In this document: in pieces, positions 1 through 54,793 of the stretch
Layout of the letters: each line of letters starts with the position of its first letter
Numbering within the stretch: the first letter of the stretch is position 1
Origin: an uncultured bacterium
Lineage (GTDB): Bacteria > Patescibacteriota > Microgenomatia > UBA1400 > CG1-02-47-37
NCBI GenBank assembly: GCA_963980215.1
Contig: CAXBYZ010000004.1
Coordinates: forward strand, 1 to 54,793
Reading direction: 5' to 3'
DNA length: 54,793 nucleotides
Notes under the pieces: model-generated
The model's input: the letters and a program-made list of their open reading frames with translations, nothing else
Told to the model about the DNA's origin: nothing
The model's database searches: none
Translations under genes and position numbers: made by a program

Positions 1-49
1 ACTGGACCCTCAATGGTGTTTACAGCCAGTTGTTGAGTTTTGTTTAGCT

Positions 50-589
50 TCATTTCAAGTCTTTGTAGAAGTAGATGGTGTCGACAAATTTTTGGTGAAA
101 TTGATGACCTTGAGGAAGTCTGCCATACTTTTTAAAGCCAAGTTTTTTGTATAGTTTGATAGCAACTTTGTTATTAGCTAGACAATTCAGGGTGATTTTG
201 CTAACTTTTAAGGTTGTCTGAGCTTCACTGATGATGTATTCCATTAGTTTTTTGCCGATGCCCTGAGATCGATATTCTTTTAATAAGGCAATTCCAAAGG
301 TGCCAATATGAGTGCTACGACGGCCATTTTTTTCTATATGGCTGGCTCCGATGATTTGATCTCCATCTAAAACTAGAAAATGAAGTTTGGTTTTTTTGTT
401 AATTTGATCGATGGTGTGTTTTAGAAAAGATTTTTCTTCTTCTAGGGTAATTGGTTCTTTGGGGTTTAAAGTAATATATGTGTCTTCGGCTTCGATGGTT
501 TTGGCGTATTTATATAGAGCGTTAAGGTCGGTTGGTTGTGGAAGCCTGATGGAAATAATTTTACCAAGCTTGGTAGTAAGGGTTTTCAT
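50..589 (-). CDS. GNAT family N-acetyltransferase (RimJ/RimL-like)
   Basis: 179 aa ORF with acetyl-CoA motif 'YRSQGIGKKL' and 'NKVAIKLYKKLGF'. Confidence 0.85.
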   Translation of the reverse strand: MKTLTTKLGKIISIRLPQPTDLNALYKYAKTIEAEDTYITLNPKEPITLEEEKSFLKHTIDQINKKTKLHFLVLDGDQIIGASHIEKNGRRSTHIGTFGIALLKEYRSQGIGKKLMEYIISEAQTTLKVSKITLNCLANNKVAIKLYKKLGFKKYGRLPQGHQFHQKFVDTIYFYKDLK

Positions 590-1590
590 TTTAGTTTTTC
601 AGTCTCTTTTTCTGGAGTGAGAGATCTGGTAGATTCAAGTTTTTGACCAATGAGAGTGAAAGAGGTGGTGACTTCTGAGAACTTGTTGTAGGAGTTGCCG
701 ATGTGAGTGCCTAGGGTGGCTAGCTTGTCTTGGAGTTTTGTGTAGTCACCTTGAATAGCCCTTATGAGGGTAAAAATTTCTTTAGATTTGCTTTCTATTT
801 TTTTACCTTCAAAAGAAAGTAAGATCATCTGAAGGTGAGCATAAAGAGTGGAGGGAGAAACTGAATAAACTCTTTTTTGTCTGGCGTAGTTGCTTAGTTC
901 TGTTAGGTTAGCGATTTCGTAGTAAACGGCCTCTGAGGGAATGTACATTAAGGCAAAATCCATAGTGCCCTCTTCTGGGAGGATGTATTTTTGTGAAATG
1001 GATTTAATGTGTTGTTTGACATCTTTGACAAAAGCTTTGCGGTGAAGGTTTTGATCTTTTTTGTCTTTTGATTTAGCTAGTTTTTGAAAATTTTCCATGG
1101 GGAATTTTGAGTCGATAGGAAGAATGCCGGCATCAGTTTGAATGGCGGCGTCTACTTTGACTCCGGATTTAAATGAGTATTGGAGATGAAAAGAATTCTT
1201 GGGGAACATTTGGGAAATTAGATCTGTTAAAACTTCTTCTCCGATATTGCCTCTTAGCTTTGGAGAGCGTAAGAATTCATTGAGTTCTTGCATAGATCTT
1301 GAAACGGCTGAAAATTGACCGGCTTCTTTTTGGAGAGAGCCGATAACTTTAGTGGCCTTGTCTAGGCGCTGATTCATTTCCTTGGAAGATTGATGGAGGC
1401 TGTTGACTAGATGTTTGTTTGAAGACTGGAGAGAGCTTGAGAGAACGTTTTGCAAGTCTTTGATGTCTTGCTGGGTAGTTTTGGCCCAGTCTAGTAAGGT
1501 AGAATCTTTATTTTTTGAAAGCAACCAAGCGATAATAGAAAAACCTATTATAATTAAGATAATGATTAAATAAAACTCTGGAGAAGTCAT
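586..1590 (-). CDS. rmuC: DNA recombination protein RmuC
   Basis: N-terminal TM helix, coiled coil, 'RGNIGE', 'IDSKFP', 'DFALMYIPSE', 'VSPSTL'. Likely start is ATG at 1590 (MTSPEFY); the ORF track extends to 1641. Confidence 0.88.
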   Translation of the reverse strand: MTSPEFYLIIILIIIGFSIIAWLLSKNKDSTLLDWAKTTQQDIKDLQNVLSSSLQSSNKHLVNSLHQSSKEMNQRLDKATKVIGSLQKEAGQFSAVSRSMQELNEFLRSPKLRGNIGEEVLTDLISQMFPKNSFHLQYSFKSGVKVDAAIQTDAGILPIDSKFPMENFQKLAKSKDKKDQNLHRKAFVKDVKQHIKSISQKYILPEEGTMDFALMYIPSEAVYYEIANLTELSNYARQKRVYSVSPSTLYAHLQMILLSFEGKKIESKSKEIFTLIRAIQGDYTKLQDKLATLGTHIGNSYNKFSEVTTSFTLIGQKLESTRSLTPEKETEKLK

Positions 1591-1610
1591 ATAGAATAAT
1601 TCTAACATAT

Positions 1611-1928
1611 ATGAAGAAATCACGAAAAAACTATTTACCAACTTTGATTTTAGTTTTGGTTCTTTGGAGCTTGTTCTTTGGAATGATTTTTTATGTTGAG
1701 CCGGAGTTGGTGAAAAATGTTTTGGTAGATGGCTTGTATTTGCCGTTTTTTTTGTTGTTTATTCCGGCATGTTTTTTTACCTTGGCGTTGGTATTAGGAA
1801 ATACAAGAAGAGGCTTTTTAGTGACTGTTGGTTTGAGTATTTTTTTGGTGTTGAGGGTCTATGAACTGGGCAATATATTAAACTTATTATTGATATCGGG
1901 GATAGTGATAGCGATTGATAGAAGTTGA
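1611..1928 (+). CDS. small multi-pass membrane protein, function unknown
   Basis: 105 aa with 3-4 hydrophobic segments. Confidence 0.65.
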   Translation: MKKSRKNYLPTLILVLVLWSLFFGMIFYVEPELVKNVLVDGLYLPFFLLFIPACFFTLALVLGNTRRGFLVTVGLSIFLVLRVYELGNILNLLLISGIVIAIDRS

Positions 1929-2009
1929 CAAGAGTGAAGGTTTTTCACTATAGTTTAATTAGTTAAAGTTATTAATTTAGTTGATTAAACTAATTAGAGG
2001 GTTGAATAT

Positions 2010-2381
2010 ATGCAGGTTTCAAAAAAAGATATTAATAAAAAGATAGAAGCAAAAATATTTAAAAGCTTGTATCAGGTGTTGGCAGATTTAAAACAACCGA
2101 AAGATGTGGAGATGTTTTTGGAAGATACTTTGAGTGAAACTGAAAAAACTGTGTTAGCAAAACGTTTGGGTATTGCGTGTTATTTAAACAACAATAAGTC
2201 TTATGAAAGAATTCGACAAGACTTAAGAGTTTCTTCGGCCACGATTGCTAATGTACAAAAGTGGATGGAGAGTGGTGGTGAAGGTTTGCAACTAGCCTTG
2301 AAAACCATTGAAGCTGACGAGTGGGCAGGACAGATGGCAAACAAGATAAGTGATTCTGTAAAAAAAGTTTTTAAGAGATAA
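2010..2381 (+). CDS. TrpR-like (YerC/YecD) HTH protein
   Basis: 'FLEDTLSETEKTVLAKRL...SYERIRQDLRVSSATIANV' matches the TrpR-like fold; upstream TTGACA(1925)-18nt-TATAGT(1949). Confidence 0.8.
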   Translation: MQVSKKDINKKIEAKIFKSLYQVLADLKQPKDVEMFLEDTLSETEKTVLAKRLGIACYLNNNKSYERIRQDLRVSSATIANVQKWMESGGEGLQLALKTIEADEWAGQMANKISDSVKKVFKR

Positions 2382-2410
2382 GAGATTAATTTTTTTGCTA
2401 CAATAAGGTA

Positions 2411-3955
2411 ATGAAAGATAAATTTTATATTACGGCAGCAATCCCCTATACTTCTGGTTTGCCTCATGCTGGTCACACTTTGGAGTACATTATTTCTGAT
2501 GTAGTAAGTAGATACTGGAGACTTTATGGAAAAGAGGTTAGGTTTATTTGTGGGTCTGATGAAAATGGCCAAAAAATTCTTGAGGCTTCAAAAAAAGAAA
2601 AAGTAACTCCTTTGGAGTTGGGAGATAAATATACTAAAGCTTTTCAAGATCATATAAGAAATTTGAATATACAAGTTGATGATTGGAGGAGGGGTAGTGA
2701 TCAAAAACTTCATTGGCTTGGAGTTCAAAATTTGTGGAAAAAATGTTTAGAAAATGGAGATATCTACAAGAAAACATATAAAGGACTTTATTGTGTTGGT
2801 TGTGAACAGTTTTATAAAAAAACTGAGTTAAAAGATGGGAAGTGCCCTGAGCACTTGAGAGAGCCAGAAGTAGTTGAAGAAGAGAATTATTTTTTTAAAC
2901 TTTCTAAATACCAAGATAGGTTGCTGAAATTAATAGAAAGTGATGAGTTGAAAGTTTTCCCTAAAGCAAGGAGGAATGAAACTCTGGGTTTTGTTCGACA
3001 AGGCTTGGAAGATTTTTCTGTGTCTCGTCCAAAAGAGAGATTGGAAGGACTTGGAGTGCCGGTGCCGGGCGATGACTCACAAATAATGTATGTTTGGTTT
3101 GATGCTTTAACTATATATATGACTGCTTCCGGTTGGGGTTATGATGAAACTTTATGGAAAAAATGGTGGCCGGCGGATTTACATGTAATTGGTAAGGGGA
3201 TTTATAGATTTCACACTGTTTATTGGCCGGCGATGTTAATTTCGGCTGGCCTTCCCCTGCCAAAAAGTGTTTTGGTTCATGGTTATGTAACTAGTGGAGG
3301 GCAAAAAATGGCTAAGTCTTTGGGGAATGTGGTGGATCCTGAAGAGCTGTTAAAAAAGTATGGGACTGACCCGGTTCGCTATTACTTGCTTAAAGAAATC
3401 CCCACTCAATCTGATGGTGATTTTACTATTGAGAGATTTAAAAAAGTTTACAATTCTGACTTGGCTAATGGCTTGGGGAATTTAACTTCTAGGATTTTGT
3501 CGATGGCGGAGAAATTTACTGATGGGAAGGTGCCAGAGATTGAGAAAGCAGCCGATGATCATCCGCTGCGAGTAGATGAAAAAATTTATAACTGGAAAAA
3601 GGCTTGGAAAGCGATTGATAAGTATGTACCTGCTTATGAAAACCATAAAGCTTTGGATGGGATTTGGAGATTTATTCACGCTGCGGATAAATATATTGAT
3701 GAGAATAAACCTTGGGAACTAGCAAAAAAGAACAAACAAAAAGAGATTAATTGGGTGGTTTATGGCTTACTTGATGCCTTGCATCAATTGGCGTGGCAAA
3801 TTAATGTTTTCTTACCAGAAACTAGCATGAAGATTGCGGAAGCTTTGTCGATTAAACCGTTGCTTTTGGAGCAGCCAAACTATAAAGATAGTTGGACAAA
3901 TATTAAGCCCGGGGTTAAGATTAAAAAAATTGAAGGATTGTTTCCGAGATTATAA
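2411..3955 (+). CDS. metG: methionine--tRNA ligase (short form, no C-terminal OB domain)
   Basis: 'FYITAAIPY...HAGH', zinc knuckle 'CVGCE...CPEH', 'YVWFDAL', 'KMAKS'. Confidence 0.96.
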   Translation: MKDKFYITAAIPYTSGLPHAGHTLEYIISDVVSRYWRLYGKEVRFICGSDENGQKILEASKKEKVTPLELGDKYTKAFQDHIRNLNIQVDDWRRGSDQKLHWLGVQNLWKKCLENGDIYKKTYKGLYCVGCEQFYKKTELKDGKCPEHLREPEVVEEENYFFKLSKYQDRLLKLIESDELKVFPKARRNETLGFVRQGLEDFSVSRPKERLEGLGVPVPGDDSQIMYVWFDALTIYMTASGWGYDETLWKKWWPADLHVIGKGIYRFHTVYWPAMLISAGLPLPKSVLVHGYVTSGGQKMAKSLGNVVDPEELLKKYGTDPVRYYLLKEIPTQSDGDFTIERFKKVYNSDLANGLGNLTSRILSMAEKFTDGKVPEIEKAADDHPLRVDEKIYNWKKAWKAIDKYVPAYENHKALDGIWRFIHAADKYIDENKPWELAKKNKQKEINWVVYGLLDALHQLAWQINVFLPETSMKIAEALSIKPLLLEQPNYKDSWTNIKPGVKIKKIEGLFPRL

Positions 3956-3985
3956 ATATTACTAGAATTACAAGGAATAAATTGA

Positions 3986-3998
3986 AAGTTCGGAACTT
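3986..3998. repeat. family-I hairpin singlet (AAGTTCGGAACTT), intergenic between convergent metG and relE
   Basis: 6-bp arms around the same core as the other copies. Confidence 0.65.
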
Positions 3999-4002
3999 GA
4001 AA

Positions 4003-4260
4003 TTAGCGGTAGATTTCGCTACGATGGCCAATTTTTAGAATTATGATCATTTTATCTTCTAGGTCAAAAACTACTCTATAATTTCCAATACGAAATCGAA
4101 ATTCTCCTATCTCATTATCAGTTAATTTGTCTGCATAATACAAAGGCTCTTTTTGGCAGAAAAAATCAAGTTTAGAAAAAATTCTAGTTTGGATTTTAAA
4201 AGGAAGTTTTGCTAATTGTTTAAAAGCTTTGGGTTCAAATTTATATTCAAACTTTCCCAT
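4003..4260 (-). CDS. RelE/ParE family type II toxin
   Basis: 85 aa, 'FRFRIGNYRVVF...IGHRSEIY'. Confidence 0.9.
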   Translation of the reverse strand: MGKFEYKFEPKAFKQLAKLPFKIQTRIFSKLDFFCQKEPLYYADKLTDNEIGEFRFRIGNYRVVFDLEDKMIIILKIGHRSEIYR

Positions 4261-4269
4261 ACATTAACG

Positions 4270-4551
4270 TTATTTTATCCCCAAATGTTTTTTTGCTTCT
4301 TTGGCACTAATAAAAGTTTTCGATTGTCTAGCTTTGGAAATGGCTTTAAGGTATTTGGGACTAGATAAAGCCTCAAAATCTTCTAGAAGTGAATCCCAAA
4401 GTTTGTTGGGAATCATAACGCCTAAAGGTTTTTTGTTACGCATAACACGATAAAATTTATTAGCTCTTGAAGCTTTATTAAAAAGTTTGGTGGTTCCGGC
4501 TTGAACTTCCTGAACATTGGTAAAATCTTCTTGGGAAATTAACTGATTCAT
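4270..4551 (-). CDS. antitoxin (Phd/YefM-like) of the RelE toxin
   Basis: 93 aa directly upstream of the toxin; 'VMRNKKPLGVMI...LLEDFEALSSP'. Confidence 0.75.
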   Translation of the reverse strand: MNQLISQEDFTNVQEVQAGTTKLFNKASRANKFYRVMRNKKPLGVMIPNKLWDSLLEDFEALSSPKYLKAISKARQSKTFISAKEAKKHLGIK

Positions 4552-4590
4552 ATGTCATAATTATGACATAATTATGACAGTTATGTCAAG
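4551..4590 (-). promoter_or_regulatory. TA promoter/operator
   Basis: Perfect 20-bp palindrome TATGTCATAATTATGACATA (4551-4570); four TATG(A/T)CA repeats; TTGACA on the minus strand at 4584-4589. Confidence 0.7.
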
Positions 4591-4609
4591 TGTTGTATAA
4601 TGGGATTTA

Positions 4610-5479
4610 ATGTATATAGATACGCATTGCCATCTTAACCTGAAAGATTTTGAGAGTGATTGGAGAGAAGTGGTTGAAAAAGCTAAAAAAGCTGGTGTTT
4701 CAAAGATGATTGTGGTGGGAGCTGACTTAAGTTCTAGCAAGAGAGCTATAGAAATGGCGGAAGAAGTTGAAGGTCTTTATGCTGTGGTTGGATTTCACCC
4801 ACATCACTGTAAGGGTCTTGATGATGTTGATGAGATGATGGCCTCAATAGAAAAACTTACCAAAAACAAGAAAGTGGTGGCTATTGGTGAGTGCGGGTTG
4901 GATTACCATGTGTATCAAAAATCTAAGTATGAAAAAACTCAAGTAACTGAGGATCAAAAAAAATTGCAAAAACGGGTGTTTGGGAGACAAATTCAATTAG
5001 CTAGTAAATTGAATTTACCTCTAGTAATTCACAATCGAGAAGCTCAAAGAGATATTTTGGATACAATTGACCATTTTTGTAAAAGTGATGGCAAGTACCC
5101 AAAAGGAGTGTTTCATTGTATTTCTGGCTCTAAAAAATTTGTGAAACAACTGATAGAGAGGGGTTTTTATGTAGGGGTAGACGGAAATGTTACGTATAGT
5201 AGTGAGGTTCAGGCTTTAGTAGATGAAATACCACTTGAACGATTGTTGCTTGAAACTGATTCTCCTTGGCTAACACCGGAGCCGTTACGTAGCCAACAGA
5301 AGGTTCCGAACCGTCTTTCGCTAAAGCTGCAGACCGCTGATGGTTTGGAACCAAAATTGAGAAATACTCCTATAAGTGTTAGAATCGTGGCCGAGTACTT
5401 ATCTCAAGCAAAAAATGTTAGCTTAGAAAAAATAAGAGCCTCAACGACTAAAAATGCTGAGGCTTTGTTTAATATATGA
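4610..5479 (+). CDS. tatD: TatD family hydrolase carrying a ~20-aa palindromic-element insertion
   Basis: 'IDTHCH', 'GFHPH', 'IGECGLDY', 'LLLETDSP'; extra peptide between 'PEPLR' and 'RNTP'. Confidence 0.93.
   Translation: MYIDTHCHLNLKDFESDWREVVEKAKKAGVSKMIVVGADLSSSKRAIEMAEEVEGLYAVVGFHPHHCKGLDDVDEMMASIEKLTKNKKVVAIGECGLDYHVYQKSKYEKTQVTEDQKKLQKRVFGRQIQLASKLNLPLVIHNREAQRDILDTIDHFCKSDGKYPKGVFHCISGSKKFVKQLIERGFYVGVDGNVTYSSEVQALVDEIPLERLLLETDSPWLTPEPLRSQQKVPNRLSLKLQTADGLEPKLRNTPISVRIVAEYLSQAKNVSLEKIRASTTKNAEALFNI
5300..5352 (+). repeat. family-I doublet, subtype A cargo, inside tatD
   Basis: AAGGTTCCGAAC-cgtctttcgctaaagctgcagaccgctgat-GGTTTGGAACC; homologous to 24054-24105 and 44075-44126. Confidence 0.9.
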
Positions 5480-6963
5480 GAAAATGGTTGATTAAAAATG
5501 AACGAAAGGTGATCCGCTTTTTGGAAATCATGCCGGGATTTATTTCTTGGTCTTTGATTCTGTTTCCAGTTTGGGGGGCTTTTTTTGTCCCAACTGCAGT
5601 GGCATACTATATTATTGGCTTTGATATTTATTGGCTTTATCGATCTGTAGTAGCGGCAGTTATGGCAGTGATGTCAAATTTTAGGATAAAGGCTGCTCAA
5701 AGATTTGATTGGTTTGGAGAAGTTAAATCCTTTTTGGATTGGGATAGAGTTCATCATATAGTAGTTATCCCCACCTATATGGAGCCTTTGCACACTTTAA
5801 AGAGAACTTTAAAAGGGTTATCTAAACAGACATTTCCAAGAAAGAATTTGACTATAGTTTTGGGTTTTGAAAAAAGAGAAGGAGCGAAAGGGAGAGACAA
5901 AGCAAAGAGATTGTTAAAAGAATTTGACGGGGTATTTGGTAATTTAATTACTACTTTTCATCCTGACTTGAAGGGAGAAGTTAAGGGTAAATCTTCAAAT
6001 ACTGCTTGGGCGGCAAAAATTGCTAAAAAATTGTTAATTGATAAACAAGGTAAGGATATAAATTACTGCACAATAACCTCTAATGACGCAGATGCGATAC
6101 TACATCCTCATTATTTTTCATATTTGTCTTTTAAGTTTTTGGATGATCCGAAGAGATACGAGAGAATTTGGCAGTCGGCTATTCATTTTTATAACAACAT
6201 TTGGAAGTTACCGGTGCTAACTAGAACTTTTAACAGAATATCTAGTGTGGTGGCTACAGGAATTTTGATGAGAAAAGATAGATTGATTAACTTTTCGACT
6301 TACTCGATTAGTTTGAAGTTGGTGGATGATATTGGGTATTGGGATGTTGATGTGATTCCGGAAGATTATCGAATGTTTTTTAAAGCATTTTATGCAACTT
6401 CTGGGAGGGTGGAAGTAGAGCCAATTTTCTTACCAAGTTTTGCTGATGCGGCTGAGGCTCATGGTTTCTGGAATACGATGACTAATCAATACGAACAAAT
6501 TAAGCGGTGGGCGTGGGGAGTGAGCGATGATTCGTATATCATCTTTAAGTGGCTGACTGTGCCTAATATGCCGTTTTGGGAGAAGTCGATTAGATCTTTC
6601 TTTGTGGTAAAAGATCATATCTTGTGGCCAGTAAGTTGGTTTGCAATTACTCTGGGAGCAAACATTCCACCTTTGCTTAATAAAGATTTTAATCGAACTA
6701 TTATTGGTAAAACCTTACCTCAAGTTTCATCTGGAATCTTGACAATTACTTTAGTAGCGATGATAGCGATTATTTTTATTGACTGGCAACAGAAACCAAA
6801 AGCTCCAAAGGGAACTAAGTGGTGGAGGAAAGCGATCAGTCCGTTTGAGTTTGTCTTATTGCCAATAATTGGGTTCTTTTTTACAGCTTTACCTGGCTTG
6901 GACGCACACACGAGACTGATGCTAGGGAGATATATGGAATATAGGGTGACAGAAAAGGTATAA
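5476..6963 (+). CDS. glycosyltransferase family 2, membrane-embedded (processive-type)
   Basis: 'VIPTYME', 'DAD', 'EDY', 'QIKRW' (D,D,D,QxxRW) plus TM helices. Confidence 0.88.
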   Translation: MRKWLIKNERKVIRFLEIMPGFISWSLILFPVWGAFFVPTAVAYYIIGFDIYWLYRSVVAAVMAVMSNFRIKAAQRFDWFGEVKSFLDWDRVHHIVVIPTYMEPLHTLKRTLKGLSKQTFPRKNLTIVLGFEKREGAKGRDKAKRLLKEFDGVFGNLITTFHPDLKGEVKGKSSNTAWAAKIAKKLLIDKQGKDINYCTITSNDADAILHPHYFSYLSFKFLDDPKRYERIWQSAIHFYNNIWKLPVLTRTFNRISSVVATGILMRKDRLINFSTYSISLKLVDDIGYWDVDVIPEDYRMFFKAFYATSGRVEVEPIFLPSFADAAEAHGFWNTMTNQYEQIKRWAWGVSDDSYIIFKWLTVPNMPFWEKSIRSFFVVKDHILWPVSWFAITLGANIPPLLNKDFNRTIIGKTLPQVSSGILTITLVAMIAIIFIDWQQKPKAPKGTKWWRKAISPFEFVLLPIIGFFFTALPGLDAHTRLMLGRYMEYRVTEKV

Positions 6964-6970
6964 TTAATTA

Positions 6971-8482
6971 ATGAAGAGGTTTTTTAGTTGGATCCAAAAA
7001 AATGAGGGGATAATATTACTGTTACTTTTGGTGGTGGTGTTAAGAATTCCCTCTTTGTTTGAACCGTATTGGTATGGAGATGAGGGAATTTATTTAGCTT
7101 TAGGTCAGGGGTTTAAAAAGGGTTTGGTGTTTTATCGAGATATTCATGACAATAAACCTCCTCTACTTTATTTCTTGGCGTCTTTGGCAGGAAATGTGTT
7201 TTATTTTAGATTGATGTTGATGGTCTGCTTCTCTGCGGCGGTAACTTTGTTCTTTAAGTTAATGAAGTTATTGTTTCCAAAAACTCCCAAGGCTTGGTAT
7301 TTGTCAAGTTTGTTGATGATATTGTTAACCACTATAACTGAGGGAAATATTGCTAACGCTGAGATTTTTATTGTTTTGCCGGTAGTGTGGGGGTCTTTGA
7401 TTGCTTATAAGGAAACAAAGAGAGAAGTAAAAGAGCAGAAGCTAGTGAGATGGTTTTTTGCGGGACTATTATTTTCTGCCGGGTTTTTGTTAAAAGTGCC
7501 TGGATTGTTTGATTTTATGGCTGTGGTGATCTGGTTGTGGTGGTTTGAAAGCAAGTCTTTTAAGAAGTTTATTGGGGGGATTAAGGATAAGAGATTGTGG
7601 TTGATGGTTGGAGGATTTTTACTACCAATTGTAATAAGTATTGTTTACTACTTTCTTAATGGAGCTGGAGAGAGGTATTTGCGATCGGCTTTGATGCAAA
7701 ATATTGGCTACCTTGCTTCTTGGAGCACGGGCGAGCACTCGAATAGCGGTTTTGCTTCTTCTAGTGGATTGATAGTTAGAGCTGGATTGTTGTTTATATC
7801 TGTAGTTTCTTATTTGATATTTTCCAAGAAGCTTAAGCTGTCATCAGGAGCTAACTTGAGTGTGGTTTGGTTCTTGTTTGGTTTGTTTGGAGCTTTGTTG
7901 TCTGAGAGGCCGTATCCTCACTACTTGATACAGCCGATTGTGCCCTTGGCTATTTTAATTAGTTACTTTTTGTTTGGGAGAAGAAAGGTGATGAAGCTTG
8001 TAGTTTTTGGAGTTGGATTGATTTCTGGGTTTTATTATTATCAAATTAAGTTTTGGTACTACCCTATTGTGCCTTATTATAAAAATTATATTGAGTACTC
8101 TTTGGGTAGGAAGAGTGTTGATGAGTACAGAAACTATTTTGACTGGAGAGTGACGCAGACATACAAGGTGGCTGAGTATGTAAAAGAAAGTACGGTTGAG
8201 TCTGACCGATTGTTTATATGGGGAGATGAGCCTTATATTTACCCCTTGACCGATCGACTACCTATTGGTCGATACACAGTGGCTTATCATGTGGTTGATT
8301 TTAATGGATTTGATGAGACTTTAATTGCTTTTGATAAGTTTAAGCCGAAAGTGGTGATAGTAATGGAGTATGAGAAAAGGCCTTTTCCAGAACTTAAAGC
8401 AAGATTGATGACTGATTATGTATTGATAAAAAAAATTGATCAAGGGTTGATATATCGTCGGGTTAATGGAATTGAAAAATGA
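6971..8482 (+). CDS. GT-C fold membrane glycosyltransferase (ArnT/PMT-like)
   Basis: 'WYGDEGIY...YRDIHDNKPP', many TM helices, C-terminal soluble domain. Confidence 0.75.
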   Translation: MKRFFSWIQKNEGIILLLLLVVVLRIPSLFEPYWYGDEGIYLALGQGFKKGLVFYRDIHDNKPPLLYFLASLAGNVFYFRLMLMVCFSAAVTLFFKLMKLLFPKTPKAWYLSSLLMILLTTITEGNIANAEIFIVLPVVWGSLIAYKETKREVKEQKLVRWFFAGLLFSAGFLLKVPGLFDFMAVVIWLWWFESKSFKKFIGGIKDKRLWLMVGGFLLPIVISIVYYFLNGAGERYLRSALMQNIGYLASWSTGEHSNSGFASSSGLIVRAGLLFISVVSYLIFSKKLKLSSGANLSVVWFLFGLFGALLSERPYPHYLIQPIVPLAILISYFLFGRRKVMKLVVFGVGLISGFYYYQIKFWYYPIVPYYKNYIEYSLGRKSVDEYRNYFDWRVTQTYKVAEYVKESTVESDRLFIWGDEPYIYPLTDRLPIGRYTVAYHVVDFNGFDETLIAFDKFKPKVVIVMEYEKRPFPELKARLMTDYVLIKKIDQGLIYRRVNGIEK

Positions 8483-8889
8483 AGAAGACAAAACAAATAA
8501 AAATATTCCCATCAAAGAAACCAAGCTTTGGTTTGATAAAATCTCAGATTGATAGCTTGGTGCTTGACTCTGTGTCTAGATTGGCTATGAGGATTGGTTT
8601 TGTTGGTTTGGGTTTAAGCGTTGTTATTTTGGCCTTCTATTGGTTAAGGTTGCCCCCGGAAGTTCCTCTTTTGTTTAGTAAGCCTTACGGAGAGAGCCAA
8701 CTGATATCTGTTTGGGGTTTGGGGTTGTTGCCAGGTTTTAGTTTATTGGTTTTGGTGATTTGTGTGAGTTGGGCGGGACAAGCGCTGGAGGAAGATAAAT
8801 TGATGGCACAACTACTTTCTTGGATTGGTGGGGTGGTGGCAATAATGAATCTTATTACTTTGATAAAAGTTGTAGGTTTGGTGGTGTGA
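8479..8889 (+). CDS. membrane protein (DUF1648-like)
   Basis: 'LPPEVPLLFSKPYG' motif with 3 TM helices. Confidence 0.6.
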   Translation: MKKTKQIKIFPSKKPSFGLIKSQIDSLVLDSVSRLAMRIGFVGLGLSVVILAFYWLRLPPEVPLLFSKPYGESQLISVWGLGLLPGFSLLVLVICVSWAGQALEEDKLMAQLLSWIGGVVAIMNLITLIKVVGLVV

Positions 8890-9983
8890 TGGAAATACTT
8901 CAATTAATTAAAGTGTTTGGTTTTAGTTTTTTTACTTCAGTGTTGATTGTTCCAGTAGTTATTTATATCTATAAAAAACTTGGCTGGCTGGATGATCCTA
9001 AAAAACAGAATCATCCAAAAGTGGTTCATAAGTACCCAGTACCCAGAGGTGGTGGGGTGGCAGTTTTCTTGGTAATCTTGATAAGTAGTTTAATTTTTTT
9101 ACCCCTAGATAAACATTTGGTGGGAATATTGCTTGGGGGGCTACTTCTAGCTATCGTGGGAGTCTGGGATGATGTGAAGAATATAAACCCCTACTTGAGG
9201 CTCGGGCTTGGGTTTTTGGCGGCCGGTTTGGTAGTGGGGGTAGGAATTGGAGTGCCTTATATTAGTAATCCTTTTTCTTCTGGAGCAGTGATAAATTTGA
9301 GCCAACCTCAAGTCCAAATTTTTTTGCTGAGAAAAGTAAGAACAATCTGGATATGGGCAGACTTAATGGCATTGTTTTGGATTGTTTCAACGATGAATTT
9401 TGTTAACTGGTCAAAGGGTTTAGATGGACAGCTGCCTGGAATTGTGGTGGTAGCGGCGAGTGTAATTGGATTGTTGAGTTTGAGGTTTGTTGATGATGTG
9501 ACTCAATGGCCGGTAATTCTATTGGCATTTATCGTAGCCGCTAGTTATTTGGGGTTATTGTTGTTTAATTTTTATCCACAAAAAATTATGCCTGGGTATG
9601 GTGGCGGGGCTTTAGCTGGATATTTTCTGGCCGTGTTGTCTATTTTATCTGGAGCAAAGGTAGCTACAGCTATTTTGGTTTTAGGAATTCCAATAATGGA
9701 TGCTTTGTACAGTATTTTAAGAAGAGTTTTTCAGGGTAATTCTCCATTTTGGGGAGATCGAGGACACCTACATCATCGGCTTCTTGATTTTGGCTGGGGG
9801 AAAAGACGGGTAGCGGTGTTTTATTGGCTTGTCTCAGGATTTTTAGGATTTTTAGCTCTTAATTTGAATGCTAAACAAAAAATGTATACAATCGTTCTGA
9901 TAGCAATTTTTGTTGGAGCCTTACTGGTATGGTTAAGTACTTATACGAGCTTTTTAAAGAAGCAAGACCTAGACAGGTCTTAA
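8889..9983 (+). CDS. MraY/WecA (polyprenyl-phosphate HexNAc-1-P transferase) family
   Basis: 'PRGGG', 'GVWDD', 'GLDG', 'DRGHLHHRL'; likely ATG at 8889 overlapping the upstream stop. Confidence 0.88.
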   Translation: MEILQLIKVFGFSFFTSVLIVPVVIYIYKKLGWLDDPKKQNHPKVVHKYPVPRGGGVAVFLVILISSLIFLPLDKHLVGILLGGLLLAIVGVWDDVKNINPYLRLGLGFLAAGLVVGVGIGVPYISNPFSSGAVINLSQPQVQIFLLRKVRTIWIWADLMALFWIVSTMNFVNWSKGLDGQLPGIVVVAASVIGLLSLRFVDDVTQWPVILLAFIVAASYLGLLLFNFYPQKIMPGYGGGALAGYFLAVLSILSGAKVATAILVLGIPIMDALYSILRRVFQGNSPFWGDRGHLHHRLLDFGWGKRRVAVFYWLVSGFLGFLALNLNAKQKMYTIVLIAIFVGALLVWLSTYTSFLKKQDLDRS

Positions 9984-10855
9984 AAAATTTAAGTTTATAT
10001 ACTGGATTGGTTTTCTCTGGTTGGTTGTTTCAATTTGACAAGTTGGTGACGGTGACCTTGGCAATGATTTATTTTTCGATATTAACCTCGAGTGTTTATA
10101 TCCTGAATGATATTGTTGATCTTAAATCAGACAAGAAACATCCTTATAAAAAAAATAGGCCAATTGCTTCTGGAAGATTGCCAGTGGAAGTAGCTTTGTT
10201 TGTGTGTTTGGGTGGATTTTTTATAAGCTTTGCTCTTGGATGGGGTTTATCTTTTTTCTTGTTTTTAACGATGTTGGCCTACTTTGTCTTACAAGTAATC
10301 TACACAAATTTTTTGAAGCATGAGCCGATTATTGACGTAATGATAATTTCTCTTGGTTTTATTTTAAGGGTTTATGCTGGAGCTTTGGTGATAGGAGCCC
10401 ATATCAATGTGTGGTTGTTGTTGTGCATTATTTCTTTTTCACTATTTTTGGCTATTGGAAAAAGAAGAAGTGAGTTGACTTTACTTCAAGGAAAAATAGG
10501 AAGCAGAAAAGTGTTAGGGAGATATCCGGAAAAACTTTTGGATATTTATACTTCGATGTTTGCTAACACGACCTGGTTAACTTATACTCTGTTTACTTTT
10601 ATGTTTCCGGCTTTTTCTTTTTCGGGAAAGGCTTTAACTTTGCTTAATGATTTACCCAAAACTTTTCGATCTGAAAAGTGGCTGATGCTGACTATTCCTC
10701 TGGTGATTTACGGAGTGATGAGGTACCTACATCTAATTTATGAGAAAAATGAAGGGGAGTCTCCTGCTAAGATATTAACTTCTGATAAACCAATGCTCAT
10801 AACTGTAGGAGTTTGGGGGTTATTGGTGGTGGGTATTTTGTATGGACTTAACTAG
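9929..10855 (+). CDS. UbiA family prenyltransferase (decaprenyl-phosphate phosphoribosyltransferase-like)
   Basis: 'RPRQVLKN', 'NDIVDLKSDKKHPYKKNRPIASG', 'GKRRSEL'. Confidence 0.88.
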   Translation: MVKYLYELFKEARPRQVLKNLSLYTGLVFSGWLFQFDKLVTVTLAMIYFSILTSSVYILNDIVDLKSDKKHPYKKNRPIASGRLPVEVALFVCLGGFFISFALGWGLSFFLFLTMLAYFVLQVIYTNFLKHEPIIDVMIISLGFILRVYAGALVIGAHINVWLLLCIISFSLFLAIGKRRSELTLLQGKIGSRKVLGRYPEKLLDIYTSMFANTTWLTYTLFTFMFPAFSFSGKALTLLNDLPKTFRSEKWLMLTIPLVIYGVMRYLHLIYEKNEGESPAKILTSDKPMLITVGVWGLLVVGILYGLN

Positions 10856-10856
10856 G

Positions 10857-11762
10857 TTACTCAAATTTTTCAGCGTACTTGCCTGAAATCCAGCCTTCTT
10901 TGCCGGCTTCATACTCGATTTGATACCAACCGGAATCGGTGTCTACTAGAGGAAAAGTGTCACCGTGATCAACTTTAGTAAGTTCTTCTGATCCAGTGGA
11001 GGCTTCTTCTCGAACCCTAACCCAACCAGCATCTGGAGAGTTGATCTCTACATATGGTCTGGCCAACTCTTCTCCGTCTGCTTTGGGTTTGGGTGAAGAT
11101 TTTGGAGTGGCCTTAGGAGTTGCTTTGGGACTAGTTGTTGGGGAAGCTGAAGGAGTGGCTTCTTGGTCTTTTTCTACTATTACCGGAGTTTCTCCTTCCT
11201 CTCTTGAAAGTTGAACAGAGGCAATGAGTTTGTTGCCTTTGACTGTTTTGGCTTTGATGGTTTTTTGATTAAAACCTGGAGAGGTGATAACTAAAACGTG
11301 GTCACCTTCGGAAATATTATCGATAGATAAAGGGGCAAAACCTCGAGGTTCTCCGTCTAGATTAACTACAGCTCCATCTGGAGTAGAGACAACAGAAATA
11401 GAAGAGGCGCTTTTGTCTGCAAGAGGTTCAAATGAGAGGATTTCTCCTGAAGAAGAGTCGGCAGTAAGACCAAGTTCTCTGTTAACTACGGTTAGAATGC
11501 CTGGGCTTAAAGTAATTCTTCCCTCCCAAGGGTTTAAAGCTTGACCGGTGGATTCAGGAACTATTTTTAAGACGTACTGGCCACTTTTTAGTTTTTCGTT
11601 GTAGTAGGGGGTTTGGCCCAAATGCTCACCGTCCAGAAAGATGGTGGCTTTAGGGGTGGTGGTAACAGAAAGGGCTGATTTTTTACCTCCTGGCAAGATA
11701 GAGCAACCAGAAAGAAGTAAGGGGAAAGCTAGGAGAAATATATATTTTAGTAAGCGATTCAT
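10857..11762 (-). CDS. lipoprotein with two PEGA domains, a Pro/Thr-rich linker and a C-terminal SH3b domain
   Basis: Lipobox 'LSGC'; 'TPKATIFLDG', 'STPDGAVVNLDG'; 'VRVREE...GWYQI...GWISGKY'. Confidence 0.82.
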   Translation of the reverse strand: MNRLLKYIFLLAFPLLLSGCSILPGGKKSALSVTTTPKATIFLDGEHLGQTPYYNEKLKSGQYVLKIVPESTGQALNPWEGRITLSPGILTVVNRELGLTADSSSGEILSFEPLADKSASSISVVSTPDGAVVNLDGEPRGFAPLSIDNISEGDHVLVITSPGFNQKTIKAKTVKGNKLIASVQLSREEGETPVIVEKDQEATPSASPTTSPKATPKATPKSSPKPKADGEELARPYVEINSPDAGWVRVREEASTGSEELTKVDHGDTFPLVDTDSGWYQIEYEAGKEGWISGKYAEKFE

Positions 11763-11824
11763 CTCAAGGAGATTCTATCAAAATAAAGCAATTATTACAA
11801 TAATTCTGGTAGAATAGAGGTTAT

Positions 11825-11899
11825 GGCCTAGTGGCGAAGTGGAAACGCGGCTGTCTGCAAAACAGCTATGCGTCGGTTCGATTCCGACCTAGGCCTCCA
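11825..11899 (+). tRNA. tRNA-Cys (GCA)
   Basis: Acceptor stem GGCCTAG/CTAGGCC, anticodon arm GCTGT-CTGCAAA-ACAGC, T-loop GGTTCGATTCC, discriminator T and encoded CCA. Confidence 0.96.
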
Positions 11900-11902
11900 T
11901 TA

Positions 11903-11930
11903 TTGACATTATAGGTTGTTGTGGTATACT
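11903..11930 (+). promoter_or_regulatory. sigma70-type promoter
   Basis: TTGACA-16nt-TATACT with extended -10 TG. Confidence 0.55.
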
Positions 11931-11937
11931 ACTTGAT

Positions 11938-11967
11938 AGTCCTTGCAAAAACGCGAGGATTTTTTTA
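11938..11967 (+). terminator. putative intrinsic terminator
   Basis: AGTCCTTGC-aaaaac-GCGAGGATT followed by a T-run. Confidence 0.5.
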
Positions 11968-11986
11968 TGGCTGAATAAGCCATAAG

Positions 11987-12706
11987 ATGAAACGAAACTT
12001 ATTTTTGTTTTTAAAACTACTGGCAAGTTGGTTGGTTTTGACCTTCTGGTCAGCCTTGCTAGCTACTGTTATGTTCCCCTATCAGGTCTTTAGAGTTTTT
12101 GTGCCGAAACGAAAACCTGGCAGACCGGGTGGGAGTTTATTGTCTAAATTCTTTAAACAAGCTTTTGAGAATAAGAAAACCAAGAAGTTTGTTGGAGTAG
12201 GTTTAACGGTTGTGATTATGTTTTTTGGGTTGATGGGTAATATCTTGGCAGCTAATACTAGTGTAGCTAATGAACCAACTTTGATAGCTAGCCCAAACGC
12301 AAATATTTTAACCATGACGACTCTTCAAAAACCATTTCATGGGGTAGTGGCTCAAGGGTATCATAGCTTTCACAAGGCTATTGATGTTTTGTCACCTGTG
12401 GGTACTGAGATTAGGCCGATTGCTGCTGGAGTGGTAACTGAAGCTCAATTTGGCAGATTAGGATGGGGTACAACTTTAGTGATTGAACATGATGGAGGCT
12501 TAGTTTCCAGGTATGCTCACTTAAAAGAGATGAAGGTAATTGAGGGAGAGAGAGTTTCTGCCACACAAGCAATTGGGACTGTTGGAATGACGGGTTGGAC
12601 AACTGGACCACATTTACACTTAGAGATTTATCTGGGTGGAAGAGCGATTGACCCTTTGAGTGTGTTGCCTAGTTTTGATCCGGTAAAACTAGCTCGGGTA
12701 CGGTAA
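11987..12706 (+). CDS. membrane-anchored M23 family metallopeptidase
   Basis: 'HKAID', 'YAHL', 'TGWTTGPHLHLE'. Confidence 0.9.
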   Translation: MKRNLFLFLKLLASWLVLTFWSALLATVMFPYQVFRVFVPKRKPGRPGGSLLSKFFKQAFENKKTKKFVGVGLTVVIMFFGLMGNILAANTSVANEPTLIASPNANILTMTTLQKPFHGVVAQGYHSFHKAIDVLSPVGTEIRPIAAGVVTEAQFGRLGWGTTLVIEHDGGLVSRYAHLKEMKVIEGERVSATQAIGTVGMTGWTTGPHLHLEIYLGGRAIDPLSVLPSFDPVKLARVR

Positions 12707-12842
12707 GCAAATTAATTTCTCCGGCTTGCTGGCGATTGGCTGAGAAGAGAGAGATGCCTAGAATAGCGAGGCTTAAAATTAGCAAAGTGATTGAGGTAAG
12801 AATTCCTAGAAAATATTTGTGGAGTTTTTTTAGTTGTAACAT
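12669..12842 (-). CDS. small single-TM protein, 57 aa (below the ORF-track cutoff)
   Basis: Manual translation MLQLKKLHKYFLGILTSITLLILSLAILGISLFSANRQQAGEINLLTVPELVLPDQN*; ATG 3 nt after the SDR stop. Confidence 0.5.
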   Translation of the reverse strand: MLQLKKLHKYFLGILTSITLLILSLAILGISLFSANRQQAGEINLLTVPELVLPDQN

Positions 12843-12845
12843 TTA

Positions 12846-13553
12846 TTAGTATTCTACCCTAATTTCATGAATCCAAATTTTTGGAGGACGAGACAATATA
12901 TAGACAATGGTGTCGGCTAGATCTGCTGGATTAGTGAATTTTTCAAGAGGTGGGGTTTCTCCAGTTTTATGAAACATTTGAGTGTTGGTGCCACTTTGAT
13001 AAATTCCTGCAACCCTAATATGAGTGCCTTTAAGGTCGGCTTTTAGGGTTTCAGTAAAGCCTCTAACACCCCACTTACTAGCAGTGTAGACTGATTGACC
13101 AGCCTGAGCGGTGACACCAGATTTTGAAGAGACGTTGATGATGGCAGCGTCTTTTTGTGTTTTGAGGTGAGGCAAAATAAGATTGGTGGCGTGGATTAAA
13201 GAGGTTAAATTGGTTTGAATAACGTCGTCAATAATTACTGGCTTAACTTTTTCAATAGGCATCATTTTTTGCCAAATGCCAGCACAGTTGATTAAGATAT
13301 TAATTTGCTTGAAGTCTTTGGCAATAGATTTTATGGTTTGAGTTAGTTTTTCGGTGTTGCGAATATCACAAGGGTAGGCTTGAACTTTTTTGGCACCAAG
13401 CTTGCTGGCTTGTTTGGCAACTTCTTTTAAGTTTGATTCTGTTCGACTAATTAAAGCAAGGTTTGTGCCTTGTTTGGCTAGTTTTAGGGCAATTTGTTTG
13501 CCAATACCCTGACTAGCTCCGGTAATAATGGCGGTTTTGTTTTTTAAGTTCAT
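12846..13553 (-). CDS. short-chain dehydrogenase/reductase
   Basis: 'TGASQGIG', 'NCAG', 'YTASK'. Confidence 0.92.
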   Translation of the reverse strand: MNLKNKTAIITGASQGIGKQIALKLAKQGTNLALISRTESNLKEVAKQASKLGAKKVQAYPCDIRNTEKLTQTIKSIAKDFKQINILINCAGIWQKMMPIEKVKPVIIDDVIQTNLTSLIHATNLILPHLKTQKDAAIINVSSKSGVTAQAGQSVYTASKWGVRGFTETLKADLKGTHIRVAGIYQSGTNTQMFHKTGETPPLEKFTNPADLADTIVYILSRPPKIWIHEIRVEY

Positions 13554-14551
13554 AGTTTGTTTTTAATTTCTTTAATTGTATATCTTTTTTGCTTAAGTTG
13601 GCGAATTTTTTTAATTTGTTTAATCATGCTTGAGTCGTAAAGCTGGTAGCCACCGTTTGAGTGACTGCTGACAGTGAGTAAGCTTTGAGTTGTCCAGAAC
13701 CTAATAGTAGAAACTGTTTCTTTTGAGGCTTTAGCTAATTGACCAATTTTAAGTAAAGGTGAAGGTTTTTTGCTTGAAGGTTCCGAACTAAATTTCGGAA
13801 AGTTCGGAACCCGCGGAACTCTGGCGGACAGATAAATATCTAAAGAATTATTGACTGATTGGTAAATTAATTTATAGTAGCTGTCCAAGCTACCGCCTAT
13901 CTGAGCGGTTTCTAAAGATTTTAGATAGGCAAGTCTATTTGTTAGCTTAATAATAATAGGCGGATAGCCTGCTTTAATTAAGAAAAGGTTCATTAGTAGT
14001 CTAGCGGTGCGACCATTTCCGTCTGCAAAAGGGTGAATAGTAACCAAGTGATAGTGAGCATCAGCGGCTAGCTTAACTGGATGAAGTGATTTATTTAAGT
14101 TAATTTTGTGAACAAATTTGGTCATTAAGGTTTTGATTTTTGTTGGATTAGGCATGATGACTCTGGATCCAGCAATTCTAACGGCAGTGCTTCTGTATCT
14201 ACCAGCACTTTGATCGTCTATTTTTGAGAGAATTATTTGGTGAAGATCTAAAATGTCATTTTCTTTTAGAGTGTAGTTTTTTTTAGCAAGAGAATAAACA
14301 TAATCCAAGGCTTGGGCATGATTAGTGGCTTCTAGGTGTTCTTTTAAAGATTTACCGTTAACAGTGATGCCTTTATCTAAAACTATCGCAGTTTGCTGTC
14401 GTGAAAGAGTATTACCCTCAATAGCGTTTGAGGTGTAGGTTAACTCGACTCTAAGCCAATCCTTAAGGTTTCTAGATAGATCCTTTGGAAGAGGCTTGGC
14501 CTGATCGAGTTTTTTCTTTTTATCGTCAATAATCTTAAGCAGGTTTTTCAT
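13550..14551 (-). CDS. Fic family protein with C-terminal MerR-type HTH
   Basis: 'SNAIEGN' autoinhibitory motif, 'HPFADGNGRTAR', C-terminal 'LKIGQLAK...TIRFW...GGYQLY'. Confidence 0.88.
   Translation of the reverse strand: MKNLLKIIDDKKKKLDQAKPLPKDLSRNLKDWLRVELTYTSNAIEGNTLSRQQTAIVLDKGITVNGKSLKEHLEATNHAQALDYVYSLAKKNYTLKENDILDLHQIILSKIDDQSAGRYRSTAVRIAGSRVIMPNPTKIKTLMTKFVHKINLNKSLHPVKLAADAHYHLVTIHPFADGNGRTARLLMNLFLIKAGYPPIIIKLTNRLAYLKSLETAQIGGSLDSYYKLIYQSVNNSLDIYLSARVPRVPNFPKFSSEPSSKKPSPLLKIGQLAKASKETVSTIRFWTTQSLLTVSSHSNGGYQLYDSSMIKQIKKIRQLKQKRYTIKEIKNKL
13777..13811 (+). repeat. family-I doublet in the Fic-MerR linker
   Basis: AAGGTTCCGAAC-taaatttcggaa-AGTTCGGAACC; encodes RVPNFPKFSSEP on the minus strand. 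Confidence 0.88.
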
Positions 14552-14627
14552 TCTAGTGTGAAGTATAAAGTATTACTTAATGGTTGTCAAATTAAAAATA
14601 ATTGACGGGGACCTGTCATAAGGTACC

Positions 14628-14658
14628 AAAAACCCCTCCGATGTGCTCGGAGGGGTTT
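14628..14658 (-). terminator. rho-independent terminator of groES-groEL
   Basis: AAACCCCTCCGA-tgtgc-TCGGAGGGGTTT stem with a T-run on the minus strand. Confidence 0.85.
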
Positions 14659-14675
14659 GAGATTTTTTAACTTGC

Positions 14676-14713
14676 AAGGTTCTGAACTCGAACTTCTTTT
14701 GAAGTTCGGAACC
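14676..14713 (+). repeat. family-I doublet, intergenic (3' of groEL)
   Basis: AAGGTTCTGAAC-tcgaacttcttttga-AGTTCGGAACC, with internal CGAACTTC-tttt-GAAGTTCG hairpin. Confidence 0.85.
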
Positions 14714-14725
14714 AACGAACTTTGC

Positions 14726-16679
<1,954 letters not shown>

Positions 16680-16722
16680 AAGCTTCCTCCTATAAATTAT
16701 TTAAATATTTAATAAAATTAAG

Positions 16723-16749
16723 CTATCACTCGATGATAGCAAGTGCTAG
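16723..16749. promoter_or_regulatory. degenerate CIRCE (HrcA operator)
   Basis: CTATCACTC-N9-AAGTGCTAG versus consensus TTAGCACTC-N9-GAGTGCTAA, immediately upstream of groES. Confidence 0.7.
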
Positions 16750-16772
16750 TGTATGAGATTTAAAAAACTTTG

Positions 16773-17162
16773 TCAAGCAGGGATTGTGTGGGCTTGAAGC
16801 CAAGCGGCTATAATCTCGACTGAGAAATTTTTATTTTCTGAGTTAACGGCAAACTCAACTAACTCCTGATGGGAATATTTTAGCTTAAGGTTATTTATTT
16901 CCAAAAACATCAACGTTGCTGAGCTTGAAGTTCTTTTGTTGCCATCAATAAAACCATGATTTTTTGTTAATGACTGCCAGAGAGCTCCTGCTTTTTTGAA
17001 AATGTTTGGATAAAGATCTTTGCCGGCAAATGATGATTGTGGCCTAAAGATGGCTGAGTGAAGTAAGTTCCAATCTCTGATTCCTAAACTACCACCTGTT
17101 TTTTTAACGATTTCGTCGTGAAGAAAAACAACTTGTTCAATGGTGAGGTATACAATCGACAT
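16773..17162 (-). CDS. Doc (death-on-curing) family toxin
   Basis: 'LLHSAIFRP', 'NHGFIDGNKRT'. Confidence 0.9.
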   Translation of the reverse strand: MSIVYLTIEQVVFLHDEIVKKTGGSLGIRDWNLLHSAIFRPQSSFAGKDLYPNIFKKAGALWQSLTKNHGFIDGNKRTSSSATLMFLEINNLKLKYSHQELVEFAVNSENKNFSVEIIAAWLQAHTIPA

Positions 17163-17419
17163 TAAAGTCTAGCAAGTTTTTCTAAGGCTGGCTTGTGGCG
17201 TTTGATAAAGCTATCAACTCGTTTGACAAATTGAGGAGATAGGCTTGATTTTATTAGTTTATCTGAGTTTTTTATGTTAGTTTGAACTTTAAGAACTCCT
17301 GTGTTTGCTTCGATAGCGGTAGTAACGGTGTGGCCGGTAGAAAGATTAGCTTGTTTGACAAATTCTTTGGGCAAAGTGATTCCTAATGAGTTACCAACTT
17401 TAATTATTTTTTGAGTCAT
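17162..17419 (-). CDS. AbrB/MazE-type antitoxin
   Basis: 'KIIKVGNSLGITLPK'; likely start MTQK at 17419; coupled to doc. Confidence 0.85.
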   Translation of the reverse strand: MTQKIIKVGNSLGITLPKEFVKQANLSTGHTVTTAIEANTGVLKVQTNIKNSDKLIKSSLSPQFVKRVDSFIKRHKPALEKLARL

Positions 17420-17458
17420 AGTTATAACTATGTTATAACATGGGTAATTAACTGTCAA
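17417..17458 (-). promoter_or_regulatory. TA promoter with tandem palindromic operators
   Basis: CATAGTTATAACTATG (17417-17432) and ATGTTATAACAT (17430-17441); TTGACA-17nt-TAACAT on the minus strand. Confidence 0.7.
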
Positions 17459-18191
17459 GTAAAAATTTCTTAACTTTTTGAATTAATACTTCTCTATCCT
17501 CTGGTTTGCTAAAATTGTGACCGCCATTAATTTCTTGATAAGTAAGATTTTTTATTTGCTTGTAGTGTTCGTAGTTGTCATTACCAGCAACATCATCTTG
17601 CATTGGTTTTAGGATTAAAAGTTTGGTGTTTTCAGCTAGTCTCACAACAGCCTGGTGCTCATCAAGATTTTTGATTACTTGCCAAAAAGACGGGCCAATT
17701 TTTGTAATGTCCCCAGAAGATCTGGGATAAATAGTTATCCCTTTTTCATCGACTCTGCCTCCTTGTTTGATAATTCTGTCTTGGATGGCTGGGCCAATAT
17801 CTGCGGCGGTGCTGGGTGGAGCGCCGAGAATGGTTTTGGCTATCCCTTCTGGATTTAACATGGCGGTAATAAAACAACCCATGGAGTGAGCATAAATATA
17901 TATCTGTCCAGAAAAATTATTATTTACGTAGTTAATAATCGTGTTTAAATCTTTCGTTTGTTTTATGTAGTCTACATCTACATCTCTACCCTCTGACAAA
18001 CCATAGCCAGTAAAATCAAAGCGGATAATTCTTAAACTACCTTTTAAGCTTTTAACAAAATCTGGAAAAAGATTTTGGCTTTCATCTTTGCCCGTGCCAA
18101 AGCCGTGAACGAGGATTAAGGTTTTAGATGAGTTTTGGTCTCCTTCAATTACAAAGTCAATATTTTCTCCTGATGGATTATTTATTTTCAT
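17448..18191 (-). CDS. alpha/beta hydrolase
   Basis: 'LVHGFG', 'RFDFTGYGLSEG', 'AHSMG', D and 'GGHNF' catalytic positions. Confidence 0.88.
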   Translation of the reverse strand: MKINNPSGENIDFVIEGDQNSSKTLILVHGFGTGKDESQNLFPDFVKSLKGSLRIIRFDFTGYGLSEGRDVDVDYIKQTKDLNTIINYVNNNFSGQIYIYAHSMGCFITAMLNPEGIAKTILGAPPSTAADIGPAIQDRIIKQGGRVDEKGITIYPRSSGDITKIGPSFWQVIKNLDEHQAVVRLAENTKLLILKPMQDDVAGNDNYEHYKQIKNLTYQEINGGHNFSKPEDREVLIQKVKKFLLDS

Positions 18192-18239
18192 AAGGAATTA
18201 TATCAAAAAATGTAAACGTATTTTATACTATGTGGTAGT

Positions 18240-19115
18240 ATGAACTCTTTATCCTCTCCTGAAACCCCAAAAGGGCTTGAATGTGACACAACATCCCATG
18301 AATTTAATGTTGAGGGTGGAAATGTTCCAATCACTGAATACATTTCTAGGAATCCTGAATCTAAAGTCGATGGTGTGTGTTGTGTCGTTCTGACTGGATT
18401 TAAACAGATGAACCTTGATGACCCAATTCCTGCTATTGCTTCTGTTTGTGCTAATAAATTTGGTAAAAGTGTAATTGTGGGCGAAACTGTAATTGAAGGT
18501 ACAAAATCACCTTTAGAGTTTGTTGTGAATAGGCACCTTGCAATGCTAATGGCTATCAACAATATTGTGGATAAAACACAAGCTAGGGAAATTATCCTGG
18601 TGGGGTTTTCGCTGGGAGGCTCTTTGGCTTTAAGTTTAGCAAGAGGTTTTCCTCCCACGAAACTTAAAGCAAGCTTAAAATCTATTATATCTCTTGGAGC
18701 TCCTAAGCGCCCTCATTGGTTAAATCTGCCATATTTTCAATCTAAGTCTGAATTCGATTTTGAAAGTGGATATTATATAGTTGGCAATAGGGGCTTGAGA
18801 GTTCCATTATTCGAGGCAATGGATGTTTCTAGATTTGATCCAAAGAAAATTATTAATAGATTAACAAAATCTGGTGTTAATATTCATTCTGTTAGAATGA
18901 GGGGTGATAGAGTGGTTCCTAGAAAAGATTCAGTAACTGATGGTATAAATTCAATGTTAACTCCAAGATTGAAAACATATTTAATTTCTGGAGATATTGA
19001 TGGTTTGAGCCCCTCAGATATTCATAGCTGGCGAGGCACGGAAAGAAATCGTCAATTGTTGGTTGATGTTTTGGGAAAAATTTTGGATAATGAAAGGAAG
19101 GAAATAAAGGTATAA
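18240..19115 (+). CDS. divergent alpha/beta hydrolase-fold protein
   Basis: 'LVGFSLGG' nucleophile elbow, 'GDRVVP', 'DIH'. Confidence 0.65.
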   Translation: MNSLSSPETPKGLECDTTSHEFNVEGGNVPITEYISRNPESKVDGVCCVVLTGFKQMNLDDPIPAIASVCANKFGKSVIVGETVIEGTKSPLEFVVNRHLAMLMAINNIVDKTQAREIILVGFSLGGSLALSLARGFPPTKLKASLKSIISLGAPKRPHWLNLPYFQSKSEFDFESGYYIVGNRGLRVPLFEAMDVSRFDPKKIINRLTKSGVNIHSVRMRGDRVVPRKDSVTDGINSMLTPRLKTYLISGDIDGLSPSDIHSWRGTERNRQLLVDVLGKILDNERKEIKV

Positions 19116-19121
19116 TGGTTT

Positions 19122-19883
19122 TTGATGATTGATGGAAATGTAGTTAGATTAATTAATCGGGAAAATTGGGTGGAGATTGATTTGGTGGGGGCAAGAATTA
19201 AGAGGTTGGTTTTGGACAATAAAATAGTTTTGTCGAGCTTTACTAGGATTGATGGCAAGGTGGGGTCAACTCACCCATGCACCCCAAACTTTGATAAAGA
19301 CAAAAGAGGAGTTGGGACTCAATTACCCCAACATGGACCGGCTAGAAATGAGGTTTGGGAAAAGCTGGAAGAACGAAGTAACAAATTAAGGCTGGGATAT
19401 AAGATCGACGGTAAGCTGTATCCTGAGTTTTTGGGACTAGAAGTAGAACAGGTTTTTTTGCTGGAAAATAACTCATTTACGATTGAAACTGGGCATAAAA
19501 ACAAAGGTAACCAGGCAATGCCGGTAAATTTTGGAGAGCATTTTTATTTTAAGACCTTAAAGTCTGGCTGGGAGAGAGTGATGGTAAATGGAGTAAAAAT
19601 AGCCAAGAAAGTTAAAATTACCGGAAGAGTTAATCTAAAAAATCATAATATAATTACGGGTCTTGGTGTTGGGGATATAAATATGGAAATATCTGGATTG
19701 CCGATGGCAACAACTTGGGCGGGTTGTGATGAAAATAAGTATGATCAAGAGTATGTGTGTATAGAACCGGTGGAGGGCAGACGGGCTTTTGGCGATGATC
19801 CTGGATTTTTTGGAACTAAAGAAAGCATGATTCAGGCTGGAGATTCGAGGACAACTATAATTAAGTTGAGTTTAAATAACTAA
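19122..19883 (+). CDS. aldose 1-epimerase / galactose mutarotase-like protein
   Basis: 'LPQHGPAR', 'GEHFYF', 'YVCIEP'. Confidence 0.78.
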   Translation: MMIDGNVVRLINRENWVEIDLVGARIKRLVLDNKIVLSSFTRIDGKVGSTHPCTPNFDKDKRGVGTQLPQHGPARNEVWEKLEERSNKLRLGYKIDGKLYPEFLGLEVEQVFLLENNSFTIETGHKNKGNQAMPVNFGEHFYFKTLKSGWERVMVNGVKIAKKVKITGRVNLKNHNIITGLGVGDINMEISGLPMATTWAGCDENKYDQEYVCIEPVEGRRAFGDDPGFFGTKESMIQAGDSRTTIIKLSLNN

Positions 19884-19885
19884 CT

Positions 19886-20716
19886 TTAGTCATAAAACTG
19901 GCGGTAGCGAGAGTAAAGGGAGTGGAAGTTTTTACACCAAGTTTTTGTGTAGTTAATTGAAGTGAAAAAAGGTCTTAAGTCTGCTATTAAATCTTTTGAT
20001 GTAATGGGCTTGATTTTTTTATCTAGAGCTGGCCAAATAATGGTGGGTGTATAGCCTGAGTGCTTGAGTCGTTTTTTGTCTGGTAAGACTTCTTTGCTCA
20101 TGTACCAAATTAAATCATAAAAGTCGCGACCCTTGATAAGAATATCTGTGTCACCTTTTTTGAAAACTCTTTCTAGGCAAGCAACTATTTTCCCTGCCAT
20201 TAAGACTGGTAGGCTGTAGTGCTTGATAACTGTAGAGATTTGATTTTCCTGAAGCATAGAAATTTTTGTATCCAAACCGCTACCGGAGGATGAGTGAGAA
20301 ATCTCCACCTTAAGATGAAGTTTTTCTGAAGCCATAGGAGATAAACCAAGCTTATTTAAAATAGGAAATTTAAAAGTAATTCTATTAATTTTTTCTCCTG
20401 ACTGAATTTTGTAGTCAACATTTTTAAACTTTAACTTTTTAAAGTAATCGCTGACAGTGTCAGCAAAATCATTAAGATCGACTTTCTTTCCTGAAGTAAA
20501 GTCTAGATCTTCAGACATTCTGTCTAAGCCGTAAGCTTTTTTTAAAGCTGTGCCTCCGTAGAAAATTAAGTTCTGTCCGTGTGGGCTGCTATAAATAGCA
20601 GATAAAATATGGGTTTGAAGGTACTCTTTTAGTAAAATCCTAGTAGTTAAGCTATCAAGCTTGTCTGATTTGGCGTCCCTGACAATTTTTTGAAGTTTTT
20701 TATAAATTGGGTGCAT
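19886..20716 (-). CDS. AbiEii/AbiGii nucleotidyltransferase toxin (type IV TA)
   Basis: 'FYGGTALK...RMSEDLDF', 'KGRDFYDL'. Confidence 0.9.
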   Translation of the reverse strand: MHPIYKKLQKIVRDAKSDKLDSLTTRILLKEYLQTHILSAIYSSPHGQNLIFYGGTALKKAYGLDRMSEDLDFTSGKKVDLNDFADTVSDYFKKLKFKNVDYKIQSGEKINRITFKFPILNKLGLSPMASEKLHLKVEISHSSSGSGLDTKISMLQENQISTVIKHYSLPVLMAGKIVACLERVFKKGDTDILIKGRDFYDLIWYMSKEVLPDKKRLKHSGYTPTIIWPALDKKIKPITSKDLIADLRPFFTSINYTKTWCKNFHSLYSRYRQFYD

Positions 20717-21341
20717 AAGATTTTAGTTGATGTTTAATAAAATTGGCTTTAGGCTGTCCAATTAGCTTGAGATAGCGCTTGAATTCACGCCAATCATTTT
20801 TAGTAAATATATCTAACTTGAGGCGTTTTTCTTCGACTAAGTTGTAGTTTTTATTTAAGTTTGTTGTGGCGAAAAAATATAGATAATCAAACAAAGCCTT
20901 TGCTTTGGAGGCAATAAAGTAAGTGTTATCACCAAAATCTTTTTCTATGTAACCGGTAAATAGATCTTCTTTTATTTTCTGATAAGTGAAAGATCCGAGA
21001 TTATTTTCAAAATTTCTAGTAGTTTTTAGGCTGACGCTGGTAAATAGTCTAACTCCTTCAGTGAGAATATCAAATTTAGCTAAAACATATTCCAATGAGA
21101 GATAGGATGGATTACAAAGAGTATTGGCGATAAATTCTTTATATTCTGATTTGTGGCCGTTTTTTTCAAAATAAGATCCAGTAGTGTAAAAGCCGTTTTT
21201 TAGCTTAACAAGTTTATTTTTGGCCAACATTCTTTTGATGCTGATGTCTAAAGTGTTGCTAGGCTCCTGAGTAATTACTCTTAAAGAGTTTTTAGTGAAG
21301 GAGGGTAGTTTGTTGAGCTGATTTAAAGTGGTTGTTTTCAT
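20700..21341 (-). CDS. AbiEi-type antitoxin / transcriptional regulator
   Basis: 'LKNGFY', 'PSYLSLEYVL', 'KALFDYLY'; likely start MKTTT; overlaps AbiEii. Confidence 0.85.
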   Translation of the reverse strand: MKTTTLNQLNKLPSFTKNSLRVITQEPSNTLDISIKRMLAKNKLVKLKNGFYTTGSYFEKNGHKSEYKEFIANTLCNPSYLSLEYVLAKFDILTEGVRLFTSVSLKTTRNFENNLGSFTYQKIKEDLFTGYIEKDFGDNTYFIASKAKALFDYLYFFATTNLNKNYNLVEEKRLKLDIFTKNDWREFKRYLKLIGQPKANFIKHQLKSYAPNL

Positions 21342-21344
21342 ATT

Positions 21345-21391
21345 ATTTAGAATATGGTACATATTATGTACTAAATCCTAAATATTGTCAA
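21345..21391 (-). promoter_or_regulatory. abiE promoter with overlapping short palindromes
   Basis: TTGACA-17nt-CATAAT on the minus strand; AATATG-gta-CATATT and GTACAT-att-ATGTAC. Confidence 0.55.
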
Positions 21392-22547
21392 GGGGTGGTT
21401 TTGAGGAGTTTTTTAACAAATACAGGGTGATAGCAAAGAGAGATAAGCCAAAGTAGGTAGCGAAAAGCCGGGCTGAAAATTGATCAATAAATTTGCCGAT
21501 AAAAATAGCGGTTAAAGCAAAAGGAATGATGGTAAGTAGATTAAAGGTGGATAGAGTGGTGGCACGATATTTTGACTTGGTGCTTTGATTGACAATATCT
21601 GAGGTAATATTTTTGTTGATGTGATGAATGGCGGCGGTGCCAAATAAAGCTAGACCTCCAAGATATTTTGAGAGAAAAATTAAGATGGACATGAGAGAAG
21701 CATAAGCAAGATTGAGAAGATAAAAGGCTTTGATGGCGGTAAAGCGTTTTTTAATTTTGGGAGCCAGTTGAACTGCACTGGCTGAAATAATAAAGAGTAG
21801 GCTGTAGAAGAAACCCAACTCTTTTGGTTGATAGCCAAAATCAATAATTAAAGAATCTCCTAAAAATTCGTAAGGAATAACTAATATAGAAGTGATGATT
21901 AATAAGCTAATAATTCGTTTTTTAAAGGTTTGGCTGAAAAGTTGACGAAAGCCTTGCTTGGTTTGATTAATGTAGGTGGTAAAGCTAAATTTTTGGGTGT
22001 CGATATTTGGCTCGGTAATAAATAAAGTGCCTATAAGTCCTAAAAAAAAGAAAGCTCCGGTAACAATAAATGGCAAGCCGGGACGAAGAGTATATAGAAA
22101 ACCGCCAATGATGCTGCAGATAGCCCAAGCGACTAAACTGATTGTTTGGATGTTGGCTAGAATTTTTTCATATTTTTTTTCTTTATGATCTTGTTTTAAA
22201 GAATCATAAACTAAAGCCTCGTAAGAACCGGAAAAAAGAGCAGAACCCAAAGTCATAATAACAACGCTAATAATTAGGTAAGAGTAATTTAAGGCTATAC
22301 CCATGATTGTTTGGCCAATGGCTTGGAGAAGAAAAGCAAAGGTGAGGGTGTATTTTTTACCAAAAATATCGGCGATGGCTCCAGTGGGAATTTCACTAAT
22401 AATGGAAATTATAATCCAAGTGGTTTCGATCAAGCCAATACCTTGGTAGTCGGTAAATTTTAAGTAGTATAAAAGCCAAATTCCTAGCCAAAATAAAGAG
22501 TTCCAGCAAAAGGTAAGATAGTAAGCAAGTTTAATGTTTCTTTTCAT
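21378..22547 (-). CDS. MFS transporter
   Basis: About 12 TM helices, 'EIPTGAIADIFGKK', 'YRATTLS'. Confidence 0.88.
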   Translation of the reverse strand: MKRNIKLAYYLTFCWNSLFWLGIWLLYYLKFTDYQGIGLIETTWIIISIISEIPTGAIADIFGKKYTLTFAFLLQAIGQTIMGIALNYSYLIISVVIMTLGSALFSGSYEALVYDSLKQDHKEKKYEKILANIQTISLVAWAICSIIGGFLYTLRPGLPFIVTGAFFFLGLIGTLFITEPNIDTQKFSFTTYINQTKQGFRQLFSQTFKKRIISLLIITSILVIPYEFLGDSLIIDFGYQPKELGFFYSLLFIISASAVQLAPKIKKRFTAIKAFYLLNLAYASLMSILIFLSKYLGGLALFGTAAIHHINKNITSDIVNQSTKSKYRATTLSTFNLLTIIPFALTAIFIGKFIDQFSARLFATYFGLSLFAITLYLLKNSSKPPLDNI

Positions 22548-22561
22548 AAAATGATTTTATC

Positions 22562-22584
22562 ATTTAAGGTTCGGAACCTTAAAT
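22562..22584. repeat. family-I extended singlet overlapping the stop codon of ORF 22579-24222
   Basis: ATTTAAGGTTC-G-GAACCTTAAAT, identical to 23034-23056. Confidence 0.9.
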
Positions 22585-24222
22585 AATTTTGTCATTTCTA
22601 ATAAACTTTTGTAGTTCTTTTTCTGAGTAGTGGCGGACTTTATATTTGAGGATTTTAGTGGTGGAGAGCTTGGGGTTGTGGGGGTGGACGACTATAACGG
22701 AGCCGCCAATTTGCTTCATGAGCTTTCGTTTAGCGGGAAGGTTTGGGGTGTGGGCGGAGACGGCAAGAATGTCAGGTCTAATTTTTTTTAGTAATTTTAG
22801 GTGATCAGTTGGGTTATCAAATTTTTCTGGGAGAGAGAAAATTTGATCGGCAATCCCCCACTTTTTTAGGTTTTTAATTCTGGTGTTTATGGGGTTAATG
22901 GGGCGGTTTTTGCCTTTGAGTTTTTTGACCCGGACGTCTGTTTCGAGGCCGACTAAAAGGATGTTTGGTGATACACCTCCGAGGTGCACCGCAGGTGCAA
23001 CCTCACCTCGGAGGTGGTGAGATTGGGGTGAAAATTTAAGGTTCGGAACCTTAAATTTTTTGGCGGCTTTGAGAAATTTTTTGTGTTCCTCATGAAGAAC
23101 GTCGAAGCAGCCGGTGATGAGGATTTTGGTAGACATTGAAGGTTCCGAACTAGCCTCGACATTCGTCGAGGTCGTCCCGATTAAATCGGAACTGGAAGTT
23201 CGGAACCCTACACCTTTAAGGACTGTCCTTAGCTTGGCTTTGTATTCCTTTATAACTATTTTGCCGGTGGGACGAGGGTGAAAAAAGGCAGAGTGAAGGG
23301 TGACTTTTTCGTTGGTGATTTTTTTCTTCATGTAAGCATATTGAAGCTTGAAGGCGAGGAGGTTGAGATAGTTCAATACAGAAGGTTCGGAACTAGCTCC
23401 GGTGTTCACCGGAGTTGCAAGATTACTTGCTGAAGTTCCGAACCAACGAGGCTTGGTGGTTTTATCTTCTGTTAAGAACTGTTCTTGTAGGGCGTTTTTG
23501 GGTAGTGCATTGGGTAAGAATTTTTTGACCCAAGAGTTTGTAGAGATAAATTTTTCGTAAGTTTGGTCTTTATTGTAAAGGGGTTTGATTTGGCAAACTT
23601 CGTGAGCAGTGTAGAGATTGCGGCGAGATTTAGGTATAGAAATGGATGATTCTTCTAAGAAAAGGTTGAGGCAGATGGCATTCTCGGGTCCGAGTACGGA
23701 CTCGAGTCCTTTAAGGTCCGGCCTTAAAGGAGTACCTTCAAGAACGGACCTTTTTTGAGGACGACGACGGAGGTGAAAGATTTCTAGGAGAGGAATAACC
23801 AACAAGCGAGTCAACCAAAGACGGTTGGTGGTGGTGACAATCATAAGATCGATGTCGTCGTTTTTGTCTGAGTTGTTCATGGCTAAGGCTCCGGTGACGG
23901 CAATTAATTTAACTGAAGGGATAGCACTTAAAATTTTAGATATTTTTTTAGCTTTAGTTAACTTTAATTGACTAAAGTGATGGCGAGATTTGCGGATCTT
24001 GGCAAGATGGGAGCGGTTTGGGAGGTGGTAATAATTGGAGGTTTTCCCAATCAAAGGTTCCGAACTGCCTTTCGCTTTGCTGCAGGTTGCTGAAAGTTCG
24101 GAACCAACGAGTCCTGAAAGAACGGACCTTTTATCTGAAATTAGCCATTTAATTATCTCTTTCTTGGTTAGAGGATAGTCGAAAATATCGGCATAAGCGA
24201 GAGTTTTTAAGATGGCTTCCAT
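22579..24222 (-). CDS. fusion of a Pol-beta-like nucleotidyltransferase domain and a cytidylyltransferase-like domain, with many palindromic insertions
   Basis: N-part 'AVTGALA...DDIDL'; C-part 'ITGCFDVLHEEH...LVGLETD..VKKLKG.NRP'. Confidence 0.72.
   Translation of the reverse strand: MEAILKTLAYADIFDYPLTKKEIIKWLISDKRSVLSGLVGSELSATCSKAKGSSEPLIGKTSNYYHLPNRSHLAKIRKSRHHFSQLKLTKAKKISKILSAIPSVKLIAVTGALAMNNSDKNDDIDLMIVTTTNRLWLTRLLVIPLLEIFHLRRRPQKRSVLEGTPLRPDLKGLESVLGPENAICLNLFLEESSISIPKSRRNLYTAHEVCQIKPLYNKDQTYEKFISTNSWVKKFLPNALPKNALQEQFLTEDKTTKPRWFGTSASNLATPVNTGASSEPSVLNYLNLLAFKLQYAYMKKKITNEKVTLHSAFFHPRPTGKIVIKEYKAKLRTVLKGVGFRTSSSDLIGTTSTNVEASSEPSMSTKILITGCFDVLHEEHKKFLKAAKKFKVPNLKFSPQSHHLRGEVAPAVHLGGVSPNILLVGLETDVRVKKLKGKNRPINPINTRIKNLKKWGIADQIFSLPEKFDNPTDHLKLLKKIRPDILAVSAHTPNLPAKRKLMKQIGGSVIVVHPHNPKLSTTKILKYKVRHYSEKELQKFIRNDKII
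22974..23016 (+). repeat. family-III doublet (CACCT-CCG-AGGTG ... CACCT-CGG-AGGTG)
   Basis: Same architecture as family I with a different stem; inner hairpin GCACC-gca-GGTGC; encodes HLRGEVAPAVHLGG. Confidence 0.85.
23031..23059. repeat. family-I extended singlet, intragenic
   Basis: AAAATTTAAGGTTC-G-GAACCTTAAATTTT (14-bp perfect arms); encodes KFKVPNLKF. Confidence 0.92.
23139..23207 (+). repeat. family-I doublet with two inner hairpins at the domain junction
   Basis: AAGGTTCCGAAC-ta-GCCTCGAC.attc.GTCGAGGT-cgtc-CCGATT.a.AATCGG-aactgga-AGTTCGGAACC. Confidence 0.92.
23217..23231. repeat. family-IV triloop hairpin (TAAGGA-CTG-TCCTTA); a variant AAGAA-CTG-TTCTT lies at 23474-23486
   Basis: Perfect stems with a CTG loop, each next to a family-I doublet. 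Confidence 0.55.
23382..23444 (+). repeat. family-I doublet with two inner hairpins (loop order swapped)
   Basis: AAGGTTCGGAAC-ta-GCTCCGGTG.tt.CACCGGAGT-t-GCAAG.atta.CTTGC-tga-AGTTCCGAACC. Confidence 0.92.
23684..23752 (+). repeat. family-II composite element (69 bp)
   Basis: TCGGGTCCG-agta-CGGACTCGA hairpin plus the 40-mer AAGGTCCGGCCTTAAAGGAGTACCTTCAAGAACGGACCTT (23713-23752). Confidence 0.93.
24054..24130 (+). repeat. family-I subtype A doublet (24054-24105) plus an internally deleted family-II remnant (24108-24130)
   Basis: AAGGTTCCGAAC-tgcctttcgctttgctgcaggttgctgaa-AGTTCGGAACC, then CGAGTCCT-ga-AAGAACGGACCTT. Confidence 0.9.
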
Positions 24223-24223
24223 T

Positions 24224-25732
24224 TTATTTAGCTAAGCCGTATTGGGACAGAACCTGGGTAACACCTTGAGATAAATTTTGAAGAGTGGTTTTTTCTTGAT
24301 CATCTTTTAAGTATGAGTTAATGGCGTCTTCGTAGTACTTGATTAATTTATCGTTAAGACCATTGTCGAAAGTTTTTGAAGCTAGGGGCCACGATTGAGA
24401 TGAAATCGCCTGAGACAAGACAGCTCCTAGGTAGGGATCTGATTGCAAGCTTGAGGCCATATCTTGGCGGCTGTAGGGCTCACCAAACAAACGAATTTGA
24501 GAGGCAATTGAGTACATTTTGGTTAAAACTTCTTTAGTGCTTAGGTATTTTAAGAATTCCCAAGCTTCTTTTGATTGAGTAGAGTTTTTGGAAACACCTT
24601 CGATCCAGTAGGTAGCCCAAGCTACATTAGTGCCTGGTAACTGAGGAACTGGATACATCTTAAAGTTTAGTTGAGGATTGATGGTTTTTATCTCCAAAGC
24701 TCTCCAAGATGGAGCGATAAACATGGCAACTTTGCTGGTGGCAAAGGCATAAGTGGAAGCCGGTAAAGCCGTGTCCCAGCTTTTGTCTTGGGTGGCAAAT
24801 AGGGTGTAGAACTTCATGGCAGAGACAACTTCTTCTGAGTCTGGTTGAGCTGGGTCTCCTCCATTCTGGAGGATCATTAAGCCTAAAATGTCTGAGAAGT
24901 TATCTACATTACCTGTAGTCCCTAAAGCTACTCCCCCTCGAGTTAGTTTTTTGCCAGTTTGATCAAATTGACGTAGCTTGAAAGCGGTTTGGCGAAGGTT
25001 GTTCCAAGTAGTAGGCACTTTTAGATCTGGTGAGGTGGCCAAGATATCTTCGTTGACGTATAGAGAGAGGGCATCAAATTCTAGGGGGATGCCGTAGTAA
25101 CGACCGGCAGAGAAAACATCTTTTTTGACTACTGGGTAGAAAGTGGCGTCAAATTCGTTGCCTGAGTAGATGGCTTCAGGCATGGGTGAGAGGTCTGCTT
25201 TGAGCATTGGAAGCCAAGTGTTGTGGTATCTAAAAATGTCTGGGCCGTCACCTTTGGCTAGAGCAGATTGAAGACGCTCACGATAGTCTTTATGAGATTG
25301 CCTGACGTACTGGATATTGACGTTTGGATGGGCAGCTTGATAGTCGCTAATTATTTGGGAGATAGAAGATTCGGGTTCCCAAAGACCCCAGTACTTTAGA
25401 GAGATAATTTCTGGTTCTTTGTTTTTTGAAAATTGAGGAATAATAACCTTGAAGACTAATAGGGCGGCGAAAATGACAATACCCAGACCAATAAGGAGGG
25501 GTAAAAATCTTTTGAAGATTGGATCAATAACTTGAGCTGGCTCACCTGGCTCTGGAAAAGATGGTGGGGTCTCTTCTGGTGGTGGAACAGAATCTTCTTC
25601 TGTTGGAGTGTCTGGAAGAGGTGGAGAAACAGGAAATGGTGGAGATGCTGACTCTGCAGAATCATTAACTGGAGGAGTTGGAGGGGGTGTTGAAGTTTCT
25701 GCAGATGGTAGGACAGTATTTGAATCATTCAT
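24224..25732 (-). CDS. extracellular solute-binding protein (sugar ABC type) with Pro-rich cytoplasmic N-terminus and TM anchor
   Basis: 'LKYWGLWE', 'GDGPDIF', 'YYGIPL', 'AWEFLKYL'. Confidence 0.85.
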   Translation of the reverse strand: MNDSNTVLPSAETSTPPPTPPVNDSAESASPPFPVSPPLPDTPTEEDSVPPPEETPPSFPEPGEPAQVIDPIFKRFLPLLIGLGIVIFAALLVFKVIIPQFSKNKEPEIISLKYWGLWEPESSISQIISDYQAAHPNVNIQYVRQSHKDYRERLQSALAKGDGPDIFRYHNTWLPMLKADLSPMPEAIYSGNEFDATFYPVVKKDVFSAGRYYGIPLEFDALSLYVNEDILATSPDLKVPTTWNNLRQTAFKLRQFDQTGKKLTRGGVALGTTGNVDNFSDILGLMILQNGGDPAQPDSEEVVSAMKFYTLFATQDKSWDTALPASTYAFATSKVAMFIAPSWRALEIKTINPQLNFKMYPVPQLPGTNVAWATYWIEGVSKNSTQSKEAWEFLKYLSTKEVLTKMYSIASQIRLFGEPYSRQDMASSLQSDPYLGAVLSQAISSQSWPLASKTFDNGLNDKLIKYYEDAINSYLKDDQEKTTLQNLSQGVTQVLSQYGLAK

Positions 25733-25763
25733 ATGTGTGTTATTATCTTAACAAAGACCTCTT

Positions 25764-27503
25764 ATGATAAGCAACATATATAAAAAAACAGTAGTAATAT
25801 TATTGGGGATTTTAGCTGGAATTACAGGGATTATGTTGTTGTATGGAGTTTCTTATTCCCAAAAGATATATCCCTTTTTATATGTTGGAAAAACTAATGT
25901 ATCTAACTTGAGTATTGATGAGGCGGAAAAAATATTGAGAGAGAAAATTCCCGAAGGGTTACAAGTGCTTGATGTTTGGTTTGGAAATCAGAGCTTTGCG
26001 GTGGAAGCGAGTGAGCTGGAGTATGATCCAAAATTGACGGCGGATAAAGCTTATTTGGTGGGGAGAGAAGGAAAGTTTCTTGATAATTTTAAAACTAAGT
26101 GGAGCTTGTGGTTTAGCAAAAAATCTTTAAGTTTTGAGTATAAGCTTAATAGTGAGGTGTTGGAGGAGCAGGTTGATTTATTGATATCTCAAGTGTCGGC
26201 GCCACCGATTTACTACTCTCTTTCTCAAACTCCGGAGGGTCAGATAGTGGTTGTGCCTGGGAAGAGTGGAAGAGTGGTTAATAAGAATAAGCTGATGAAA
26301 GATATTGATAAAGGACTTAGTAACTTGGATTTTTCTAAAATAGTAGTTGAGGCGAGTTTGATAGAAGTTGTTGTGAGTCAAGAAGAGTTGGAAAAAGCAC
26401 AAAGGAGAGGAGAGTTATTGAAAGAGAGAGTTTTGAGTTTGAAGTATGGAGATGGTGAGAAAAAAATTGAAGGTCAGGGCTTGATTGATTTGATTGATTT
26501 TAAGGGTGGTTTTGATGAAGAAAAAGTTAAAAAATTGATGGGATTGGTGAGTGAGGAAGTAAACCGAGAGCCTCAAAATGCTGTTTTTAGATTTGAAGGT
26601 GGAAGAGTGGTTGAGTTTAAGCCGGCTATAGATGGTCTTTTGGTGAATGAAGAAATTTCTATTATTAAGGTGGTTGATGGTCTTTCCAGGCTAGAAACTC
26701 TTAACTGTAAAGAAGTTTGCGAAACAATTATTGTTAACCTAGAAGTAGAGAAGTCTGCTCCAGAAGTTAGAATTAGTGAAGTTAATAATTTAGGAATTGT
26801 TGAGTTAATTGGAAAGGGTGAGTCAACCTTTCATGGATCGATACCCTCTAGAGAACATAATGTGGCTCTAACTGCTTATAAGTTAGATGGGGTATTAATT
26901 AAACCAGGAGAAGTGTTTTCGTTTAATGGAAGTGTGGGTGATATTTCGGCAGCAACTGGATACCAAAGTGCTTACATAATTAAAGATGGAAGAACTGTTT
27001 TGGGTGATGGAGGTGGAGTTTGCCAAGATTCGACAACAATGTTTAGAGCAGCACTTGATGCTGGATTGCCAATTATTGAAAGACACCCTCATGCATATAG
27101 GGTGAGTTATTATGAGCAAGGGTCGCCGGTGGGGATTGATGCTACGATTTACTCTCCTTCTACTGATTTCAAGTTTTTGAATGATACGCCGGCACATATA
27201 TTAATTCAGACAAATGTGAATACTGTGAGCAATTATTTAAAAATTGAAATTTATGGAACAAGCGATGGGAGAGTAGCAACAATTAGCAATACTAGATTGT
27301 GGGACCAGTCTCCCCCGCCAGATCCCAAGTACGAAGATACCCCGTCACTGGCTACTGGAGTAGTAAAACAGGTAGACTGGGCAGCTTGGGGAGGAAAAGC
27401 GGCTTTTGATTGGAGGGTGGTTAGAGGAGGTGAAGTTCTACAAGAAAAAACTTTTTACTCAAGCTATAGACCTTGGCAAGCAGTGTACTTAAGAGGAATA
27501 TGA
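25764..27503 (+). CDS. VanW family protein with peptidoglycan-binding domains
   Basis: 'GEVFSFN', 'GGGVCQDSTT', 'ERHPHAY', 'DATIY'. Confidence 0.9.
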   Translation: MISNIYKKTVVILLGILAGITGIMLLYGVSYSQKIYPFLYVGKTNVSNLSIDEAEKILREKIPEGLQVLDVWFGNQSFAVEASELEYDPKLTADKAYLVGREGKFLDNFKTKWSLWFSKKSLSFEYKLNSEVLEEQVDLLISQVSAPPIYYSLSQTPEGQIVVVPGKSGRVVNKNKLMKDIDKGLSNLDFSKIVVEASLIEVVVSQEELEKAQRRGELLKERVLSLKYGDGEKKIEGQGLIDLIDFKGGFDEEKVKKLMGLVSEEVNREPQNAVFRFEGGRVVEFKPAIDGLLVNEEISIIKVVDGLSRLETLNCKEVCETIIVNLEVEKSAPEVRISEVNNLGIVELIGKGESTFHGSIPSREHNVALTAYKLDGVLIKPGEVFSFNGSVGDISAATGYQSAYIIKDGRTVLGDGGGVCQDSTTMFRAALDAGLPIIERHPHAYRVSYYEQGSPVGIDATIYSPSTDFKFLNDTPAHILIQTNVNTVSNYLKIEIYGTSDGRVATISNTRLWDQSPPPDPKYEDTPSLATGVVKQVDWAAWGGKAAFDWRVVRGGEVLQEKTFYSSYRPWQAVYLRGI

Positions 27504-29029
27504 AAATGTTGCGCCCTCAAAGGTCCGGCCTTAAAGGAGTACCTTCAAGAACGGACCTTACTATGATAATAGTATTGGGTTTGTTAGGGTTACTATTAGT
27601 TCAGTGGTTGACTCCCAATATTTGGGGGGCAGATGGGTATTACCATATTCAACTGGCGGAGATGTTTAAGAATAGTGGTTTTTTGAAAACTTTGCCTCAA
27701 GCTAGATTTTCTCATTTTGTTGATAGATTTTCTAATAAAGATTGGCTCTATCACCTAGTGCTAGTACCCTTTACTGGTTTTAATAACCTTTTTGTGGGAG
27801 CAAAGTGGGCAGCTTTTGTGTTTGGAGGAATTTTATATAGTAGTTTGTTGATGGTTGCTAGTTACTATGTTTCTAGTGTTGGTTTGATAATTGTAGGGGT
27901 GTCCCCTTTTCTATCTAGTCATTTTATTCAGACTTTGTCTCGACCCAGACCGATGGTGCTGGGAATTACTCTTGGTCTATGGGTGGTTCACTTTTTGATT
28001 CAGAAAAAAAACAAGCAAGTTTTTTGGGGGTCTTTGGTTTACTCGATGATGCATATTACTGCGCCTTTGGTGATTGGATATGGAGTGGTGGTGAGTTTCT
28101 GGAGATGGTTGTTTAAAGAAAATTCCAGGTACGGAACCTGGAATTTAGTGGGGATGGCTGTTTTGGGAGTTTTGGGCGGGTTTATTCTACATCCTAATTT
28201 TCCTAATAACTGGTTTTATTTTTACTTAAACGGAATCTTGGTGCCGTTTTTCGCAGCCCGCTGGGGGGTTTTGGAGTTGGGGGCAGAGTTTTTTCCGATG
28301 ACCACCTTGGATTATTTTAAAAATTATCCCTTAATAGTTTTGGGATTGTTGTTTATGGTAGTAGTGGTTTTGGTGGAGAGACCAAAAGTAAAGAGTGAGA
28401 CTCAGGTAATGTTTTTGTTGACAAGTGTGTTTGTGGTGATGGGGATGATGAGTCAGAGATATATTGCTCATGGCTATCCTTTTATGGTTTTGAGTTTAGC
28501 TATGTTTGTTAGTGATTGGCACAGAGATAAGGAGTTTAAGAAATTTTTGAAGAAGATTGAGGGGGCAGTTAACTTAATTATGGTAAGTGGACTAATTATA
28601 GTGATATTGCTGATATTTAGTGGTTTTAAGAGAATGGTGGCAACGGCTAAGGGAACCAGCGTGATGAATGGCCACTACGAAGAGATGGGTGGGTGGCTAA
28701 AGGATAATGTGCCTGAAGGTGAGTTAATCTTTCATTCTAACTGGTCTGACTCCCAGTACTTTATTGGAGTTAATCCCAAAAATGATTATTTTGTAACTAT
28801 GGATCCTGTTTATATGTGGCATAAAAATCAAGAGGTGTATAAACTTTACCGAGCGGTGGCGTTTGGGCAAATCGAGGATCCTTATAAAGTTTTGAAAGAA
28901 GGGTTTAAAGTAAATTATGGTTATGTGGGGAAGAATTATTTTTCCGCTTTGGTTGATCAAATTAACAATGATGAGCGGTTTGAGGTGGTTAAAGAAGACC
29001 AATTTGGATTAATTTTTAAGTTAAAGTAA
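27500..29029 (+). CDS. GT-C-like polytopic membrane protein
   Basis: 'GADGYYHIQLA', 'WLYHLVL', many TM helices; start is ATG 27500 or 27563. Confidence 0.65.
   Translation: MKMLRPQRSGLKGVPSRTDLTMIIVLGLLGLLLVQWLTPNIWGADGYYHIQLAEMFKNSGFLKTLPQARFSHFVDRFSNKDWLYHLVLVPFTGFNNLFVGAKWAAFVFGGILYSSLLMVASYYVSSVGLIIVGVSPFLSSHFIQTLSRPRPMVLGITLGLWVVHFLIQKKNKQVFWGSLVYSMMHITAPLVIGYGVVVSFWRWLFKENSRYGTWNLVGMAVLGVLGGFILHPNFPNNWFYFYLNGILVPFFAARWGVLELGAEFFPMTTLDYFKNYPLIVLGLLFMVVVVLVERPKVKSETQVMFLLTSVFVVMGMMSQRYIAHGYPFMVLSLAMFVSDWHRDKEFKKFLKKIEGAVNLIMVSGLIIVILLIFSGFKRMVATAKGTSVMNGHYEEMGGWLKDNVPEGELIFHSNWSDSQYFIGVNPKNDYFVTMDPVYMWHKNQEVYKLYRAVAFGQIEDPYKVLKEGFKVNYGYVGKNYFSALVDQINNDERFEVVKEDQFGLIFKLK
27520..27559 (+). 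repeat. family-II 40-mer
   Basis: Identical to 23713-23752; reads RSGLKGVPSRTDL in the host frame. Confidence 0.95.
28120..28146. repeat. degenerate family-I extended singlet, intragenic
   Basis: AAATTCCAGGT-acgga-ACCTGGAATTT (core one mismatch from GGTTCGGAACC). Confidence 0.75.
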
Positions 29030-29046
29030 AATATAAATATCGTATA

Positions 29047-29085
29047 TTGACATATATACATAAGTATGTTAGTATGTATATATGT
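29047..29085 (+). promoter_or_regulatory. vapBC promoter/operator
   Basis: TTGACA at 29047; perfect 13-bp inverted repeat ACATATATACATA (29050-29062) / TATGTATATATGT (29073-29085) covering the ATG. Confidence 0.78.
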
Positions 29086-29330
29086 TAACTAGAACCACTG
29101 TGACTTTGCCAGATTATTTAATTGAAGAGGCTAAATACTATGCCGTTTCTCATAAGACTAATTTGAGTCAATTAGTAAGAGAATCTTTAGCAGATAGAAT
29201 ACAGCTAAATTCTTCTTCTAGTCGAAATTCCATATTAAAATTAGCCGGATCACTTAATCTTGGTGGCAAACAACCCCCAAGCCGAAGTGAGCTGTATGAG
29301 AAACATCTTAAGCAAAAGCTTGGCCTTTGA
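29082..29330 (+). CDS. ribbon-helix-helix antitoxin (VapB-like)
   Basis: 'RTTVTLPDYLIEEAK...NLSQLVRESL'. Confidence 0.8.
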   Translation: MLTRTTVTLPDYLIEEAKYYAVSHKTNLSQLVRESLADRIQLNSSSSRNSILKLAGSLNLGGKQPPSRSELYEKHLKQKLGL

Positions 29331-29733
29331 TACAAATATATTAGTTTACTTGTTGGATAAAAAATCTGTTTTTCATGAAGAAACAGTAAATGCAGTTTTA
29401 AAAATTGAGTTAGATAAATTTAAACTAGTGATAGCTCAACAAAGTATTGTGGAGTTGGTTTCTGTGTTGACTGGTCATTATGATTTATCGTTGAAGGAAG
29501 CTTCAAATAAGGTAAGTCAAATTATTGATTCTAAAATTTCAATTGTTTCTCCTTTGCCTCAAACGACAAAAACATATCTTGAGTTGTGTAGAATAAATAA
29601 AAAATCAAAAAATCATTTTGATTTATTTCTGGCAGCTACTTTAATAGATAATAAAATTAATCAAATAATGACTAATGATAAATTTGGATTTAAGAATATT
29701 GAACAACTTAAAGTAATATTAATAAAAAAATAA
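29296..29733 (+). CDS. PIN-domain toxin (VapC-like)
   Basis: 'FDTNILVY', 'VEL', 'FDLFLAAT', 'TND'; likely ATG at 29296. Confidence 0.85.
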   Translation: MRNILSKSLAFDTNILVYLLDKKSVFHEETVNAVLKIELDKFKLVIAQQSIVELVSVLTGHYDLSLKEASNKVSQIIDSKISIVSPLPQTTKTYLELCRINKKSKNHFDLFLAATLIDNKINQIMTNDKFGFKNIEQLKVILIKK

Positions 29734-29739
29734 AAAAAT

Positions 29740-30738
29740 CTAAATTAAGTGTTTGGGTGGGGTTTTGTTGAAGTGGGCAAAAGCTTGTTTGGTAGCAACC
29801 CTGCCTTTGGAGGTGCGTTTTAAGAAACCGATTTGAAGCAAGTAGGGCTCGATAACCTCTTCGAGGGTATCTTTTTCTTCGGCGATGGTGGCGGCTAGAG
29901 TGTCTAAGCCGACTGGTCCGCCCTGATGTTTGTTAATCAAGGCTTTTAACAATCTCTGATCGTTGGCGTCAAGTCCCATGGCGTCAACTTCTAAAAGCTT
30001 CAAGGACTCGTTTAAAACAGATTCAGTAATAGCTGACTCCCCTTTTATTTGAGCCATGTCTCGACATCGTTTTAAGAGTTTTAGGGCGATTCTGGGTGTG
30101 CCTCGGGAACGAAGAGCTAGTTTTTTGGCAACGGATCCATCAATAGTAATTTTGATTTTGGTGGCGGCGTTTTTGATGATTTGAACTAAGTTATCTGGAT
30201 TGTAAAAAGTAAAACGGTGAGTGATGCCAAAACGATCTCTTAAGGGGGCGGCAATTAAGCCAATTCTGGTGGTGGCTCCGACTAGGGTAAATTTAGGAAG
30301 CTCCAGCTGAAGAGTTCTAGCTGATGGTCCTTGGCCGACGACAATGTCTAAACGATAGTCTTCCATAGCTGGGTAGAGAGTTTCCTCAACCACTTTGCTG
30401 AGCCGATGAATTTCGTCAACGAAAAAAATATCACCGTCGTTTAGGTTGGTAAGGATCGAGGCCAAGTCCCCGGCTCTCTCGATAGCCGGACCACTAGAGG
30501 TTCTGATGTTAACTTTCATCTCTTTGGCAATGATGTGAGCCAGGGTGGTCTTGCCTAGTCCAGGAGGGCCATAAAGCAAGATGTGTTCTGAAGCTTCTTT
30601 TCTTTTTTTTGCGGCTGATAAGGCAACGGTGAGAGCTTTTTTGATAGTAGATTGACCGATGAACTCATCCCAAGAGTCAGCTCTTAAATTTTTAAAAGTT
30701 TTTTCTGGTAATGACGATGGTTTTTTTGGTGAAGTCAT
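29740..30738 (-). CDS. ruvB: Holliday junction helicase RuvB
   Basis: 'GPPGLGKTTLA', 'DEIHRL', 'PLRDRFG', 'EPYL'. Confidence 0.98.
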   Translation of the reverse strand: MTSPKKPSSLPEKTFKNLRADSWDEFIGQSTIKKALTVALSAAKKRKEASEHILLYGPPGLGKTTLAHIIAKEMKVNIRTSSGPAIERAGDLASILTNLNDGDIFFVDEIHRLSKVVEETLYPAMEDYRLDIVVGQGPSARTLQLELPKFTLVGATTRIGLIAAPLRDRFGITHRFTFYNPDNLVQIIKNAATKIKITIDGSVAKKLALRSRGTPRIALKLLKRCRDMAQIKGESAITESVLNESLKLLEVDAMGLDANDQRLLKALINKHQGGPVGLDTLAATIAEEKDTLEEVIEPYLLQIGFLKRTSKGRVATKQAFAHFNKTPPKHLI

Positions 30739-31307
30739 TTTTGACCTAAATACTTGATAGCTTTTTTGATTTTATCTTCAATTTTGTCTTCCGGATTAGT
30801 AGATTGATTAAGGGCTTGATGCGCTTGGTGTTTGCTAAAACCAAGGCTGATTAGAGCTTGGATGGTTTCTGATGTTTCTGATGATTCGCCGAGGAGATCT
30901 AGATCATTTAAATCCCCTAGTTTGGGTTTGAGTTCGATGATGATTTTTTGAGCGTTCTTTTTACCCAGTCGCTTAACGCTGGTAAAGAAGTCAACATCGG
31001 CTTTGGAAACAGCAGTGGTAATGGCTGGTACCCCTTTATCGATTAAAGTAATGGCGGTTTTGGGGCCAATGCCGGAAATGTTAATTAGGAGTTTAAATAG
31101 GTAAAGATCTTCTTTGGAGGCAAAGCCATAAAGGTCAAGGGCGTCTTCTTTGACGTGGGTGTGAATGAAGAGGGTGGTGATTTTTTCTTTGATGATTTTT
31201 TGCTGAAGAGATGGAGGGGTAAATACTAGGTAGCCGACACCATTGACATCAATAATAATTGAGTCTTGGTCAAATGTTTTTGGTTTACCTGTTAGTTGGG
31301 CGATCAT
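30735..31307 (-). CDS. ruvA: Holliday junction protein RuvA
   Basis: 'MIAQLTG', 'VNGVGY', 'ISGIGPK', 'ALISLGF'. Confidence 0.96.
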   Translation of the reverse strand: MIAQLTGKPKTFDQDSIIIDVNGVGYLVFTPPSLQQKIIKEKITTLFIHTHVKEDALDLYGFASKEDLYLFKLLINISGIGPKTAITLIDKGVPAITTAVSKADVDFFTSVKRLGKKNAQKIIIELKPKLGDLNDLDLLGESSETSETIQALISLGFSKHQAHQALNQSTNPEDKIEDKIKKAIKYLGQK

Positions 31308-31319
31308 ATATTGTAGATA

Positions 31320-31823
31320 TTATACCTTAAGGTTCGGAACCAAGTGACCTTTCATTTTGTGAGTGAAGGCGTGAGTGAGGGCGACGGCGAGGGCGTCGGC
31401 GGTGTCGTCTGGTTTAGGGATGGTGGTTAATTTTAAGATAGTTTTTGTCATTTGTTGGACTTGGTTTTTGTCGGCCCGACCATAGCCAGTGACGGCCATT
31501 TTTATTTGGAGAGGTGAGTAGGAAAAACAAGCAAGCTGATTAATCTCTCCAGCTAGTAAGATGACTCCCCTAGCTTGACCGACTTTGATAATGGTGGTTT
31601 GATTTTTGAAAAAGAAGAGATCTTCGACAGCCAAGGCGTCTGGTTTGGTGGTTTTGATAATTTTATTAAAGCTATCAAAGAGGTCTTTAAGACGAGCAGA
31701 GTCTGACTTACCCGGTTTGGTTTCTAAACAACCGTAGTTCCCGACTGTTTGGTTGCCAGATTGATCGTTAATAATTCCCCAGCCAAGACGGGCACTGCCT
31801 GGATCGACGCCTAAAATTTTCAT
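31320..31823 (-). CDS. ruvC: crossover junction endonuclease RuvC
   Basis: 'ILGVDPG', 'AVE', 'DDTADALAVA'. Confidence 0.96.
   Translation of the reverse strand: MKILGVDPGSARLGWGIINDQSGNQTVGNYGCLETKPGKSDSARLKDLFDSFNKIIKTTKPDALAVEDLFFFKNQTTIIKVGQARGVILLAGEINQLACFSYSPLQIKMAVTGYGRADKNQVQQMTKTILKLTTIPKPDDTADALAVALTHAFTHKMKGHLVPNLKV
31329..31341. repeat. family-I singlet forming the RuvC C-terminal tail (LVPNLKV*)
   Basis: AAGGTTCGGAACC. Confidence 0.75.
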
Positions 31824-31843
31824 AGTTGTATTATAATACCTTT

Positions 31844-34075
31844 ATGGATAAAACTTATAAAGCATCAGATCATGAGGGGAAGATTTACCAGAAATGGGAG
31901 GAGTCGGGGGCGTTTGCACCTAGTGTAAACGGGAAACCATTTACAATTATTATGCCGCCGCCGAATGCTAATGACCCGCTTCATGTGGGACATGCCATGT
32001 TTATCTCAGTTGAGGATATCTTTATTCGATATAAGAGAATGCAAGGGTTTAGCACTTTGTGGTTGCCGGGAACAGACCACGCTGGGATAGAAACACAGTT
32101 TGTTTTTGAGAAGAAATTAAAAAAACAGGATAAAAGTCGATTTGACTATGACAGGGAGACTTTGTATCAAATGATTTGGGATTATGTGCAAGAAAACTCT
32201 GAGGTGGCAATTAATCAAATGAAGAAGCTTGGAGCTAGTGCTGACTGGAAGAGGAAGAAGTTTTCCTTGGATAAAGATGTTGTTGAGAAAGTTCTTGATA
32301 CTTTTATTCAGTTACATAAAGATGGGCTTATTTACAGGGACAACAAACTGGTTAATTTCTGTACTAGGTGTGGGACTGCATTTTCTAACTTGGAAGTTGT
32401 TCATACTGAGAAGAAATCTCCACTTTACTACATGAAGTATGGGCCATTTGTGTTAGCAACAACAAGGCCAGAAACTAAGTTTGGTGATACGGCAGTAGCC
32501 GTTCACCCCAAAGATAAGAGATATGCTAAATGGATTGGTAAGGAGATAGAAGTTGAGGGGTTGCTGGGTAAATTTATGATAAAAGTAGTGGCGGATGAGT
32601 ATGTGGATCCTAAGTTTGGAACTGGAGTGGTGAAGATAACTCCGGCACATGACTTTAATGACTTTGAAGTGGGTAAGAGACATAAGTTGGAAGTTAAGCA
32701 GGTGATTGGTTTTGATGGAAGATTAAATAAACACTGTGGAGAGTATGCTGGCTTAACGGTGTTTTCGGCCAGAGAAAAAGTGGTAGAGGGTTTGGAGAAA
32801 AAAGGTTTGATGGAAAAAATTGACAAAGATTATGTTCACTCCGTGGGGAGTTGTTATCGATGTGGGCGAGCAATTGAACCTCTTCCCTTACCTCAGTTTT
32901 TTATTAAAGTGAAGAATTTAACCAAGACCGTGCTTAAAGCTTTGAAAGAAAAAAAGGTGAAAGTTTATGGTTCGGGACATGAGAAAATATTAAAACACTG
33001 GCTAGAAAACTTAAATGATTGGAATATTAGTCGACAGATAGTTTGGGGGATTCGAATTCCGGTGTGGTACTGCAAGAAGATTGAAGGTTCCGAACTAGCC
33101 CAATCAAAGATTGGGTTGGCTAAAGCCAGAAGTTCGGAACCCTGTTATGTTGTTAGTAAAGATAAGCCAAACAAATGTAGTAAGTGTGGTTCAACAACGT
33201 TTGCACGGGATGAGGATACTTTTGACACATGGTTTTCTTCTGCACAGTGGCCGGTGGTGACTTTAAAAACAGGCAAAAAATCTGATTTTGAGAAGTTTTA
33301 TCCAACAGATTTGATGGAGACTGGATATGATATTCTTCCCTTCTGGGTGATGAGAATGTTGATGATGGGATTGTACTCAACTGGAAGAGTACCTTTTAAA
33401 AGTGTTTATCTTCATGGAATGGTGAGAGATGGTAGAGGACAAAAGATGAGTAAGAGTAAGGGTAATGTTATTAATCCGGTGGAGATTGTGGATAAGTATG
33501 GGGCCGATGCTCTAAGAATGGCCTTAGTGATGAGTAGTACGGCTGGAAATGATAAGTCTGTGGGGGATGAGACAATTAGAGGAATGAGAAATTTAACTAA
33601 TAAGATTTGGAATGCGGCGAGGTTTGTGATGGAGTTTTTGCCGGAGACGGCTAATAATCAAGGTTCCGAAGAACCTTTTTCGGGTTCGAGTACGAACTCG
33701 AGTCCTCAAAGGTCTGGCCTTAAAGGAGTACCTTCAAGAACAGACCTTAGTCAACAAAGTTCGAAACCATCTAGTTTTGAAGGAGATAAAGAGTTTGAGG
33801 AAGAGATTTCCAAGATTGTAAATGAGGTGACCAAACAGCTTGAAGACTACAAGTTGGGGTTGGCGGCGGAAACGGTGTATAACCAGTTTTGGCATTGGTT
33901 TTGTGATGAGTCCATCGAGTCGGCTAAAGAAGGTAAAGTTAGCTACCCTGTTTTGATGAATGGATTAAAGACATTTTTGAAACTTCTTCATCCTTTTGTA
34001 CCATTTGTAACAGAAGCAGTTTGGCAAGAACTTGGTGAAGAACAATTATTGATTACAAGTAAATGGCCTATTTAA
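31844..34075 (+). CDS. valS: valine--tRNA ligase (no C-terminal coiled coil; two element-derived insertions)
   Basis: 'PPPN', 'HVGH', 'GTDHAGI', 'WNISRQ', 'DTWFSS', 'KMSKS'; likely start MDKTY at 31844. Confidence 0.96.
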   Translation: MDKTYKASDHEGKIYQKWEESGAFAPSVNGKPFTIIMPPPNANDPLHVGHAMFISVEDIFIRYKRMQGFSTLWLPGTDHAGIETQFVFEKKLKKQDKSRFDYDRETLYQMIWDYVQENSEVAINQMKKLGASADWKRKKFSLDKDVVEKVLDTFIQLHKDGLIYRDNKLVNFCTRCGTAFSNLEVVHTEKKSPLYYMKYGPFVLATTRPETKFGDTAVAVHPKDKRYAKWIGKEIEVEGLLGKFMIKVVADEYVDPKFGTGVVKITPAHDFNDFEVGKRHKLEVKQVIGFDGRLNKHCGEYAGLTVFSAREKVVEGLEKKGLMEKIDKDYVHSVGSCYRCGRAIEPLPLPQFFIKVKNLTKTVLKALKEKKVKVYGSGHEKILKHWLENLNDWNISRQIVWGIRIPVWYCKKIEGSELAQSKIGLAKARSSEPCYVVSKDKPNKCSKCGSTTFARDEDTFDTWFSSAQWPVVTLKTGKKSDFEKFYPTDLMETGYDILPFWVMRMLMMGLYSTGRVPFKSVYLHGMVRDGRGQKMSKSKGNVINPVEIVDKYGADALRMALVMSSTAGNDKSVGDETIRGMRNLTNKIWNAARFVMEFLPETANNQGSEEPFSGSSTNSSPQRSGLKGVPSRTDLSQQSSKPSSFEGDKEFEEEISKIVNEVTKQLEDYKLGLAAETVYNQFWHWFCDESIESAKEGKVSYPVLMNGLKTFLKLLHPFVPFVTEAVWQELGEEQLLITSKWPI
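33084..33141 (+). repeat. family-I doublet with two inner hairpins inside valS
   Basis: AAGGTTCCGAAC-ta-GCCCAATC.aaa.GATTGGGT-TGGCT.aa.AGCCA-ga-AGTTCGGAACC. Confidence 0.93.
33660..33768 (+). repeat. nested element in valS: degenerate family-I arms enclosing a family-II composite (33680-33748)
   Basis: AAGGTTCCGAA...TCGGGTTCG-agta-CGAACTCGA...AAGGTCTGGCCTTAAAGGAGTACCTTCAAGAACAGACCTT...AAGTTCGAAACC. Confidence 0.92.
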
Positions 34076-34602
34076 AAGCGTTAAGTAAGAGCTTGTATAG
34101 ACCAATAAAACCGGTGGTGAGTCCCCTGCTAAAAAAAATTACTTTAACTAAGGTTTTTAGTTTGTTGGTGTTAATTGGGGCTGGGGGCTTGTTGGTTAAT
34201 GGCTTTTCAATTAAAGCTCAAGAGAGAGCTTCAAGGTGGCCTTGGTCAAGCAAGTCTCATAGTCAGATGGCTTTGGCTTGGTTTGAAGCGGGAGATGAAG
34301 ATATGGCTCTTAATGAGTTGGAGGTGGCAAATAAGCTATTAATTGTAAAAACAAGAAGGGCAAAAAATAGCTTAAAGGAAGCAAATGATAAAGTTATGGA
34401 ACCGGAGAAAATCCGGGAAGAGATTGTGGATTGGGAGAAAATTCTTGGTGAGATGCCTTCCTTTAAGGATGTGTTTTTGCGATTAGCAGTATTGAATTAT
34501 CAGCTTTACAACGAAACTCAAGCTAGGGATTATTTTGAGAAAGCGGAGTATTTGGATCCAAATAATGAAGAAATTTTAGAAATCAAAAAAATTATTTTTT
34601 AG
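34063..34602 (+). CDS. membrane-anchored TPR protein
   Basis: TM segment, then 'VFLRLAVLNYQL...ARDYFEKAEYLDPNN'. Confidence 0.72.
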   Translation: MAYLKALSKSLYRPIKPVVSPLLKKITLTKVFSLLVLIGAGGLLVNGFSIKAQERASRWPWSSKSHSQMALAWFEAGDEDMALNELEVANKLLIVKTRRAKNSLKEANDKVMEPEKIREEIVDWEKILGEMPSFKDVFLRLAVLNYQLYNETQARDYFEKAEYLDPNNEEILEIKKIIF

Positions 34603-35308
34603 GCTCTTCTTTGGCTGGTTTGGTTTCTTCTTTTTTGTCGTCTGCCTTTTCCTCTGGTTTGACTTCTTCTTTAGTTTCCCCTTCTTTGACTTCAGCTTCT
34701 TCACCCTCAGCAACCTCTTCTTCGACTGGTTTAACCTCTTCCTCTTTGGCTGGTTCTTCAATCTTGACTAGCAAAGCTTCAAGGTCTTCTGAGACTAGTT
34801 TAACTTTTGAGCCAACCTTGATTTCTTTTAGGGAAATGCTTTGACCAATTTCTTCTAAACCAGTAATGTCTACTTCGAACTTATCTGGTAGATCAGAGGG
34901 TAGAGCCTCAACTTCAATTTCTTCGGTAAGCTGAAGAAGAATTCCACCTTTGTTGGTAGCTGGGGCCTCCCCTATTAATTCAACCGGAACGTTGACTGAA
35001 ATAGCTTGAGTGAGGTCAACTTGTCTAAAATCTACGTGGAGATATTCATCGGTAACTGGGTGAAGTTGAGGGTTTTTAACAAGAACTGGTCTTGGTTTGG
35101 CTTCTTTTTCGATGGTGAGGTCTACTATTGAGGTTTCTCCAGCTTTTTCAAGAACTTTGTTAAAGTCTTTGGCATTAATCTTGATAGATTGAGACTTAAC
35201 GCCCTTGCCGTATACGTTTGCTGGAATAAGACCGTCTTTGCGAAGGTTCTTGACCTTGCTACCAGTAATTATTCTTTTTGATGCCTGTAGTGTAATTTTG
35301 TCTGCCAT
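34592..35308 (-). CDS. rplY: 50S ribosomal protein L25/Ctc
   Basis: 'LRKDGLIPANVYG', 'HPVT..YLHVDF', acidic tail. Confidence 0.95.
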   Translation of the reverse strand: MADKITLQASKRIITGSKVKNLRKDGLIPANVYGKGVKSQSIKINAKDFNKVLEKAGETSIVDLTIEKEAKPRPVLVKNPQLHPVTDEYLHVDFRQVDLTQAISVNVPVELIGEAPATNKGGILLQLTEEIEVEALPSDLPDKFEVDITGLEEIGQSISLKEIKVGSKVKLVSEDLEALLVKIEEPAKEEEVKPVEEEVAEGEEAEVKEGETKEEVKPEEKADDKKEETKPAKEEPKK

Positions 35309-35327
35309 AACTTGTGAATAATATCAC

Positions 35328-38300
35328 TTACCTCTCAACAAAGTCAATGGTAAAGATGTTGTCAGTAGTCATATCTGATCTAAAAGTAACAACTTGGGGT
35401 GAAGATAAGGCTTGAGGGTTAACGGCGGCAACAGTTAAAAAACTGGGGTAGTTAACGATGGTTTCGATGGTGTCGTTGATAATACCTGGTTGTTTTGGGA
35501 TTACGATAGCTAGTCTGCCTTGACTATTTTTGAGAGACAAGGCTTTGGGCAAACGATAAGTGATCTCTACATCTAAAGTATTTTTGACTGGAACTGTAAC
35601 TGGAAAGCCAATAGTGGTTTTTTGGTTTTGAATCTTAAGATCAATGTCTTTGTTTATATTTAGTTTTGAGTCCCCTATTTTTACAGAAATTAATTTAGAG
35701 TTTTGAGGAATGTAGTCGCGAAGATAGGTTCTATAGATACCACCTGGCCAAGCGTCGGCTGGACTTTGGTTGTCATAGGTAATAGTGGTGACAGCTAAGA
35801 TTTCTTTGTTTTTTAAAATAGTTAGTTGTTGCTGAATGTTCCTTTTGAGAAAGTAGTTGGCTTTGTTAATGCCAAGATTGGCTTCGACTAAGTAGGTGTA
35901 GTCGGTGGTGACTGGACGGTTGTCTGCTGGAGTTAGGTAAGGATCAAAAATCGTTCCGGCCCAGTTTTGCTCTAGAAGAATTTTTTGGCTGGGTTCATCA
36001 TGAAGATAAACAAGAAGTTGCTTTTGGGCCAAACCAGTTTCGAAGCTTTGAGCAAACCTTAAAACGTCTGAGGCTGAAGAGTTTTTGAGTTTATTAAAGA
36101 TTTCTCTGGATAAGGCTCCCAAGAAATCTTTTTTTTGAGTGGATCCTGGAAAAAAATCTATCTCGGAGCGATACTCGGCTCTTTCAAATAAGTTGTCTGC
36201 TGTGATTTCTTCGTTGTAGTCGGTAAGTTGAATTGGACCAGTGGCTTTTAGAAGTTCTTTGACAGCGGGTAAGTTAACGGCAATTACACCATCTACATTT
36301 CTTCCGGTAGTTTTGTTTAGAAACCACTCTGCTCTTTGAGCGGAGACAGTGAAGTCTGGATCCCAGTTACTATCCCTGAAAAACCAGGTGTTTTGACCTA
36401 AAAATTCTTTGATCGGAGCCGGAGGCTCGACAAAACCTTTTAGCTGGCCATCGGCGCTGTAGATATCTTCAACGCTAAAGTCTAGGAGCTTTCCTTTTTC
36501 AAAAGTGAGAAGGCCATATGAACCGATGAAGCCTCCAGTTGGCCTGATCTCTGAAGAATTTTGGAAGAGAAGAAGGTAGGTTTTTTTGGTGTCACTGGCT
36601 ATTATTGATGGAACTAGGGGTAAAACTTTTCTAACTTGATCAATTTTTTGTCTTGCTAAAGGGAGTTCTTTTGTAAGAGTAATAAATTTTTGTGACATGT
36701 CAGTGGTGATGTCTAGCTCTAGTTGTTTGCCACTTTGAAGCTCTGATTCAACAAAAGAAAGTTCTTGATAACCTTGATCTAGATATACTTGAATTCTTTT
36801 TAATGCTTCTGTGATGTTCCCCTCTTGGTGGTGGAAAATTATCCCGGTTAAGAGTGTACCTGACTCCCCCGCTTTGGCTAAGTGAAGAGCTCCCTGACTA
36901 AGTTTGTCACCGATGTAGATTAGTCTATCTAGGTTGTCTGCGATTTCTTTTAAACCAATTAACCTAGCGGTTAAGTGTGAGCGGCGGAGAAGTTTTCGAC
37001 TGGTTGAAAAGCTAGTTGAAGCTTTGCTGGCTAGCTTGGTAAGCTGATCAATTTGATCTAAGTTAGTAATTTGACTGGCTTTTTTTAGTGAGTTAACTCC
37101 TTGGTAGGCAAAAGCTCCCATTAGAATTGGTGGGGTGAGGATGGAAAAAATTAAGCCTAAAACTAGAACAGTTATGATTTTGGATTTTTGGGTAAATTTT
37201 TTTATGTTTAGTTTTAGAGATATCTTGGGTATGGTTATTTTTTTTAAATTTGGGGTGCTTGGTTTAGGAAGTCGAAGAAGTTTTTTAGTTTTTAGTTTTT
37301 TTGGTTCTAGGGTCTGGTTTGGTTTGTTTAGCTTTAGAGGTTTTGATGGAGTTATTCCAAGATCTTGGGCGGTGTATGTCCTCTCCTCTGATGGTTCAAG
37401 CTCTTTTGGGGTGTTTTTCTTTTTTTGATCAATTTTTTCCCCTCTTAACCAGTCAATGGTGTTTTGAATTCCCTCCTTTAAGTGGGTTTTTGGTTCCCAG
37501 CCAAGACTTGATTGAGACTTTATGGCTTTGTCTGAAATGGTTGGAGAGATGACTTCACCCTCCTCCCCAGTAAATTCAATTTTTAAGTTGTCATTGTTTT
37601 CTAGTTCTTTGATGGCGTAGGAAAAATTTAGAGAGGTGGTTTTTTCTGGATTAATTAGGGTGTAGATGTTGTTGATGGAACTTTGGGAGAACATGGCTTT
37701 GGTGAGACCATAAATTACGTCTGAGATATAGGTGGGATAAAGCTGAGTTAAGCCTTGGCCGTGAATTTTTAAGCTATTCCCCTGCTTTAAATCTAGAAAT
37801 AATTTGGCGATGTCGTTGCCGGCTTCAAGATCCATTCTTGGCCCGTAGACATTTCCAAGCCTAACAATGCGAGCGTCGACATTGTGGCGATTGACGTATT
37901 CAAAAGTCAGAGCTTCTGAGAATCTTTTGGCTTCGTGGTGGGAGTAGGATTCTTCTTGTTTGTGACTTTCCCCAAAGTATTTATTAATGCTGGTGGAGGA
38001 GAGAAAACCTTGAAAAATATCCGTGGTAGAAGCGAGTAGGTATTTTGAGTTTTGAGTTTTGGCAATTTCTAGCAATTCTTTGGTTCCAAGTGAGTTAACC
38101 AAGAGGGTTTCAAGACTAACATCTAGGCCATTAATGTAGCTTTCTACTCCGGCTAGATGAAAAATGTAGTCTACTTTTGGAACAGGGGATTTGAAGGGCT
38201 TATTTAGATCGTGCTCTATAAAAATGAAGTTGTCTTTTTTTAGAAGCTCTTTGATGTTTTCTTTTTTACCCGTAGTCCAGTTGTCAACAGCCACGACCTT

Positions 38301-38429
38301 ACAGTTTTGATGAATTAAACTTTCACAAAGATGAGAGCCAATGAAACCTGCGGCTCCTGCAACCAGCGCAGTTGGAAGATGAGGTGAAGAGTGAGCTTGA
38401 TGATGGCTGGCGGTTGAAGTGGCAGGCAT
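35328..38429 (-). CDS. NAD-dependent epimerase/dehydratase domain fused via a TM helix to a DUF4012 domain
   Basis: 'GAAGFIGSHL', 'RLGNVYGP'; 'LLLFQNSSEIRPTGGFIG', 'RDSNWDPDF', 'NKAN'. Confidence 0.82.
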   Translation of the reverse strand: MPATSTASHHQAHSSPHLPTALVAGAAGFIGSHLCESLIHQNCKVVAVDNWTTGKKENIKELLKKDNFIFIEHDLNKPFKSPVPKVDYIFHLAGVESYINGLDVSLETLLVNSLGTKELLEIAKTQNSKYLLASTTDIFQGFLSSTSINKYFGESHKQEESYSHHEAKRFSEALTFEYVNRHNVDARIVRLGNVYGPRMDLEAGNDIAKLFLDLKQGNSLKIHGQGLTQLYPTYISDVIYGLTKAMFSQSSINNIYTLINPEKTTSLNFSYAIKELENNDNLKIEFTGEEGEVISPTISDKAIKSQSSLGWEPKTHLKEGIQNTIDWLRGEKIDQKKKNTPKELEPSEERTYTAQDLGITPSKPLKLNKPNQTLEPKKLKTKKLLRLPKPSTPNLKKITIPKISLKLNIKKFTQKSKIITVLVLGLIFSILTPPILMGAFAYQGVNSLKKASQITNLDQIDQLTKLASKASTSFSTSRKLLRRSHLTARLIGLKEIADNLDRLIYIGDKLSQGALHLAKAGESGTLLTGIIFHHQEGNITEALKRIQVYLDQGYQELSFVESELQSGKQLELDITTDMSQKFITLTKELPLARQKIDQVRKVLPLVPSIIASDTKKTYLLLFQNSSEIRPTGGFIGSYGLLTFEKGKLLDFSVEDIYSADGQLKGFVEPPAPIKEFLGQNTWFFRDSNWDPDFTVSAQRAEWFLNKTTGRNVDGVIAVNLPAVKELLKATGPIQLTDYNEEITADNLFERAEYRSEIDFFPGSTQKKDFLGALSREIFNKLKNSSASDVLRFAQSFETGLAQKQLLVYLHDEPSQKILLEQNWAGTIFDPYLTPADNRPVTTDYTYLVEANLGINKANYFLKRNIQQQLTILKNKEILAVTTITYDNQSPADAWPGGIYRTYLRDYIPQNSKLISVKIGDSKLNINKDIDLKIQNQKTTIGFPVTVPVKNTLDVEITYRLPKALSLKNSQGRLAIVIPKQPGIINDTIETIVNYPSFLTVAAVNPQALSSPQVVTFRSDMTTDNIFTIDFVER

Positions 38430-38686
38430 AAATTCTATTTATTCATGTTAACTGATAATCGCCCCAAGAGCAAGGTTTGATCTGCGGGAAATAGCGGGAA
38501 TTATTGGCAAAGATAAACACCCTAGAGTGTGTGTAAAAATCAATATAAACTTGACTCATAGTTGGTCATTACATTTTTTTTGTTTGCTTTTCTTGAGTAG
38601 TTAATTTTTTGTCTTACTCTGTTAGTCTGTCTTTATTTCGTGCTTACTCTTTTATGTGAAGTCTTCTTGATAAGAATTATTAGCAC

Positions 38687-38712
38687 AAAAAAAGCTCCTT
38701 TACGGAACTTTG
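38687..38712 (-). terminator. intrinsic terminator after the rpmH...rnhA operon
   Basis: Minus strand AAAGTTCC-gtaaa-GGAGCTTT-TTTT. Confidence 0.65.
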
Positions 38713-38751
38713 TTAACCTATAGCTCAAGTATTTGAGTTTAATTTAGATGT

Positions 38752-39177
38752 TTATTTGGAGGCGTTGTCTAGGGCTTGGTTTAGGAGAGTGTCTGGTTCG
38801 GCGTTTTTCTCACGGGGAATCGCGGTGTAGCTAGTAGCAAGAGACAGCTCACCTTCAAGTTGGCGAATTTTAATTATTAGGGTTCTTAGGTTTGAGTCTT
38901 TTACTTTCCAGAGTCCGTTTAGTTGGTTGGCCACTAAAGCAGAGTCTACAAAAAAATTGCAGTTTTGAGTATTTTTAATTTTTTCTTTATTTTGGGTCAA
39001 CCACTCTAAAGCCGAGATAACTGCACTATACTCAGCCACGTTATTCGTAGCCTTGCCAATAGTGCGACCAAGTTGGTAAATAATTTCTTGAGAGTCATTT
39101 TTGATAACCACCCCAATAGCTGCTGGCCCTGGATTTCCTCGTGAGCCCCCGTCGGTGTTGATGGTAAGGTTACTCAT
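38752..39177 (-). CDS. rnhA: ribonuclease HI family protein
   Basis: 'TDGGSRGNPGPA', 'TNNVAEY', 'DSALV', 'PREKN'. Confidence 0.9.
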   Translation of the reverse strand: MSNLTINTDGGSRGNPGPAAIGVVIKNDSQEIIYQLGRTIGKATNNVAEYSAVISALEWLTQNKEKIKNTQNCNFFVDSALVANQLNGLWKVKDSNLRTLIIKIRQLEGELSLATSYTAIPREKNAEPDTLLNQALDNASK

Positions 39178-39679
39178 TTACTGGCTGGTCGTCTTCAATT
39201 GGAAGGGGTGGAGTGTTGGCTTCTGGGTCTTTAGGCTTGACTATTAAGTGCCTGTTTCTACCTTCTCCCTCTGACTCGGTAATTATGTCTGGATCAGCTT
39301 CTAGGATGAGGTGAACTGTTCTTCTTTCAAATGGATTTAGGTTAAAAAGAGCGATTGGTTCGTTTGAGAACTTAACTCGTTGGGCGGTGTCGTCGGCTAA
39401 GACCTTTAGAGACTCTTCTCTTTTTTGACGATAGTCGCCGATGTTTAAGATGGCTCTAGTCCAAGAACCAGACTCTTTGTAGGCAATAAGGCCGATCATT
39501 AGCTGGAGAGCTGCTAGAGTATCTCCGTGATAACCGATAAGGATACCTGAGTCGGCTTCTGGTAGTTTGATGTCAACACTGAAGGTGTTGGCTTCGTCTT
39601 CTTTGACAGTGATGGCTTCTGGGGTGATGTCGAGTTTGGATAGAAGGTCTTTGGTGATTTTTTCTAGAGATTTTTTCAT
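39170..39679 (-). CDS. jag: Jag/KhpB RNA-binding protein (KH + R3H)
   Basis: 'LIGYHGDTLAALQ', 'ERRTVH', 'SEGEG'. Confidence 0.9.
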   Translation of the reverse strand: MKKSLEKITKDLLSKLDITPEAITVKEDEANTFSVDIKLPEADSGILIGYHGDTLAALQLMIGLIAYKESGSWTRAILNIGDYRQKREESLKVLADDTAQRVKFSNEPIALFNLNPFERRTVHLILEADPDIITESEGEGRNRHLIVKPKDPEANTPPLPIEDDQPVNE

Positions 39680-40461
39680 AACTGTTTATTTTTCAAGTAT
39701 AGTTGCTGAATTAACATAAAGACAGAGAAGGTGAGCCAGTAAAGAACTAGACCAGAGGGGAACTTGAAACCAATAAAAATAGTCATTAAGGGCATCATGT
39801 AGAGCATTTGTGACTGCATGGCGGCGGCCATGTCGTCTGTTTCTTCCTTAGTTTTTTTGGTTTGTTCTTTGGTGGCTTTGGCTGCCGGCATCATTAATTT
39901 GCTGGATAAGAATTGGGCGACTGCGGCGGCTATTAGAAATAAACCTGGCAATCTGTTGATAGTGTATTTTAAGAACTTGATGTCTTTGATGACAAATAAA
40001 TCTGGTTGAGTTAAGTCTAGGTATAAAAATTTAGTGTTTAAAGTAAACTCTTTTGAAAGTTTTAAGCCTTGATAGAGAAGGTTGTTTAAAGTCTCGACTA
40101 TGTTTCCCTCTGGTTTTAAAACTTGATTGAAGGCTTGAAACAAAGCGATGAGAATAACTATCTGAACTATTTGAGGTAAACATCCAGAGGCGGGGTTGAC
40201 GCCGTGTTTTTTGTAAAATTCTAGTTGCTTTTGAGCAAATTGTTGCTTGTCTTTAGAGTACTTGCTCTTTAACTTAGCTAGCTCTGGCTGGAGGCTTTTT
40301 AGTTTTTGGGCTGATTTTAATGAAGGAAGAGTGAGGGGAGTGAGGGCACCTCTAATAAATAAAGTTAAACCAATAATGGCTAGGCCTAAATTTTGACCCA
40401 AAAATTGGTAGAAAAAAATTAAGGCATTAACTAGTGGTTGATAAAAAATTGTGTTCCACAT
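39676..40461 (-). CDS. yidC: membrane protein insertase YidC
   Basis: 'GLAIIGLT', 'NPASGCLP', 'SGLVLYW'; likely start MWNTIF at 40461. Confidence 0.94.
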   Translation of the reverse strand: MWNTIFYQPLVNALIFFYQFLGQNLGLAIIGLTLFIRGALTPLTLPSLKSAQKLKSLQPELAKLKSKYSKDKQQFAQKQLEFYKKHGVNPASGCLPQIVQIVILIALFQAFNQVLKPEGNIVETLNNLLYQGLKLSKEFTLNTKFLYLDLTQPDLFVIKDIKFLKYTINRLPGLFLIAAAVAQFLSSKLMMPAAKATKEQTKKTKEETDDMAAAMQSQMLYMMPLMTIFIGFKFPSGLVLYWLTFSVFMLIQQLYLKNKQL

Positions 40462-40477
40462 AATAAAAATTGTTCCT

Positions 40478-40513
40478 AGGTTACGAACCAAAATTTCGGA
40501 AGGTTTGTAACCT
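40478..40513 (+). repeat. family-I doublet (ACG variant) between yidD and yidC
   Basis: AGGTTACGAACC-aaaatttcgga-AGGTTTGTAACCT; same spacer as 13777. A degenerate singlet CAAGG-cttggaa-CCTTG lies at 40521-40537 in the yidD tail. Confidence 0.85.
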
Positions 40514-40728
40514 TACCCTTCAAGGCTTGGAACCTTGTCTATTCCTCCTTGATTCCAAGGGTGACATTTAAAAATCCTCCTAATACCAAGGAGGCTACCT
40601 CTTAATATACCATATTTGTTAATAGCTTGATAGGAATAATCTGAACAAGTGGGTGAGAATCTACAGTTTTTGGAGTTTTTGGTCAAACTTTGATATATAT
40701 TAATTGTTTTGAGAAGAATTTTTTTCAT
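40513..40728 (-). CDS. yidD: membrane protein insertion efficiency factor YidD
   Basis: 'CRFSPTCSDY', 'RIFKCHPW..GGID'. Confidence 0.94.
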   Translation of the reverse strand: MKKILLKTINIYQSLTKNSKNCRFSPTCSDYSYQAINKYGILRGSLLGIRRIFKCHPWNQGGIDKVPSLEG

Positions 40729-41047
40729 TTAAAGTGATTTTTAGTTCTTTTTTTATTTGATTTAGAGTTTTACCTTTTATATTGGATTTTGCAATGATCA
40801 AAATTGATTGGCCATTTTTAAATTTTTTAAGAATTGGTGTGACGGCTTGACGAAGAAGTCTTTTGACCCTGTTTCTATCGACCGCTTCTTTAGAAATTTT
40901 TTTGGAGACAATAAAACCTATTTTGGGAGGGGTTGGAGAAGTAGCTCCAAGTATTTTAACAATAAATAGGGGGGAGTGAAGGGTGTTGGAAGATAAAAAA
41001 AGTTTTGGAATTAAGTAGCCAGGAAGACGATTATCTTTGTTTAGCAT
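40700..41047 (-). CDS. rnpA: ribonuclease P protein component
   Basis: 'GFIVSKKI...AVDRNRVKRLLR'; ATG overlaps the rpmH TGA. Confidence 0.92.
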   Translation of the reverse strand: MLNKDNRLPGYLIPKLFLSSNTLHSPLFIVKILGATSPTPPKIGFIVSKKISKEAVDRNRVKRLLRQAVTPILKKFKNGQSILIIAKSNIKGKTLNQIKKELKITLNEKNSSQNN

Positions 41048-41181
41048 CAAGCGGTTAGTTTTTTTCTACCTTTGGCTCGGCGTCTTTTGATTAAGTTTCT
41101 GCCAGTTCGTGACCTCATCCTAGAGAAAAAGCCATGAACTTTTGAGCGACGACGTTTTTTGGGTTGGAATGTTTGTTTCAT
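41047..41181 (-). CDS. rpmH: 50S ribosomal protein L34 (missing from the ORF track)
   Basis: Manual translation [44 protein letters not shown]. Confidence 0.96.
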
Positions 41182-41210
41182 ACTGGCTGATTATAGCATA
41201 ATCCCACACC

Positions 41211-41238
41211 AAGGTTCCGAACTCGGAAGTTCGGAACC
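41211..41238 (+). repeat. minimal family-I doublet between rpmH and dnaA
   Basis: AAGGTTCCGAAC-tcgga-AGTTCGGAACC. Confidence 0.88.
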
Positions 41239-41283
41239 CATCTAGCTTCAAGAACTAACCTTGTTATTTATATGTTGACAGGG

Positions 41284-41292
41284 TGTGGATAA
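41284..41292 (-). promoter_or_regulatory. DnaA box upstream of dnaA
   Basis: TGTGGATAA (reverse complement of TTATCCACA). Confidence 0.75.
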
Positions 41293-41351
41293 CTATGTAT
41301 GTTTATATTGAGATGGGTTTTCCATTAAGGTTGAGCCCTGCCTACAATATT

Positions 41352-42734
41352 ATGAATATAGAAAGTTTATGGGCAGCGGTGTTAGCTGACCTTGAGTTAA
41401 ATTTATCCCCTGGAAATTTTACGACCTGGATAGCTCCCTTGAAAGCAGTGGAGTTAAAAGGTGGTAGTGACGAGAAGTTTTCTCTTGTGGTGGGGTGCCC
41501 CTCTGTTTTTCATAAAAACCAAGTTTCTGATAGGTATGTTGGAAAAATTCAAACTGTGGTTGAAGAGAGTTTGAAAACTAAGTGCGAAGTTGAACTTTTG
41601 GTGGTTAGTATTGATAAACCGAACAGTGGTGATAACGAGATAAGTGACGATCTTTTTTCTGTTGATACTGATAAGATGGCTTTAGAGGCATACGAGAATG
41701 GTTTTTATAAGGCTGGTTTGAGCCCAGGGCTTACTTTTGATAACTTTGCGGTTTCGAGCAGTAATGAAGTGGCTCATGCGGGAGCGAGGACTGCGGCTAG
41801 TAAGCCTGGGCAAGTTTATCACCTAATTTTTATTTATGGCGGAGTAGGGGTGGGAAAGACTCACTTGATGCAAGCAGTAGGGCATGAAATGTTGAAAAAA
41901 AACCCTGATCAGTCAATTGTTTATTGCACTGGAGAAGAGTTTACAAATGAGATTATTGAAGCGATTCGAAATAGATCGACCCCTGTTTTTAGACAAAAGT
42001 ATAGAAAAGCTAGAGCTCTATTTCTTGACGATGTTCAGTTTATTGGCGGAAAAGAGAAGGTTCAGGAGGAATTTTTTCATACCTTTAATGCTGTGATAAA
42101 AGAAGGGGGACAAGTTATATTGACCAGCGATAGGCTTCCTAGTGAAATTGTTGGACTAGAAGATAGACTAAGAAGCCGGTTTGAAGGGGGGTTAACTGTT
42201 GATGTCCAGGAGCCTGGGTTTGAGCTACGGGCAGCAATATTATTGATAAAGGCTCAACAAATGGGGGTTGAGTTACCGATGAAGGTGGCTCAGATGATCG
42301 CGGCTAATGTGGAGTCGACCAGGAAACTTGAAGGGATTTTGTTAAGGTTGAGTGGAGAGGTTTTGACTAGAAAAGAGCCTTTAACTGAGGAGTTGGCGAT
42401 GGCCCTACTTAATAAAATTGGGGGAGAGGCTGAGGTGTCTAGAAAAACTGTGACTCCGAAACAAGTTTTAAATGAAGTTTCAAAATTTTACCAAGTAAAG
42501 CCGGCTGAACTTAAGGGTAGCAGGAGGTTAAGGGCGGTGGTTTTACCAAGGCAAGTGGTGATGTATTTGCTTAGAAAAGAGTTAAATTTGCCTTTAAAAG
42601 AGGCGGGTAAACTTTTGGGGGGAAGAGATCACACAACTATTATCCATGGCCAAGATAAAGTTTCCAAGATGTTACCGAGTTCGGAAAAGTTAAGAATGGA
42701 TATTTCTGTGATTAGAAAAAGCTTGTATAGGTAG
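41352..42734 (+). CDS. dnaA: chromosomal replication initiator DnaA
   Basis: 'GGVGVGKTHL', 'DDVQF', 'QEEFFHTFN', 'RLRSRF', 'GGRDHTT'; likely start MNIESLW. Confidence 0.97.
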   Translation: MNIESLWAAVLADLELNLSPGNFTTWIAPLKAVELKGGSDEKFSLVVGCPSVFHKNQVSDRYVGKIQTVVEESLKTKCEVELLVVSIDKPNSGDNEISDDLFSVDTDKMALEAYENGFYKAGLSPGLTFDNFAVSSSNEVAHAGARTAASKPGQVYHLIFIYGGVGVGKTHLMQAVGHEMLKKNPDQSIVYCTGEEFTNEIIEAIRNRSTPVFRQKYRKARALFLDDVQFIGGKEKVQEEFFHTFNAVIKEGGQVILTSDRLPSEIVGLEDRLRSRFEGGLTVDVQEPGFELRAAILLIKAQQMGVELPMKVAQMIAANVESTRKLEGILLRLSGEVLTRKEPLTEELAMALLNKIGGEAEVSRKTVTPKQVLNEVSKFYQVKPAELKGSRRLRAVVLPRQVVMYLLRKELNLPLKEAGKLLGGRDHTTIIHGQDKVSKMLPSSEKLRMDISVIRKSLYR

Positions 42735-42930
42735 TGGATAAGTTTTGATCGAGTGGGGATAAGTTTTCAAGTTATCCACAACTTTGATAGTTATCCACAA
42801 ATTGTTCACAATTGTTTCCACAAAAAGATGTGGGTTTTGCACAAGAAAATATCCCAAAGACACTTGACGAAAAATCGTTTATAATGAAGATATTAACACT
42901 GCCTACTAAAGACTACTACTAAGTATTAAT
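42733..42930. other. oriC-like region: DnaA-box cluster, DnaA-trio-like repeats and AT-rich tail
   Basis: TTATCCACA at 42772 and 42791; near-matches at 42733, 42754, 42802, 42814, 42835; GCC-TACTAAAGACTACTACTAAG at 42901-42923. Confidence 0.8.
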
Positions 42931-42942
42931 AAAGGAGAAGAG

Positions 42943-44067
42943 ATGAAAGTTTCGTTATTGCAAGAGAATTTAGCCAAAGGGGTGATGATGGTTGGTAGGA
43001 TGGTAGCAAGTAAGGCGCAGTTGCCGGTTTTATCTAATATTTTGCTGGTAACAGAGTCTGGAAAGTTAAGAGTGTCAGCAACAAATTTAGAAACAGGAAT
43101 GAATGTGTGGATTTCCTCAAAGATAGATGAGCCTGGAAAGATTACGGTGCCTGCTAAGATATTTATGGAGCTGGTGAGCTCTTTACCTAAAGAGACAGTT
43201 ATTCTTGAGACTGAGGGAGAGAAGATTAAGGTGACTTGCGGCAAGTTTAAAGCAACGGTTAATGGGATATTGGCTGAAGAGTTTCCTGAGGTACCAAGTC
43301 TAAAAAGTGGGAGTAAAAAAGGAGTTGAGTCTTTAAAGATAAAAACAAGCGTTTTTGAGAGCTTTATCGATCAAGTGGCTATGGCAGCTGGAGTGGATGA
43401 AGCAAGGCCAATTTTTACTGGAGTGAAGTGGGAGATAGGTAAAAACATTAAGCTAGCAGCTACAGATGGTTACCGTTTGAGCGTAAAGAAGATTAAGGGG
43501 GTGTCATGGTCTGGAGAGAAAAAAGAGATGATAGTGCCGGCTAAGGCATTAATGGAGATAACCAAGATCGTTTCTAAGGTAGATGATGATGAAGTGTTAG
43601 TAGCGGTGACGGATAAAGATAAGCAGTTAATACTGGCTCTTAAAGATGTTGAGGTGGTAACTAGGTTGATTGAGGGAGAGTTCCCTGATTTTGAGAAGAT
43701 AATTCCAACAACAGCAAGTAGTACGGTTGAACTTGATAGAGAGGAGTTGACTCAGGCGGTGAGGGCGGTGGCCATCTTTGCTAGAGATAGTGCCAACATT
43801 GTTAAGTTTAAGGTGACGGATAAATATTTATTGATTTCGGCAAATGCCCCACAAGTGGGAGAGAACGAGGTCGGAGTGAGTGTTGAAAGAAAGGGAGAAG
43901 AGACAGAGATAGCTTTTAATAGTAGATATTTATTAGAAATTTTATCTTTGGTGAAGGCTGAGAGATTAACTTTATCGATGTCTGGGCCGTTAAATCCTGG
44001 TGTTTTTAGGGAAGTTCCTGACCAAGACTTTTTACATATTATTATGCCGGTGAGGGTGCAGGGGTAG
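42943..44067 (+). CDS. dnaN: DNA polymerase III beta clamp
   Basis: 'PVLSNILL', 'ATNLE', 'ATDGYRL', 'LIEGEFP', 'IIMPVR'; AAGGAG RBS. Confidence 0.97.
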   Translation: MKVSLLQENLAKGVMMVGRMVASKAQLPVLSNILLVTESGKLRVSATNLETGMNVWISSKIDEPGKITVPAKIFMELVSSLPKETVILETEGEKIKVTCGKFKATVNGILAEEFPEVPSLKSGSKKGVESLKIKTSVFESFIDQVAMAAGVDEARPIFTGVKWEIGKNIKLAATDGYRLSVKKIKGVSWSGEKKEMIVPAKALMEITKIVSKVDDDEVLVAVTDKDKQLILALKDVEVVTRLIEGEFPDFEKIIPTTASSTVELDREELTQAVRAVAIFARDSANIVKFKVTDKYLLISANAPQVGENEVGVSVERKGEETEIAFNSRYLLEILSLVKAERLTLSMSGPLNPGVFREVPDQDFLHIIMPVRVQG

Positions 44068-46030
44068 AGTCGTTAGGTTCCGAACTGCCTTTCGCTGGCG
44101 CTGCAGGCCGCTGAAAGTTCGGAACCGTGGCCGGTGAGGGTGCAGGGGTAGATGTTGGGTTGGTTGCGGGGGCGGGCTGTTTGTTGGCCAGTACTTCTTT
44201 GGGGTCACTGGTGATAAGAGCGTGTTCGTCTGGTGAGGCAACCACCTTTACAGCTACGTGGTTTTGACCAGCGAAGATAATACCGTGGCCAATGCCGGCC
44301 CCTAAAAGTAAGTGTTTTTCTCCTTCGGAAAGGTAAAAGATTTTAGCTAGCTTGTCGATAGCGGCGGTACTTTGTTTCATTAAAATTTGAATTGAAGAGT
44401 TGGTGACGATGGCTTTGCCGTAGTCTGAGGAGAGAAAGTCTTCGACATCTTGAGTGATGGTGGTTAAACCCAGATAGTATTTCCTGGCCCTTTTGGCCAT
44501 GGAGTAGAGGAAGCTAGCTGAGTCTGGGTATTTCATCATGTACCAAGCCTCGTCGACGACTAGTAGCCTTTTTTTTAGGTCTTTTTTAACTTTTGTCCAG
44601 ATGTGATCTAGAATCATGAACATGGCAATAGGGCGAAGGGCATCTTCTAGTTCCTGAATAGAGAAAACAGTAAAAGTGTTTTGAATGTCAACATTGGTGT
44701 GTTGGTCAAAGATGCCCCGAAAGGAGCCTTTGACAAATTTTTCTAGGCGAGCGGCCAAGTTAAGGGCAGCGGTTTCTTCCATGCCGATTAAAACTTTATA
44801 CAGGTCTTCAAGGAGAGGGGGTTCTTTTTTTTGAGTGGCAGGGTCGGGGGTGATGCCTTTTTGTTTGTAGGTTAAGATAATACTTCTATCTAGAAGAGCT
44901 TCTTCTTGAGGGGAGAGGTCACCCATGATGATTTTAAAGAGGGAGTGAAGAGAGAGAATTTTTTGGGAAAGTTCGTTTTGACCTTCTTCATAAACTTGAG
45001 ATAGGTCAAAGGGGTTTATTTTTGAAGTAGATTTAAAAGAAAATTGAATGTATTGACCGCCCACGGATTCACAGAGTTTTTGATACTCGTTTTCAGGATC
45101 GATAATGATGACTTCAGTGTCAAACATTAATGACCTTAGGGCTTCAAGTTTAACAAGGTATGATTTACCAGCACCAGATTTAGCAAAGACGACGGAGTTA
45201 GCGTTTTCAAGAGAAAATCGGTCGAGAATAATGAGAGAACTGTTGTGCTGATTGATGCCGTACAAAACACCCGTATCTTGAGTTAACTCTGAAGAGGTAA
45301 AGGGAAAAGTGGTGGCTAGAGAGGTGGTGTCCATGTTTCTGGTGATCATTAGTCGATCTTGAGCTAAAGGGAGAGTGGTTTTGAAGGCGTCATTCATTTG
45401 AAGGCTGGCTGGTTTGGCAATGATCATGAGCGAGCCTAGGGCTGATTGAACTTGTTTGGTAATTTTATTTAATTCTTCTAAGGAGTCGGCAGGGATAGTA
45501 ATGTAGAGGCCAAATTGAAAGAATCTCTCAGAGCCTTTAGCTAACTCAATTTGAAGAGACCTGGCATCTTCTAGTTGAACTTTGGTGGAGACGTCGGCAA
45601 TTTTACCCCTTTCAATGTCTGACTGGATCTCGGCCTCCATTTCCCCGACTTTTCTTCTTAGATCACTCATGATGCCACGGCCATCGATGGGGTAGATATA
45701 CATGGAAATATTAAGAGAGTGTCTAAAGTTGATTAAGGGGGAGAGCCAGTTGGCGTTGACAAAGCGAGGGTAGCCAGAGACAAAAAGGGTGCGAAAGTAG
45801 GTGTTGTCAATTTTTTGGTGAGAAAAGTCAATTTCGATGGCTGAGGGGGCAATTATATCCTGGACAGAGGTGACTCCTCGGGAGAACTGATCTTGTTCAA
45901 AGCTGGTTTCTTGTTTGGTTTGTTTCGGGGTGGCCTGAGAAGCCGGGTTTGGGGTTGGCGAGTCACCTGGTTTTTGATCAGCTTTTGGGGTCGATGGAGG
46001 TTTTTTGGGTAGAGAAAGATTAAGTTTCAT
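44042..46030 (-). CDS. VirB4/TraC-like ATPase
   Basis: Walker A 'AKSGAGKS', 'IIDPENEY', 'VVDEAW', 'RARKY', 'ITQ'; likely start MKLNL at 46030. Confidence 0.88.
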   Translation of the reverse strand: MKLNLSLPKKPPSTPKADQKPGDSPTPNPASQATPKQTKQETSFEQDQFSRGVTSVQDIIAPSAIEIDFSHQKIDNTYFRTLFVSGYPRFVNANWLSPLINFRHSLNISMYIYPIDGRGIMSDLRRKVGEMEAEIQSDIERGKIADVSTKVQLEDARSLQIELAKGSERFFQFGLYITIPADSLEELNKITKQVQSALGSLMIIAKPASLQMNDAFKTTLPLAQDRLMITRNMDTTSLATTFPFTSSELTQDTGVLYGINQHNSSLIILDRFSLENANSVVFAKSGAGKSYLVKLEALRSLMFDTEVIIIDPENEYQKLCESVGGQYIQFSFKSTSKINPFDLSQVYEEGQNELSQKILSLHSLFKIIMGDLSPQEEALLDRSIILTYKQKGITPDPATQKKEPPLLEDLYKVLIGMEETAALNLAARLEKFVKGSFRGIFDQHTNVDIQNTFTVFSIQELEDALRPIAMFMILDHIWTKVKKDLKKRLLVVDEAWYMMKYPDSASFLYSMAKRARKYYLGLTTITQDVEDFLSSDYGKAIVTNSSIQILMKQSTAAIDKLAKIFYLSEGEKHLLLGAGIGHGIIFAGQNHVAVKVVASPDEHALITSDPKEVLANKQPAPATNPTSTPAPSPATVPNFQRPAAPAKGSSEPNDSTPAPSPA
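44046..44152 (+). repeat. family-I subtype A doublet (44075-44126) flanked by a perfect 23-bp direct repeat
   Basis: GCCGGTGAGGGTGCAGGGGTAGA at 44046-44068 and 44130-44152. Confidence 0.93.
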
Positions 46031-46721
46031 TTTGAGTAGGAGTATCTTTTGATATGGAAGCATTGACAATGGCAACTTCTGATTCTGAGCGATTGGTGAA
46101 ATCGACATTGCCAGAATTGGGATTGTAGTAGTTGAAAAAGAGTTTAATTAGTTGTGGGGTGGTGAGTTGCTTGGTTTTTAAACCAAGCCGAGAGAGTTGG
46201 GTGATGAGGTGATCTTTTTTTGGAATTAGGCTAGTTTTGGCTTTTTCAATCAGGACACTTTTGTCTAGGGTAAAGTTTTTTTGTTTTTTAAAAGCGGTAG
46301 ATAAAGTAGAAGAGACGCCCATTTCTAAACTAGAAAAAGGAAGAGATAGGTAAAACTTTTTGTCTAAGACCTCATTTTCTTTGACGGTTTGTTGGATAAA
46401 TTGATAGTATTTTTCCAGTTGAGTTTTAAGGAGGGGGTTGGTGATTCTTTGTTTTTGAGCATTTAAAAGACCAAGGTAAGAGTTGATGTTTTTCTTTTGA
46501 GAAGTAATTAAAATTTGAACTGGAAAGTTTAGAGAGTTTAGAAGACCAGCGTAGGCGTAGATGGTGGCGTCTTGTTCTCCCTCTGAAAGTAAAGAAAAGT
46601 TAACTGCTGATGTTTGAAGAATGATACAGGCAGAGCCATCTTTTAAGACAATCATGTCCTCTCGAATGTCTTCGATGTCCATGTGACTTTGAGTGCTGGT
46701 TTTGATTTGAGTGGCAGGCAT
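46020..46721 (-). CDS. conserved protein upstream of VirB4 (TraC/TraE N-terminal-like)
   Basis: 'STQSHMDIEDIRE', 'AVNFSLLSEGEQDA', 'LNFPVQI'; operon context. Confidence 0.65.
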   Translation of the reverse strand: MPATQIKTSTQSHMDIEDIREDMIVLKDGSACIILQTSAVNFSLLSEGEQDATIYAYAGLLNSLNFPVQILITSQKKNINSYLGLLNAQKQRITNPLLKTQLEKYYQFIQQTVKENEVLDKKFYLSLPFSSLEMGVSSTLSTAFKKQKNFTLDKSVLIEKAKTSLIPKKDHLITQLSRLGLKTKQLTTPQLIKLFFNYYNPNSGNVDFTNRSESEVAIVNASISKDTPTQNET

Positions 46722-47794
46722 TATTTAGCTTGAATTTTTATAGGAGGAATTATCTCTCCCTTGGCTTCGAGTTTGATTATATCAAAGCTTTGATCTTGGT
46801 GCTCGGAAGCGATTTGGTAAACCCCGTCGGGTAAGGGGGTGGCGATAAAAAATTGACCCAACTTGTTGGCTCTTAGGGCTCGAACAGGGAGATCCTTACT
46901 ATCCCTAATTTCGATAATGACATTGGGAATAATTTTGCCGTTTTTGTCTAGAGTAATGCCGGAGATGAGATTCGGTTTAGTTGGCTTTTGAGGCATGATG
47001 TAGTCACCGGTAAACGAAGCAGGAGTGGTTTTTTGCTGGACTACTGGTTTTGGTTGAATTAAAACGGTTTTTTTAACTATGGGCGAAGGTTTTGATTTTT
47101 TAGTTGATTTGAGGTCATTTGTCTTCAAGTTATTATTAATAGTTGGGGTTGGGTGAACTTTGGTTGGCATGGCTGCGGTTGTGGTTGATTGAATTGGTTT
47201 GGTGGCGTGAGGGAGGAGACACATCTGGGGGTGGTGAAGTTTTCTAACCCTAACACCATTAATTTGAGAGTTAATTACTGGAACAAGTTCGGTTTCGGTA
47301 ACAGTGGGTAGTTTTTTGGAGCTAGAGTCAAGGGCGCCAAAAAGGTTTTTGATGTAGTCTAAGTATTTTTGTTCTGATTGATCAAAGATAGTGGCGGGGG
47401 TTTGGGGAAGTGTTTTTAAGTAGTCTTGAAGTTGAGTGGACAAGTGTTGGGATTGTTGAGAATCTGTTGAGGCTACTTTGAGGGGAGAGAAAATATCTAG
47501 AGTTTTGGGAGAGGCTTTGAAGATAAATTGAGTGGGGGCGTAGATAGATTTGAAAAAATTGATGATCCACTTATCTAGGGGGCGTTCTTCAAAAGGAATA
47601 AAGGCTAAGGCGAAACCAAAAAAGGCTGTAAGGGGTCCGAGCATCCATTTGAATAGAAAAAACATTTTGGAAGAAAAAATAATCCAAGCTAAAACAATGC
47701 CAACGGCCAATTCGGAGAATTGTTTTAAGGTCATGTCTCCGACTAGGTGAAACTTATAGCCGGTGACGTGCTGGGGAATGGGATGTTGTTGCAT
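46721..47794 (-). CDS. PrgI family protein with a C-terminal beta-sandwich (carboxypeptidase-regulatory-like) domain
   Basis: 'QHPIPQ...FHLVGDMTLKQF', 2 TM helices, 'ERPL'. Confidence 0.78.
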   Translation of the reverse strand: MQQHPIPQHVTGYKFHLVGDMTLKQFSELAVGIVLAWIIFSSKMFFLFKWMLGPLTAFFGFALAFIPFEERPLDKWIINFFKSIYAPTQFIFKASPKTLDIFSPLKVASTDSQQSQHLSTQLQDYLKTLPQTPATIFDQSEQKYLDYIKNLFGALDSSSKKLPTVTETELVPVINSQINGVRVRKLHHPQMCLLPHATKPIQSTTTAAMPTKVHPTPTINNNLKTNDLKSTKKSKPSPIVKKTVLIQPKPVVQQKTTPASFTGDYIMPQKPTKPNLISGITLDKNGKIIPNVIIEIRDSKDLPVRALRANKLGQFFIATPLPDGVYQIASEHQDQSFDIIKLEAKGEIIPPIKIQAK

Positions 47795-47848
47795 AAGTTA
47801 CTAACTTCATTATATGGAGGCTTTTTAATATTGACAAGAAAAGAGAAA

Positions 47849-48880
47849 CTAAATTGAAGTTTTTATTATTTGTCCATAAAAATTTATGGCATAAAGTTGA
47901 CCATCTGCGTATCCTAGAATTGATCGTAGAGTTTTATCTTTAAGAGAGGGAATTGCCTTAAAGATGGGGTTGGTGGTTAGTGGGGTAATGGTTGCTTGGA
48001 CAACCCCTTCATTGGAGTTTTTGAGAATAACCAACTCGGAGTCATTGATCCAGTAGACACCCAAGGCCTTTTTTATATTTAGAGTTTGTTCAGAGAGATC
48101 AGGTAAATTAATGATGGAAAAAGATTGAGAGGAAATAGTACAAATAGAAATTTTATTTGGAGAAGTAAAGTAGCGATTGGCATTTTTTGTAAAAGTAGTG
48201 GTTGATGTGGGGAGGTTATAGATAGATACTTGACTTAAATCCTCTCCATCAGCATAAGAAAACAATAAAATATTTTGACTTGAGAGAACCTCTAGATCAG
48301 TGGCTGTAGTAGTAGTGAGTTTTTTTGGAATAGGATTTTCAAGAGAAAGGTAGTATAGGTCAGTAGTTCTTTTTATGACATTTAAGTTAGCTAAAAGATA
48401 AAGCTCGGCGGAGTTTGAGCTAAAAGAAACACTAACTATAGGAGAGATATTTTTAAGGTCAATTGTTTGATTTTGGTTGTTATTGAGGTTTTTGATTATA
48501 AGATTATTTTTGTTTTGTTTATCAATGATTGCCAAACTAGAATTGAGGTGAGAGAAAGATTCAACAGGTTTTGAATAAATTGTGGTGGTTTCTTCGGGGG
48601 TAATTTTAATTAGAGAGCCATCTATTTGATTGATCGCATAGAAAAGGTTTGGGGCGGAAAGATTAATAGAATTAAAGTTGGGGGGTTGATTGACCTTAAT
48701 AATTGATATGTCATTGAGGGGTGTGGGGGTGGACTGGAGAGGGGGAGGGGCAAGCTGCTGGTTTTTTTTATTAGAAAAGATAATTAAAAATAAAATAGTT
48801 ATTAGTAAGAAAATAAATACAATAATTAAGCCAATTTTAGGCCTTGAGTGTTGGTGTAAATTTGTGATTATGGGTTGCAT
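47849..48880 (-). CDS. hypothetical membrane-anchored beta-rich protein
   Basis: 343 aa with an N-terminal TM helix; translationally coupled. Confidence 0.6.
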   Translation of the reverse strand: MQPIITNLHQHSRPKIGLIIVFIFLLITILFLIIFSNKKNQQLAPPPLQSTPTPLNDISIIKVNQPPNFNSINLSAPNLFYAINQIDGSLIKITPEETTTIYSKPVESFSHLNSSLAIIDKQNKNNLIIKNLNNNQNQTIDLKNISPIVSVSFSSNSAELYLLANLNVIKRTTDLYYLSLENPIPKKLTTTTATDLEVLSSQNILLFSYADGEDLSQVSIYNLPTSTTTFTKNANRYFTSPNKISICTISSQSFSIINLPDLSEQTLNIKKALGVYWINDSELVILKNSNEGVVQATITPLTTNPIFKAIPSLKDKTLRSILGYADGQLYAINFYGQIIKTSI

Positions 48881-51366
48881 TGTTCGGCGAGACTACATTT
48901 ATTAAGATGAAATTTTGCTTCAAGGTCTTCTGGGGCACAAACAGGGTTACCCCCTTCGTAAATCTCGAAATGAAGATGTTCTGGGGTAGTAGTAGCGTTT
49001 AGTCCGGTTTTATCGGTGGTGGCAACTACTTGGCCGACGGAGACTGACTCACCAGCCTGAACGTAAAGGGCACAGTTGTGGGAGTAGTAATAGGTTCGAC
49101 CATCTTTACCAACAATTGAAAAGTTAATTCCAGCGTTTTTATGGTTGAACTCAACATGGCCAATAACACCAGACACGTATGCAATAACTGGAGCACCGAC
49201 AACTTGATCTGATCCCGTCATGCCAACACCAAAGCCAATGTCGGTGGCCCAACTGGCGTCTCCCCAATGAGTGCAGGAAAGCCAATAATCAGAGCGAGCA
49301 ACAGGAAAGGCATATTGGCCATCATCAGAAAAAAGAATACTGCCTGGGGTGGGTGGAGGTTGGTCAGATAAAGCGCATTCGTAGGAAATTTTTTCTGAGG
49401 AGTTTTCTTCTGAAGAAGGGGATTGATGAAATGAGTCTTCAGGGGTAAAAGGGAGAAAAAAAGCGGAATTGATGGTTTGTTGTTGTTGGTGAATTATTAG
49501 AGCGGTGGGGATGATGGCACCGCCGATGCCGACTAAGGTTAAGCTGGTGGCAGTGGCGGCAGCGGCGGTGCCGGAAAGAGAAGAGAAAAACCCGGATATT
49601 GCCGAGCCTGCAGAACCAACAATGGCAGCGATATTGGGAAGATTATAGCCAAAGATTGCTCCTAAGGAGGTGCCGATGAGGCCGCCGGCAAAGAAGCCAA
49701 CAACGGTTCCAAGTCCAGGAAGAATCAGGGTGCCAATAAAGGCCCCTAAAAGAGAGCCAGCGAACCCCCAAAGACTACCAAAAAGGGCGGCGCTTAAAGC
49801 TTTAAGGGTGCTTAAAAGGGTTTGAAGGGCTTTGGCGCCAGCACCGGCCGAGTCGCCATATTGAGACTCTTTTTCTCTTTTTTCTTTGAGTTTTCTTAAA
49901 GTGGATTTAAAAAATGAAAAGGCAAATTTTAAGACGACTAAAGGGATGCCAATACCGCTGGCGGTGCCAAGAATTGTGCCCCCAAGGTCGGTGAGGAACT
50001 TGATACTTAATTTTTTACCCAACCAGGCAATACTGCGACCAGTTTGTTTGATTGTCCAAGCACCAACCCTTTTTCTAATTCCATTCGGACTCCATTTATT
50101 CCAAAAAGATTTGGTTTTCATTCTGGCTAAACGGAGGCGGGCAATGCGATGACGACGCTCAGGAGTTTTAACTTTGGCGCTTCTAGCCCATGATTTTACG
50201 TCCTTTTTAACCTTGCTTTTAACACTACTGACGGCATTATTAAACCTCATTCTGGGGGCGATAGCCCAGCCAAGAGGATTGGTTTGTTTAAATTCACTCA
50301 CGGCTTTGGTAAAGTCTTTATAGTGACCATCGACTTTGGTATAAAAATTAAAAGGATGTTCGAGAATTTTATTGGCACCGATTAAGGATTTTTGATGAGC
50401 TTTGTAGATGGGGTGATAGAGTTTTTGGGCAACAAAGACTTGAGGCTTGAGAGTGGCAGCAGAGAGATGGCCGGAGAGCCCCATTTGATGGGTAGGGTCG
50501 GTGGGTGTAGAAACAAGGTCGTGAATTCTTGAAACTTCAGTTTGGAGGTCTTTAGAGAGGCGTTCATCAGCTGAGGAAAAACCGGACTTGGTATAAGCAA
50601 GAGCGAGGGGGGAGACACCCATGGCATTTGCTTGGCGAATAGTTTTGGCATCGACTCCCGGCTTGAAAGGGGTAAAGGGGGTGGTTCGGGGAAGGGGGTC
50701 GGTAGAAGCTTGAACATAGTGATGGACTTGGTCGGTATTTTTGAGTAAAGTGTTGGCAAATTGGGCAACCACAACCTGATTTAAACCAAATTTATCAGAT
50801 TGAGCGGCCAAGTCTTTGATGGCCTGGTTGATTCTATTGGGAGTTGGATGATTGATAATGTCTGGCTGGTTTCTTAGGTGTTGAAGCATTTGAGAAGCTT
50901 GTTCCGGTTTGATACCAAAGTCACTTTCTAAGCCTTCAAGAAGTTGGGTGGCAAGAACTTCGCTATCAAGAGGTTTTGGAGTCTTTTTGGCGGCGGCTTT
51001 GGCGGCGTTTTGGGCGTCTTCGTTAGTGAGGTTTTCTCCGATGGATGAGGCAATTTGGTCGCGAATTTTTTGAGGAATTAGATTATTAAACTTGTTATTG
51101 AATTCTGCCTCTCTTTGAATGGCTTTGGCTATGGCTAGCTCTTTGGCATCTTGATAGCTTTCTGGGTCAAGATTGGGGGTTTGTTTGAGTTCCTGAATAA
51201 CTTGATGGCTAATTTGATCTGAGACCTCTTGAGCCATTTGTTGGCGGAATTCTTCAGGATAGGAGCTGTCAACAATTTTTAGAATGGCGGAGCCAACTTG
51301 ATTGACAATACCATTTTTTACGAGATTTAGGTAGTAATTTGAGCGAGAAGAATCTTGGTCGGGCAT
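48868..51366 (-). CDS. large membrane protein with a C-terminal M23 peptidase domain
   Basis: Gly-zipper TM region; 'THW...ATDI', 'YYYSH', 'TPEHLHFE'. Confidence 0.75.
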   Translation of the reverse strand: MPDQDSSRSNYYLNLVKNGIVNQVGSAILKIVDSSYPEEFRQQMAQEVSDQISHQVIQELKQTPNLDPESYQDAKELAIAKAIQREAEFNNKFNNLIPQKIRDQIASSIGENLTNEDAQNAAKAAAKKTPKPLDSEVLATQLLEGLESDFGIKPEQASQMLQHLRNQPDIINHPTPNRINQAIKDLAAQSDKFGLNQVVVAQFANTLLKNTDQVHHYVQASTDPLPRTTPFTPFKPGVDAKTIRQANAMGVSPLALAYTKSGFSSADERLSKDLQTEVSRIHDLVSTPTDPTHQMGLSGHLSAATLKPQVFVAQKLYHPIYKAHQKSLIGANKILEHPFNFYTKVDGHYKDFTKAVSEFKQTNPLGWAIAPRMRFNNAVSSVKSKVKKDVKSWARSAKVKTPERRHRIARLRLARMKTKSFWNKWSPNGIRKRVGAWTIKQTGRSIAWLGKKLSIKFLTDLGGTILGTASGIGIPLVVLKFAFSFFKSTLRKLKEKREKESQYGDSAGAGAKALQTLLSTLKALSAALFGSLWGFAGSLLGAFIGTLILPGLGTVVGFFAGGLIGTSLGAIFGYNLPNIAAIVGSAGSAISGFFSSLSGTAAAATATSLTLVGIGGAIIPTALIIHQQQQTINSAFFLPFTPEDSFHQSPSSEENSSEKISYECALSDQPPPTPGSILFSDDGQYAFPVARSDYWLSCTHWGDASWATDIGFGVGMTGSDQVVGAPVIAYVSGVIGHVEFNHKNAGINFSIVGKDGRTYYYSHNCALYVQAGESVSVGQVVATTDKTGLNATTTPEHLHFEIYEGGNPVCAPEDLEAKFHLNKCSLAEQCNP

Positions 51367-51405
51367 AGCTATAATTAGTATAGCAGAGGAGGGGTTGTTC
51401 GGCTC

Positions 51406-51432
51406 ACATGAAGGTTACGAACCTTCATGTAG
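51406..51432 (+). repeat. RAYT-flanking palindrome (3' of the gene)
   Basis: ACATGAAGGTT-ACG-AACCTTCATGT-AG; identical to 52124-52150. Confidence 0.95.
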
Positions 51433-51435
51433 AAA

Positions 51436-52062
51436 CTATTCTAAGGATAGCTTTGTAAGTTTTTGGGCTATATTTTCTTTGGTGGGGGAGGAAAGAAAAC
51501 TTGAATAATTCTTGGTTAGTTTTAAGACATATTCCGGATACAGCCAGTCTGTGGGATCGGTTTTTTTAAGATATTCTGGTAGAGAAGAATATGAGGTTTT
51601 GTGGAGATGAATGTATTTTGAGAGTTGCAATAACTGTTCACTGGAATCAACAACTACATTTTTGTAGCGACCCTGGAAGATAGCGCCGGAATGTTTGTGA
51701 TGGCTTTGAAAGTACATGGCATAGGTAATCATTAATCTTCGCATAAGATTAGAAATGTTGGTTTTATTGTCTGCAGTGGGCATGGGTTTTAAAATGAAGT
51801 GAAAGTGGTTGGGCATGAGACAGTAGGCAACAATTCTAACGGAGTCAACATGAAGGTTACGAACCTTACTGTAGGGTTTTTGGACGGTGTCTTTGTAGGA
51901 GAAATATTTGGCAGTAGGGAATTTTAGGTAGTAGATGAGAATTTCAATGAAAGTGTCGTAATCTTTTTTGTCTTTAAAGATTTTATGTTTGTAAGCACCA
52001 CGATTAAAGATGTGATAAAAATGTTGAGGTCTGAAATTTCTATTGTAATACTCACTGGGCAT
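51436..52062 (-). mobile_element. HUH/Y1 tyrosine transposase, REP-associated (RAYT, IS200-like Y1_Tnp)
   Basis: 'FYHIFNRG', 'AYCLMPNHFH' (HUH), 'GAIFQGRYK', 'YIH', 'YSS'; palindromes on both sides; no tnpB. Confidence 0.9.
51848..51874 (+). repeat. palindrome copy inside the RAYT coding sequence
   Basis: ACATGAAGGTTACGAACCTTACTGTAG, identical to 52078-52104; encodes YSKVRNLHV. Confidence 0.93.
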
Positions 52063-52077
52063 TAATTTAAGTATAGC

Positions 52078-52150
52078 ACATGAAGGTTACGAACCTTACT
52101 GTAGCGCGAGGGCTTGGGGTGTTACATGAAGGTTACGAACCTTCATGTAG
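52078..52150 (+). repeat. two tandem RAYT-flanking palindromes (5' of the gene)
   Basis: 52078-52104 and 52124-52150; the second supplies the TAA of ORF 52133-52474. Confidence 0.95.
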
Positions 52151-52474
52151 GAGCTGGTGCTTGAGGGCTTCGACTTCTTCTTTTGATTGGGTCTCGTCGA
52201 TTTTGACTAGAAGTTTGTTAAAGATTTCATTTTCGGCGTTGGTGAAGTCTTTTTTCTCGTAGTTGGCTTCTCCTTTGGTCATCTCATCAAACATTTGGTC
52301 TTGCTTGGCTTTGACCAGAACTTGATAGCTCATGGAGATAGCTTGCCAACATTGGGTGGATATTAAGAACTGCTGAGATTCTGACATTGAAGGTAGGGCA
52401 TCTAAAACTTTTTGTTTGGTTTTATTGTTTAAGGGAGTAATGGTAACTAGTTGTTTTAAAGAGATTGGCAACAT
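52133..52474 (-). CDS. hypothetical helical protein
   Basis: 113 aa ORF starting 3 nt after the upstream ORF stop. Confidence 0.6.
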   Translation of the reverse strand: MLPISLKQLVTITPLNNKTKQKVLDALPSMSESQQFLISTQCWQAISMSYQVLVKAKQDQMFDEMTKGEANYEKKDFTNAENEIFNKLLVKIDETQSKEEVEALKHQLLHEGS

Positions 52475-52477
52475 ATT

Positions 52478-54721
52478 TTAAATAAATGATGATTTATATT
52501 GTTCTTGCTGTTCTTGGCTTAAGTTTTGGGCTAGGGGGGGCAAGCTGCCGAAGATGGCATATAGAACAGCTAAGTCCATGCCGTGAACTGAACTAGGGTT
52601 GGCTAAAATATGAGCTTTTAATTTATCGCTATTGCCCTTGCTAAATTTGTCTGGGCTTGTTCCTTCGGAAATATCTTTAACTTCGTCTTGAGTGGGTTGA
52701 GGTAGATCAGCGCTGTCTATCATATCTTTGGAGTATGGATTTTGTTTTAAGCCGGCTAAAGAAACAGCTCCAAGTTCGGCCAATTTGTCTTTGCTGATAT
52801 TCTCTCTTTTGTAGGTTTGCACAGCCTGATCTCTTAATTCTTTTTGAGCCTCAGCAACTCTCTTTTTAACCTCAGTGTTTTTTAGGGCTAAGTTTTTAGA
52901 GTTAGTCATCAAAGTGGAGTAATGAGTATTACTTGGAAGAGGAAGATCATTAACTAAGTAATTGTCTAAGTGAAATTTGGTGTAAGCATCTATGTTATTA
53001 AGACTCATAGAAATACCTGATGTTTTGATGTCATCGATGGCATCTATTCGAGCTTGAGCGTTGGCCAACACGTGGTAATGTTTAAGAACTTCTGGATCGT
53101 CATCGCCAAGCTCAGTTTTTATTTGATCTTCAGCTTGAGCTTTATATTTTGAAAGATCTTCTCTGTCAGAAACATCTTTTTTGTAGTCTAACGGATCTTT
53201 ACCCTCTTTAAATTGAGGTTTGCCAGTGGTTGGGTCAAGAATAAGCGTGCCATCTTCGTTGTGTTTAAAGAAGGTGGTGATGGCGGTTGAGATGTCTGTC
53301 TCAGTGGCTTTTTGGCCTTTGAGTTGGTCTAATTTTTTGCCGTGAGCAATAAGAGTGGCAAGTTGTTTAGGGTTGGCTTTAGAGAGGTCTAAATTTTCAA
53401 ATTTTTCTAGAACCGGTAAAATTTCTGACTCTGAACTGATTTGGTCAAGTCTTCGTAAAAGTAGGGTGTGGGCGGCGTCGATTTTTAGAGTCCAAGGGCC
53501 ATCTTTGAGTTGATTTATGATGCCTGTAGATTCTCCTGCAACTAAAGCAACTCTTTGAGGGTCGGTTAGAGTATCAAGAGCTTTTAGAAAGGCTTCGGGG
53601 GAGGAGGAGTCTGGATTAAGAGTGATTGGCAGTCCTAAGCTGTTTAAGTAGGTGGATAAGTCTTTAAAAGAGGTGGGGTCATTTAAGGCGACGGAGATAA
53701 TGGTTTCGTAATCGGAAGCTTGAGACGAGGTAAGGTCTTTATGGATGTATTTTCTATAGTCGTCTAAAGAATTGATATCGGCGGCGGTTTCGGCGTGTCT
53801 TTGAAAACCGCCTTTTCGAAGTTCGGCTAGGCTGTCTTGAGAACAAGCTTCGGCGATGCCAGCAAAGCCTTTGTTTTTGGCTTGTTCAATGAGAGCGGTT
53901 TTGCCACTGACTTCGGAAGCCTCACTAGTAATTAACCTTTCTAGGTTGGTGCTAGTGCCGGCTTCGATAAAGGCAAGTAGGGCTTTAGTTTCGGCTGGTG
54001 TGGTTCTTAAGTCAAATTTAGCAATTCTTTCAGGAGTTAGGCCACCCATAAAGTTTAGTTGTTTGTTTTCACTTTTTTTTGATAATCTAAAATTTTCTGG
54101 TTGAACGTGGCCAAACCAGCGATCCCTCATAGCTAATTGAAGGCTTAATCGTCTTAATATTCTAAGATTACTGATGGGAATGATGGCTCCACGAAAAAGT
54201 TTGTGTTCGTTTTGGAGGTGCTGGCGGGTGAGTAGAGCAAGTTCTTGAGGGTCTGATTCTCTGTTAAGACTAATTTTCCCTAAGCCTGCTTTCCATTTTG
54301 ATTCGCCGGAGTAAGCTCTGATTAAGAAGTTATTAATATCGTTTTGAGAATTAAATGTACCGCCGGTAAGGGTGGTAATTTCGGCGGGGGGGTAACCGTT
54401 TTGACCAAAGACGGTTAGAAAAGCCAAGAGTCTTTTGGTGTTTTCTGGGTCACCATCAAAATTATCTTTATTGTTTTGAAGCTCAATGATTCTTTTTTGA
54501 AAGCCGGTGAATTCTTGGCCGGTTTTTTTCTGATCTTGATCCCAAATAGTAACAACTCTTTCTATTAGAGATTTTTGGCGCTTGTGGATTCGACTAACAT
54601 TAACTTCGCGGTTTCCCGTTTTCCCATGAACATTATAGAAATCCTTAACCTCAGCCTTTCCGGATCGGGGAGCTTCGGATATTTGAGGAACAACTTTGGT
54701 CATAATTATTTTGTTTAACAA
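52478..54721 (-). CDS. large hypothetical protein
   Basis: 747 aa open frame with no recognisable motif. Confidence 0.65.
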   Translation of the reverse strand: MLNKIIMTKVVPQISEAPRSGKAEVKDFYNVHGKTGNREVNVSRIHKRQKSLIERVVTIWDQDQKKTGQEFTGFQKRIIELQNNKDNFDGDPENTKRLLAFLTVFGQNGYPPAEITTLTGGTFNSQNDINNFLIRAYSGESKWKAGLGKISLNRESDPQELALLTRQHLQNEHKLFRGAIIPISNLRILRRLSLQLAMRDRWFGHVQPENFRLSKKSENKQLNFMGGLTPERIAKFDLRTTPAETKALLAFIEAGTSTNLERLITSEASEVSGKTALIEQAKNKGFAGIAEACSQDSLAELRKGGFQRHAETAADINSLDDYRKYIHKDLTSSQASDYETIISVALNDPTSFKDLSTYLNSLGLPITLNPDSSSPEAFLKALDTLTDPQRVALVAGESTGIINQLKDGPWTLKIDAAHTLLLRRLDQISSESEILPVLEKFENLDLSKANPKQLATLIAHGKKLDQLKGQKATETDISTAITTFFKHNEDGTLILDPTTGKPQFKEGKDPLDYKKDVSDREDLSKYKAQAEDQIKTELGDDDPEVLKHYHVLANAQARIDAIDDIKTSGISMSLNNIDAYTKFHLDNYLVNDLPLPSNTHYSTLMTNSKNLALKNTEVKKRVAEAQKELRDQAVQTYKRENISKDKLAELGAVSLAGLKQNPYSKDMIDSADLPQPTQDEVKDISEGTSPDKFSKGNSDKLKAHILANPSSVHGMDLAVLYAIFGSLPPLAQNLSQEQQEQYKSSFI

Positions 54722-54793
54722 CCATTGTAGTATTAAAGTCGAGATTTAGTCAATTGATTGGTATAATATGACATATGGCGGATAAGGAGGCTA

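Follow-up and report, generated by a model that had tools for sequence, protein, structure and literature searches.

The question raised by this locus is whether the short palindromes scattered through its genes form a mobile family of the REP/REPIN type, and which enzyme they belong to. The stretch of DNA analyzed (54,793 nt, hereafter the window) is from a marine member of the Patescibacteria (CPR) with a genome of 820,410 bp (0.82 Mb) and 39% GC. In the window, 22 exact matches to GGTTMCGAAC were found, spread over 16 loci, against 0.06 expected, and the maximum in 100 dinucleotide shuffles was 2. The CCG form of this motif, GGTTCCGAAC/GTTCGGAACC, was the top 10-mer of the whole genome with 81 copies, and 105 core loci were counted genome-wide. 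Perfect palindromes (stem of at least 9, GC of at least 0.3) numbered 123, whereas three first-order Markov controls had 11, 11, and 12. An earlier note on this DNA had listed about 21 loci with the hairpin core and proposed a count of the motif against background as a check. All 21 carry the core or a close variant (one or two mismatches at 3986, 28120, 33660, 40521, and the left arm of 14676), and the enrichment was evident both in the window and in the genome.

Around 20 distinct palindrome families are present in the genome, and 32 elements have the composite form GGTTCSGAAC-N(8-75)-GTTCSGAACC, an inverted REP pair with a spacer, which is the arrangement of a REPIN. For six composite copies of the window, an outer stem of 11 bp was predicted, with folding z scores of -2.5 to -7.8; the inner helices vary from copy to copy, and the architecture is kept. 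Families beyond the core, also anticipated by the note, include a 72-nt repeat at 23681, 27488, and 33677. The recurring peptides it had pointed out (KVPNL, KVRNL, GSEL/GSEP, SSEP, RFRT, and RSGLKGVPSRTDL) are real, being three frames of a single DNA core.

The statement that most copies lie inside intact ORFs was roughly right for the listed loci. Ten of the 21 lie well inside an ORF (5300, 13777, 23031, 23139, 23382, 24054, 28120, 33084, 33660, and 51848) and two in the final 15 codons (31329 in RuvC and 44075 in a VirB4-like ORF), while two touch an ORF end (40478 and 52124) and seven are intergenic (3986, 14676, 22562, 40521, 41211, 51406, and 52078). In what follows, composite and 72-nt-family elements are on the plus strand, and single palindromes have no strand assigned. 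A REPIN-like composite element at 5300 to 5354 adds about 20 aa (aa 231 to 250) to tatD (4610 to 5479), as judged from PDB and orthologue alignments, and a short one at 13777 to 13813 encodes aa 247 to 258 of a Fic/MerR ORF (13550 to 14551). The ORF at 22579 to 24222 contains the simple palindrome ATTTAAGGTTCGGAACCTTAAAT at its 3' end (22562 to 22584) and again at 23034 to 23056 (FKVPNLK, aa 391 to 395), together with composite elements at 23139 to 23209 (two inner hairpins, aa 339 to 361, z of -5.5), 23382 to 23446 (aa 260 to 280), and 24054 to 24107 (50-nt family, aa 40 to 56), and a 72-nt element of the second family with the core AAGGTCCG...CGGACCTT at 23681 to 23752 (z of -6.2). A partial copy of the 72-nt family (27488 to 27559) lies at the 5' end of ORF 27473 to 29029, its placement being ambiguous for want of a certain start codon, and the variant palindrome AAATTCCAGGTACGGAACCTGGAATTT (28120 to 28146) lies within the same ORF. 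The valS gene (31826 to 34075) holds a composite element with two inner hairpins at 33084 to 33143, which encodes the 20-aa insertion IEGSELAQSKIGLAKARSSE (z of -7.8), and a degenerate core joined to a 72-nt-family element at 33660 to 33750, part of a segment of about 40 aa. Contigs of independent runs span the latter with no differences.

The remaining copies are at gene ends or between genes. A short core palindrome (31329 to 31343) forms the last codons of ruvC (31320 to 31823), and a composite element of the 50-nt family (44075 to 44128) lies just past the dnaN stop and within the last 28 codons of a VirB4/TraG-like ORF (44042 to 46108). The intergenic copies include the variant palindrome AAGTTCGGAACTT (3986 to 3998), a composite element directly downstream of groEL (14676 to 14715; groEL at 14726 to 16384 on the minus strand), and a minimal composite element upstream of dnaA (41211 to 41240). 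An ACG-loop composite with small hairpins (40478 to 40535) lies at or upstream of the yidC start. The only presence/absence variant in the population data, a weak one, was the lack of a 22-nt unit of this element in one contig of run X5 at a depth of 4.4.

In the whole genome, the repeats are not extragenic as expected of REPs. Of the 105 core loci, 57 lie well inside ORFs, as do 60 of the 123 perfect palindromes (for core loci, more than 30 codons from the N-terminal end and more than 15 from the C-terminal end on a crude longest-ORF map). Host ORFs for core loci made up 47 of 867, and a Pfam family was found for 32 of the 34 non-RAYT host ORFs tested. The core copies occupy all three frames and both gene strands. 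The claim that the elements insert into genes was substantiated by alignment with orthologues or solved structures, which showed many true in-frame insertions, clean ones occurring in ValRS, TrmD, TsaD, TatD, and a conserved 547-aa protein. TrmD has a gap of exactly 21 aa relative to 3ky7, and gaps of 18 and 9 aa appeared in the structure alignment of TsaD. ValRS, aligned with 11 relatives, has two insertions specific to this genome; the segment of about 40 aa containing 33660 to 33750 is absent from 10 of the 11, and the eleventh (G001) is a fragment ending before this second insertion site. In relatives, the same host loops are empty or filled by other repeat peptides. About half of the dispersed palindrome copies sit in frame within intact housekeeping genes as short extra loops, and these inserts are probably translated. 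No feature shows that the elements are built for in-frame insertion. Random segments have 3.5 of 6 frames open and the elements scarcely more, at 4.1, so it is simpler to suppose that such copies survived selection in a genome where intergenic DNA is very scarce.

The intragenic elements could instead escape translation as tiny hairpin introns, either excised from the mRNA or bypassed. The great stability of the hairpins (z down to -7.8) and inner helices that differ among copies within a constant architecture would suit such an explanation. However, the host frame is open in every intragenic copy and the aligned inserts are whole codons in length (21, 18, 9, and 20 aa). RNA-level removal needs neither, which makes this explanation extremely improbable.

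The longest near-identical copies of the window surround a Y1 gene at 51436 to 52062 on the minus strand, as the earlier note observed, with four copies between positions 51406 and 52149. The downstream palindrome (51406 to 51431, 11-bp stem) begins 5 nt past the stop codon of this RAYT-like gene. The proximal upstream copy (52078 to 52103) has two mismatches in one arm, and in the direction of the gene GCTATACT comes immediately after it, about 9 nt ahead of the ATG. The distal one (52123 to 52149), TACATGAAGGTT-ACG-AACCTTCATGTA with a 12-bp stem, overlaps the stop of ORF 52133 to 52474. The fourth copy (51848 to 51873) lies in frame within the gene itself and encodes YSKVRNLHV (aa 64 to 72) in a loop predicted with low confidence.

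The 208-aa product was identified by profile, motifs, and fold. It matched Pfam Y1_Tnp (PF01797) with 35 bits against a cutoff of 23, and it has the HUH motif NHFHF (H86 and H88) and a catalytic tyrosine, Y150, in SKYIHLH; the three residues are invariant across 16 paralogues in the genome. The RAYT equivalog NF047646 (REP_Tyr_transpos) was the sole NCBIfam family matched by the 3 of 16 paralogues tested, and their scores (37.6 bits for the window protein, then 51.8 and 45.3) were below the cutoff of 80. The best PDB profile match was TnpA-REP 4er8, a weak one (E value of 0.036). Searches with the predicted structure (pLDDT of 84.8) gave ISDra2 TnpA and TnpA-REP 4er8 as leading matches (E value of 1.5e-5), and IS608 TnpA also matched. 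Homologues are annotated in their sources as RayT or REP-associated tyrosine transposase. By sequence and modeled fold, the protein is a Y1 HUH transposase nearest to RAYT/TnpA-REP, and catalysis by it and its paralogues is likely.

The fold matches ISDra2 and IS608 TnpA equally well as TnpA-REP, hairpins bracket each gene in a manner resembling IS ends, and the gene family is numerous, with 16 to 19 RAYT matches per genome within this genus. The gene-plus-palindrome units might therefore be autonomous IS200/IS605-like insertion sequences, with the dispersed palindromes representing solo ends or scars of excision that were not mobilized in trans. Active insertion sequences, however, would be expected as near-identical copies, whereas the paralogues are diverged (33 to 64% identical to the window protein), and the flanks are one symmetric perfect palindrome without distinct left and right ends. 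The proteins, at 204 to 226 aa, bear a RAYT-like YIHxNP...YSS tail that aligns to 4er8, and the composite doublets with inner hairpins do not correspond to IS ends. That the units are IS200/IS605-like insertion sequences is thus very unlikely.

In 15 of the 16 paralogues, the gene has its own palindrome on both sides, the arrangement of a REPtron, and the families are also dispersed; the sixteenth sits at a contig end. The paralogue-specific palindromes are perfect and 21 to 31 nt long. Their upstream copy, about 20 to 45 nt before the ATG, adjoins a TATA(C/A)T box, and the downstream copy is at the stop codon or overlaps it. Twelve of the 16 paralogues also have their own palindrome in frame within the gene. 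Only two fixed sites are used, singly or together: nt ~150 to 205 (in the loop that precedes the HUH strand) and nt ~450 to 495 (in the loop after the catalytic tyrosine). Between paralogues, the sequence of the internal palindrome varies in step with the flanking copies. The gene-plus-palindrome layout is common to relatives across the Patescibacteria. At 75 homologous loci of other species, 40 had matching flanks and 21 had internal copies, confined to nt 152 to 206 or 449 to 494; a strict version of the count gave 33 and 19 of 80, respectively. The proposed link between a REP/REPIN-like family and RAYT-type Y1 HUH enzymes was supported. The earlier note's assignment of the elements to the window enzyme as their cognate was correct for the CATGAAGGTT-ACG-AACCTTCATG palindrome only, which has four copies at the enzyme's own locus and four elsewhere. 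The more frequent GGTT-CCG/CGG-AACC elements correspond to palindromes belonging to other paralogues (contigs C14, C15, and C23), and the genome has 16 such enzymes rather than one.

The pairing also bears on whether the palindromes are host-beneficial signals (DNA-uptake sequences, terminators, or protein-binding sites) that owe their spread to recombination and selection, the RAYT genes being mere neighbors. Uptake sequences are known for abundance, strand polarity, and coding-region copies, and the core is the commonest oligomer of this genome, shows strand polarity, and has many coding-region copies; downstream copies abut stop codons as terminators do. This is nevertheless very unlikely: the distinct palindrome families number about 20, and each has a matching enzyme paralogue of its own; copies occur in every reading frame and on either gene strand; sister genomes differ in presence at the same loop; and the RAYT locus yielded no T-tract terminators.

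The polarity of the composite elements matched the sign of the GC skew in 24 of 24 cases, independent of the host-gene strand. The ACG-loop family was oriented 29:3 (29 of 32) relative to the GC-skew strand, or 22:3 without the RAYT loci, and the TAG and GGAAC-C families 8:1 and 8:2; polarity was weak or absent in the CGG (27:13) and AGGAC-A (7:7) families. The GC skew is presumably linked to replication direction. The dnaA-dnaN locus, which has a DnaA-box cluster, showed no switch in GC skew, and neither did any contig, so that "replication strand" is an assumption here. The polarity fits single-strand transposition. It also fits targeting of the lagging-strand template, which is described for the Y1 paradigms IS608 and ISDra2 (PMC6006769).

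Co-occurrence across genomes, suggested earlier as a check, was found as well. At least four copies of GGTTCSGAACC were present in 9 of 81 genomes, mostly close kin, and all nine had RAYT matches; the 36 RAYT-less genomes had at most one copy.

In Rickettsia, palindromic elements (RPE) occur in frame in protein-coding genes of a small genome and are tolerated as extra peptide segments, as are the inserts in this genome. Unlike in RPE, each palindrome family here has a flanked Y1 gene, and the elements are shorter (13 to 90 nt). Di Nocera et al. (2013) equated RPE-4 and RPE-6 with intragenic CGTC REPs, and no dedicated transposase is known by that account for RPEs or CGTC REPs (PMC3733652). The same paper describes GTAG and CGTC REPs inside genes of several species, links GTAG REPs to RAYTs, and names REP-flanked RAYT genes "REPtrons." There, palindromes lie wholly within ORFs whose proteins are known, either alone or as dimers that encode 20 to 30 aa, and at times twice per gene (PMC3733652). 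The earlier note's premise that RAYT-linked REPs are only extragenic is therefore out of date, and the system is not a categorically new one. As in that description, palindromes here lie inside ORFs singly or as doublets. The intragenic REPs there are a GTAG- or CGTC-tagged minority of a mostly intergenic family (PMC3733652), whereas here at least half of the copies lie in genes, the hosts number 47 of 867 ORFs, and neither tag is present.

The resemblance to the RAYT-REP/REPIN systems of Proteobacteria includes the Y1 HUH enzyme with a YIxxNP...(W/Y)x(F/Y)S(S/T) tail, the own palindrome flanking the gene, and doublets that form long hairpins. In the account given in PMC6006769, each tnpAREP likewise has its own dispersed REP family, and REPs have a GTAG or GTGG guide tetranucleotide 0 to 2 nt 5' of the hairpin foot. 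In contrast, no conserved 5' tetranucleotide of this kind was found in five aligned palindrome families here, GTAG occurring at the 3' side of the hairpin only in the window enzyme's family (6 of 8 copies). The palindromes are also perfect and AT flanked, about half are intragenic, cognate copies lie within the enzyme's own ORF, the score is below the NCBIfam RAYT cutoff, and the host belongs to CPR. With IS200/IS605 elements (IS608 and ISDra2), the enzymes share the predicted Y1 HUH fold and putative hairpin recognition; they differ in having diverged gene copies, symmetric palindrome flanks, no tnpB, and longer proteins. As the earlier note had supposed, no description of such a system in CPR was found in the literature searched.

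Taken together, the genome probably harbors a RAYT/REP-type system of 16 REPtrons, in which hairpins are mobilized by paralogous enzymes and in-frame insertions persist in genes. The enrichment, the insertion status, the conserved catalytic motifs, the pairing of paralogues with palindromes, the strand polarity, and the co-occurrence across genomes were observed directly. Each enzyme would bind its own hairpin in single-stranded DNA and cut and rejoin beside it, as the covariation of paralogue and palindrome suggests, and elements would be moved on one strand at the replication fork. Mobilization by these enzymes may have produced the dispersed set at more than 100 genome sites, comprising the same palindromes and REPIN-like doublets on the common core GGTT-NNN-AACC. 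Many insertions would land in genes because the genome has almost no intergenic DNA, and those persisting would be stop-free, keep the frame, and lie in tolerant surface loops, to be translated as 5 to 25 extra residues.

The self-embedded cognate hairpins look new. It is possible, but doubtful, that the internal hairpin is a built-in self-recognition circuit through which a transposase gene or its transcript is sensed or cut by the enzyme it encodes. Such a circuit might serve as autoregulation or a self-limiting governor, and under it the specificities of hairpin and protein would be forced to coevolve. If so, hundreds of natural matched enzyme-hairpin pairs would be available as a source for reading the Y1 recognition code.

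The core GGTTMCGAAC occurred 22 times in the window, where 0.06 occurrences were expected and 100 shuffles reached 2 at most. In the whole genome (820,410 bp in 45 contigs, 39% GC; the window is all of contig C4), GGTTCCGAAC/GTTCGGAACC was the top 10-mer, with 81 copies, GGTTACGAAC and GGTTCGGAAC were present in 43 and 52 copies, respectively, and core matches clustered into 105 loci. Perfect palindromes (stem of at least 9, loop of 1 to 5, GC of at least 0.3) numbered 123; three first-order Markov controls gave 11, 11, and 12. They fell into about 20 families, which dominate the over-represented GC-containing 12-mers of the genome. Enrichment over background, a check proposed in the earlier note, was borne out by these counts, and each of the 21 loci that it named carried the core or a variant with one or two mismatches. 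The sole match in Rfam and tRNA scans was a tRNA-Cys, and the elements fit no described RNA family at gathering thresholds.

The simple elements are perfect palindromes of 21 to 31 nt, such as ATTTAAGGTTCSGAACCTTAAAT, AATATTCGAGGTTACGAACCTCGAATATT, ATTCCAGGTTCGGAACCTGGAAT, ACATGAAGGTTACGAACCTTCATGT, and ACATACTGGTTCGGAACCAGTATGT. The composite elements (32 genome-wide) consist of GGTTCSGAAC, 8 to 75 nt of spacer, and GTTCSGAACC, and are the counterpart here of REPINs. For six composites in the window, a single long hairpin was predicted with an outer stem of 11 bp and often one or two inner hairpins; the fold z scores were -7.8 at 33080-33146 and -5.5 at 23135-23212. Identical inner sequence was found with CCG/CGG arms and with ACG/CGT arms; the two arms vary in concert, and the long stem is preserved. 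The core-to-core lengths of composites are not multiples of three, and sequence alone does not fix the exact element borders. A 72-nt family with the core AAGGTCCG...CGGACCTT is located at 23681, 27488, and 33677 in the window.

The position of the copies relative to genes was assessed on a crude longest-ORF map of 867 ORFs, whose 94% coverage of the genome is inflated by taking the longest possible start every time. Of the 105 core loci, 57 mapped deep in ORFs (>30 codons from the N-terminal end and >15 from the C-terminal end), 8 in the last 15 codons, 4 across an ORF end, and 28 in intergenic sequence; the placement of another 8, within the first 30 codons, is ambiguous. Perfect palindromes were internal to ORFs in 60 of 123 cases. 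The 57 internal loci are hosted by 47 ORFs, five of which are RAYT genes, and Pfam families were recognized in 32 of the 34 hosts tested among the 42 non-RAYT hosts. The hosts include ValRS, LeuRS, ArgRS, CysRS, IF-2, Obg, TrmD, TsaD, a TsaC-TsaE protein, RecF, Fpg, an ATP-dependent DNA ligase, two ribonucleotide reductases, MurJ, a P-type ATPase, adenylosuccinate lyase, and TatD. The copies encode the peptides KVPNL/KVRNL, GSEP/GSEL/SSEP, and RFRT/GFRT. Since three frames and both gene strands are used, the repeated unit is the DNA and not the peptide. A design unusually free of stop codons was also considered. The elements had 4.1 open frames of 6, compared with 3.5 in length-matched random ORF segments, and intergenic copies had 4.0 compared with 3.8; this excess is not clear, and the claim of a coding-friendly design was dropped. 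At locus L133, one ORF (contig C2, 2842-3960) combines a Sua5/YciO/YrdC (TsaC) domain at aa 21 to 199 with a TsaE domain at aa 224 to 341, and the GGTTCCGAAC core lies at aa 200 to 203, exactly between them. Two genes may have been fused here, with a stop-free element as the bridge.

Alignment with orthologues and solved structures supported the earlier proposal that the elements were inserted in frame. TrmD showed a gap of exactly 21 residues at the element relative to 3ky7, TsaD showed gaps of 18 and 9 residues relative to 8iey, and TatD has about 20 additional residues ahead of the conserved RNxP segment. When ValRS was aligned with orthologues from 11 relatives (that of genome G001 being a fragment ending short of the second insertion site), two insertions specific to the genome of the window were found in variable linkers. 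The ORF at 22579-24222 (547 aa) carries five or six element-derived segments. Its reading as a read-through gene fusion was rejected, as relatives have one conserved frame of 470 to 579 aa.

The corresponding loops of sister genomes were empty or occupied by other repeat peptides. The TrmD loop contains GSEP...GSEP in the genome of the window and a different repeat block, of 40 aa, in G001 and is empty in G003, G004, and G012. The TatD insertion is common to the genome of the window and G003, and another element is found there in G002, of the same genus. These differences indicate that inserts were gained, lost, or replaced over the time scale of genera at recurrent permissive loops. Other in-frame repeat peptides recurring at the same protein loops in G001, G002, and G003 include GQSLTGD..., SKETPSSSAVPTRHSAGSPVKE, and SGSSTNSSPQRSGLKG.PSRTDL (loci L008, L009, L118, L125, L126, and L155), indicating that intragenic repeat families vary among species of one genus. 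Contigs of four independent DNA runs, compared over 22500-42400 as low-depth fragments, revealed no filled or empty site for any intragenic element and frequently terminated within elements. Single-nucleotide insertions at 24076/24078 in these contigs probably derive from paralogous copies. At 40500-40521, a 22-nt unit with the small hairpin AAGGTTTGTAACCTT was absent from one contig of the marine run X5 (depth, 4.4); this site, upstream of yidC, may be polymorphic for the presence of a REP unit.

The candidate cognate enzyme is a RAYT-like transposase of 208 aa encoded at 51436-52062 on the minus strand. The protein matched Pfam Y1_Tnp at 35 bits (cutoff, 23), and its sole NCBIfam match was REP_Tyr_transpos at 37.6 bits, under the curated cutoff of 80; two other paralogues scored 51.8 and 45.3 bits against the same model. 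With a profile of the paralogues, the best solved relative was Escherichia coli TnpA-REP (4er8), a weak match (E = 0.036) whose alignment spans the HUH motif, YIxxNPVK, and the (W/Y)x(F/Y)S(S/T) tail. The AlphaFold model (pLDDT, 84.8) matched ISDra2 TnpA and 4er8 at an E value of 1.5e-5, with the longest alignment to 4er8. Close homologues are named "transposase [Patescibacteria group bacterium]," "REP-associated tyrosine transposase," or "RayT" in public sources. By tblastn, the genome encodes 16 paralogues, 33 to 64% identical to the window copy, and the HUH (NH[FY]H) and YIHxNP motifs are intact in all 16. The gene is embedded in a minus-strand gene run (44042-54721) that may be a type-IV-secretion-like or pilus-like cluster. 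Also in the run are a VirB4/TraG-like ATPase (44042-46108), four ORFs (46020-48880 and 52133-54721) that matched no Pfam family, and an 832-aa protein whose C-terminal domain is an M23 peptidase.

The palindrome core upstream of the ATG was repeated at or just past the stop codon in 15 of the 16 paralogues (18- to 19-nt core, at most 3 mismatches), and the palindrome differed for every paralogue. The sixteenth is located at a contig end; for the paralogue on contig C30, a contig end cuts the downstream palindrome, with the copy still visible. The stop codon adjoins or falls within the downstream copy. By visual reading, 13 or 14 of the 16 have, in gene orientation, a TATA(C/A/T)T box within a few bases after the upstream palindrome, with its end 7 to 10 nt from the ATG. 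A consensus scan of the RAYT locus of the window found neither a sigma-70 pair upstream of the gene nor a T-tract terminator. One palindrome family, with the core GTCAATCGATTGAC (12-mer in 10 copies; e.g., C6 36440/36900/42576, C10 9131, and C23 10782), had no adjoining RAYT paralogue at any of the 16 loci examined.

In 12 of the 16 paralogues, the gene's own palindrome core was also present within the ORF. Six closely related paralogues have the internal core at nt 187 to 193 and two have it at nt 467; four have it twice, at nt 142 to 151 and nt 452 to 455. These copies are in frame, with a constant register within each clade, and occupy the loop ahead of the HUH strand or the loop past the catalytic-Tyr helix. 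The pre-HUH loop (residues about 50 to 72) is the sole poorly predicted internal segment of the AlphaFold model. Homologous loci in GTDB species genomes numbered at least 582. Of the best 80, most with Patescibacteria lineage labels, 33 had matching perfect flanking palindromes and 19 had an internal cognate copy. With two mismatches allowed, 40 of the 75 loci with enough flank were flanked and 21 had an internal copy, and all 26 internal positions fell at nt 152 to 206 or nt 449 to 494. In G026, a complete genome from another family, four copies, all of them perfect, lie at -56, 148, 456, and 682. The most novel feature of the system is the presence of cognate hairpins at two conserved in-frame positions in the genes of the enzymes themselves.

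The enzyme family was detected in 45 of 81 genomes of the order, with 17, 19, and 12 matches per genome in the genus of the window and 2 to 9 in its family. No match was found in three families, represented by 7, 6, and 7 genomes. GGTTCSGAACC was present in 40, 26, and 26 copies in the genus, in 4 to 7 copies in four more family members, and in 10 copies in two other genomes. All nine genomes with at least 4 copies have the enzyme, and the 36 genomes without it have at most 1 copy. The co-occurrence of RAYT and hairpin, a test proposed in the earlier note, was found, and since seven of the nine genomes are close kin, it is supportive but not independent evidence.

Strand asymmetry of the genome is extreme: the per-contig GC skew was 0.1 to 0.5 in absolute value, uniform within contigs, and unrelated to gene strand; in the window it was +0.17 to +0.40 in nearly all 2-kb bins, irrespective of gene strand. 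The 24 composites assigned to four families (6, 13, 3, and 2) by their asymmetric inner sequence, with eight unclustered composites left out, all had a single orientation relative to the skew sign, with host genes on either strand. ACG loops were oriented 29:3 relative to the skew (22:3 minus copies at RAYT loci), TAG loops 8:1, and GGAAC-C loops 8:2; CGG loops followed the skew only 27:13, and AGGAC-A loops showed no orientation (7:7). The lagging-strand template is the target of IS608 and ISDra2 (PMC6006769), and single-strand transposition at the fork would give elements a fixed polarity relative to strand asymmetry. The skew did not change sign at the dnaA-dnaN locus (41283-44067) or inside the six contigs examined, making a within-contig control of polarity impossible. 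Four DnaA-box-like sites, two of them perfect, cluster at 42733-42799 in the 208-nt dnaA-dnaN spacer, and one lies at the dnaA start; across the window, 20 matches were found versus 15.5 expected, which is not above chance. As the skew stays positive on both sides of dnaA-dnaN, its equation with replication direction is assumed. Either the origin lies elsewhere or the dnaA-dnaN locus does not set the skew.

To our knowledge, research on RAYTs and REPs has been almost confined to Proteobacteria. In proteobacterial systems, the repeats lie outside genes and there is usually one copy of the enzyme. Two superfamilies of REPs, GTAG and CGTC, are known, as are RAYT genes flanked by REPs (REPtrons) and REPs entirely within ORFs in several species, often dimers coding for 20 to 30 aa. 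Some intragenic REPs have been equated with Rickettsia RPE-4 and RPE-6, and CGTC REPs are described as being without a dedicated transposase (PMC3733652). The host lists of that source may affect how exceptional the intragenic share looks. The Y1 family has been split into 12 subclasses, and each tnpAREP is paired with its own REP family, several of which are possible per genome; CPR lineages go unmentioned in the searched text (PMC6006769). RAYTs have been described as typically single-copy (bioRxiv 10.1101/119735). In searches of open-access papers, no description of RAYT/REP elements or in-frame palindromes in CPR/Patescibacteria was found; an archaeal locus is the subject of the sole paper in which "REP-associated tyrosine transposase" and "Patescibacteria" both occur.

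The elements form a RAYT/REP-REPIN system whose setting and features are both unusual. What the earlier note saw is real and was for the most part read correctly, but the kind of system is not new, as intragenic REPs and REPtrons have already been described (PMC3733652). The host is a CPR bacterium, with 16 paralogue-palindrome pairs within 0.82 Mb. A GTAG guide is lacking, about half of the copies are compatible with the translated frame within essential genes, hot-spot loops vary among sister genomes, strand polarity is strict, and cognate hairpins are embedded in the enzymes' own genes. We infer that the enzymes are catalytic, that they mobilize the elements, and that the inserts are translated.

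A minimal, coding-dense CPR genome shows how RAYT/REP elements behave where intergenic refuges are missing. The system remodels loops on the surface of essential proteins (tRNA synthetases, TrmD, TsaD, IF-2, RecF, Obg, and ribonucleotide reductase), and the differing elements at shared loops of sister genomes are a source of CPR protein length variation. This variation is a warning for annotation and for phylogenies based on element-bearing proteins. The 16 matched enzyme-palindrome pairs of one genome, together with the many others in Patescibacteria, are a natural covariation set from which hairpin recognition by Y1 HUH enzymes could be worked out. If the assumed link between skew and replication holds, the strict polarity is a marker of replication direction for organisms that cannot be grown. 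The self-embedded hairpins suggest a testable idea on the restraint of domesticated transposases.

Follow-up and report, generated by a model that had tools for sequence, protein, structure and literature searches.

Nearly all hairpin elements in a Patescibacteria genome share one polarity relative to the G-rich chromosomal strand

Element polarity relative to the G-rich strand

Short hairpin elements of the source genome nearly always have the same polarity with respect to the G-rich DNA strand, and this polarity is independent of the direction of the genes that carry them. Of 164 copies in 22 hairpin families, 145 (118 of 132 loci) were oriented in the same way with respect to this strand, while a permutation null gave a mean of 86.7 concordant loci (sd 3.4) and reached 118/132 in none of 100,000 permutations. 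Since the source genome is a draft of 45 contigs (820 kb), orientation was testable only against the G-rich strand of each contig.

Within the window (the whole stretch of 54,793 nt that was analysed), a self-BLAST repeat catalogue contained 16 copies, all of which had the majority polarity of their family (Table 1). Three of these were located in genes on the + strand, eight in genes on the − strand and five outside ORFs. An earlier note on this DNA had described four groups of elements, namely subtype A, Y-shaped elements, family-II 40-mers and ‘aaatttcgga’ copies, as each pointing one way on the + strand. All of them could be matched to the sequence with uniform orientation within each group; by simple arithmetic, the chance of one-way orientation for these 11 copies alone is 1/128. 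Genome-wide, the ratio of copies on the G-rich to copies on the C-rich strand was 7:0 for the left junction of Y-shaped elements, 8:0 for the 40-mer and 2:0 for ‘aaatttcgga’.

The seven families that could be oriented with confidence (minimum score margin of 80 or more in orientation calling) were concordant without exception (62/62), and their copies were distributed over high-skew (36), low-skew (nine) and intermediate contigs (17); the cut-offs between these skew classes, 0.32 and 0.24, were picked after the distribution had been seen. Orientation followed skew sign whatever the contig class, copies on high- and low-skew contigs had a common polarity, and 41 of 46 copies of all families on low-skew contigs were concordant. 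Learning the polarity on high-skew contigs and testing it on low-skew contigs with all families pooled gave an agreement of just 21/35, owing to comps 1, 16, 18 and 20, families represented on high-skew contigs by one copy of low confidence. With confident families only, all nine low-skew copies matched the 36 high-skew copies.

Near-perfect palindromes, whose asymmetry is confined to the loop centre, were less polarised (for example, 3:2, 2:2, 2:2 and 2:2 in comps 11, 14, 16 and 18, respectively, and 29/35 for the four loop-defined REP families). A control family of tRNA fragments was split 2:2. In four related genomes 23 of 23 loci agreed in polarity (two locus pairs overlap). Polarity was weak in the closed genome of a relative, G011 (22/27 copies in six hairpin families), where six of eight copies in the low-skew half shared the majority polarity of the high-skew half, the number of elements being small.

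The independence from host gene direction claimed in the earlier note held across the genome: concordance with the G-rich strand was 53/63 where the host gene lies on that strand and 34/38 where it lies on the C-rich one (Fisher p = 0.56). Host genes were called by a crude longest-ORF caller, according to which 101 of 164 copies were at least 80% inside an ORF.

Table 1 Hairpin elements and associated genes in the 54,793-nt window
Feature	Position	Strand	Context and remarks
Subtype A composite hairpin element	5298..5354	+	In frame within TatD (4610..5479, +)
Short composite element, ‘aaatttcgga’ core (13780)	13777..13811	+	Within Fic/MerR gene (13550..14551, −)
Composite element, family comp2, same family as the 13777..13811 element	14676..14715	+	Between ORFs
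Single REP-like hairpin, TTTAAGG-core	22563..22583	+	Loop CGG on the G-rich strand
Asymmetric hairpin element, comp13	22973..23017	+	In ORF 22579..24222 (−)
Single REP-like hairpin, TTTAAGG-core	23035..23055	+	
Y-shaped composite element, left junction GGTTCCGAACTAGC	23136..23207	+	In ORF 22579..24222 (−)
Y-shaped composite element	23383..23444	+	Predicted three-way junction fold, −23.3 kcal/mol, z −8.8; in ORF 22579..24222 (−)
Hairpin + family-II 40-mer (40-mer 23713–23752)	23679..23756	+	Host ORF on −; used as query for searching the relatives’ genomes
Subtype A element with 3′ tail (core 24053–24105)	24053..24134	+	In ORF 22579..24222 (−)
Family-II 40-mer copy (27520–27559)	27513..27560	+	Start of ORF 27473..29029 (+)
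Y-shaped composite element	33081..33143	+	In class I tRNA synthetase gene (31826..34075, +)
Hairpin + family-II 40-mer (33709–33748)	33677..33749	+	In class I tRNA synthetase gene (31826..34075, +)
Second ‘aaatttcgga’ copy (40480), ends GGTTACGAACC	40479..40515	+	5′ end of YidC gene (39676..40491, −)
Minimal composite element: inverted pair of 11-mers, 5-nt spacer	41210..41239	.	Upstream of dnaA
dnaA	41283..42734	+	Pfam Bac_DnaA, DnaA_N, Bac_DnaA_C
Four DnaA boxes (0–1 mismatch), 67 nt	42733..42799	.	dnaA–dnaN spacer; likely oriC
dnaN	42943..44067	+	Pfam DNA_pol3_beta, three domains
Subtype A element right of dnaA–dnaN	44075..44126	+	3′ end of VirB4/TraG-like ORF (44042..46108, −)
REP-like hairpin just downstream of RAYT-like gene	51406..51435	+	Loop ACG on the G-rich strand
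Gene for a RAYT-like Y1 HUH transposase (208 aa)	51436..52062	−	Pfam Y1_Tnp 35 bits (cut-off 23); HUH + Tyr motifs
RAYT-cognate hairpin	51848..51877	+	Inside RAYT-like coding sequence; same hairpin as at 51406..51435
Two further RAYT-cognate hairpins	52078..52151 (52078–52104, 52122–52151)	+	Upstream of RAYT-like gene; same hairpin as at 51406..51435

Orientation and GC skew across dnaA

Of the orientation flips that the earlier note predicted for origin and terminus, the one at the origin does not occur. The sign of GC skew in the window stays positive across dnaA, the DnaA boxes and dnaN; its magnitude steps at the dnaA–dnaN spacer with the sign unchanged, and the subtype A copies to the left and right of dnaA have identical orientation. 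The copy at 44075..44126 is flanked on both sides by a 23-nt direct repeat (44046–44068, 44130–44152). Type IV secretion genes without a relaxase adjoin dnaN.

No sustained change of skew sign was found in any of the 45 contigs, the lowest isolated 2-kb intervals being three only, with skew values of −0.04, 0.04 and −0.03. In G011 the skew was positive in 53 of 53 intervals; only its magnitude steps, at dnaA (1,010,138) and around 455 kb, where the majority gene strand switches as well. The C-rich strand of the source genome holds 55% of its coding bases.

Element architecture and insertion sites

Single hairpins have cores of the AAGGTT-loop-AACCTT type, and composites consist of two inverted 11-mers (GGTTCCGAAC ... 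GTTCGGAACC) that enclose a variable, often branched insert; Y-shaped elements are predicted to fold into a three-way junction. In-frame reading of an inserted peptide was demonstrated for TatD. There, alignment to a PDB TatD structure placed a 21-residue insert at aa 229–249, which disrupts neither the reading frame nor the C-terminal domain, and the TatD of G011 is free of this insert. Different genomes carry different elements at this site.

Composite copies were not accompanied by regular target duplications. The longest flanking direct repeat had a median of 5 nt in 57 composite copies (null mean 5.6), and repeats of at least 9 nt were present in only three of them, the remaining 54/57 having repeats no longer than chance. 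Absence of duplication fits HUH ‘peel and paste’ transposition and not DDE-type MITEs, although the elements do have inverted 11-mer ends. On the G-rich strand, the bases 5′ of 30 composite elements, which may belong to the target or to the element, were A at −1 in 30/30, A at −2 in 23/30 and G at −3 in 16/30; a mirrored TT on the 3′ side was seen in only 7/30. Short contigs of low depth from four sequencing runs contained no clean empty site; one contig of run X5 lacked 22 nt of the element at 40500, and small indels were present in the 24053 copy.

RAYT-like transposases

HUH enzymes, the presence of which had been presumed in the earlier note, are indeed encoded. Sixteen proteins of the source genome (208–265 aa) matched Y1_Tnp (PF01797) above the Pfam cut-off, and all 16 translations contained NHFH or NHYH together with the Y of YIH. 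Fifteen of the genes were bracketed by their own cognate hairpins, the 16th being at a contig end; flanking hairpins with an asymmetric loop had the same loop polarity on both sides and were therefore direct, not inverted.

Alignment of the window protein to the NCBIfam model REP_Tyr_transpos (NF047646) scored 37.6 bits, below the 80-bit cut-off, and was the sole match (1/16 proteins tested). Its homologues are named RayT or REP-associated tyrosine transposase in the source databases, where they are assigned to Beckwithbacteria. Inspection by eye showed NP after YIHx in 15 of the 16 proteins, the window copy being the exception, and none of the 16 contains the full motif NP(L/V)(R/K)xG, described as adjoining the tyrosine in RAYTs (PMC2817692). 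A search of solved structures with the RAYT-like protein gave no match at E ≤ 0.01. The GTAG head was too rare for the active strand to be recognised by it (GTAG in 3/80 and xTAG in 5/80 hairpins on the G-rich strand, 0/80 on the C-rich strand). Composite ends resembled, by inspection, the hairpin cores of only three of 16 RAYT loci (C14, C23 and C15). We infer that the RAYT-like proteins move the hairpin elements. RAYT number as a driver of skew was rejected, as it did not correlate with skew magnitude in 39 relatives (rho = 0.13, p = 0.42), a weak test with one 2.5–20 kb sample per relative and non-independence among kin.

Alternative explanations of the polarity

If orientation were set by transcription, it would follow host gene direction, and gene strand does correlate with skew class, albeit only partially. 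However, concordance with the G-rich strand was alike for both gene strands, and the family majorities of the 101 intragenic copies summed to 75 when orientation was read against the gene and to 89 when it was read against skew; on these two grounds transcription coupling was rejected, and we give it next to no credence. It is also very improbable that polarity is a by-product of composition, through strand-biased mutation of once-symmetric palindromes. Loops of CGG as opposed to CCG match the G excess of the G-rich strand, but the elements themselves have an overall GC skew of 0.06 (0.1–0.5 for the contigs), and one between −0.04 and 0.01 in the three largest asymmetric families. Conversion of ACG into CGT would take three transversions, ACG is found on the strand where T is at least as frequent as A in most contigs, and the asymmetries of composites are common indels and branched inserts inherited by descent. 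With element skew close to zero, composition offers no explanation for polarity, and we rejected an artefact of this kind.

Tracking of the skew sign in all contig classes is compatible with the earlier note’s version of events, in which the lagging-strand template is targeted during bidirectional replication and orientation flips with GC skew, and IS608 and ISDra2 are described as acting in this way (PMC5027513). We nevertheless consider this version distinctly unlikely, given that skew undergoes no sustained sign change in 45 contigs, nor over dnaA, the box cluster and dnaN of the window, where subtype A points one way on either side, that G011 is positive throughout (53/53), and that 55% of source-genome coding bases are on the C-rich strand. 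As for the claim that insertion is coupled to replication and not to transcription, independence from transcription therefore stands, while coupling to replichores is not supported: polarity apparently tracks one chromosome-wide physical strand rather than replichores as ordinarily defined, the exception being unidirectional replication, which has been proposed for the UBA1400 lineage (PMC7143001). A single-strand DNA mechanism is likely to underlie polarity. Insertion might also be unbiased, with one polarity subsequently purged by strand-specific hazard selection or by precise excision. Such purging would account for a near-absolute bias even in low-skew regions (41/46), which is beyond a simple exposure ratio, and turnover is real, because different elements occupy the same TatD site among genomes. 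A polarity-specific hazard is hard to name, however, because both strands of a near-palindrome form almost the same hairpins; decayed minority-polarity copies were not seen in the seven confident families (0/62), and HUH excision from an exposed strand would delete the majority polarity, not the minority. Purging is, in our judgement, unlikely.

Discussion

The explanation that we prefer, and hold as a whole to be somewhat more probable than its negation, is that the window elements are REP/REPIN-like hairpin elements served by RAYT-like HUH enzymes, with a polarity set by strand exposure. Enzymes of the HUH type recognise single-stranded DNA hairpins, cutting and joining one strand. A copy would then be placed, and perhaps kept, only where its recognised strand falls on a chromosomal strand that is regularly single-stranded, and a strand so exposed would lose C by deamination and become G-rich. 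Provided that the exposed strand is the G-rich one, polarity would follow it and ignore host gene direction, which in turn would allow an inserted peptide to be read from either strand of the element. The G-rich strand is apparently one physical strand round the whole chromosome, so that elements would keep their direction at dnaA/oriC. Single-strand exposure presumably sets element polarity. Against this explanation, the skew step at dnaA and the switch of gene strand in G011 hint that ordinary rounds replicate low-skew regions leftward; were that so, simple targeting of the lagging strand would give mixed polarity in those regions, where 41/46 copies are concordant. The resemblance of composite ends to only three RAYT hairpin cores, the low NCBIfam score of the window protein, the lesser polarisation of near-perfect palindromes, the weak polarity in G011 and the lack of correlation between RAYT number and skew magnitude weigh against it too.

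The skew step and gene-strand switch of G011 indicate ordinary bidirectional replication from dnaA. On top of it, a second process might render one physical strand single-stranded chromosome-wide, with the hairpins as its cis sites and not its passengers, a possibility that we raise tentatively and regard as rather improbable. It might consist of replication rounds of a unidirectional or rolling-circle-like kind, or of single-strand handling tied to the relaxase-less type IV secretion genes, with HUH nicking at the uniformly oriented hairpins as its start. If this is true, the constant G/C disparity and the polarity of the elements would both result from the second process.

The system resembles REP/REPIN elements and their RAYTs in its short palindromic repeats, inverted-repeat doublets with a spacer, a Y1 HUH gene bracketed by cognate hairpins, and several diverged hairpin–enzyme pairs per genome (PMC2817692, PMC3116915). 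It differs from them in having 16 genes in 820 kb, in flanking hairpins that are direct and not two inverted cognate REPs, in a GT(A/G)G head that is not general (GTAG 3/80), and in the many copies inside genes, one of them proven in frame, in place of an extragenic location. The window protein moreover scores below the NCBIfam RAYT cut-off, polarity is near-absolute relative to one strand, and the host belongs to a Patescibacteria lineage. Our search found no literature linking Patescibacteria or Beckwithbacteria to REPIN, RAYT or IS200 elements.

Common to these elements and the IS200/IS605 group (IS608, ISDra2) are a Y1 HUH enzyme, one-strand hairpins at both ends, lack of target duplication and a biased orientation; members of that group are reported to insert into the lagging-strand template, with a bias that depends on which strand the fork leaves single-stranded (PMC5027513). 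Transposases of IS200/IS605 average under 150 aa (PMC2817692), compared to 208–265 aa here. Most copies here are non-autonomous, the one constant base noted 5′ of the elements is A at −1 (30/30), which may belong to the target or to the element, as against a fixed 5′ tetra- or pentanucleotide in that group, and polarity persists across dnaA without a flip.

Rickettsia palindromic elements (RPEs) are not known to have a transposase, nor is any report of strand polarity known for them. The likeness to RPEs is one of insertion habit, namely in-frame palindromic inserts in unrelated housekeeping genes, and the passages on RPEs in a review name no transposase (PMC10969869).

In the UBA1400 lineage (Ca. 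Chazhemtobacterium, Collierbacteria, Beckwithbacteria) one strand has been described as G-rich chromosome-wide with similar gene counts per strand (PMC7143001). G011 shows such a strand, and the source genome is consistent with it. The passages of that paper on strand asymmetry concern composition only, its genome being said to be without mobile elements, whereas here the polarity of sequence families marks the same strand; the step in skew magnitude at dnaA seen in G011 and in the window is not described in those passages.

Neither REP/RAYT systems nor an orientation bias among HUH insertion sequences is new, and the whole-chromosome G/C disparity of this lineage has been known since 2020. 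The novelty lies in their connection: a non-compositional family polarity marks the same strand as the disparity, in 62/62 copies of the confident families, on either side of dnaA and in both skew classes. Despite its minimal genome, the organism encodes HUH enzymes at very high density (16 in 820 kb), and it tolerates hairpin elements in frame within essential-type genes. Polarity is an independent read-out of a differently treated strand and a second marker of the whole-chromosome strand asymmetry of the lineage, and the mode of chromosome replication, whether by one fork, two forks or otherwise, becomes testable through insertion polarity.

Results

The earlier note held that asymmetric elements in the window point one way on the plus strand, irrespective of host gene direction. 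All four of its element groups were matched to sequence, and each had a single plus-strand orientation though the hosts run both ways. The window is a complete contig (C4) of a draft genome of 820,410 bases (45 contigs, G+C about 39%) in which genes were called with a crude ORF caller, and its GC skew was above zero in 27/27 windows of 2 kb. Its lowest skew (0.01–0.08) was observed at 14001–18000, in the minus-strand GroEL/GroES region. Pfam confirmed the host genes as named (TatD, VirB4/TraG-type ATPase, class I tRNA synthetase).

Elements and genes located in the window
Feature	Position	Strand	Remark
Subtype A copies	5298, 24053, 44075		all one orientation
Y-shaped copies	23136, 23383, 33081		all one orientation
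Family-II 40-mers	23713, 27520, 33709		all one orientation
'aaatttcgga' copies	13780, 40480		both one orientation
TatD	4610..5479	+	Pfam
Class I tRNA synthetase ORF	31826..34075	+	Pfam
dnaA	41283..42734	+	Pfam
Four DnaA boxes within 67 nt	42733-42799		dnaA-dnaN region
dnaN	42943..44067	+	Pfam
VirB4/TraG-type ATPase ORF	44042..46108	-	Pfam
RAYT-like Y1_Tnp gene	51436..52062	-	Pfam
YidC, GroEL, Fic/MerR protein	within window		Pfam

Repeat finding, k-mer counts and self-BLAST revealed numerous families of palindromic elements in the genome, ranging from single hairpin cores (e.g. AAGGTT-loop-AACCTT, with loops CCG/CGG or ACG/CGT) to composite elements in which the inverted 11-mers GGTTCCGAAC and GTTCGGAACC surround a variable insert of 8–110 nt. 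As single-stranded DNA the elements were predicted to form long hairpins or three-way junctions far beyond shuffled controls (−23.3 kcal/mol, z = −8.8 for element 23383–23444; −21.7 kcal/mol, z = −6.5 for element 23679–23756). As a rule, no target duplication accompanied the 57 composite copies analysed. One subtype A copy (44075–44126) is bounded by a perfect 23-nt direct repeat (44046–44068 and 44130–44152), representing the duplicated 3′ end of dnaN with its stop codon; this was the sole long flanking repeat among the 57 copies, the next being 11 and 10 nt. Single low-depth contigs from sequencing runs lacked 22 nt near 40500, within element 40479–40515 (run X5, depth 4.4), or carried 1-nt insertions in the 24053 copy (X5, X6 and X7).

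Across the genome, motif counts (G-rich:C-rich strand) were 7:0 for Y-shaped elements, 8:0 for the 40-mers and 2:0 for 'aaatttcgga'. Skew sign was constant along every contig, with the exception of three isolated 2-kb windows (−0.04, 0.04 and −0.03). Copies in each self-BLAST family were oriented by forward-minus-reverse alignment scores and compared with contig skew sign, a copy being called concordant when it had the majority polarity of its family relative to the G-rich strand. Seven components were excluded, of which six were gene fragments or tRNA pieces; the seventh was mixed, and its copies were sorted by stem sequence into four families defined by their loops. In total, 145/164 copies across 22 hairpin families were concordant, including 16/16 in the window. 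After collapsing same-family copies less than 2 kb apart, 118/132 loci agreed (null mean 86.7, sd 3.4), a value attained in none of 100,000 random re-orientations. Confidently oriented families (components 2, 3, 4, 7, 9, 12 and 13; minimum orientation margin of at least 80) were concordant in 62/62 copies. Nearly all of the 19 discordant copies were near-perfect palindromes, asymmetric solely at the loop centre. A control tRNA family split 2:2. In a catalogue-free check of 30 composites retaining both 11-mer ends and read on the G-rich strand, A preceded the element (position −1) in 30/30, and the mirrored TT followed it in 7/30.

Host gene direction had no significant effect (53/63 concordant in G-rich-strand genes versus 34/38 in C-rich-strand genes, p = 0.56 in Fisher test), as the earlier note had proposed, and 58/63 copies outside ORFs were concordant. 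The elements themselves are not G-rich, with an overall skew of 0.06 compared with 0.1–0.5 for contigs, and 0.01, −0.02 and −0.04 for the three largest asymmetric families. The 78-nt element 23679–23756 was also present in four further genomes of the family (24, 13, 14 and 3 matches), lying forward on the locally G-rich strand at 23/23 fetched loci, two pairs of which overlap and which come from non-independent kin genomes.

Polarity followed skew sign genome-wide, but the flip that the earlier note expected at origin and terminus was not seen: skew sign was unchanged across dnaA, the DnaA boxes and dnaN, and subtype A copies on either side of dnaA–dnaN shared one orientation. Skew magnitude did step, minus-strand genes averaging 0.18 on the left (n = 19) and 0.33 on the right (n = 7; p = 0.0125 in Mann-Whitney test). 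In G011, a closed genome of the same family (1,049,888 nt), skew was positive in 53/53 windows of 20 kb and formed two plateaus, about 0.22 and about 0.10, with sharp steps between them (loci L009–L061). The upward step, from about 0.12 to about 0.25, lay exactly at dnaA–dnaN (1,010,138–1,012,884) and the downward one near 455 kb, roughly opposite; majority gene strand switched at both. Within one plateau, top-strand skew was similar for plus- and minus-strand genes. For G027, another closed genome, the two stretches of 20 kb that were sampled had skews of −0.23 and −0.08, again sharing one sign.

In the draft genome, 55% of coding bases lie on the C-rich strand, and skew varied with gene strand and regional class (0.44 and 0.34 in high-skew versus 0.28 and 0.15 in low-skew contigs, class thresholds having been set after viewing the data). 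Polarity was equal across classes (65/77 high, 41/46 low and 39/41 intermediate copies concordant), and in the confident families 9/9 low-class copies agreed with 36 high-class copies.

Directly adjoining dnaN is a minus-strand block (44042–51366) comprising the VirB4/TraG-type ATPase gene and further minus-strand ORFs; such a neighbourhood is described as common in Patescibacteria, most such systems being without a relaxase (PMC12102498).

Sixteen genes matched Pfam Y1_Tnp above the curated cut-off, and all 16 translations (208–265 aa) carried a His-hydrophobic-His motif and a Tyr in a YIHxNP-like context. Their loci were bracketed by their own hairpin family in 15/16 cases, the 16th being at a contig end, and often held a third copy at a fixed position within the coding sequence. 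Homologues of the window's transposase-like protein are labelled 'Candidatus Beckwithbacteria', 'Patescibacteria group' or 'RayT' in public sources. Unlike classical RAYTs, this protein scored 37.6 bits against an NCBIfam RAYT cut-off of 80 bits, the hairpins on either side of a gene share one loop polarity rather than being inverted, and the classical GTAG head is rare. Of six close RAYT paralogues (contigs C23 at 4601–5239, C14, C5, C8, C15 and C4), five were on the C-rich strand. The copy on C23 is inverted together with its internal hairpin, yet both flanking hairpins retain G-rich-strand polarity, as would result from an inversion between the arms of the palindromes on its two sides.

Alignment with a solved TatD placed an in-frame insert of 21 additional residues in the TatD of the window, precisely at the subtype A copy. 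At this site (5293–5355; loci L092, L093, L095 and L097) G011 is empty and the relative G003 carries the same element, while two TatD paralogues of a further relative, G002, have differing inserts there; it may be either a hot spot for insertion or a place where elements are replaced. The minus-strand ORF 22579–24222 (547 residues) keeps an open frame although seven or more hairpin elements are stacked in its first ~400 residues, its sole family match being cytidylyltransferase-like (residues 422–524).

Discussion

The lack of regular target duplication in composites is in keeping with HUH single-strand transposition and speaks against their being DDE-type MITEs. No support was found for the enzymes as the cause of the skew. 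Our literature search retrieved no paper joining REP, REPIN, RAYT or IS200 with Patescibacteria, and a single one on Beckwithbacteria GC skew (PMC7143001); replication-linked REP polarity is not reported in passages on leading or lagging strand or on orientation in PMC3116915, PMC6006769 and PMC2817692.

Whole-chromosome G/C disparity has been described for Ca. Chazhemtobacterium, Collierbacteria and Beckwithbacteria from closed genomes, together with the proposal that replication is unidirectional in this lineage (PMC7143001). Some bidirectional replication, together with a constant component, is favoured by the dnaA step, the step opposite it and the switch in gene strand; replication direction is read here solely from skew, gene strand and DnaA boxes. 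On that view, the near-absolute polarity of low-skew regions would be more than a simple fork-exposure ratio predicts.

Judging from sequence, we think that a single-strand mechanism underlies the movement or fixation of the elements, for which the orientation of IS608 and ISDra2 offers a precedent (PMC5027513). Polarity would reflect which strand is accessible as single-stranded DNA, this being the strand that deamination would turn G-rich; in this lineage it appears to be one physical strand, so that there is no flip.

Follow-up and report, generated by a model that had tools for sequence, protein, structure and literature searches.

A fused nucleotidyltransferase- and cytidylyltransferase-like gene of a Patescibacteria genome carries hairpin-forming repeats in frame

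How does a gene that carries about ten repeat elements remain open, and what have those elements done to it? The question is raised by an open reading frame (ORF) in the stretch of Patescibacteria DNA analysed here (54,793 nucleotides; "the window"), which an initial annotation, made from the sequence alone, had described as an insertion hotspot with one element at the junction of two domains. We favor the reading, at a probability of roughly 0.7, that an enzyme gene has been repeatedly colonised by REP/REPIN-type repeats, likely mobilised by Y1 transposases, which are read through as loops of the encoded protein.

The open reading frame and its repeat units

Translation of the window confirms that the 547-codon ORF has no internal stop. 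Its layout, and the start codon on which the question of gene fusion turns, are as follows:

22579..24222, minus strand: the ORF; residues 1-337, Pol-beta-like nucleotidyltransferase domain plus a helical part; a linker; residues 363-526, cytidylyltransferase-like domain; an extension of about 18 residues
23134..23136, minus strand: ATG of Met363, which opens the cytidylyltransferase-like domain (MSTKILITGCFD)

The C-terminal domain scores above the Pfam cut-off for CTP_transf_like (PF01467; 27.3 bits vs 21) and is also rfaE_dom_II-like. Structure comparisons with Foldseek match its fold to the catalytic domains of HldC (5xf2) and CCT (4zcs), with E ~2e-5, a probability of 1.00 and a target TM-score of 0.65-0.81. 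The N-terminal domain falls below the Pfam cut-offs for both Polbeta (PF18765; 19.5 vs 26.9) and NTP_transf_2 (PF01909; 16.4 vs 21). Sixteen alignment columns are invariant over 40 sequences, including the nucleotidyltransferase positions G111, D123 and D125, which we take to be the G-S...D-x-D motif of Pol-beta-type nucleotidyltransferases; the cytidylyltransferase motifs and conserved blocks are intact as well. Orthologues were identified in 39 of the 41 genomes searched, the source genome included. Judged by sequence, the ORF is best explained as a conserved Patescibacteria enzyme in which a Pol-beta-like nucleotidyltransferase domain is fused to a cytidylyltransferase-like domain.

All ten positions at which repeat elements had been listed in or overlapping the ORF are palindromes or inverted repeats. 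Nine are dispersed repeats with further copies in the genome, so that the earlier count holds for all but the palindrome at 23474, which is single-copy; the accompanying figure of four families was too low, as the sequences fall into six types or more. Together the units make up five internal sites, each of them compound, and one site at the stop codon:

24108..24134, no strand: site 1a, core AGAACGGACCT; encodes residues 30-39 (DKRSVLSGLV)
24054..24107, plus strand: site 1b, 51-nt element with inverted GGTTCSGAAC ends; encodes residues 39-57 (VGSELSATCSKAKGSSEPL)
23684..23752, minus strand: site 2, 69-nt composite hairpin element of 23 codons; residues 157-180 (KRSVLEGTPLRPDLKGLESVLGPE)
23474..23486, no strand: site 3a, palindrome AAGAACTGTTCTT; residues 246-250
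23382..23446, plus strand: site 3b, three-way-junction element with a GGTTCSGAACT/AGTTCSGAACC outer stem and two inner hairpins; residues 259-281
23215..23231, no strand: site 4a, AAGGACTGTCCTT palindrome; residues 331-336 (LRTVLK), where the last helix of the N-terminal domain ends
23139..23209, plus strand: site 4b, three-way-junction element that forms the inter-domain linker; residues 338-362, immediately N-terminal to Met363
23031..23059, no strand: site 5a, perfect 29-nt palindrome; residues 388-398 (KKFKVPNLKFS)
22973..23017, plus strand: site 5b, 45-nt doublet of CACCTCSGAGGTG, 15 codons; residues 402-417
22562..22584, no strand: stop-codon site, 23-nt palindrome ATTTAAGGTTCGGAACCTTAAAT, with TAA at 22579-22581 (minus strand) as the ORF's stop

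The AGAACGGACCT core of site 1a occurs 11 times in the genome, and it adjoins site 1b just as in the copy at C22:904-984, to which 24054-24134 is 86% identical. Site 1b, where loose ends place the edges of the 51-nt element at 24055 and 24105, is 90% identical to 44075-44126. The 69-nt unit has four near-full copies (91-98.5% identity) and four partial ones, and other long ORFs read elements of its type in either orientation. Across four genomes, 27 distinct copies have the same ends and architecture as the units at 23139 and 23382. The AGGACWGTCCT core of site 4a occurs 14 times and also flanks two transposase genes (C2:28213 and C19:1270), about ten exact copies exist of the 23-nt palindromes at 22562 and 23031, and the site 5b doublet has two genome matches at 87-89%. 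With its single copy genome-wide, AAGAACTGTTCTT at 23474 is no repeat in the source genome; it is possibly a decayed AAGGACWGTCCTT unit, and the congener G001 carries an element of a repeat family at the same codons ("QGQPLTGD"). The ORF's element types also lie in frame in genes for a TatD DNase, a class-I aminoacyl-tRNA synthetase and other proteins. Further copies in the window are:

33086..33141, plus strand: three-way-junction element, in frame in the class-I aminoacyl-tRNA synthetase gene (31826-34072, plus strand)
33680..33748, minus strand: a further 69-nt element, also within that synthetase gene
44075..44126, plus strand: element of the 51-nt type with GGTTCSGAAC ends, in frame in the gene for a TraG-like ATPase (44045-46147, minus strand)

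The copy at 33680-33748 has the same absolute orientation as that at 23684-23752, but the gene reads it on the opposite strand.

The sequence GGTTCSGAAC occurs 23 times in the window vs 0.06 expected from shuffles, and the description of the ORF as an insertion hotspot proved well founded. With cores taken solely from the flanks of transposase genes, an unbiased set, the 1.66-kb ORF stretch is the densest of the 820-kb genome, holding 9 of 201 core sites vs 6 in the runner-up window; a broader core list, biased in that it was partly defined from the ORF itself, gives 14 of 227 vs 7. The ORF also ranks first for 12-mers with at least four occurrences, a noisy measure that flags 14% of the genome. 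Perfect hairpins number 137 in the genome vs 10 in a shuffled genome, in a short-loop scan that overlooks long-spacer elements and detects only three hairpins in the ORF. The GTTCSGAAC core occurs 98 times genome-wide in 70 groups, 48 of which lie inside stop-to-stop ORFs of at least 100 residues. Cores are not enriched in genes, with 60-75% in crude gene calls vs ~94% crude coding, and elements of different families cluster, with 20 pairs within 60 nt vs 2.9 at random. Tolerance of insertions, as opposed to targeting, could account for the hotspot. AGGTTCSGAACC has 52, 43 and 19 matches in the genus's three genomes (both strands summed, each palindromic site counted twice), and it has none in 31 of the 41 genomes.

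Among 27 elements with GGTTC...GAACC ends, length divided by three leaves a remainder of 1 in 18 cases, 2 in seven and 0 in two; adding the conserved left AA makes the majority length class a multiple of three, which is only a hint since the copies are related and their edges uncertain. No target-site duplication was found in 28 flank pairs, whose sole conserved feature is an A or AA on the left. An Rfam search identified one tRNA in the window and nothing meaningful in 22400-24400, where the hit was a miRNA model at E 0.91. Three other identities for the repeats were rejected: DNA uptake sequences would not show up as inserted residues, the likeness to tRNA T-arm relics is limited to GGTTCG..AACC, and there is no spacer-repeat array as in CRISPR.

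In an alignment to 30 fused homologues of 384-505 residues, found among the best 120 database matches and all shorter than the ORF protein, the repeats occupy five variable loop or linker sites. The five corresponding ORF segments are missing in 10 of 10 fused relatives, the 51-nt element of site 1b is missing in all 10 of those aligned, and the site 3b element is missing in the other 10 aligned relatives. Sites 5a and 5b together form a 28-residue insert within the catalytic domain that none of the 30 fused homologues has, and the 22562 palindrome ends the C-terminal extension of about 18 residues, which relatives lack. The insertions are thus real, lineage-specific and all in frame, with conserved blocks intact. 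To this extent we agree with the initial annotation that purifying selection has kept them in frame: in-frame insertions in an intact gene are best explained by selection removing disruptive ones.

Structure prediction, which had been suggested as a check, places the inserts in low-confidence stretches. An AlphaFold model of the ORF protein has a mean pLDDT of 80.3, with the adjoining domain cores mostly above 90. Values below 50 are found at residues 165-177, 249-278, 348-361 and 398-416, all within the element-coded stretches 157-180, 246-281, 338-362 and 388-417; at site 1 (residues 30-57), the two 10-residue blocks over 31-50 average 62 and 64. The elements would add about 100 residues to the protein, which are probably disordered.

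Y1 transposase genes and strand bias

The small 0.82-Mb genome, of marine origin, contains 16 matches to PF01797 (Y1_Tnp) above the Pfam cut-off, and among the genomes compared, Y1 match counts are highest in the family of the source genome. The proteins are ~210-230 residues long, the paralogues are 34-60% identical to the window's copy, and an H-x-H (HUH) motif and the tyrosine of "YIH" are invariant in seven aligned paralogues. The window's copy is:

51436..52086, minus strand: Y1 (HUH) RAYT-like transposase gene, with its own palindrome on both flanks and in frame, core GGTTCGTAACC; REP_Tyr_transpos 37.6 bits

The best and only NCBIfam match is REP-associated tyrosine transposase (NF047646), at 37.6 and 41.5 bits vs a cut-off of 80 for the two of the 16 paralogues that were searched. 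Against the PDB, a profile of seven Y1 sequences matches only ISDra2 TnpA (2xm3), weakly (E 0.007), and a single Y1 protein gave no match to PDB sequences at E up to 1. PF07282 (TnpB-type) and PF13358 (DDE_3), the two other families searched for, have no match in the genome.

For fourteen of the 16 Y1 genes, the gene's own palindrome stands on both sides, in flanks that share 12-25 exact nucleotides; only 12 of 300 random controls share at least 10. Of the remaining two genes, one is cut by a contig end, and the upstream copy of the other was placed as internal by the script. Moreover, 11 of the 16 carry their own palindrome in frame inside the gene. The Y1 gene at C14:5503-6159 is flanked by the palindrome of the ORF elements at 22562 and 23031, which is identical to the 23-nt core of site 5a. 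For several other ORF element types, namely the 45-nt doublet, the 69-nt unit and the AGAACGGACCT unit, no transposase gene of the assembly has an exact match in its flanks. By eye, GTAG/CTAC is present in four of the 16 flanking palindromes (C19, C1:69633, C7:22952 and C30) and in none of the GGTTCSGAACC types.

Asymmetric elements have one fixed orientation relative to local GC skew (28/28, 8/8 and 10/10). By type, the counts are 6/6 in the source genome and 22/22 in G001-G003 for three-way-junction elements, 8/8 on the G-rich strand for the 51-nt type, 7/7 for the 69-nt type, and 10/10 for the core AAGGTCCGTTCTT. The genes that host elements lie on either strand despite this fixed orientation, and the Y1 genes themselves show no strand bias (10 vs 6). 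An absolute strand bias of this kind fits single-strand, replication-linked insertion. On the coding strand, hairpin folding is strong for every ORF element (z -2.2 to -8.2; -5.0 for the 69-nt unit at site 2, -7.6 at site 3b, -6.2 at site 4b and -8.2 at site 5b), and the three-way-junction class has an identical fold in 26 of 27 distinct copies.

In our preferred reading, small (13-81 nt), hairpin-forming, non-autonomous REP/REPIN-type repeats would invade the ORF time and again, likely mobilised by the genome's 16 RAYT-like Y1 (HUH) tyrosine transposases. Insertion would probably occur into single-stranded DNA at replication, beside existing hairpins. The survivors of selection would be those that keep the frame, are free of stops in frame, and have landed at the C-terminal end, in the linker between the domains or in a loop on the protein surface; they would add about 100 residues in translation and may be near-neutral.

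The repeats could instead be translated but have spread without Y1 enzymes, through recombination or gene conversion between copies, through slippage of replication at the hairpins, or through a transposase not yet recognised. The element types without a cognate Y1 flank and the Y1 scores under the RAYT cut-off are compatible with such a route, the inner hairpins of the three-way-junction elements look swapped as modules, and hairpin-directed recombination could also yield the clustering of different families. We nevertheless consider it unlikely, given the palindromes that bracket 14 of 16 Y1 genes, one of which is that of two ORF elements, a strand bias that matches IS200/IS605-type single-strand transposition as described in PMC6006769, and the lack of a PF07282 or DDE_3 match, the two families searched.

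Orthologues and the domain junction

In the congeners G001 and G002, sites 1-3 hold elements different from those of the source genome, a sign of turnover. Identical insert-bearing contigs are present in four non-source marine runs of 2012-2020, two of which cross elements with 0 differences (X6 record 10, 22749-23649; X5 record 2, 22606-23167), and in other runs the contigs break where the repeats lie. The contigs of the four non-source runs, which drop rare variants, show neither an empty-site allele nor an element-skipping joint. No near-identical ORF allele was found in metagenome contigs, where the best relative is 56% identical, too distant for a strain-level comparison of presence and absence.

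Would the inserts be kept for the benefit of the host, for example as flexible linkers and surface loops of the protein or, in the mRNA, as hairpins with an effect on stability or translation? Element-like peptides recur at the same loop sites in many orthologues, the allele is identical over samples spanning eight years, and the Y1 genes retain their in-frame palindromes at conserved positions, all of which would agree with a benefit. Against it, the sequences at each site are wholly different between congeners and insert-free orthologues are common, the inserts lack predicted structure, and the same elements occur in unrelated genes in both orientations; we regard retention for host benefit as improbable.

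The 23139-23231 block does lie, as had been reported, between the N-terminal domain and Met363 (ATG 23136-23134), and the initial annotation proposed that insertion there may have joined two adjacent genes; Met363 would then be a relic of the second start. An in-frame methionine exactly at the domain start is what such a history would leave, and G001 does have two ORFs, the second beginning at the methionine aligned to Met363 (MTTVLVTGCFD). The suggested search for separate domain genes also found them in many genomes of the order, either adjacent (G040, G029 and G024) or apart (G039, G016 and G022). Against the idea stand the 30 fused homologues from the database matches. Fused forms without a junction element are common: P0019, P0022, P0024, P0025, P0027 and P0029 show alignment gaps throughout the junction insert, and L009, L014, L018, L020 and L015 likewise join the domains without one. 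Element-free relatives with the fusion thus exist, although their linker is shorter rather than similar in length; in substance this is the finding that the initial annotation had named as refuting its idea.

Within the genus, the source genome (G000), the G002-like protein (P0001) and G003 are fused, and the G001 gene is split at the junction by a different palindromic element that bears stops. Since G001 and the G002-like protein are slightly nearer each other than either is to the ORF protein, and both G000 and P0001 are fused, fusion is the parsimonious ancestral state, and the sole change seen is a break, one split in G001. On these comparisons, the two domains were probably already fused in the ancestor of the genus, and the best explanation is that the fusion predates the elements and is independent of them. 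That an element joined the two genes is therefore very unlikely.

We give equally little credence to a model in which the elements never reach the protein, either because they are excised from the mRNA in the manner of introns or because translation bypasses them, and the mature enzyme is free of inserts. Every element has a strong coding-strand hairpin, as such a model would want, but frame and freedom from stops would then be needless, yet both are kept at all six sites, at sites 1-3 of congeners and in other long ORFs. In addition, no Rfam family matches, and the stop-bearing junction element of G001 coincides with two separate ORFs. Finally, that the ORF is open by chance, as a pseudogene in decay or an artefact of assembly, is scarcely credible: it has the genome's highest repeat load and contigs of other runs break at its repeats, but against this stand 547 stop-free codons, the 16 invariant columns, domain cores with pLDDT above 90, and non-source contigs that bridge its elements with 0 differences.

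Implications and comparison with known systems

If elements entered the ORF as we propose, REP-type hairpin repeats can live mainly within genes where a genome is nearly spacer-free, and in-frame inserts would be tied to candidate transposases of the same genome, which has so far not been possible for the Rickettsia elements. They would provide a concrete source for the unexplained extra loops, variable linkers, mis-called starts and split genes of Patescibacteria proteins, with a bearing on annotation, homology modelling and phylogenomics in this large uncultured group. Replication direction could be read simply from a genome through the absolute strand bias, which also yields a prediction on single-strand transposition that can be tested in organisms not yet grown.

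A wider and more tentative idea, which we think possible but doubtful, is that a REP/RAYT-type system has moved its niche from intergenic DNA to protein loops in the ultra-small, near-spacer-free genomes of Patescibacteria. Sixteen Y1 paralogues, each with its own hairpin, would seed coding-compatible palindromes, a new three-way-junction class among them, into single-stranded DNA in one replication orientation. The loops and linkers of housekeeping enzymes would then be continually remodelled, genes sometimes split and ends extended, and the in-frame hairpins within transposase genes would be master copies or autoregulatory sites.

Intragenic repeats of the REP or RPE kind are known, and for Patescibacteria we did not find them in print; titles and the starts of abstracts gave no link between REP, RAYT or IS200-type palindromes and Patescibacteria or CPR. 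A close parallel to the proposed system is REP/REPIN with RAYT (TnpA_REP) in Proteobacteria, which is alike in its dispersed short palindromes and in Y1 HUH genes each bracketed by its own palindrome family. According to PMC6006769, REP/RAYT systems can have several transposase/palindrome families in one genome, as the source genome does, and REPIN abstracts describe doublets of inverted units with a spacer, as some elements here are. The differences are that repeats here are mostly intragenic and in frame whereas REPs are extragenic; that RAYTs are typically single-copy, according to abstracts, vs 16 paralogues in 0.82 Mb; that the Y1 proteins here score below the NCBIfam RAYT cut-off and most palindromes appear to lack the GTAG/CGTC tag, a tetranucleotide placed at the hairpin foot of REPs in PMC3733652; and that in 11 of 16 cases the palindrome of a transposase gene also lies in frame within it, and a three-way-junction class exists.

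IS200/IS605 elements (IS608, ISDra2) share the Y1 HUH transposase, hairpin ends, and strand-specific behaviour with a link to replication, as outlined in PMC6006769. Unlike them, the source genome has 16 divergent paralogues rather than one copied IS, has no PF07282, and has multiplied the short hairpin and not the gene. MITEs are likewise non-autonomous, have terminal inverted repeats (11 nt in the elements here) and are at times intragenic, but the elements here are far shorter (13-81 nt), show no target-site duplication in 28 flanks, and occur in a genome without a match to DDE_3, the sole DDE family searched.

The Rickettsia RPEs and intragenic GTAG/CGTC REPs are close to the ORF elements in where they insert. 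In the account of Di Nocera et al. 2013 (PMC3733652), they lie in frame within genes for known proteins, add ~20-30 or more residues, often as dimers or groups, sometimes supply the stop codon, and are argued to occupy loops or linkers. Like RPEs, the ORF elements are palindromes in frame in genes that are still functional, here as judged by conservation only. RPE sequences may be unrelated to the repeats here. The ORF elements further differ in their phylum, Patescibacteria, in their much greater density, with ten units in 1.6 kb, and in the candidate transposases that the same genome encodes.

Dispersed repeats within the two-domain gene

The ORF on the minus strand at 22579-24222 comprises 547 codons without an internal stop. 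The initial annotation placed ten elements of four families within it; we found a palindrome or inverted repeat at each of the ten listed positions, with the ORF open throughout, and distinguished at least six sequence types rather than four. The ten units fall into five internal sites, each of them compound and numbered 1-5 from the N-terminus, and a sixth site at the stop codon. BLAST searches of each site against the genome (G000) identified nine of the ten units as dispersed repeats, with the palindrome at 23474 present as a single copy.

Repeat units of the ORF and their copies in G000
22562 and 23031: 23-nt palindromes, about ten exact genome copies
22973-23017: two genome copies, 87-89%
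23139-23209 and 23382-23446: ends and architecture in common with other copies
23684-23752: 69-nt unit, four near-full copies (91-98.5% identity) plus four partial copies
24054-24134: 86% match to 904-984 of contig C22

Shuffles predict 0.06 occurrences of the motif GGTTCSGAAC in the window, which has 23; GTTCSGAAC occurs 98 times genome-wide (820,410 bases, 45 contigs). All units fold into strong hairpins, two of them as three-way junctions; 26 of 27 distinct copies of this latter class give the same outer stem and two hairpins, with variable inner-stem sequences.

Among 201 core sites defined from transposase flanks alone, nine lie in the 1.66-kb ORF stretch and six in the next-densest window. 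A wider list of 227 cores, partly derived from the ORF itself, gives 14 and seven, respectively. Cores of different families lie at most 60 nt apart in 20 cases (16 leaving out this ORF) compared to 2.9 expected, with a maximum of nine in 500 randomisations. Such clustering would be expected from insertion beside existing hairpins, and equally from a scarcity of permissive sites. A 698-aa ORF (C8:6242-8335, minus strand) contains the second-densest cluster in G000, with 6-7 cores.

Probably translated inserts and the domain junction

The reading frame is intact through all six independent sites and through the differing elements of congeneric genomes. The same element types occur in frame in genes for a TatD DNase, a TraG-like ATPase, a Fic-MerR protein, and a class-I aminoacyl-tRNA synthetase:

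31826-34072 (plus strand): class-I aminoacyl-tRNA synthetase gene, two in-frame elements at 33086-33141 and 33680-33748

Contigs from four non-source sequencing runs (2012-2020) span the elements with zero differences. This evidence for translation is indirect. Overall, the elements are probably (roughly 70%) repeats of the REP/RAYT kind (RAYT, REP-associated tyrosine transposase) that are translated as protein inserts.

Alignment with ten fused relatives of the same order reveals five private segments in the window's protein, which is 547 aa long compared to 384-505 aa in 30 fused homologues. All 30 lack the 28-residue segment at aa 390-417, inside the catalytic domain, in a 40-sequence alignment. 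Element-coded residues span aa 30-57, 157-180, 246-281, 331-362, and 388-417. In an AlphaFold2 model built from the 40-sequence alignment (mean pLDDT 80.3), pLDDT falls below 50 at aa 165-167, 170-177, 249-278, 348-361, and 398-416, and block means are 62-64 across aa 31-50; the domain cores are mostly above 90. The sixth unit supplies a TAA stop codon that ends an extension of ~18 residues missing from relatives. Alignment and model together point to in-frame insertions, specific to this lineage, in predicted loops. In both other congeners, sites 1-3 carry different repeat-derived sequences, and many homologues have element-like peptides at these sites; we therefore consider these positions permissive and repeatedly hit. 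The earlier proposal that selection has kept the insertions in frame is supported.

Four relatives from three genera have a split orthologue, with the break at site 3 (aligned to aa 238-281): L021 (genome G005), L019 (G010), L022 (G013), and L023 (G006). Each split consists of two overlapping ORFs, the first ending in PNWK(M/I/G)-stop, or ANWSF-stop in G010, and the second beginning, in a different frame, at a conserved ATG located ~30 nt upstream. A conserved split and a programmed frameshift are the two possible readings. Separately, the database protein P0001 (G002-like) begins at a methionine within a repeat-coded stretch (MVPNFSKY...); start-codon calls in these genomes can be misled by element-coded ATGs.

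The C-terminal part (aa 363-526) is cytidylyltransferase-like (Pfam, 27.3 bits compared to a cut-off of 21), with a further rfaE domain II-like match and Foldseek matches to the catalytic domains of HldC and CTP:phosphocholine cytidylyltransferase. For the N-terminal part, similarity to Pol-beta-type nucleotidyltransferase models stays below cut-off, but all 40 aligned sequences share its G111, D123, and D125. Fused homologues, from Patescibacteria, Microgenomates, and Beckwithbacteria, are annotated as “adenylyltransferase/cytidyltransferase family protein”, and the sequencing runs containing this stretch are marine or seawater metagenomes. The sole Rfam match over gathering score in the window is a tRNA gene (11825-11896, plus strand).

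Site 4 coincides with the domain junction, and the initial annotation proposed that insertion there had fused two genes. Fused forms account for 30 of the best 120 database matches and for ten loci among the relatives. No insert is present at the junction in six of the fused database homologues and five of the fused relatives. Separate genes encode the two domains elsewhere in the order. Within the genus, they are fused in G000 and in P0001. At the G001 junction (L013, 2040-2200), an AAGGACAGTCCTT unit and a larger inverted-repeat element that carries in-frame stop codons lie between the domains, which form two ORFs there, the second beginning at a methionine aligned with Met363, the first residue of the C-terminal domain. 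G001 shares 68.4% N-domain identity with the G002-like protein (either with G000, 66.4-66.8%), and 73.7% C-domain identity (69.3% with G000). Because fused forms are common, also without a junction insert, and G001 is slightly closer to the fused G002-like form, an ancestral fused state is the most parsimonious. Less probably, the fusion in G000 is secondary, the gene having been split and then re-fused. With an ancestral fusion as the preferred reading, junction elements are seen, at the sequence level, to break the fusion and not to make it. The insertions are confirmed and selection on frame is supported; an element-made fusion is not supported.

Candidate transposases and strand bias

G000 (0.82 Mb) encodes 16 candidate HUH tyrosine transposases (Y1_Tnp; about 208-230 aa), all above the Pfam cut-off and divergent from one another:

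51436-52086 (minus strand): Y1 gene in the window
C1, C2, C5, C7, C8, C14, C15, C19, C23, C27, C28, C30, C31: contigs with the 15 other places

The HUH motif and one tyrosine are invariant among seven aligned paralogues, and a profile of seven sequences weakly matches ISDra2 TnpA. The only NCBIfam match, in two of 16 proteins tested, is REP-associated tyrosine transposase, under cut-off. We detected no match to TnpB-type (PF07282) or DDE_3 models in G000. In 14 of the 16 genes, both flanks share a gene-specific palindrome of 12-25 exact bases, compared to 12 of 300 random cases sharing at least 10 bases; one remaining gene lies at a contig end, and for the other the gene start was misplaced in the analysis. 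The palindrome flanking the C14 gene is identical to the ORF elements at 22562 and 23031, and a GGTTCSGAACC core is common to the flanks of three Y1 genes.

In 11 of the 16 genes, the flanking palindrome is also repeated exactly (18-25 nt) and in frame within the coding sequence, either near aa 50-64 or near aa 150-158; both positions in the protein are conserved. Across paralogues, the internal copy and the flanks covary. Examples are:

51436-52086: Y1 gene in the window
C14:5503-6159
C19:1270-1935
C31:3515-4207

Y1 counts peak in the same family (16, 11, 18, 9, 7, 9 and so on; range among family relatives 1-18), and six genomes of the order have no Y1 gene at E 1e-5 or better. Counting matches on both strands, and so each palindromic site twice, we found AGGTTCSGAACC to be frequent in this genus (52, 43, and 19 matches) and in a few relatives only; 31 of the 41 genomes searched had none. 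G035, from another family of the order, has 20 matches (about 10 palindromic sites), and most relatives closer than G035 lack the sequence; this patchy distribution possibly reflects horizontal spread.

For asymmetric elements, orientation relative to local GC skew is fixed: it is the same for 6/6 three-way-junction elements in G000 and 22/22 in G001-G003, 8/8 of the 51-nt type, and 10/10 AAGGTCCGTTCTT cores, seven of which also belong to the 69-nt set. Host genes lie on either strand, with the same element read in both senses, and the Y1 genes show no orientation bias (10 versus 6). Excerpts of PMC6006769 describe strand-specific, replication-linked single-strand insertion for IS200/IS605 relatives. 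The element bias matches, and hints at, replication-strand-specific, single-strand insertion. The G-rich strand is presumably the leading strand. GC skew itself is very strong, of constant sign along contigs and independent of gene strand in the window and all contigs >10 kb (+0.25 overall in the window; -0.46 to +0.44 across contigs). A similar strand disparity is reported for a Microgenomates genome in the title of PMC7143001.

Comparison with known palindromic repeats

A gene-specific palindrome flanking an HUH gene, together with dispersed copies, is the REP/RAYT architecture as excerpted from PMC6006769, and the same architecture occurs in G000. Among the titles and abstract openings listed by full-text searches outside subscription journals, we found no published link of REP, RAYT, or IS200-type palindromes to Patescibacteria/CPR. 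Palindromic repeats in frame within genes are known from Rickettsia (RPEs), and intragenic GTAG/CGTC REPs from several phyla, which frequently occur as dimers, add 20-30 residues to proteins and in some cases provide the stop codon (both from excerpts of PMC3733652); as far as these excerpts go, the ORF elements behave likewise. They differ in phylum, in repeat density on one gene, and in the sixteen divergent candidate transposases within 0.82 Mb. Moreover, elements in G000 are mostly intragenic, most families appear to lack the GTAG tag, one class forms three-way junctions, and the transposase genes carry their own palindrome in frame (11/16, at least 18 exact bases).

Follow-up and report, generated by a model that had tools for sequence, protein, structure and literature searches.

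Family II is a hairpin-forming repeat scattered through a small, Patescibacteria-like genome of 0.82 Mb, and it is best explained as an orphan, REPIN-like, non-autonomous element that is moved in trans by a RAYT, whose surviving genic copies keep the reading frame and whose fold is maintained. We give this reading odds of about two in three. The window, as the whole stretch of DNA that was analysed is called here, spans 54,793 nt, and its copies of family II lie among pieces of another palindromic family (family I), with a RAYT-like gene farther along (Table 1).

The original prediction had noted a 40-mer that is identical at two places, and the segments at 23713-23752 and 27520-27559 do match with 0 mismatches; shuffled controls gave matches in 0 of 100 cases. 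A third match, at 33709-33748 in valS, carries two mismatches (C>T at position 7 and G>A at position 34), and these positions pair with each other in an 8-bp outer stem formed by AAGGTCCG and CGGACCTT, as had been claimed. Six of 69 positions distinguish the longer, 69-nt units that begin at 23684 and 33680. Two of these differences make up the outer-stem pair, two are a C>T/G>A pair in the upstream stem GGGTCCG/CGGACTC, and the last two fall in the unpaired linker (TT>CA), which confirms that four of the six are compensatory and that the preceding hairpin covaries. Both compensatory pairs are held by the valS copy.

Family II consists of a hairpin with a 9-bp stem followed by a long hairpin of 40 nt. 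Folded as single-stranded DNA, the two 69-mers are predicted to adopt one and the same pair of hairpins (-19.7 and -17.9 kcal/mol; z of -4.2 and -5.8), and 0 of 200 shuffles fold equally well. The 40-mer alone (z of -4.6) pairs its inverted arms, AAGGTCCGGCCTT and AAGAACGGACCTT, into one long hairpin, and fold z-scores for the family range overall from -3.8 to -5.8. Each arm approximates the short stem and 5-nt TCCGN loop of the REPs that stand beside the RAYT genes of this lineage. A small spacer hairpin lies between the arms, and many copies have the second hairpin upstream. A search of 22500-34200, on either strand, with the Rfam covariance models returned 0 hits at E<=1.

Table 1. Family-II copies, family-I-like pieces and the RAYT-like locus in the window.
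Feature	Position	Strand	Remarks
Family-II 69-mer, copy 1	23684..23752	+	hairpin 1 23684-23705, linker 23706-23712, long hairpin 23713-23752
Host of copy 1, 547-aa ORF	22579..24222	-	copy antisense inside ORF; read as RSVLEGTPLRPDLKGLESVLGPE
Family-I doublet	24054..24105	+	arms AAGGTTCCGAAC (24054-24065) and GTTCGGAACC (24096-24105), 30-nt spacer; inside same 547-aa ORF
Family-II tail AACGAGTCCTGAAAGAACGGACCTT	24106..24130	+	linker-like piece and exact last 13 nt of family II
Family-II 40-mer only, copy 2	27520..27559	+	between stop of ORF 25764-27503 and ATG 27563
Family-I-like hairpin or left arm AAGGTTCCGAAGAACCTT	33660..33677	+	directly upstream of valS copy
Family-II 69-mer, copy 3	33680..33748	+	sense, in frame in valS (31826-34075); encodes SGSSTNSSPQRSGLKGVPSRTDL
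Family-I right-arm-like AAAGTTCGAAACC	33756..33768	+	downstream of valS copy; 1 mismatch to GTTCGGAACC
RAYT-like Y1 (HUH) transposase gene, 208 aa	51436..52062	-	own REP ACATGAAGGTTACGAACCTTCATGT on both sides
REP ACATGAAGGTTACGAACCTTCATGT copies	51406-51431, 52078-52103, 52124-52148; inside ORF 51848-51873

The covariation of the stems extends well past the window. In a set of 27 of the 28 copies (23 distinct sequences; a single truncated copy was set aside), 93.6% of cells are paired and 6.4% unpaired, and 9 of the 25 base pairs have changed on both sides, against a mean of 3.6 in shuffled sets (0 of 500 shuffles). Sliding the partners against each other drops the paired fraction to 10-55%. 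The additional copies, which might have shown random change, thus bear out structure-preserving evolution, as do 42 wider sequences described below, although some stem changes are uncompensated, and in 4 of 18 distinct sequences the two bases of pair 10-17 do not match. Compensation in place is also seen at a single orthologous site, where hairpin 1 reads AGGTGGC/GCCACTT in the host genome (G000, contig C17) and AGGTGAC/GTCACTT in its congener G002. Three irregularities hardly vary within the genus (23 distinct sequences): an A.C mismatch, a G.T pair and an internal loop of 2x2 nt, GC/AA. The G.T(U) pair is kept on the plus strand in 17 of 18 distinct sequences. Fixed irregularities are the kind of feature that RAYTs require in the E. 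coli REP, according to Corneloup et al. 2021 (PMC8266576). The feature under maintenance would be the fold, including these irregularities, and the stems would change by paired substitutions because the fold is what is maintained.

Searching the genome and its relatives with the 40-mer and 69-mer, a check proposed at the outset, yields further copies, for totals of 11 in G000, 10 in the congener G001 and 7 in G002. Of 151 genomes in the order, 10 contain the outer-stem pattern AAGGTCCG-N14-32-CGGACCTT; within the family it occurs in 8 of the 13 other genomes, and beyond the family in 1 of 137. A reversed control of the pattern matched 1 genome. Every one of the 42 distinct sequences that fit the pattern is predicted to fold as one long hairpin, and in 40 of them the interior, which differs between sequences, is more self-complementary than its shuffles are (p<=0.05 for 21 of the 42). 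Across species, copies are 95-100% alike and flanks 68-80% alike. Copies at orthologous sites can be identical (40/40, as in the G001 orthologue of copy 2) against 78.7% in the flanks; the RadA copy has 2 changes in 69 against 74.7%, and a copy common to two genera is identical at 38 of 39 positions against 61-65%. Since identity persists between species whose flanks have diverged, identical copies need not be recent, and their likeness may reflect conservation or homogenisation of the sequence. Such an excess of conservation over the flanks would suit a host function and a selfish element equally. The proposal of recent mobility therefore stands as to mobility, in view of the empty sites in G000 (C4:35326/35327, which is without earlier homology, and 31835/31843) and of the valS insert that is missing from 12 of 12 relatives, but the step from identical to recent is unsafe. 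A metagenome scan with the C-terminal part of valS recovered distant relatives only (33-43% identity).

The placement of most copies in frame within genes does not feature in the original prediction. Seven of the 11 copies in G000 lie deep in long open frames and keep frame, three are near N-termini and one is intergenic. Copies in the congeners lie in open frames in 14 of 17 cases, and 24 of 34 further copies have at least 40 open codons on each side. Most copies land in genes because about 92% of the genome is coding (0.919 in G000 by a crude ORF call). Orientation, counted over 28 copies, is sense in 18, antisense in 4, ambiguous in 2 and outside ORFs in 4, a sense-strand bias that a pure DNA parasite does not predict unless an assumption is added. 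The hosts of in-frame repeats include valS, where the insert occupies the linker between the catalytic and anticodon-binding domains, as well as a RadA-like and an ATPase beta-like protein, in both of which it immediately follows the Walker-A helix; in G001 and G011 the ATPase paralogue has no insert. Copy 2, though in an open frame, is probably a leader or intergenic spacer, and the first ATG after it, at 27563, belongs to a membrane-protein ORF. Judged from the open frames, surviving genic copies would be translated, giving loops and linkers of the host proteins 13-24 further hydrophilic residues, short extra loops that leave the proteins unbroken. Splicing or translational bypass was rejected, as the copies hold an open frame that a removed element would not need. 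A DNA-uptake sequence or a restriction-site palindrome was likewise set aside, for neither matches a 40-69-nt unit with covarying stems.

Enzymes of the kind that could move such hairpins abound in this lineage. Genes with PF01797 number 16 in G000, 11 in G001 and 18 in G002, and all 16 of the RAYT-like Y1 transposase genes in G000 are flanked by a REP of their own. In 52 of 71 RAYT genes, the gene's own REP also occurs inside the reading frame, at two conserved positions. None of the 16, 11 or 18 loci is flanked by family II, and the second RAYT flanked by AAGGTCCGGCCTT that had been anticipated is absent from them. Additionally, G000 holds no close orthologue of the best candidate for a mobiliser RAYT, and because of these two absences family II is considered an orphan in this genome, where naming its mobiliser amounts to a guess. 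RAYTs with the REP core AAGGACGGACCTT, which is 1-2 mismatches from the family-II arms, occur in the genomes G004 and G009, and a RAYT in G001 has a related REP core, AAGGACGGACCC. The REPs of G000 contigs C8 and C31 have the same kind of loop (TCGGA, TCCGG) on different stems, and as a link to the mobiliser these are suggestive only. The RAYT-like gene in the window provides context for the mechanism and is not the cognate enzyme of family II. Its product has a Y1_Tnp domain (PF01797, scoring 35 bits where the cut-off is 23), the translation shows an HUH motif and a catalytic Tyr (NHFH and YIH), and REPs lie on both sides of the gene. At 37.6 bits it falls below the cut-off of 80 for the NCBIfam RAYT equivalog NF047646, and the enzyme is a divergent relative. 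The 27-sequence alignment contains no GTAG or CGTC tag beside either family-II hairpin; GTAG/CTAC is present at several other REPs of G000. TnpB/Cas12f-like genes (PF07282) were found in neither G000 nor G002, and once in G001.

The most likely mechanism would have the element, as single-stranded DNA, form one long imperfect hairpin, with a Y1 (HUH) transposase of the RAYT type cutting and rejoining it in trans as the DNA is replicated. Some of the turnover may consist of replacement of, or insertion into, hairpin elements already on site. The assembled contigs of four runs showed neither an intermediate of excision or transposition nor a joint of precise excision. The bases at 24118-24130 are exactly the last 13 of the element, preceded by CGAGTCCTGA, which resembles the linker, and they adjoin the family-I doublet. 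The piece, suspected earlier of being an internally deleted version next to a doublet, does read in sequence as a family-II unit minus its hairpin interior, and its composite recurs at G000:C22:912-980. The valS copy, said to sit within family-I arms, indeed has arm-like pieces on both sides, but the left one, AAGGTTCCGAAGAACCTT, is a complete small hairpin alone, so that nesting is one of two readings. An association with existing elements is also evident in an 18-nt palindrome nested inside the RadA copy of G002, in family-I arms that precede several family-II copies, and in six orthologous sites at which G000 has a different palindromic element. The further claim of a true insertion preference is inseparable from repeated hits on a few permissive loops or from in-place replacement. 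Tandem partial duplications of the 3' end adjoin many copies.

One alternative, itself unlikely, is that RAYTs swap hairpin cassettes in place at fixed intragenic docking sites, the hairpins and the many RAYT-like enzymes together forming a system that has long been passed on vertically and that the host tolerates or exploits. If true, it would account for differing families at one orthologous site, for nested palindromes, for identity far above that of the flanks and for REPs inside RAYT frames, and would amount to cut-and-replace within coding sequence, with surface loops of essential proteins remodelled. Also unlikely is a hairpin selected by the host as a cis element, in DNA or mRNA, to which the spread and the RAYT context would be secondary; possible roles are slowing of ribosomes between domains, stabilising of mRNA and binding of a host protein. 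Conservation at orthologous sites far above the flanks, at synonymous positions too, argues for it, together with the sense bias of 18 to 4, the plus-strand G.T(U) pair and inserts at domain boundaries. Yet copies occur in both orientations, several frames, unrelated genes and intergenic DNA, close relatives do without the insert (valS and the ATPase paralogue), sister species hold different element families at one site, and Rfam offers no match.

Spread or homogenisation by recombination or gene conversion, with template-switch repair of stems and no dedicated transposase, would make compensation a by-product of mutation instead of selection, and we regard it as rather improbable. Quasi-palindrome correction is a known mutational route, three genomes have no cognate RAYT, 3'-end tandem partial duplications lie beside many copies, a 27-nt internal direct repeat could account for internally deleted versions, and elements sharing AAGG...CCTT ends replace one another at given sites. 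Against this, the perfecting of palindromes should erase the GC/AA loop, the A.C mismatch and the G.T pair, all of which are near-invariant, and new copies appear at sites without prior homology, such as C4:35326/35327. It is very unlikely that the unit is a selected peptide module reused in many proteins: FSGSSTNSSPQRSGLKGVPSRTDL does recur in many of them, but the opposite strand and other frames give unrelated peptides (RSVLEGTPLRPD..., QGPASKLRFKNGP), some copies are intergenic, synonymous sites are conserved, and covariation tracks base pairing and not codons. That the identical copies are assembly artefacts is barely credible. Contigs from public runs do end inside the 40-mer, and among the contigs listed none cleanly bridges the copy at 23713 or 27520; the 20 runs listed are marine or seawater metagenomes in the form of contigs, with no RNA dataset among them. 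Nevertheless, the element is present in independent assemblies of at least 10 genomes, contigs of four runs from at least three studies run from unique flanks into the repeat, conserved proteins (valS, RadA-like, ATPase beta-like) continue in frame on both sides, and other species hold orthologous copies at the same sites. The contig joints listed for the four runs are repeat-induced jumps with short sides, and none removes exactly one element.

Work on REP/REPIN-RAYT systems has been confined almost entirely to Proteobacteria, whose repeats are extragenic. Full-text searches turned up no paper joining RAYT with the candidate phyla radiation, nor one on repetitive extragenic palindromes in Patescibacteria. 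With 16 RAYT-like genes, mainly intragenic hairpin repeats and little intergenic space in 0.82 Mb, this genome is a natural test case, and it raises the questions of how a streamlined genome tolerates mobile hairpins, whether REPIN populations persist through selection on the fold, and whether Y1 transposases replace elements in place. The inserts also matter for annotation, since they make conserved proteins longer and interrupt short-read assemblies wherever a copy lies.

Among known systems, MITEs (e.g. the Correia/NEMIS type) resemble family II in being small and non-autonomous, with terminal inverted repeats, and in sometimes being co-transcribed or translated. They differ in that family II is a single hairpin over its full length of 40-69 nt, less than that of most MITEs, and in that the associated enzymes are Y1, not DDE; inverted termini are present, and no target-site duplication is readable in empty-site alignments that involve multi-element inserts and diverged flanks. 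The ends of IS200/IS605 and their miniature derivatives (PATEs) are single-stranded hairpins moved by Y1 TnpA. They share with the present system the HUH/Y1 family (PF01797) and imperfect hairpins with fixed irregularities as recognition elements, but no element-borne transposase, no TnpB in G000 and no defined target tetranucleotide was found here. Rickettsia palindromic elements (RPEs) are not known to have an associated transposase, and the abundance of RAYT-like genes sets this host apart from RPE systems. Neither RPEs nor intragenic REPs show a sequence relationship with family II. They resemble family II in that palindromic repeats lie in frame in known proteins, many of them for replication and repair or housekeeping, and add 20-30 residues, sometimes twice per ORF, in the cases described in PMC3733652. 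Intragenic REPs are a minority in the species treated there, whereas placement of family II follows coding density (10/11 copies, about 92% coding).

The closest likeness is to REPIN/REP-RAYT systems. Short palindromic repeats, two inverted REP-like arms with a spacer forming a long hairpin (PMC3116915, PMC8266576), a spacer in which compensatory changes occur, higher-order clusters, persistence across related species, and many Y1 transposase genes, each with its own flanking REP, are common to both. Unlike those systems, family II lacks both a GTAG tag and, in three genomes, a cognate RAYT; many of its copies are preceded by a second hairpin, and, in contrast to extragenic repeats, 10 of its 11 copies in G000 lie in open frames, 7 of them deep inside. 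RAYTs are typically single-copy according to one abstract (10.1101/119735), against 16 RAYT-like genes in 0.82 Mb here. Bertels and Rainey (2011; PMC3116915) already describe REPIN hairpins with compensatory changes, and Di Nocera et al. (2013; PMC3733652) describe intragenic REPs, and family II is best read as a variant of that kind.

The palindromic repeat family II occurs either as a 40-mer forming a long hairpin or as a 69-mer composite, in which hairpin 1 and a linker precede the 40-mer. As originally noted, the first two 40-mers listed in the table are identical (0 mismatches) and the third differs at two positions, with 0 of 100 shuffles matching; the two changes (C>T and G>A) are pairing partners in the outer stem. 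The two 69-mers differ at 6 of 69 positions, namely these outer-stem partners, two bases that pair with each other in the upstream stem, and two bases of the unpaired linker. As single-stranded DNA, both are predicted to adopt an identical two-hairpin fold (-19.7 and -17.9 kcal/mol; z -4.2 and -5.8, respectively), in which a 9-bp stem capped by an AGTA loop leads through a 7-nt linker into the 40-nt long hairpin. In the latter, AAGGTCCG pairs with CGGACCTT as the outer stem, followed inward by a 2x2 internal loop (GC/AA), an 8-bp inner stem interrupted by a single A.C mismatch, and an AGTA loop. A few bases downstream of many copies are one or two partial repeats of the element's own 3' end (AGAACGGACCTT, AGAGCGGACCTT; flanks of loci L010, L012, L013, L016 and L017), which look like remnants of earlier copies, or of slippage.

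Locations of features in the window (contig C4) and elsewhere in the source genome (G000; C, contig)
Feature	Location	Remark
Family-II 40-mer	23713-23752	69-mer from 23684
Family-II 40-mer	27520-27559	
Family-II 40-mer	33709-33748	69-mer from 33680
Family-I doublets	5293-5352, 24054-24105, 44067-44126	
547-aa ORF	22579-24222(-)	cytidylyltransferase-like, residues 420-526
Palindromes of this ORF	22562, 23034, 23135, 23378, 23433, 23684, 24054	region 22562-24130
Second valS insert	33080-33160	residues ~419-440
RAYT-like gene	51436-52062(-)	
Internal REP of this gene	51848-51873	
Third-family element	G000:C36:1364-1495	
ATPase beta-like genes	G000:C2:57988-59442, G000:C26:2175-2414	
Congener-occupied sites, empty in G000	C4:35326/35327, C4:31835/31843, C22:5933	

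Of the 28 copies in the three congeners, 27 (23 distinct) were aligned to assess covariation on the two-hairpin structure; the remaining one is truncated at a contig end. Pairing was retained in 93.6% of cells against 88.9% after shuffling, both sides had changed in 9 of 25 pairs against a shuffled mean of 3.6, and all five pairing measures exceeded each of 500 shuffles, although this control is blind to relatedness and the figures therefore overstate independence. Sliding the partners lowers pairing to 10-55%. Compensatory variants include AAGC/GCTT (G000:C10) and AAGT/ACTT (congener G002) for the inner stem AAGG/CCTT, and GGGTTTG/CAAACTC or the wholly different AGGTGAC/GTCACTT for hairpin 1. 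One case is free of the relatedness problem, namely a single orthologous site that reads AGGTGGC/GCCACTT in G000:C17 and AGGTGAC/GTCACTT in G002. The proposed structure-preserving evolution is supported, but some results go against it: 4 of the 18 distinct sequences leave pair 10-17 open (e.g. GGGTTCG with CAAACTC), the G000:C24 copy carries a C>A change that is not compensated, and unpaired cells make up 6.4% overall. In the wider family (61 copies, 42 distinct sequences, 10 genomes), every copy is predicted to form one long hairpin whose interior varies in sequence and length; 40 of the 42 interiors fold better than their own shuffles, 21 of them at p<=0.05.

The source genome (820,410 bases, 45 contigs, 39% G+C, 99.97% complete) holds 11 copies, including three with altered interiors. 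Among 40 relatives, the 40-mer with <=3 mismatches occurs only in the two same-genus genomes, with 10 and 7 copies. Arms of the genus type were found in 30 stretches in a scan of the whole collection at one genome per species, and by record title the holders are Patescibacteria group bacterium or Candidatus Beckwithbacteria bacterium, except for two MAG records titled 'uncultured Pseudomonadales' (loci L240-L246, L251, L257, L262, L265), a label that looks wrong. Of 151 genomes in the order, 10 contain a looser pattern of two 8-nt outer arms spaced 14-32 nt, including 8 of 13 other same-family genomes and 1 of 137 outside the family; its reversed control matched one genome.

Seven of the 11 copies lie deep in long open frames, namely those of the 547-aa ORF, valS, a 624-aa frame, a RadA-like gene (right after the Walker A motif), a 435-aa frame, an ATPase beta-like paralogue and a 251-aa frame. 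The 547-aa ORF is rich in palindromes, and its sole match to a known domain is in the C-terminal part. Three further copies are 16-30 codons from a frame start and one is intergenic. The 27520 copy, one of these three, probably occupies a classical intergenic REP position, since the upstream ORF stops at 27503 and the first ATG beyond the element is at 27563. Fourteen of 17 congener copies are in open frames (3 outside), and 24 of 34 further copies in other genera are flanked on each side by 40 or more open codons. As G000 is ~92% coding by a crude ORF call, family II neither avoids nor seeks genes; the striking point is that the genes are unbroken. The 69-mer has one stop-free frame per orientation and the bare 40-mer two, and orientation is skewed (n=28: 18 sense, 4 antisense, 2 ambiguous, 4 outside frames).

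The family-II stretch of valS is an insertion: G000 residues ~604-645 are missing from valS of 12 relatives, both congeners among them. The catalytic domain extends to residue 576 and the anticodon-binding domain starts at 654, and the insertion sits in the linker that joins them. Another variable loop of valS holds a second palindromic insert, likewise in frame and of family-I type (IEGSELAQSKIGLAKARSSEP). The same two loops carry other small in-frame palindromic inserts in relatives; one of these, found in another genus, is related to family II and its inner stem is compensated. Of the two ATPase beta-like genes, the divergent paralogue holds a family-II variant, placed after the Walker A helix and before the GVGER strand; it is 38/39 identical between G000 and an other-genus genome, whereas the flanks match at 171/264 and 148/242 positions, and is missing from congener G001 and relative G011, a pattern that would fit loss, independent gain or transfer.

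Across the three species, flanks are 68-80% identical and element copies 95-100%. The RadA-like copy common to G000 and G002 shows 2 changes in 69; in G002 (L019), the family-II internal loop contains a nested 18-nt perfect palindrome, its length a multiple of three that keeps the frame; ~110 nt downstream there is a second copy. The C17 copy, also common to G002, has an additional 59-nt module there. At other orthologous sites G000 holds a different palindromic element, being a ~70-nt element with arms AAGGTGACTCCTT/AAGGAGTCACCTT at C36, family-I doublets at C22, C14, C24 and C25, and another hairpin at C20. The ~70-nt third family also occurs at L009, L014 and L015 of G001, often beside family II, and in one copy its arms are compensated (AAGGACAGTCCTT/AAGGACTGTCCTT). 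The recurrence of different families at one site could reflect loops that tolerate insertion, a targeting mechanism directed at hairpins already there, or in-place replacement. Recent mobility had been read from the identity of copies; the empty sites favor mobility, but identity is no proof of recency, as the G001 copy at the 27520 site is 40/40 identical in a 78.7% flank. Assembled contigs from sequencing runs break at the repeat.

Y1 transposase (PF01797) matches number 16 in G000, 11 in G001 and 18 in G002, all above cut-off; five other relatives have 1-9 such genes. Each of the 16 RAYT-like genes in this 820-kb genome has a different REP, with its own palindrome on one or both sides in 16 of 16, as also in the congeners and five further genomes. 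The window gene is above the Pfam cut-off and below the NCBIfam RAYT equivalog cut-off. Family I (GGTTCCGAAC/GTTCGGAACC), arranged as doublets around a ~30-nt spacer, is the REP of the C14 gene and the commonest 10-mer of G000, with 61 of 81 occurrences inside ORFs (crude call), where it reads GSEP in either orientation. RAYT-specific REPs are rare in G000 (1-15 exact matches each, both strands). The proposed second RAYT flanked by family II did not appear at any RAYT locus of G000 (0/16), G001 (0/11) or G002 (0/18). The REPs flanking RAYTs of the relatives G004 and G009 have cores 1-2 mismatches away from the family-II arms, and a related REP occurs in G001; G000 lacks a close orthologue of these RAYTs. 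The own-REP core also lies within the reading frame of 52 of 71 RAYT-like genes (9 genomes) at two conserved positions, ~residues 50-65 and 150-157, in G000 loci and L024-L141 as well as the window gene. It covaries with the flanking REPs across paralogues and species (e.g. TGSGPV with GGGTCCGGCCC, TGSDPV with GGGTCAGACCC), and the parts of PMC3733652 consulted hold no mention of internal copies.

The anatomy of family II is that of a REPIN, given its inverted pair of REP-like arms, a spacer whose only requirement is pairing, clustering with other elements, and the many REP-flanked Y1 genes. A mobilizer would presumably act through a single-stranded intermediate, and the inserts may be translated. 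Two features that a simple parasite does not predict, the sense-strand bias and conservation far above that of the flanks, leave room for a host function; both would also suit the published view in which REPIN-RAYT systems persist over long times and are inherited vertically. The original observation stands and its interpretation largely so, save for identity as proof of recency and the second RAYT. As far as the literature could be searched, no REPIN/RAYT system was found described in this lineage, and the surrounding REP/RAYT system is of more interest than the element itself.

The published REPIN description already notes compensatory changes across the hairpin as common (PMC3116915), and intragenic REPs are described in several species, many in replication/repair genes, with Rickettsia elements treated alongside (PMC3733652). 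The E. coli RAYT requires a bulge in the REP stem (PMC8266576), which fits the fixed irregularities of the family-II stem. Family II belongs with the REPINs as a new orphan variant found mostly inside genes, differing from known REPINs in having no RAYT of its own and no GTAG tag and in residing mainly in reading frames.
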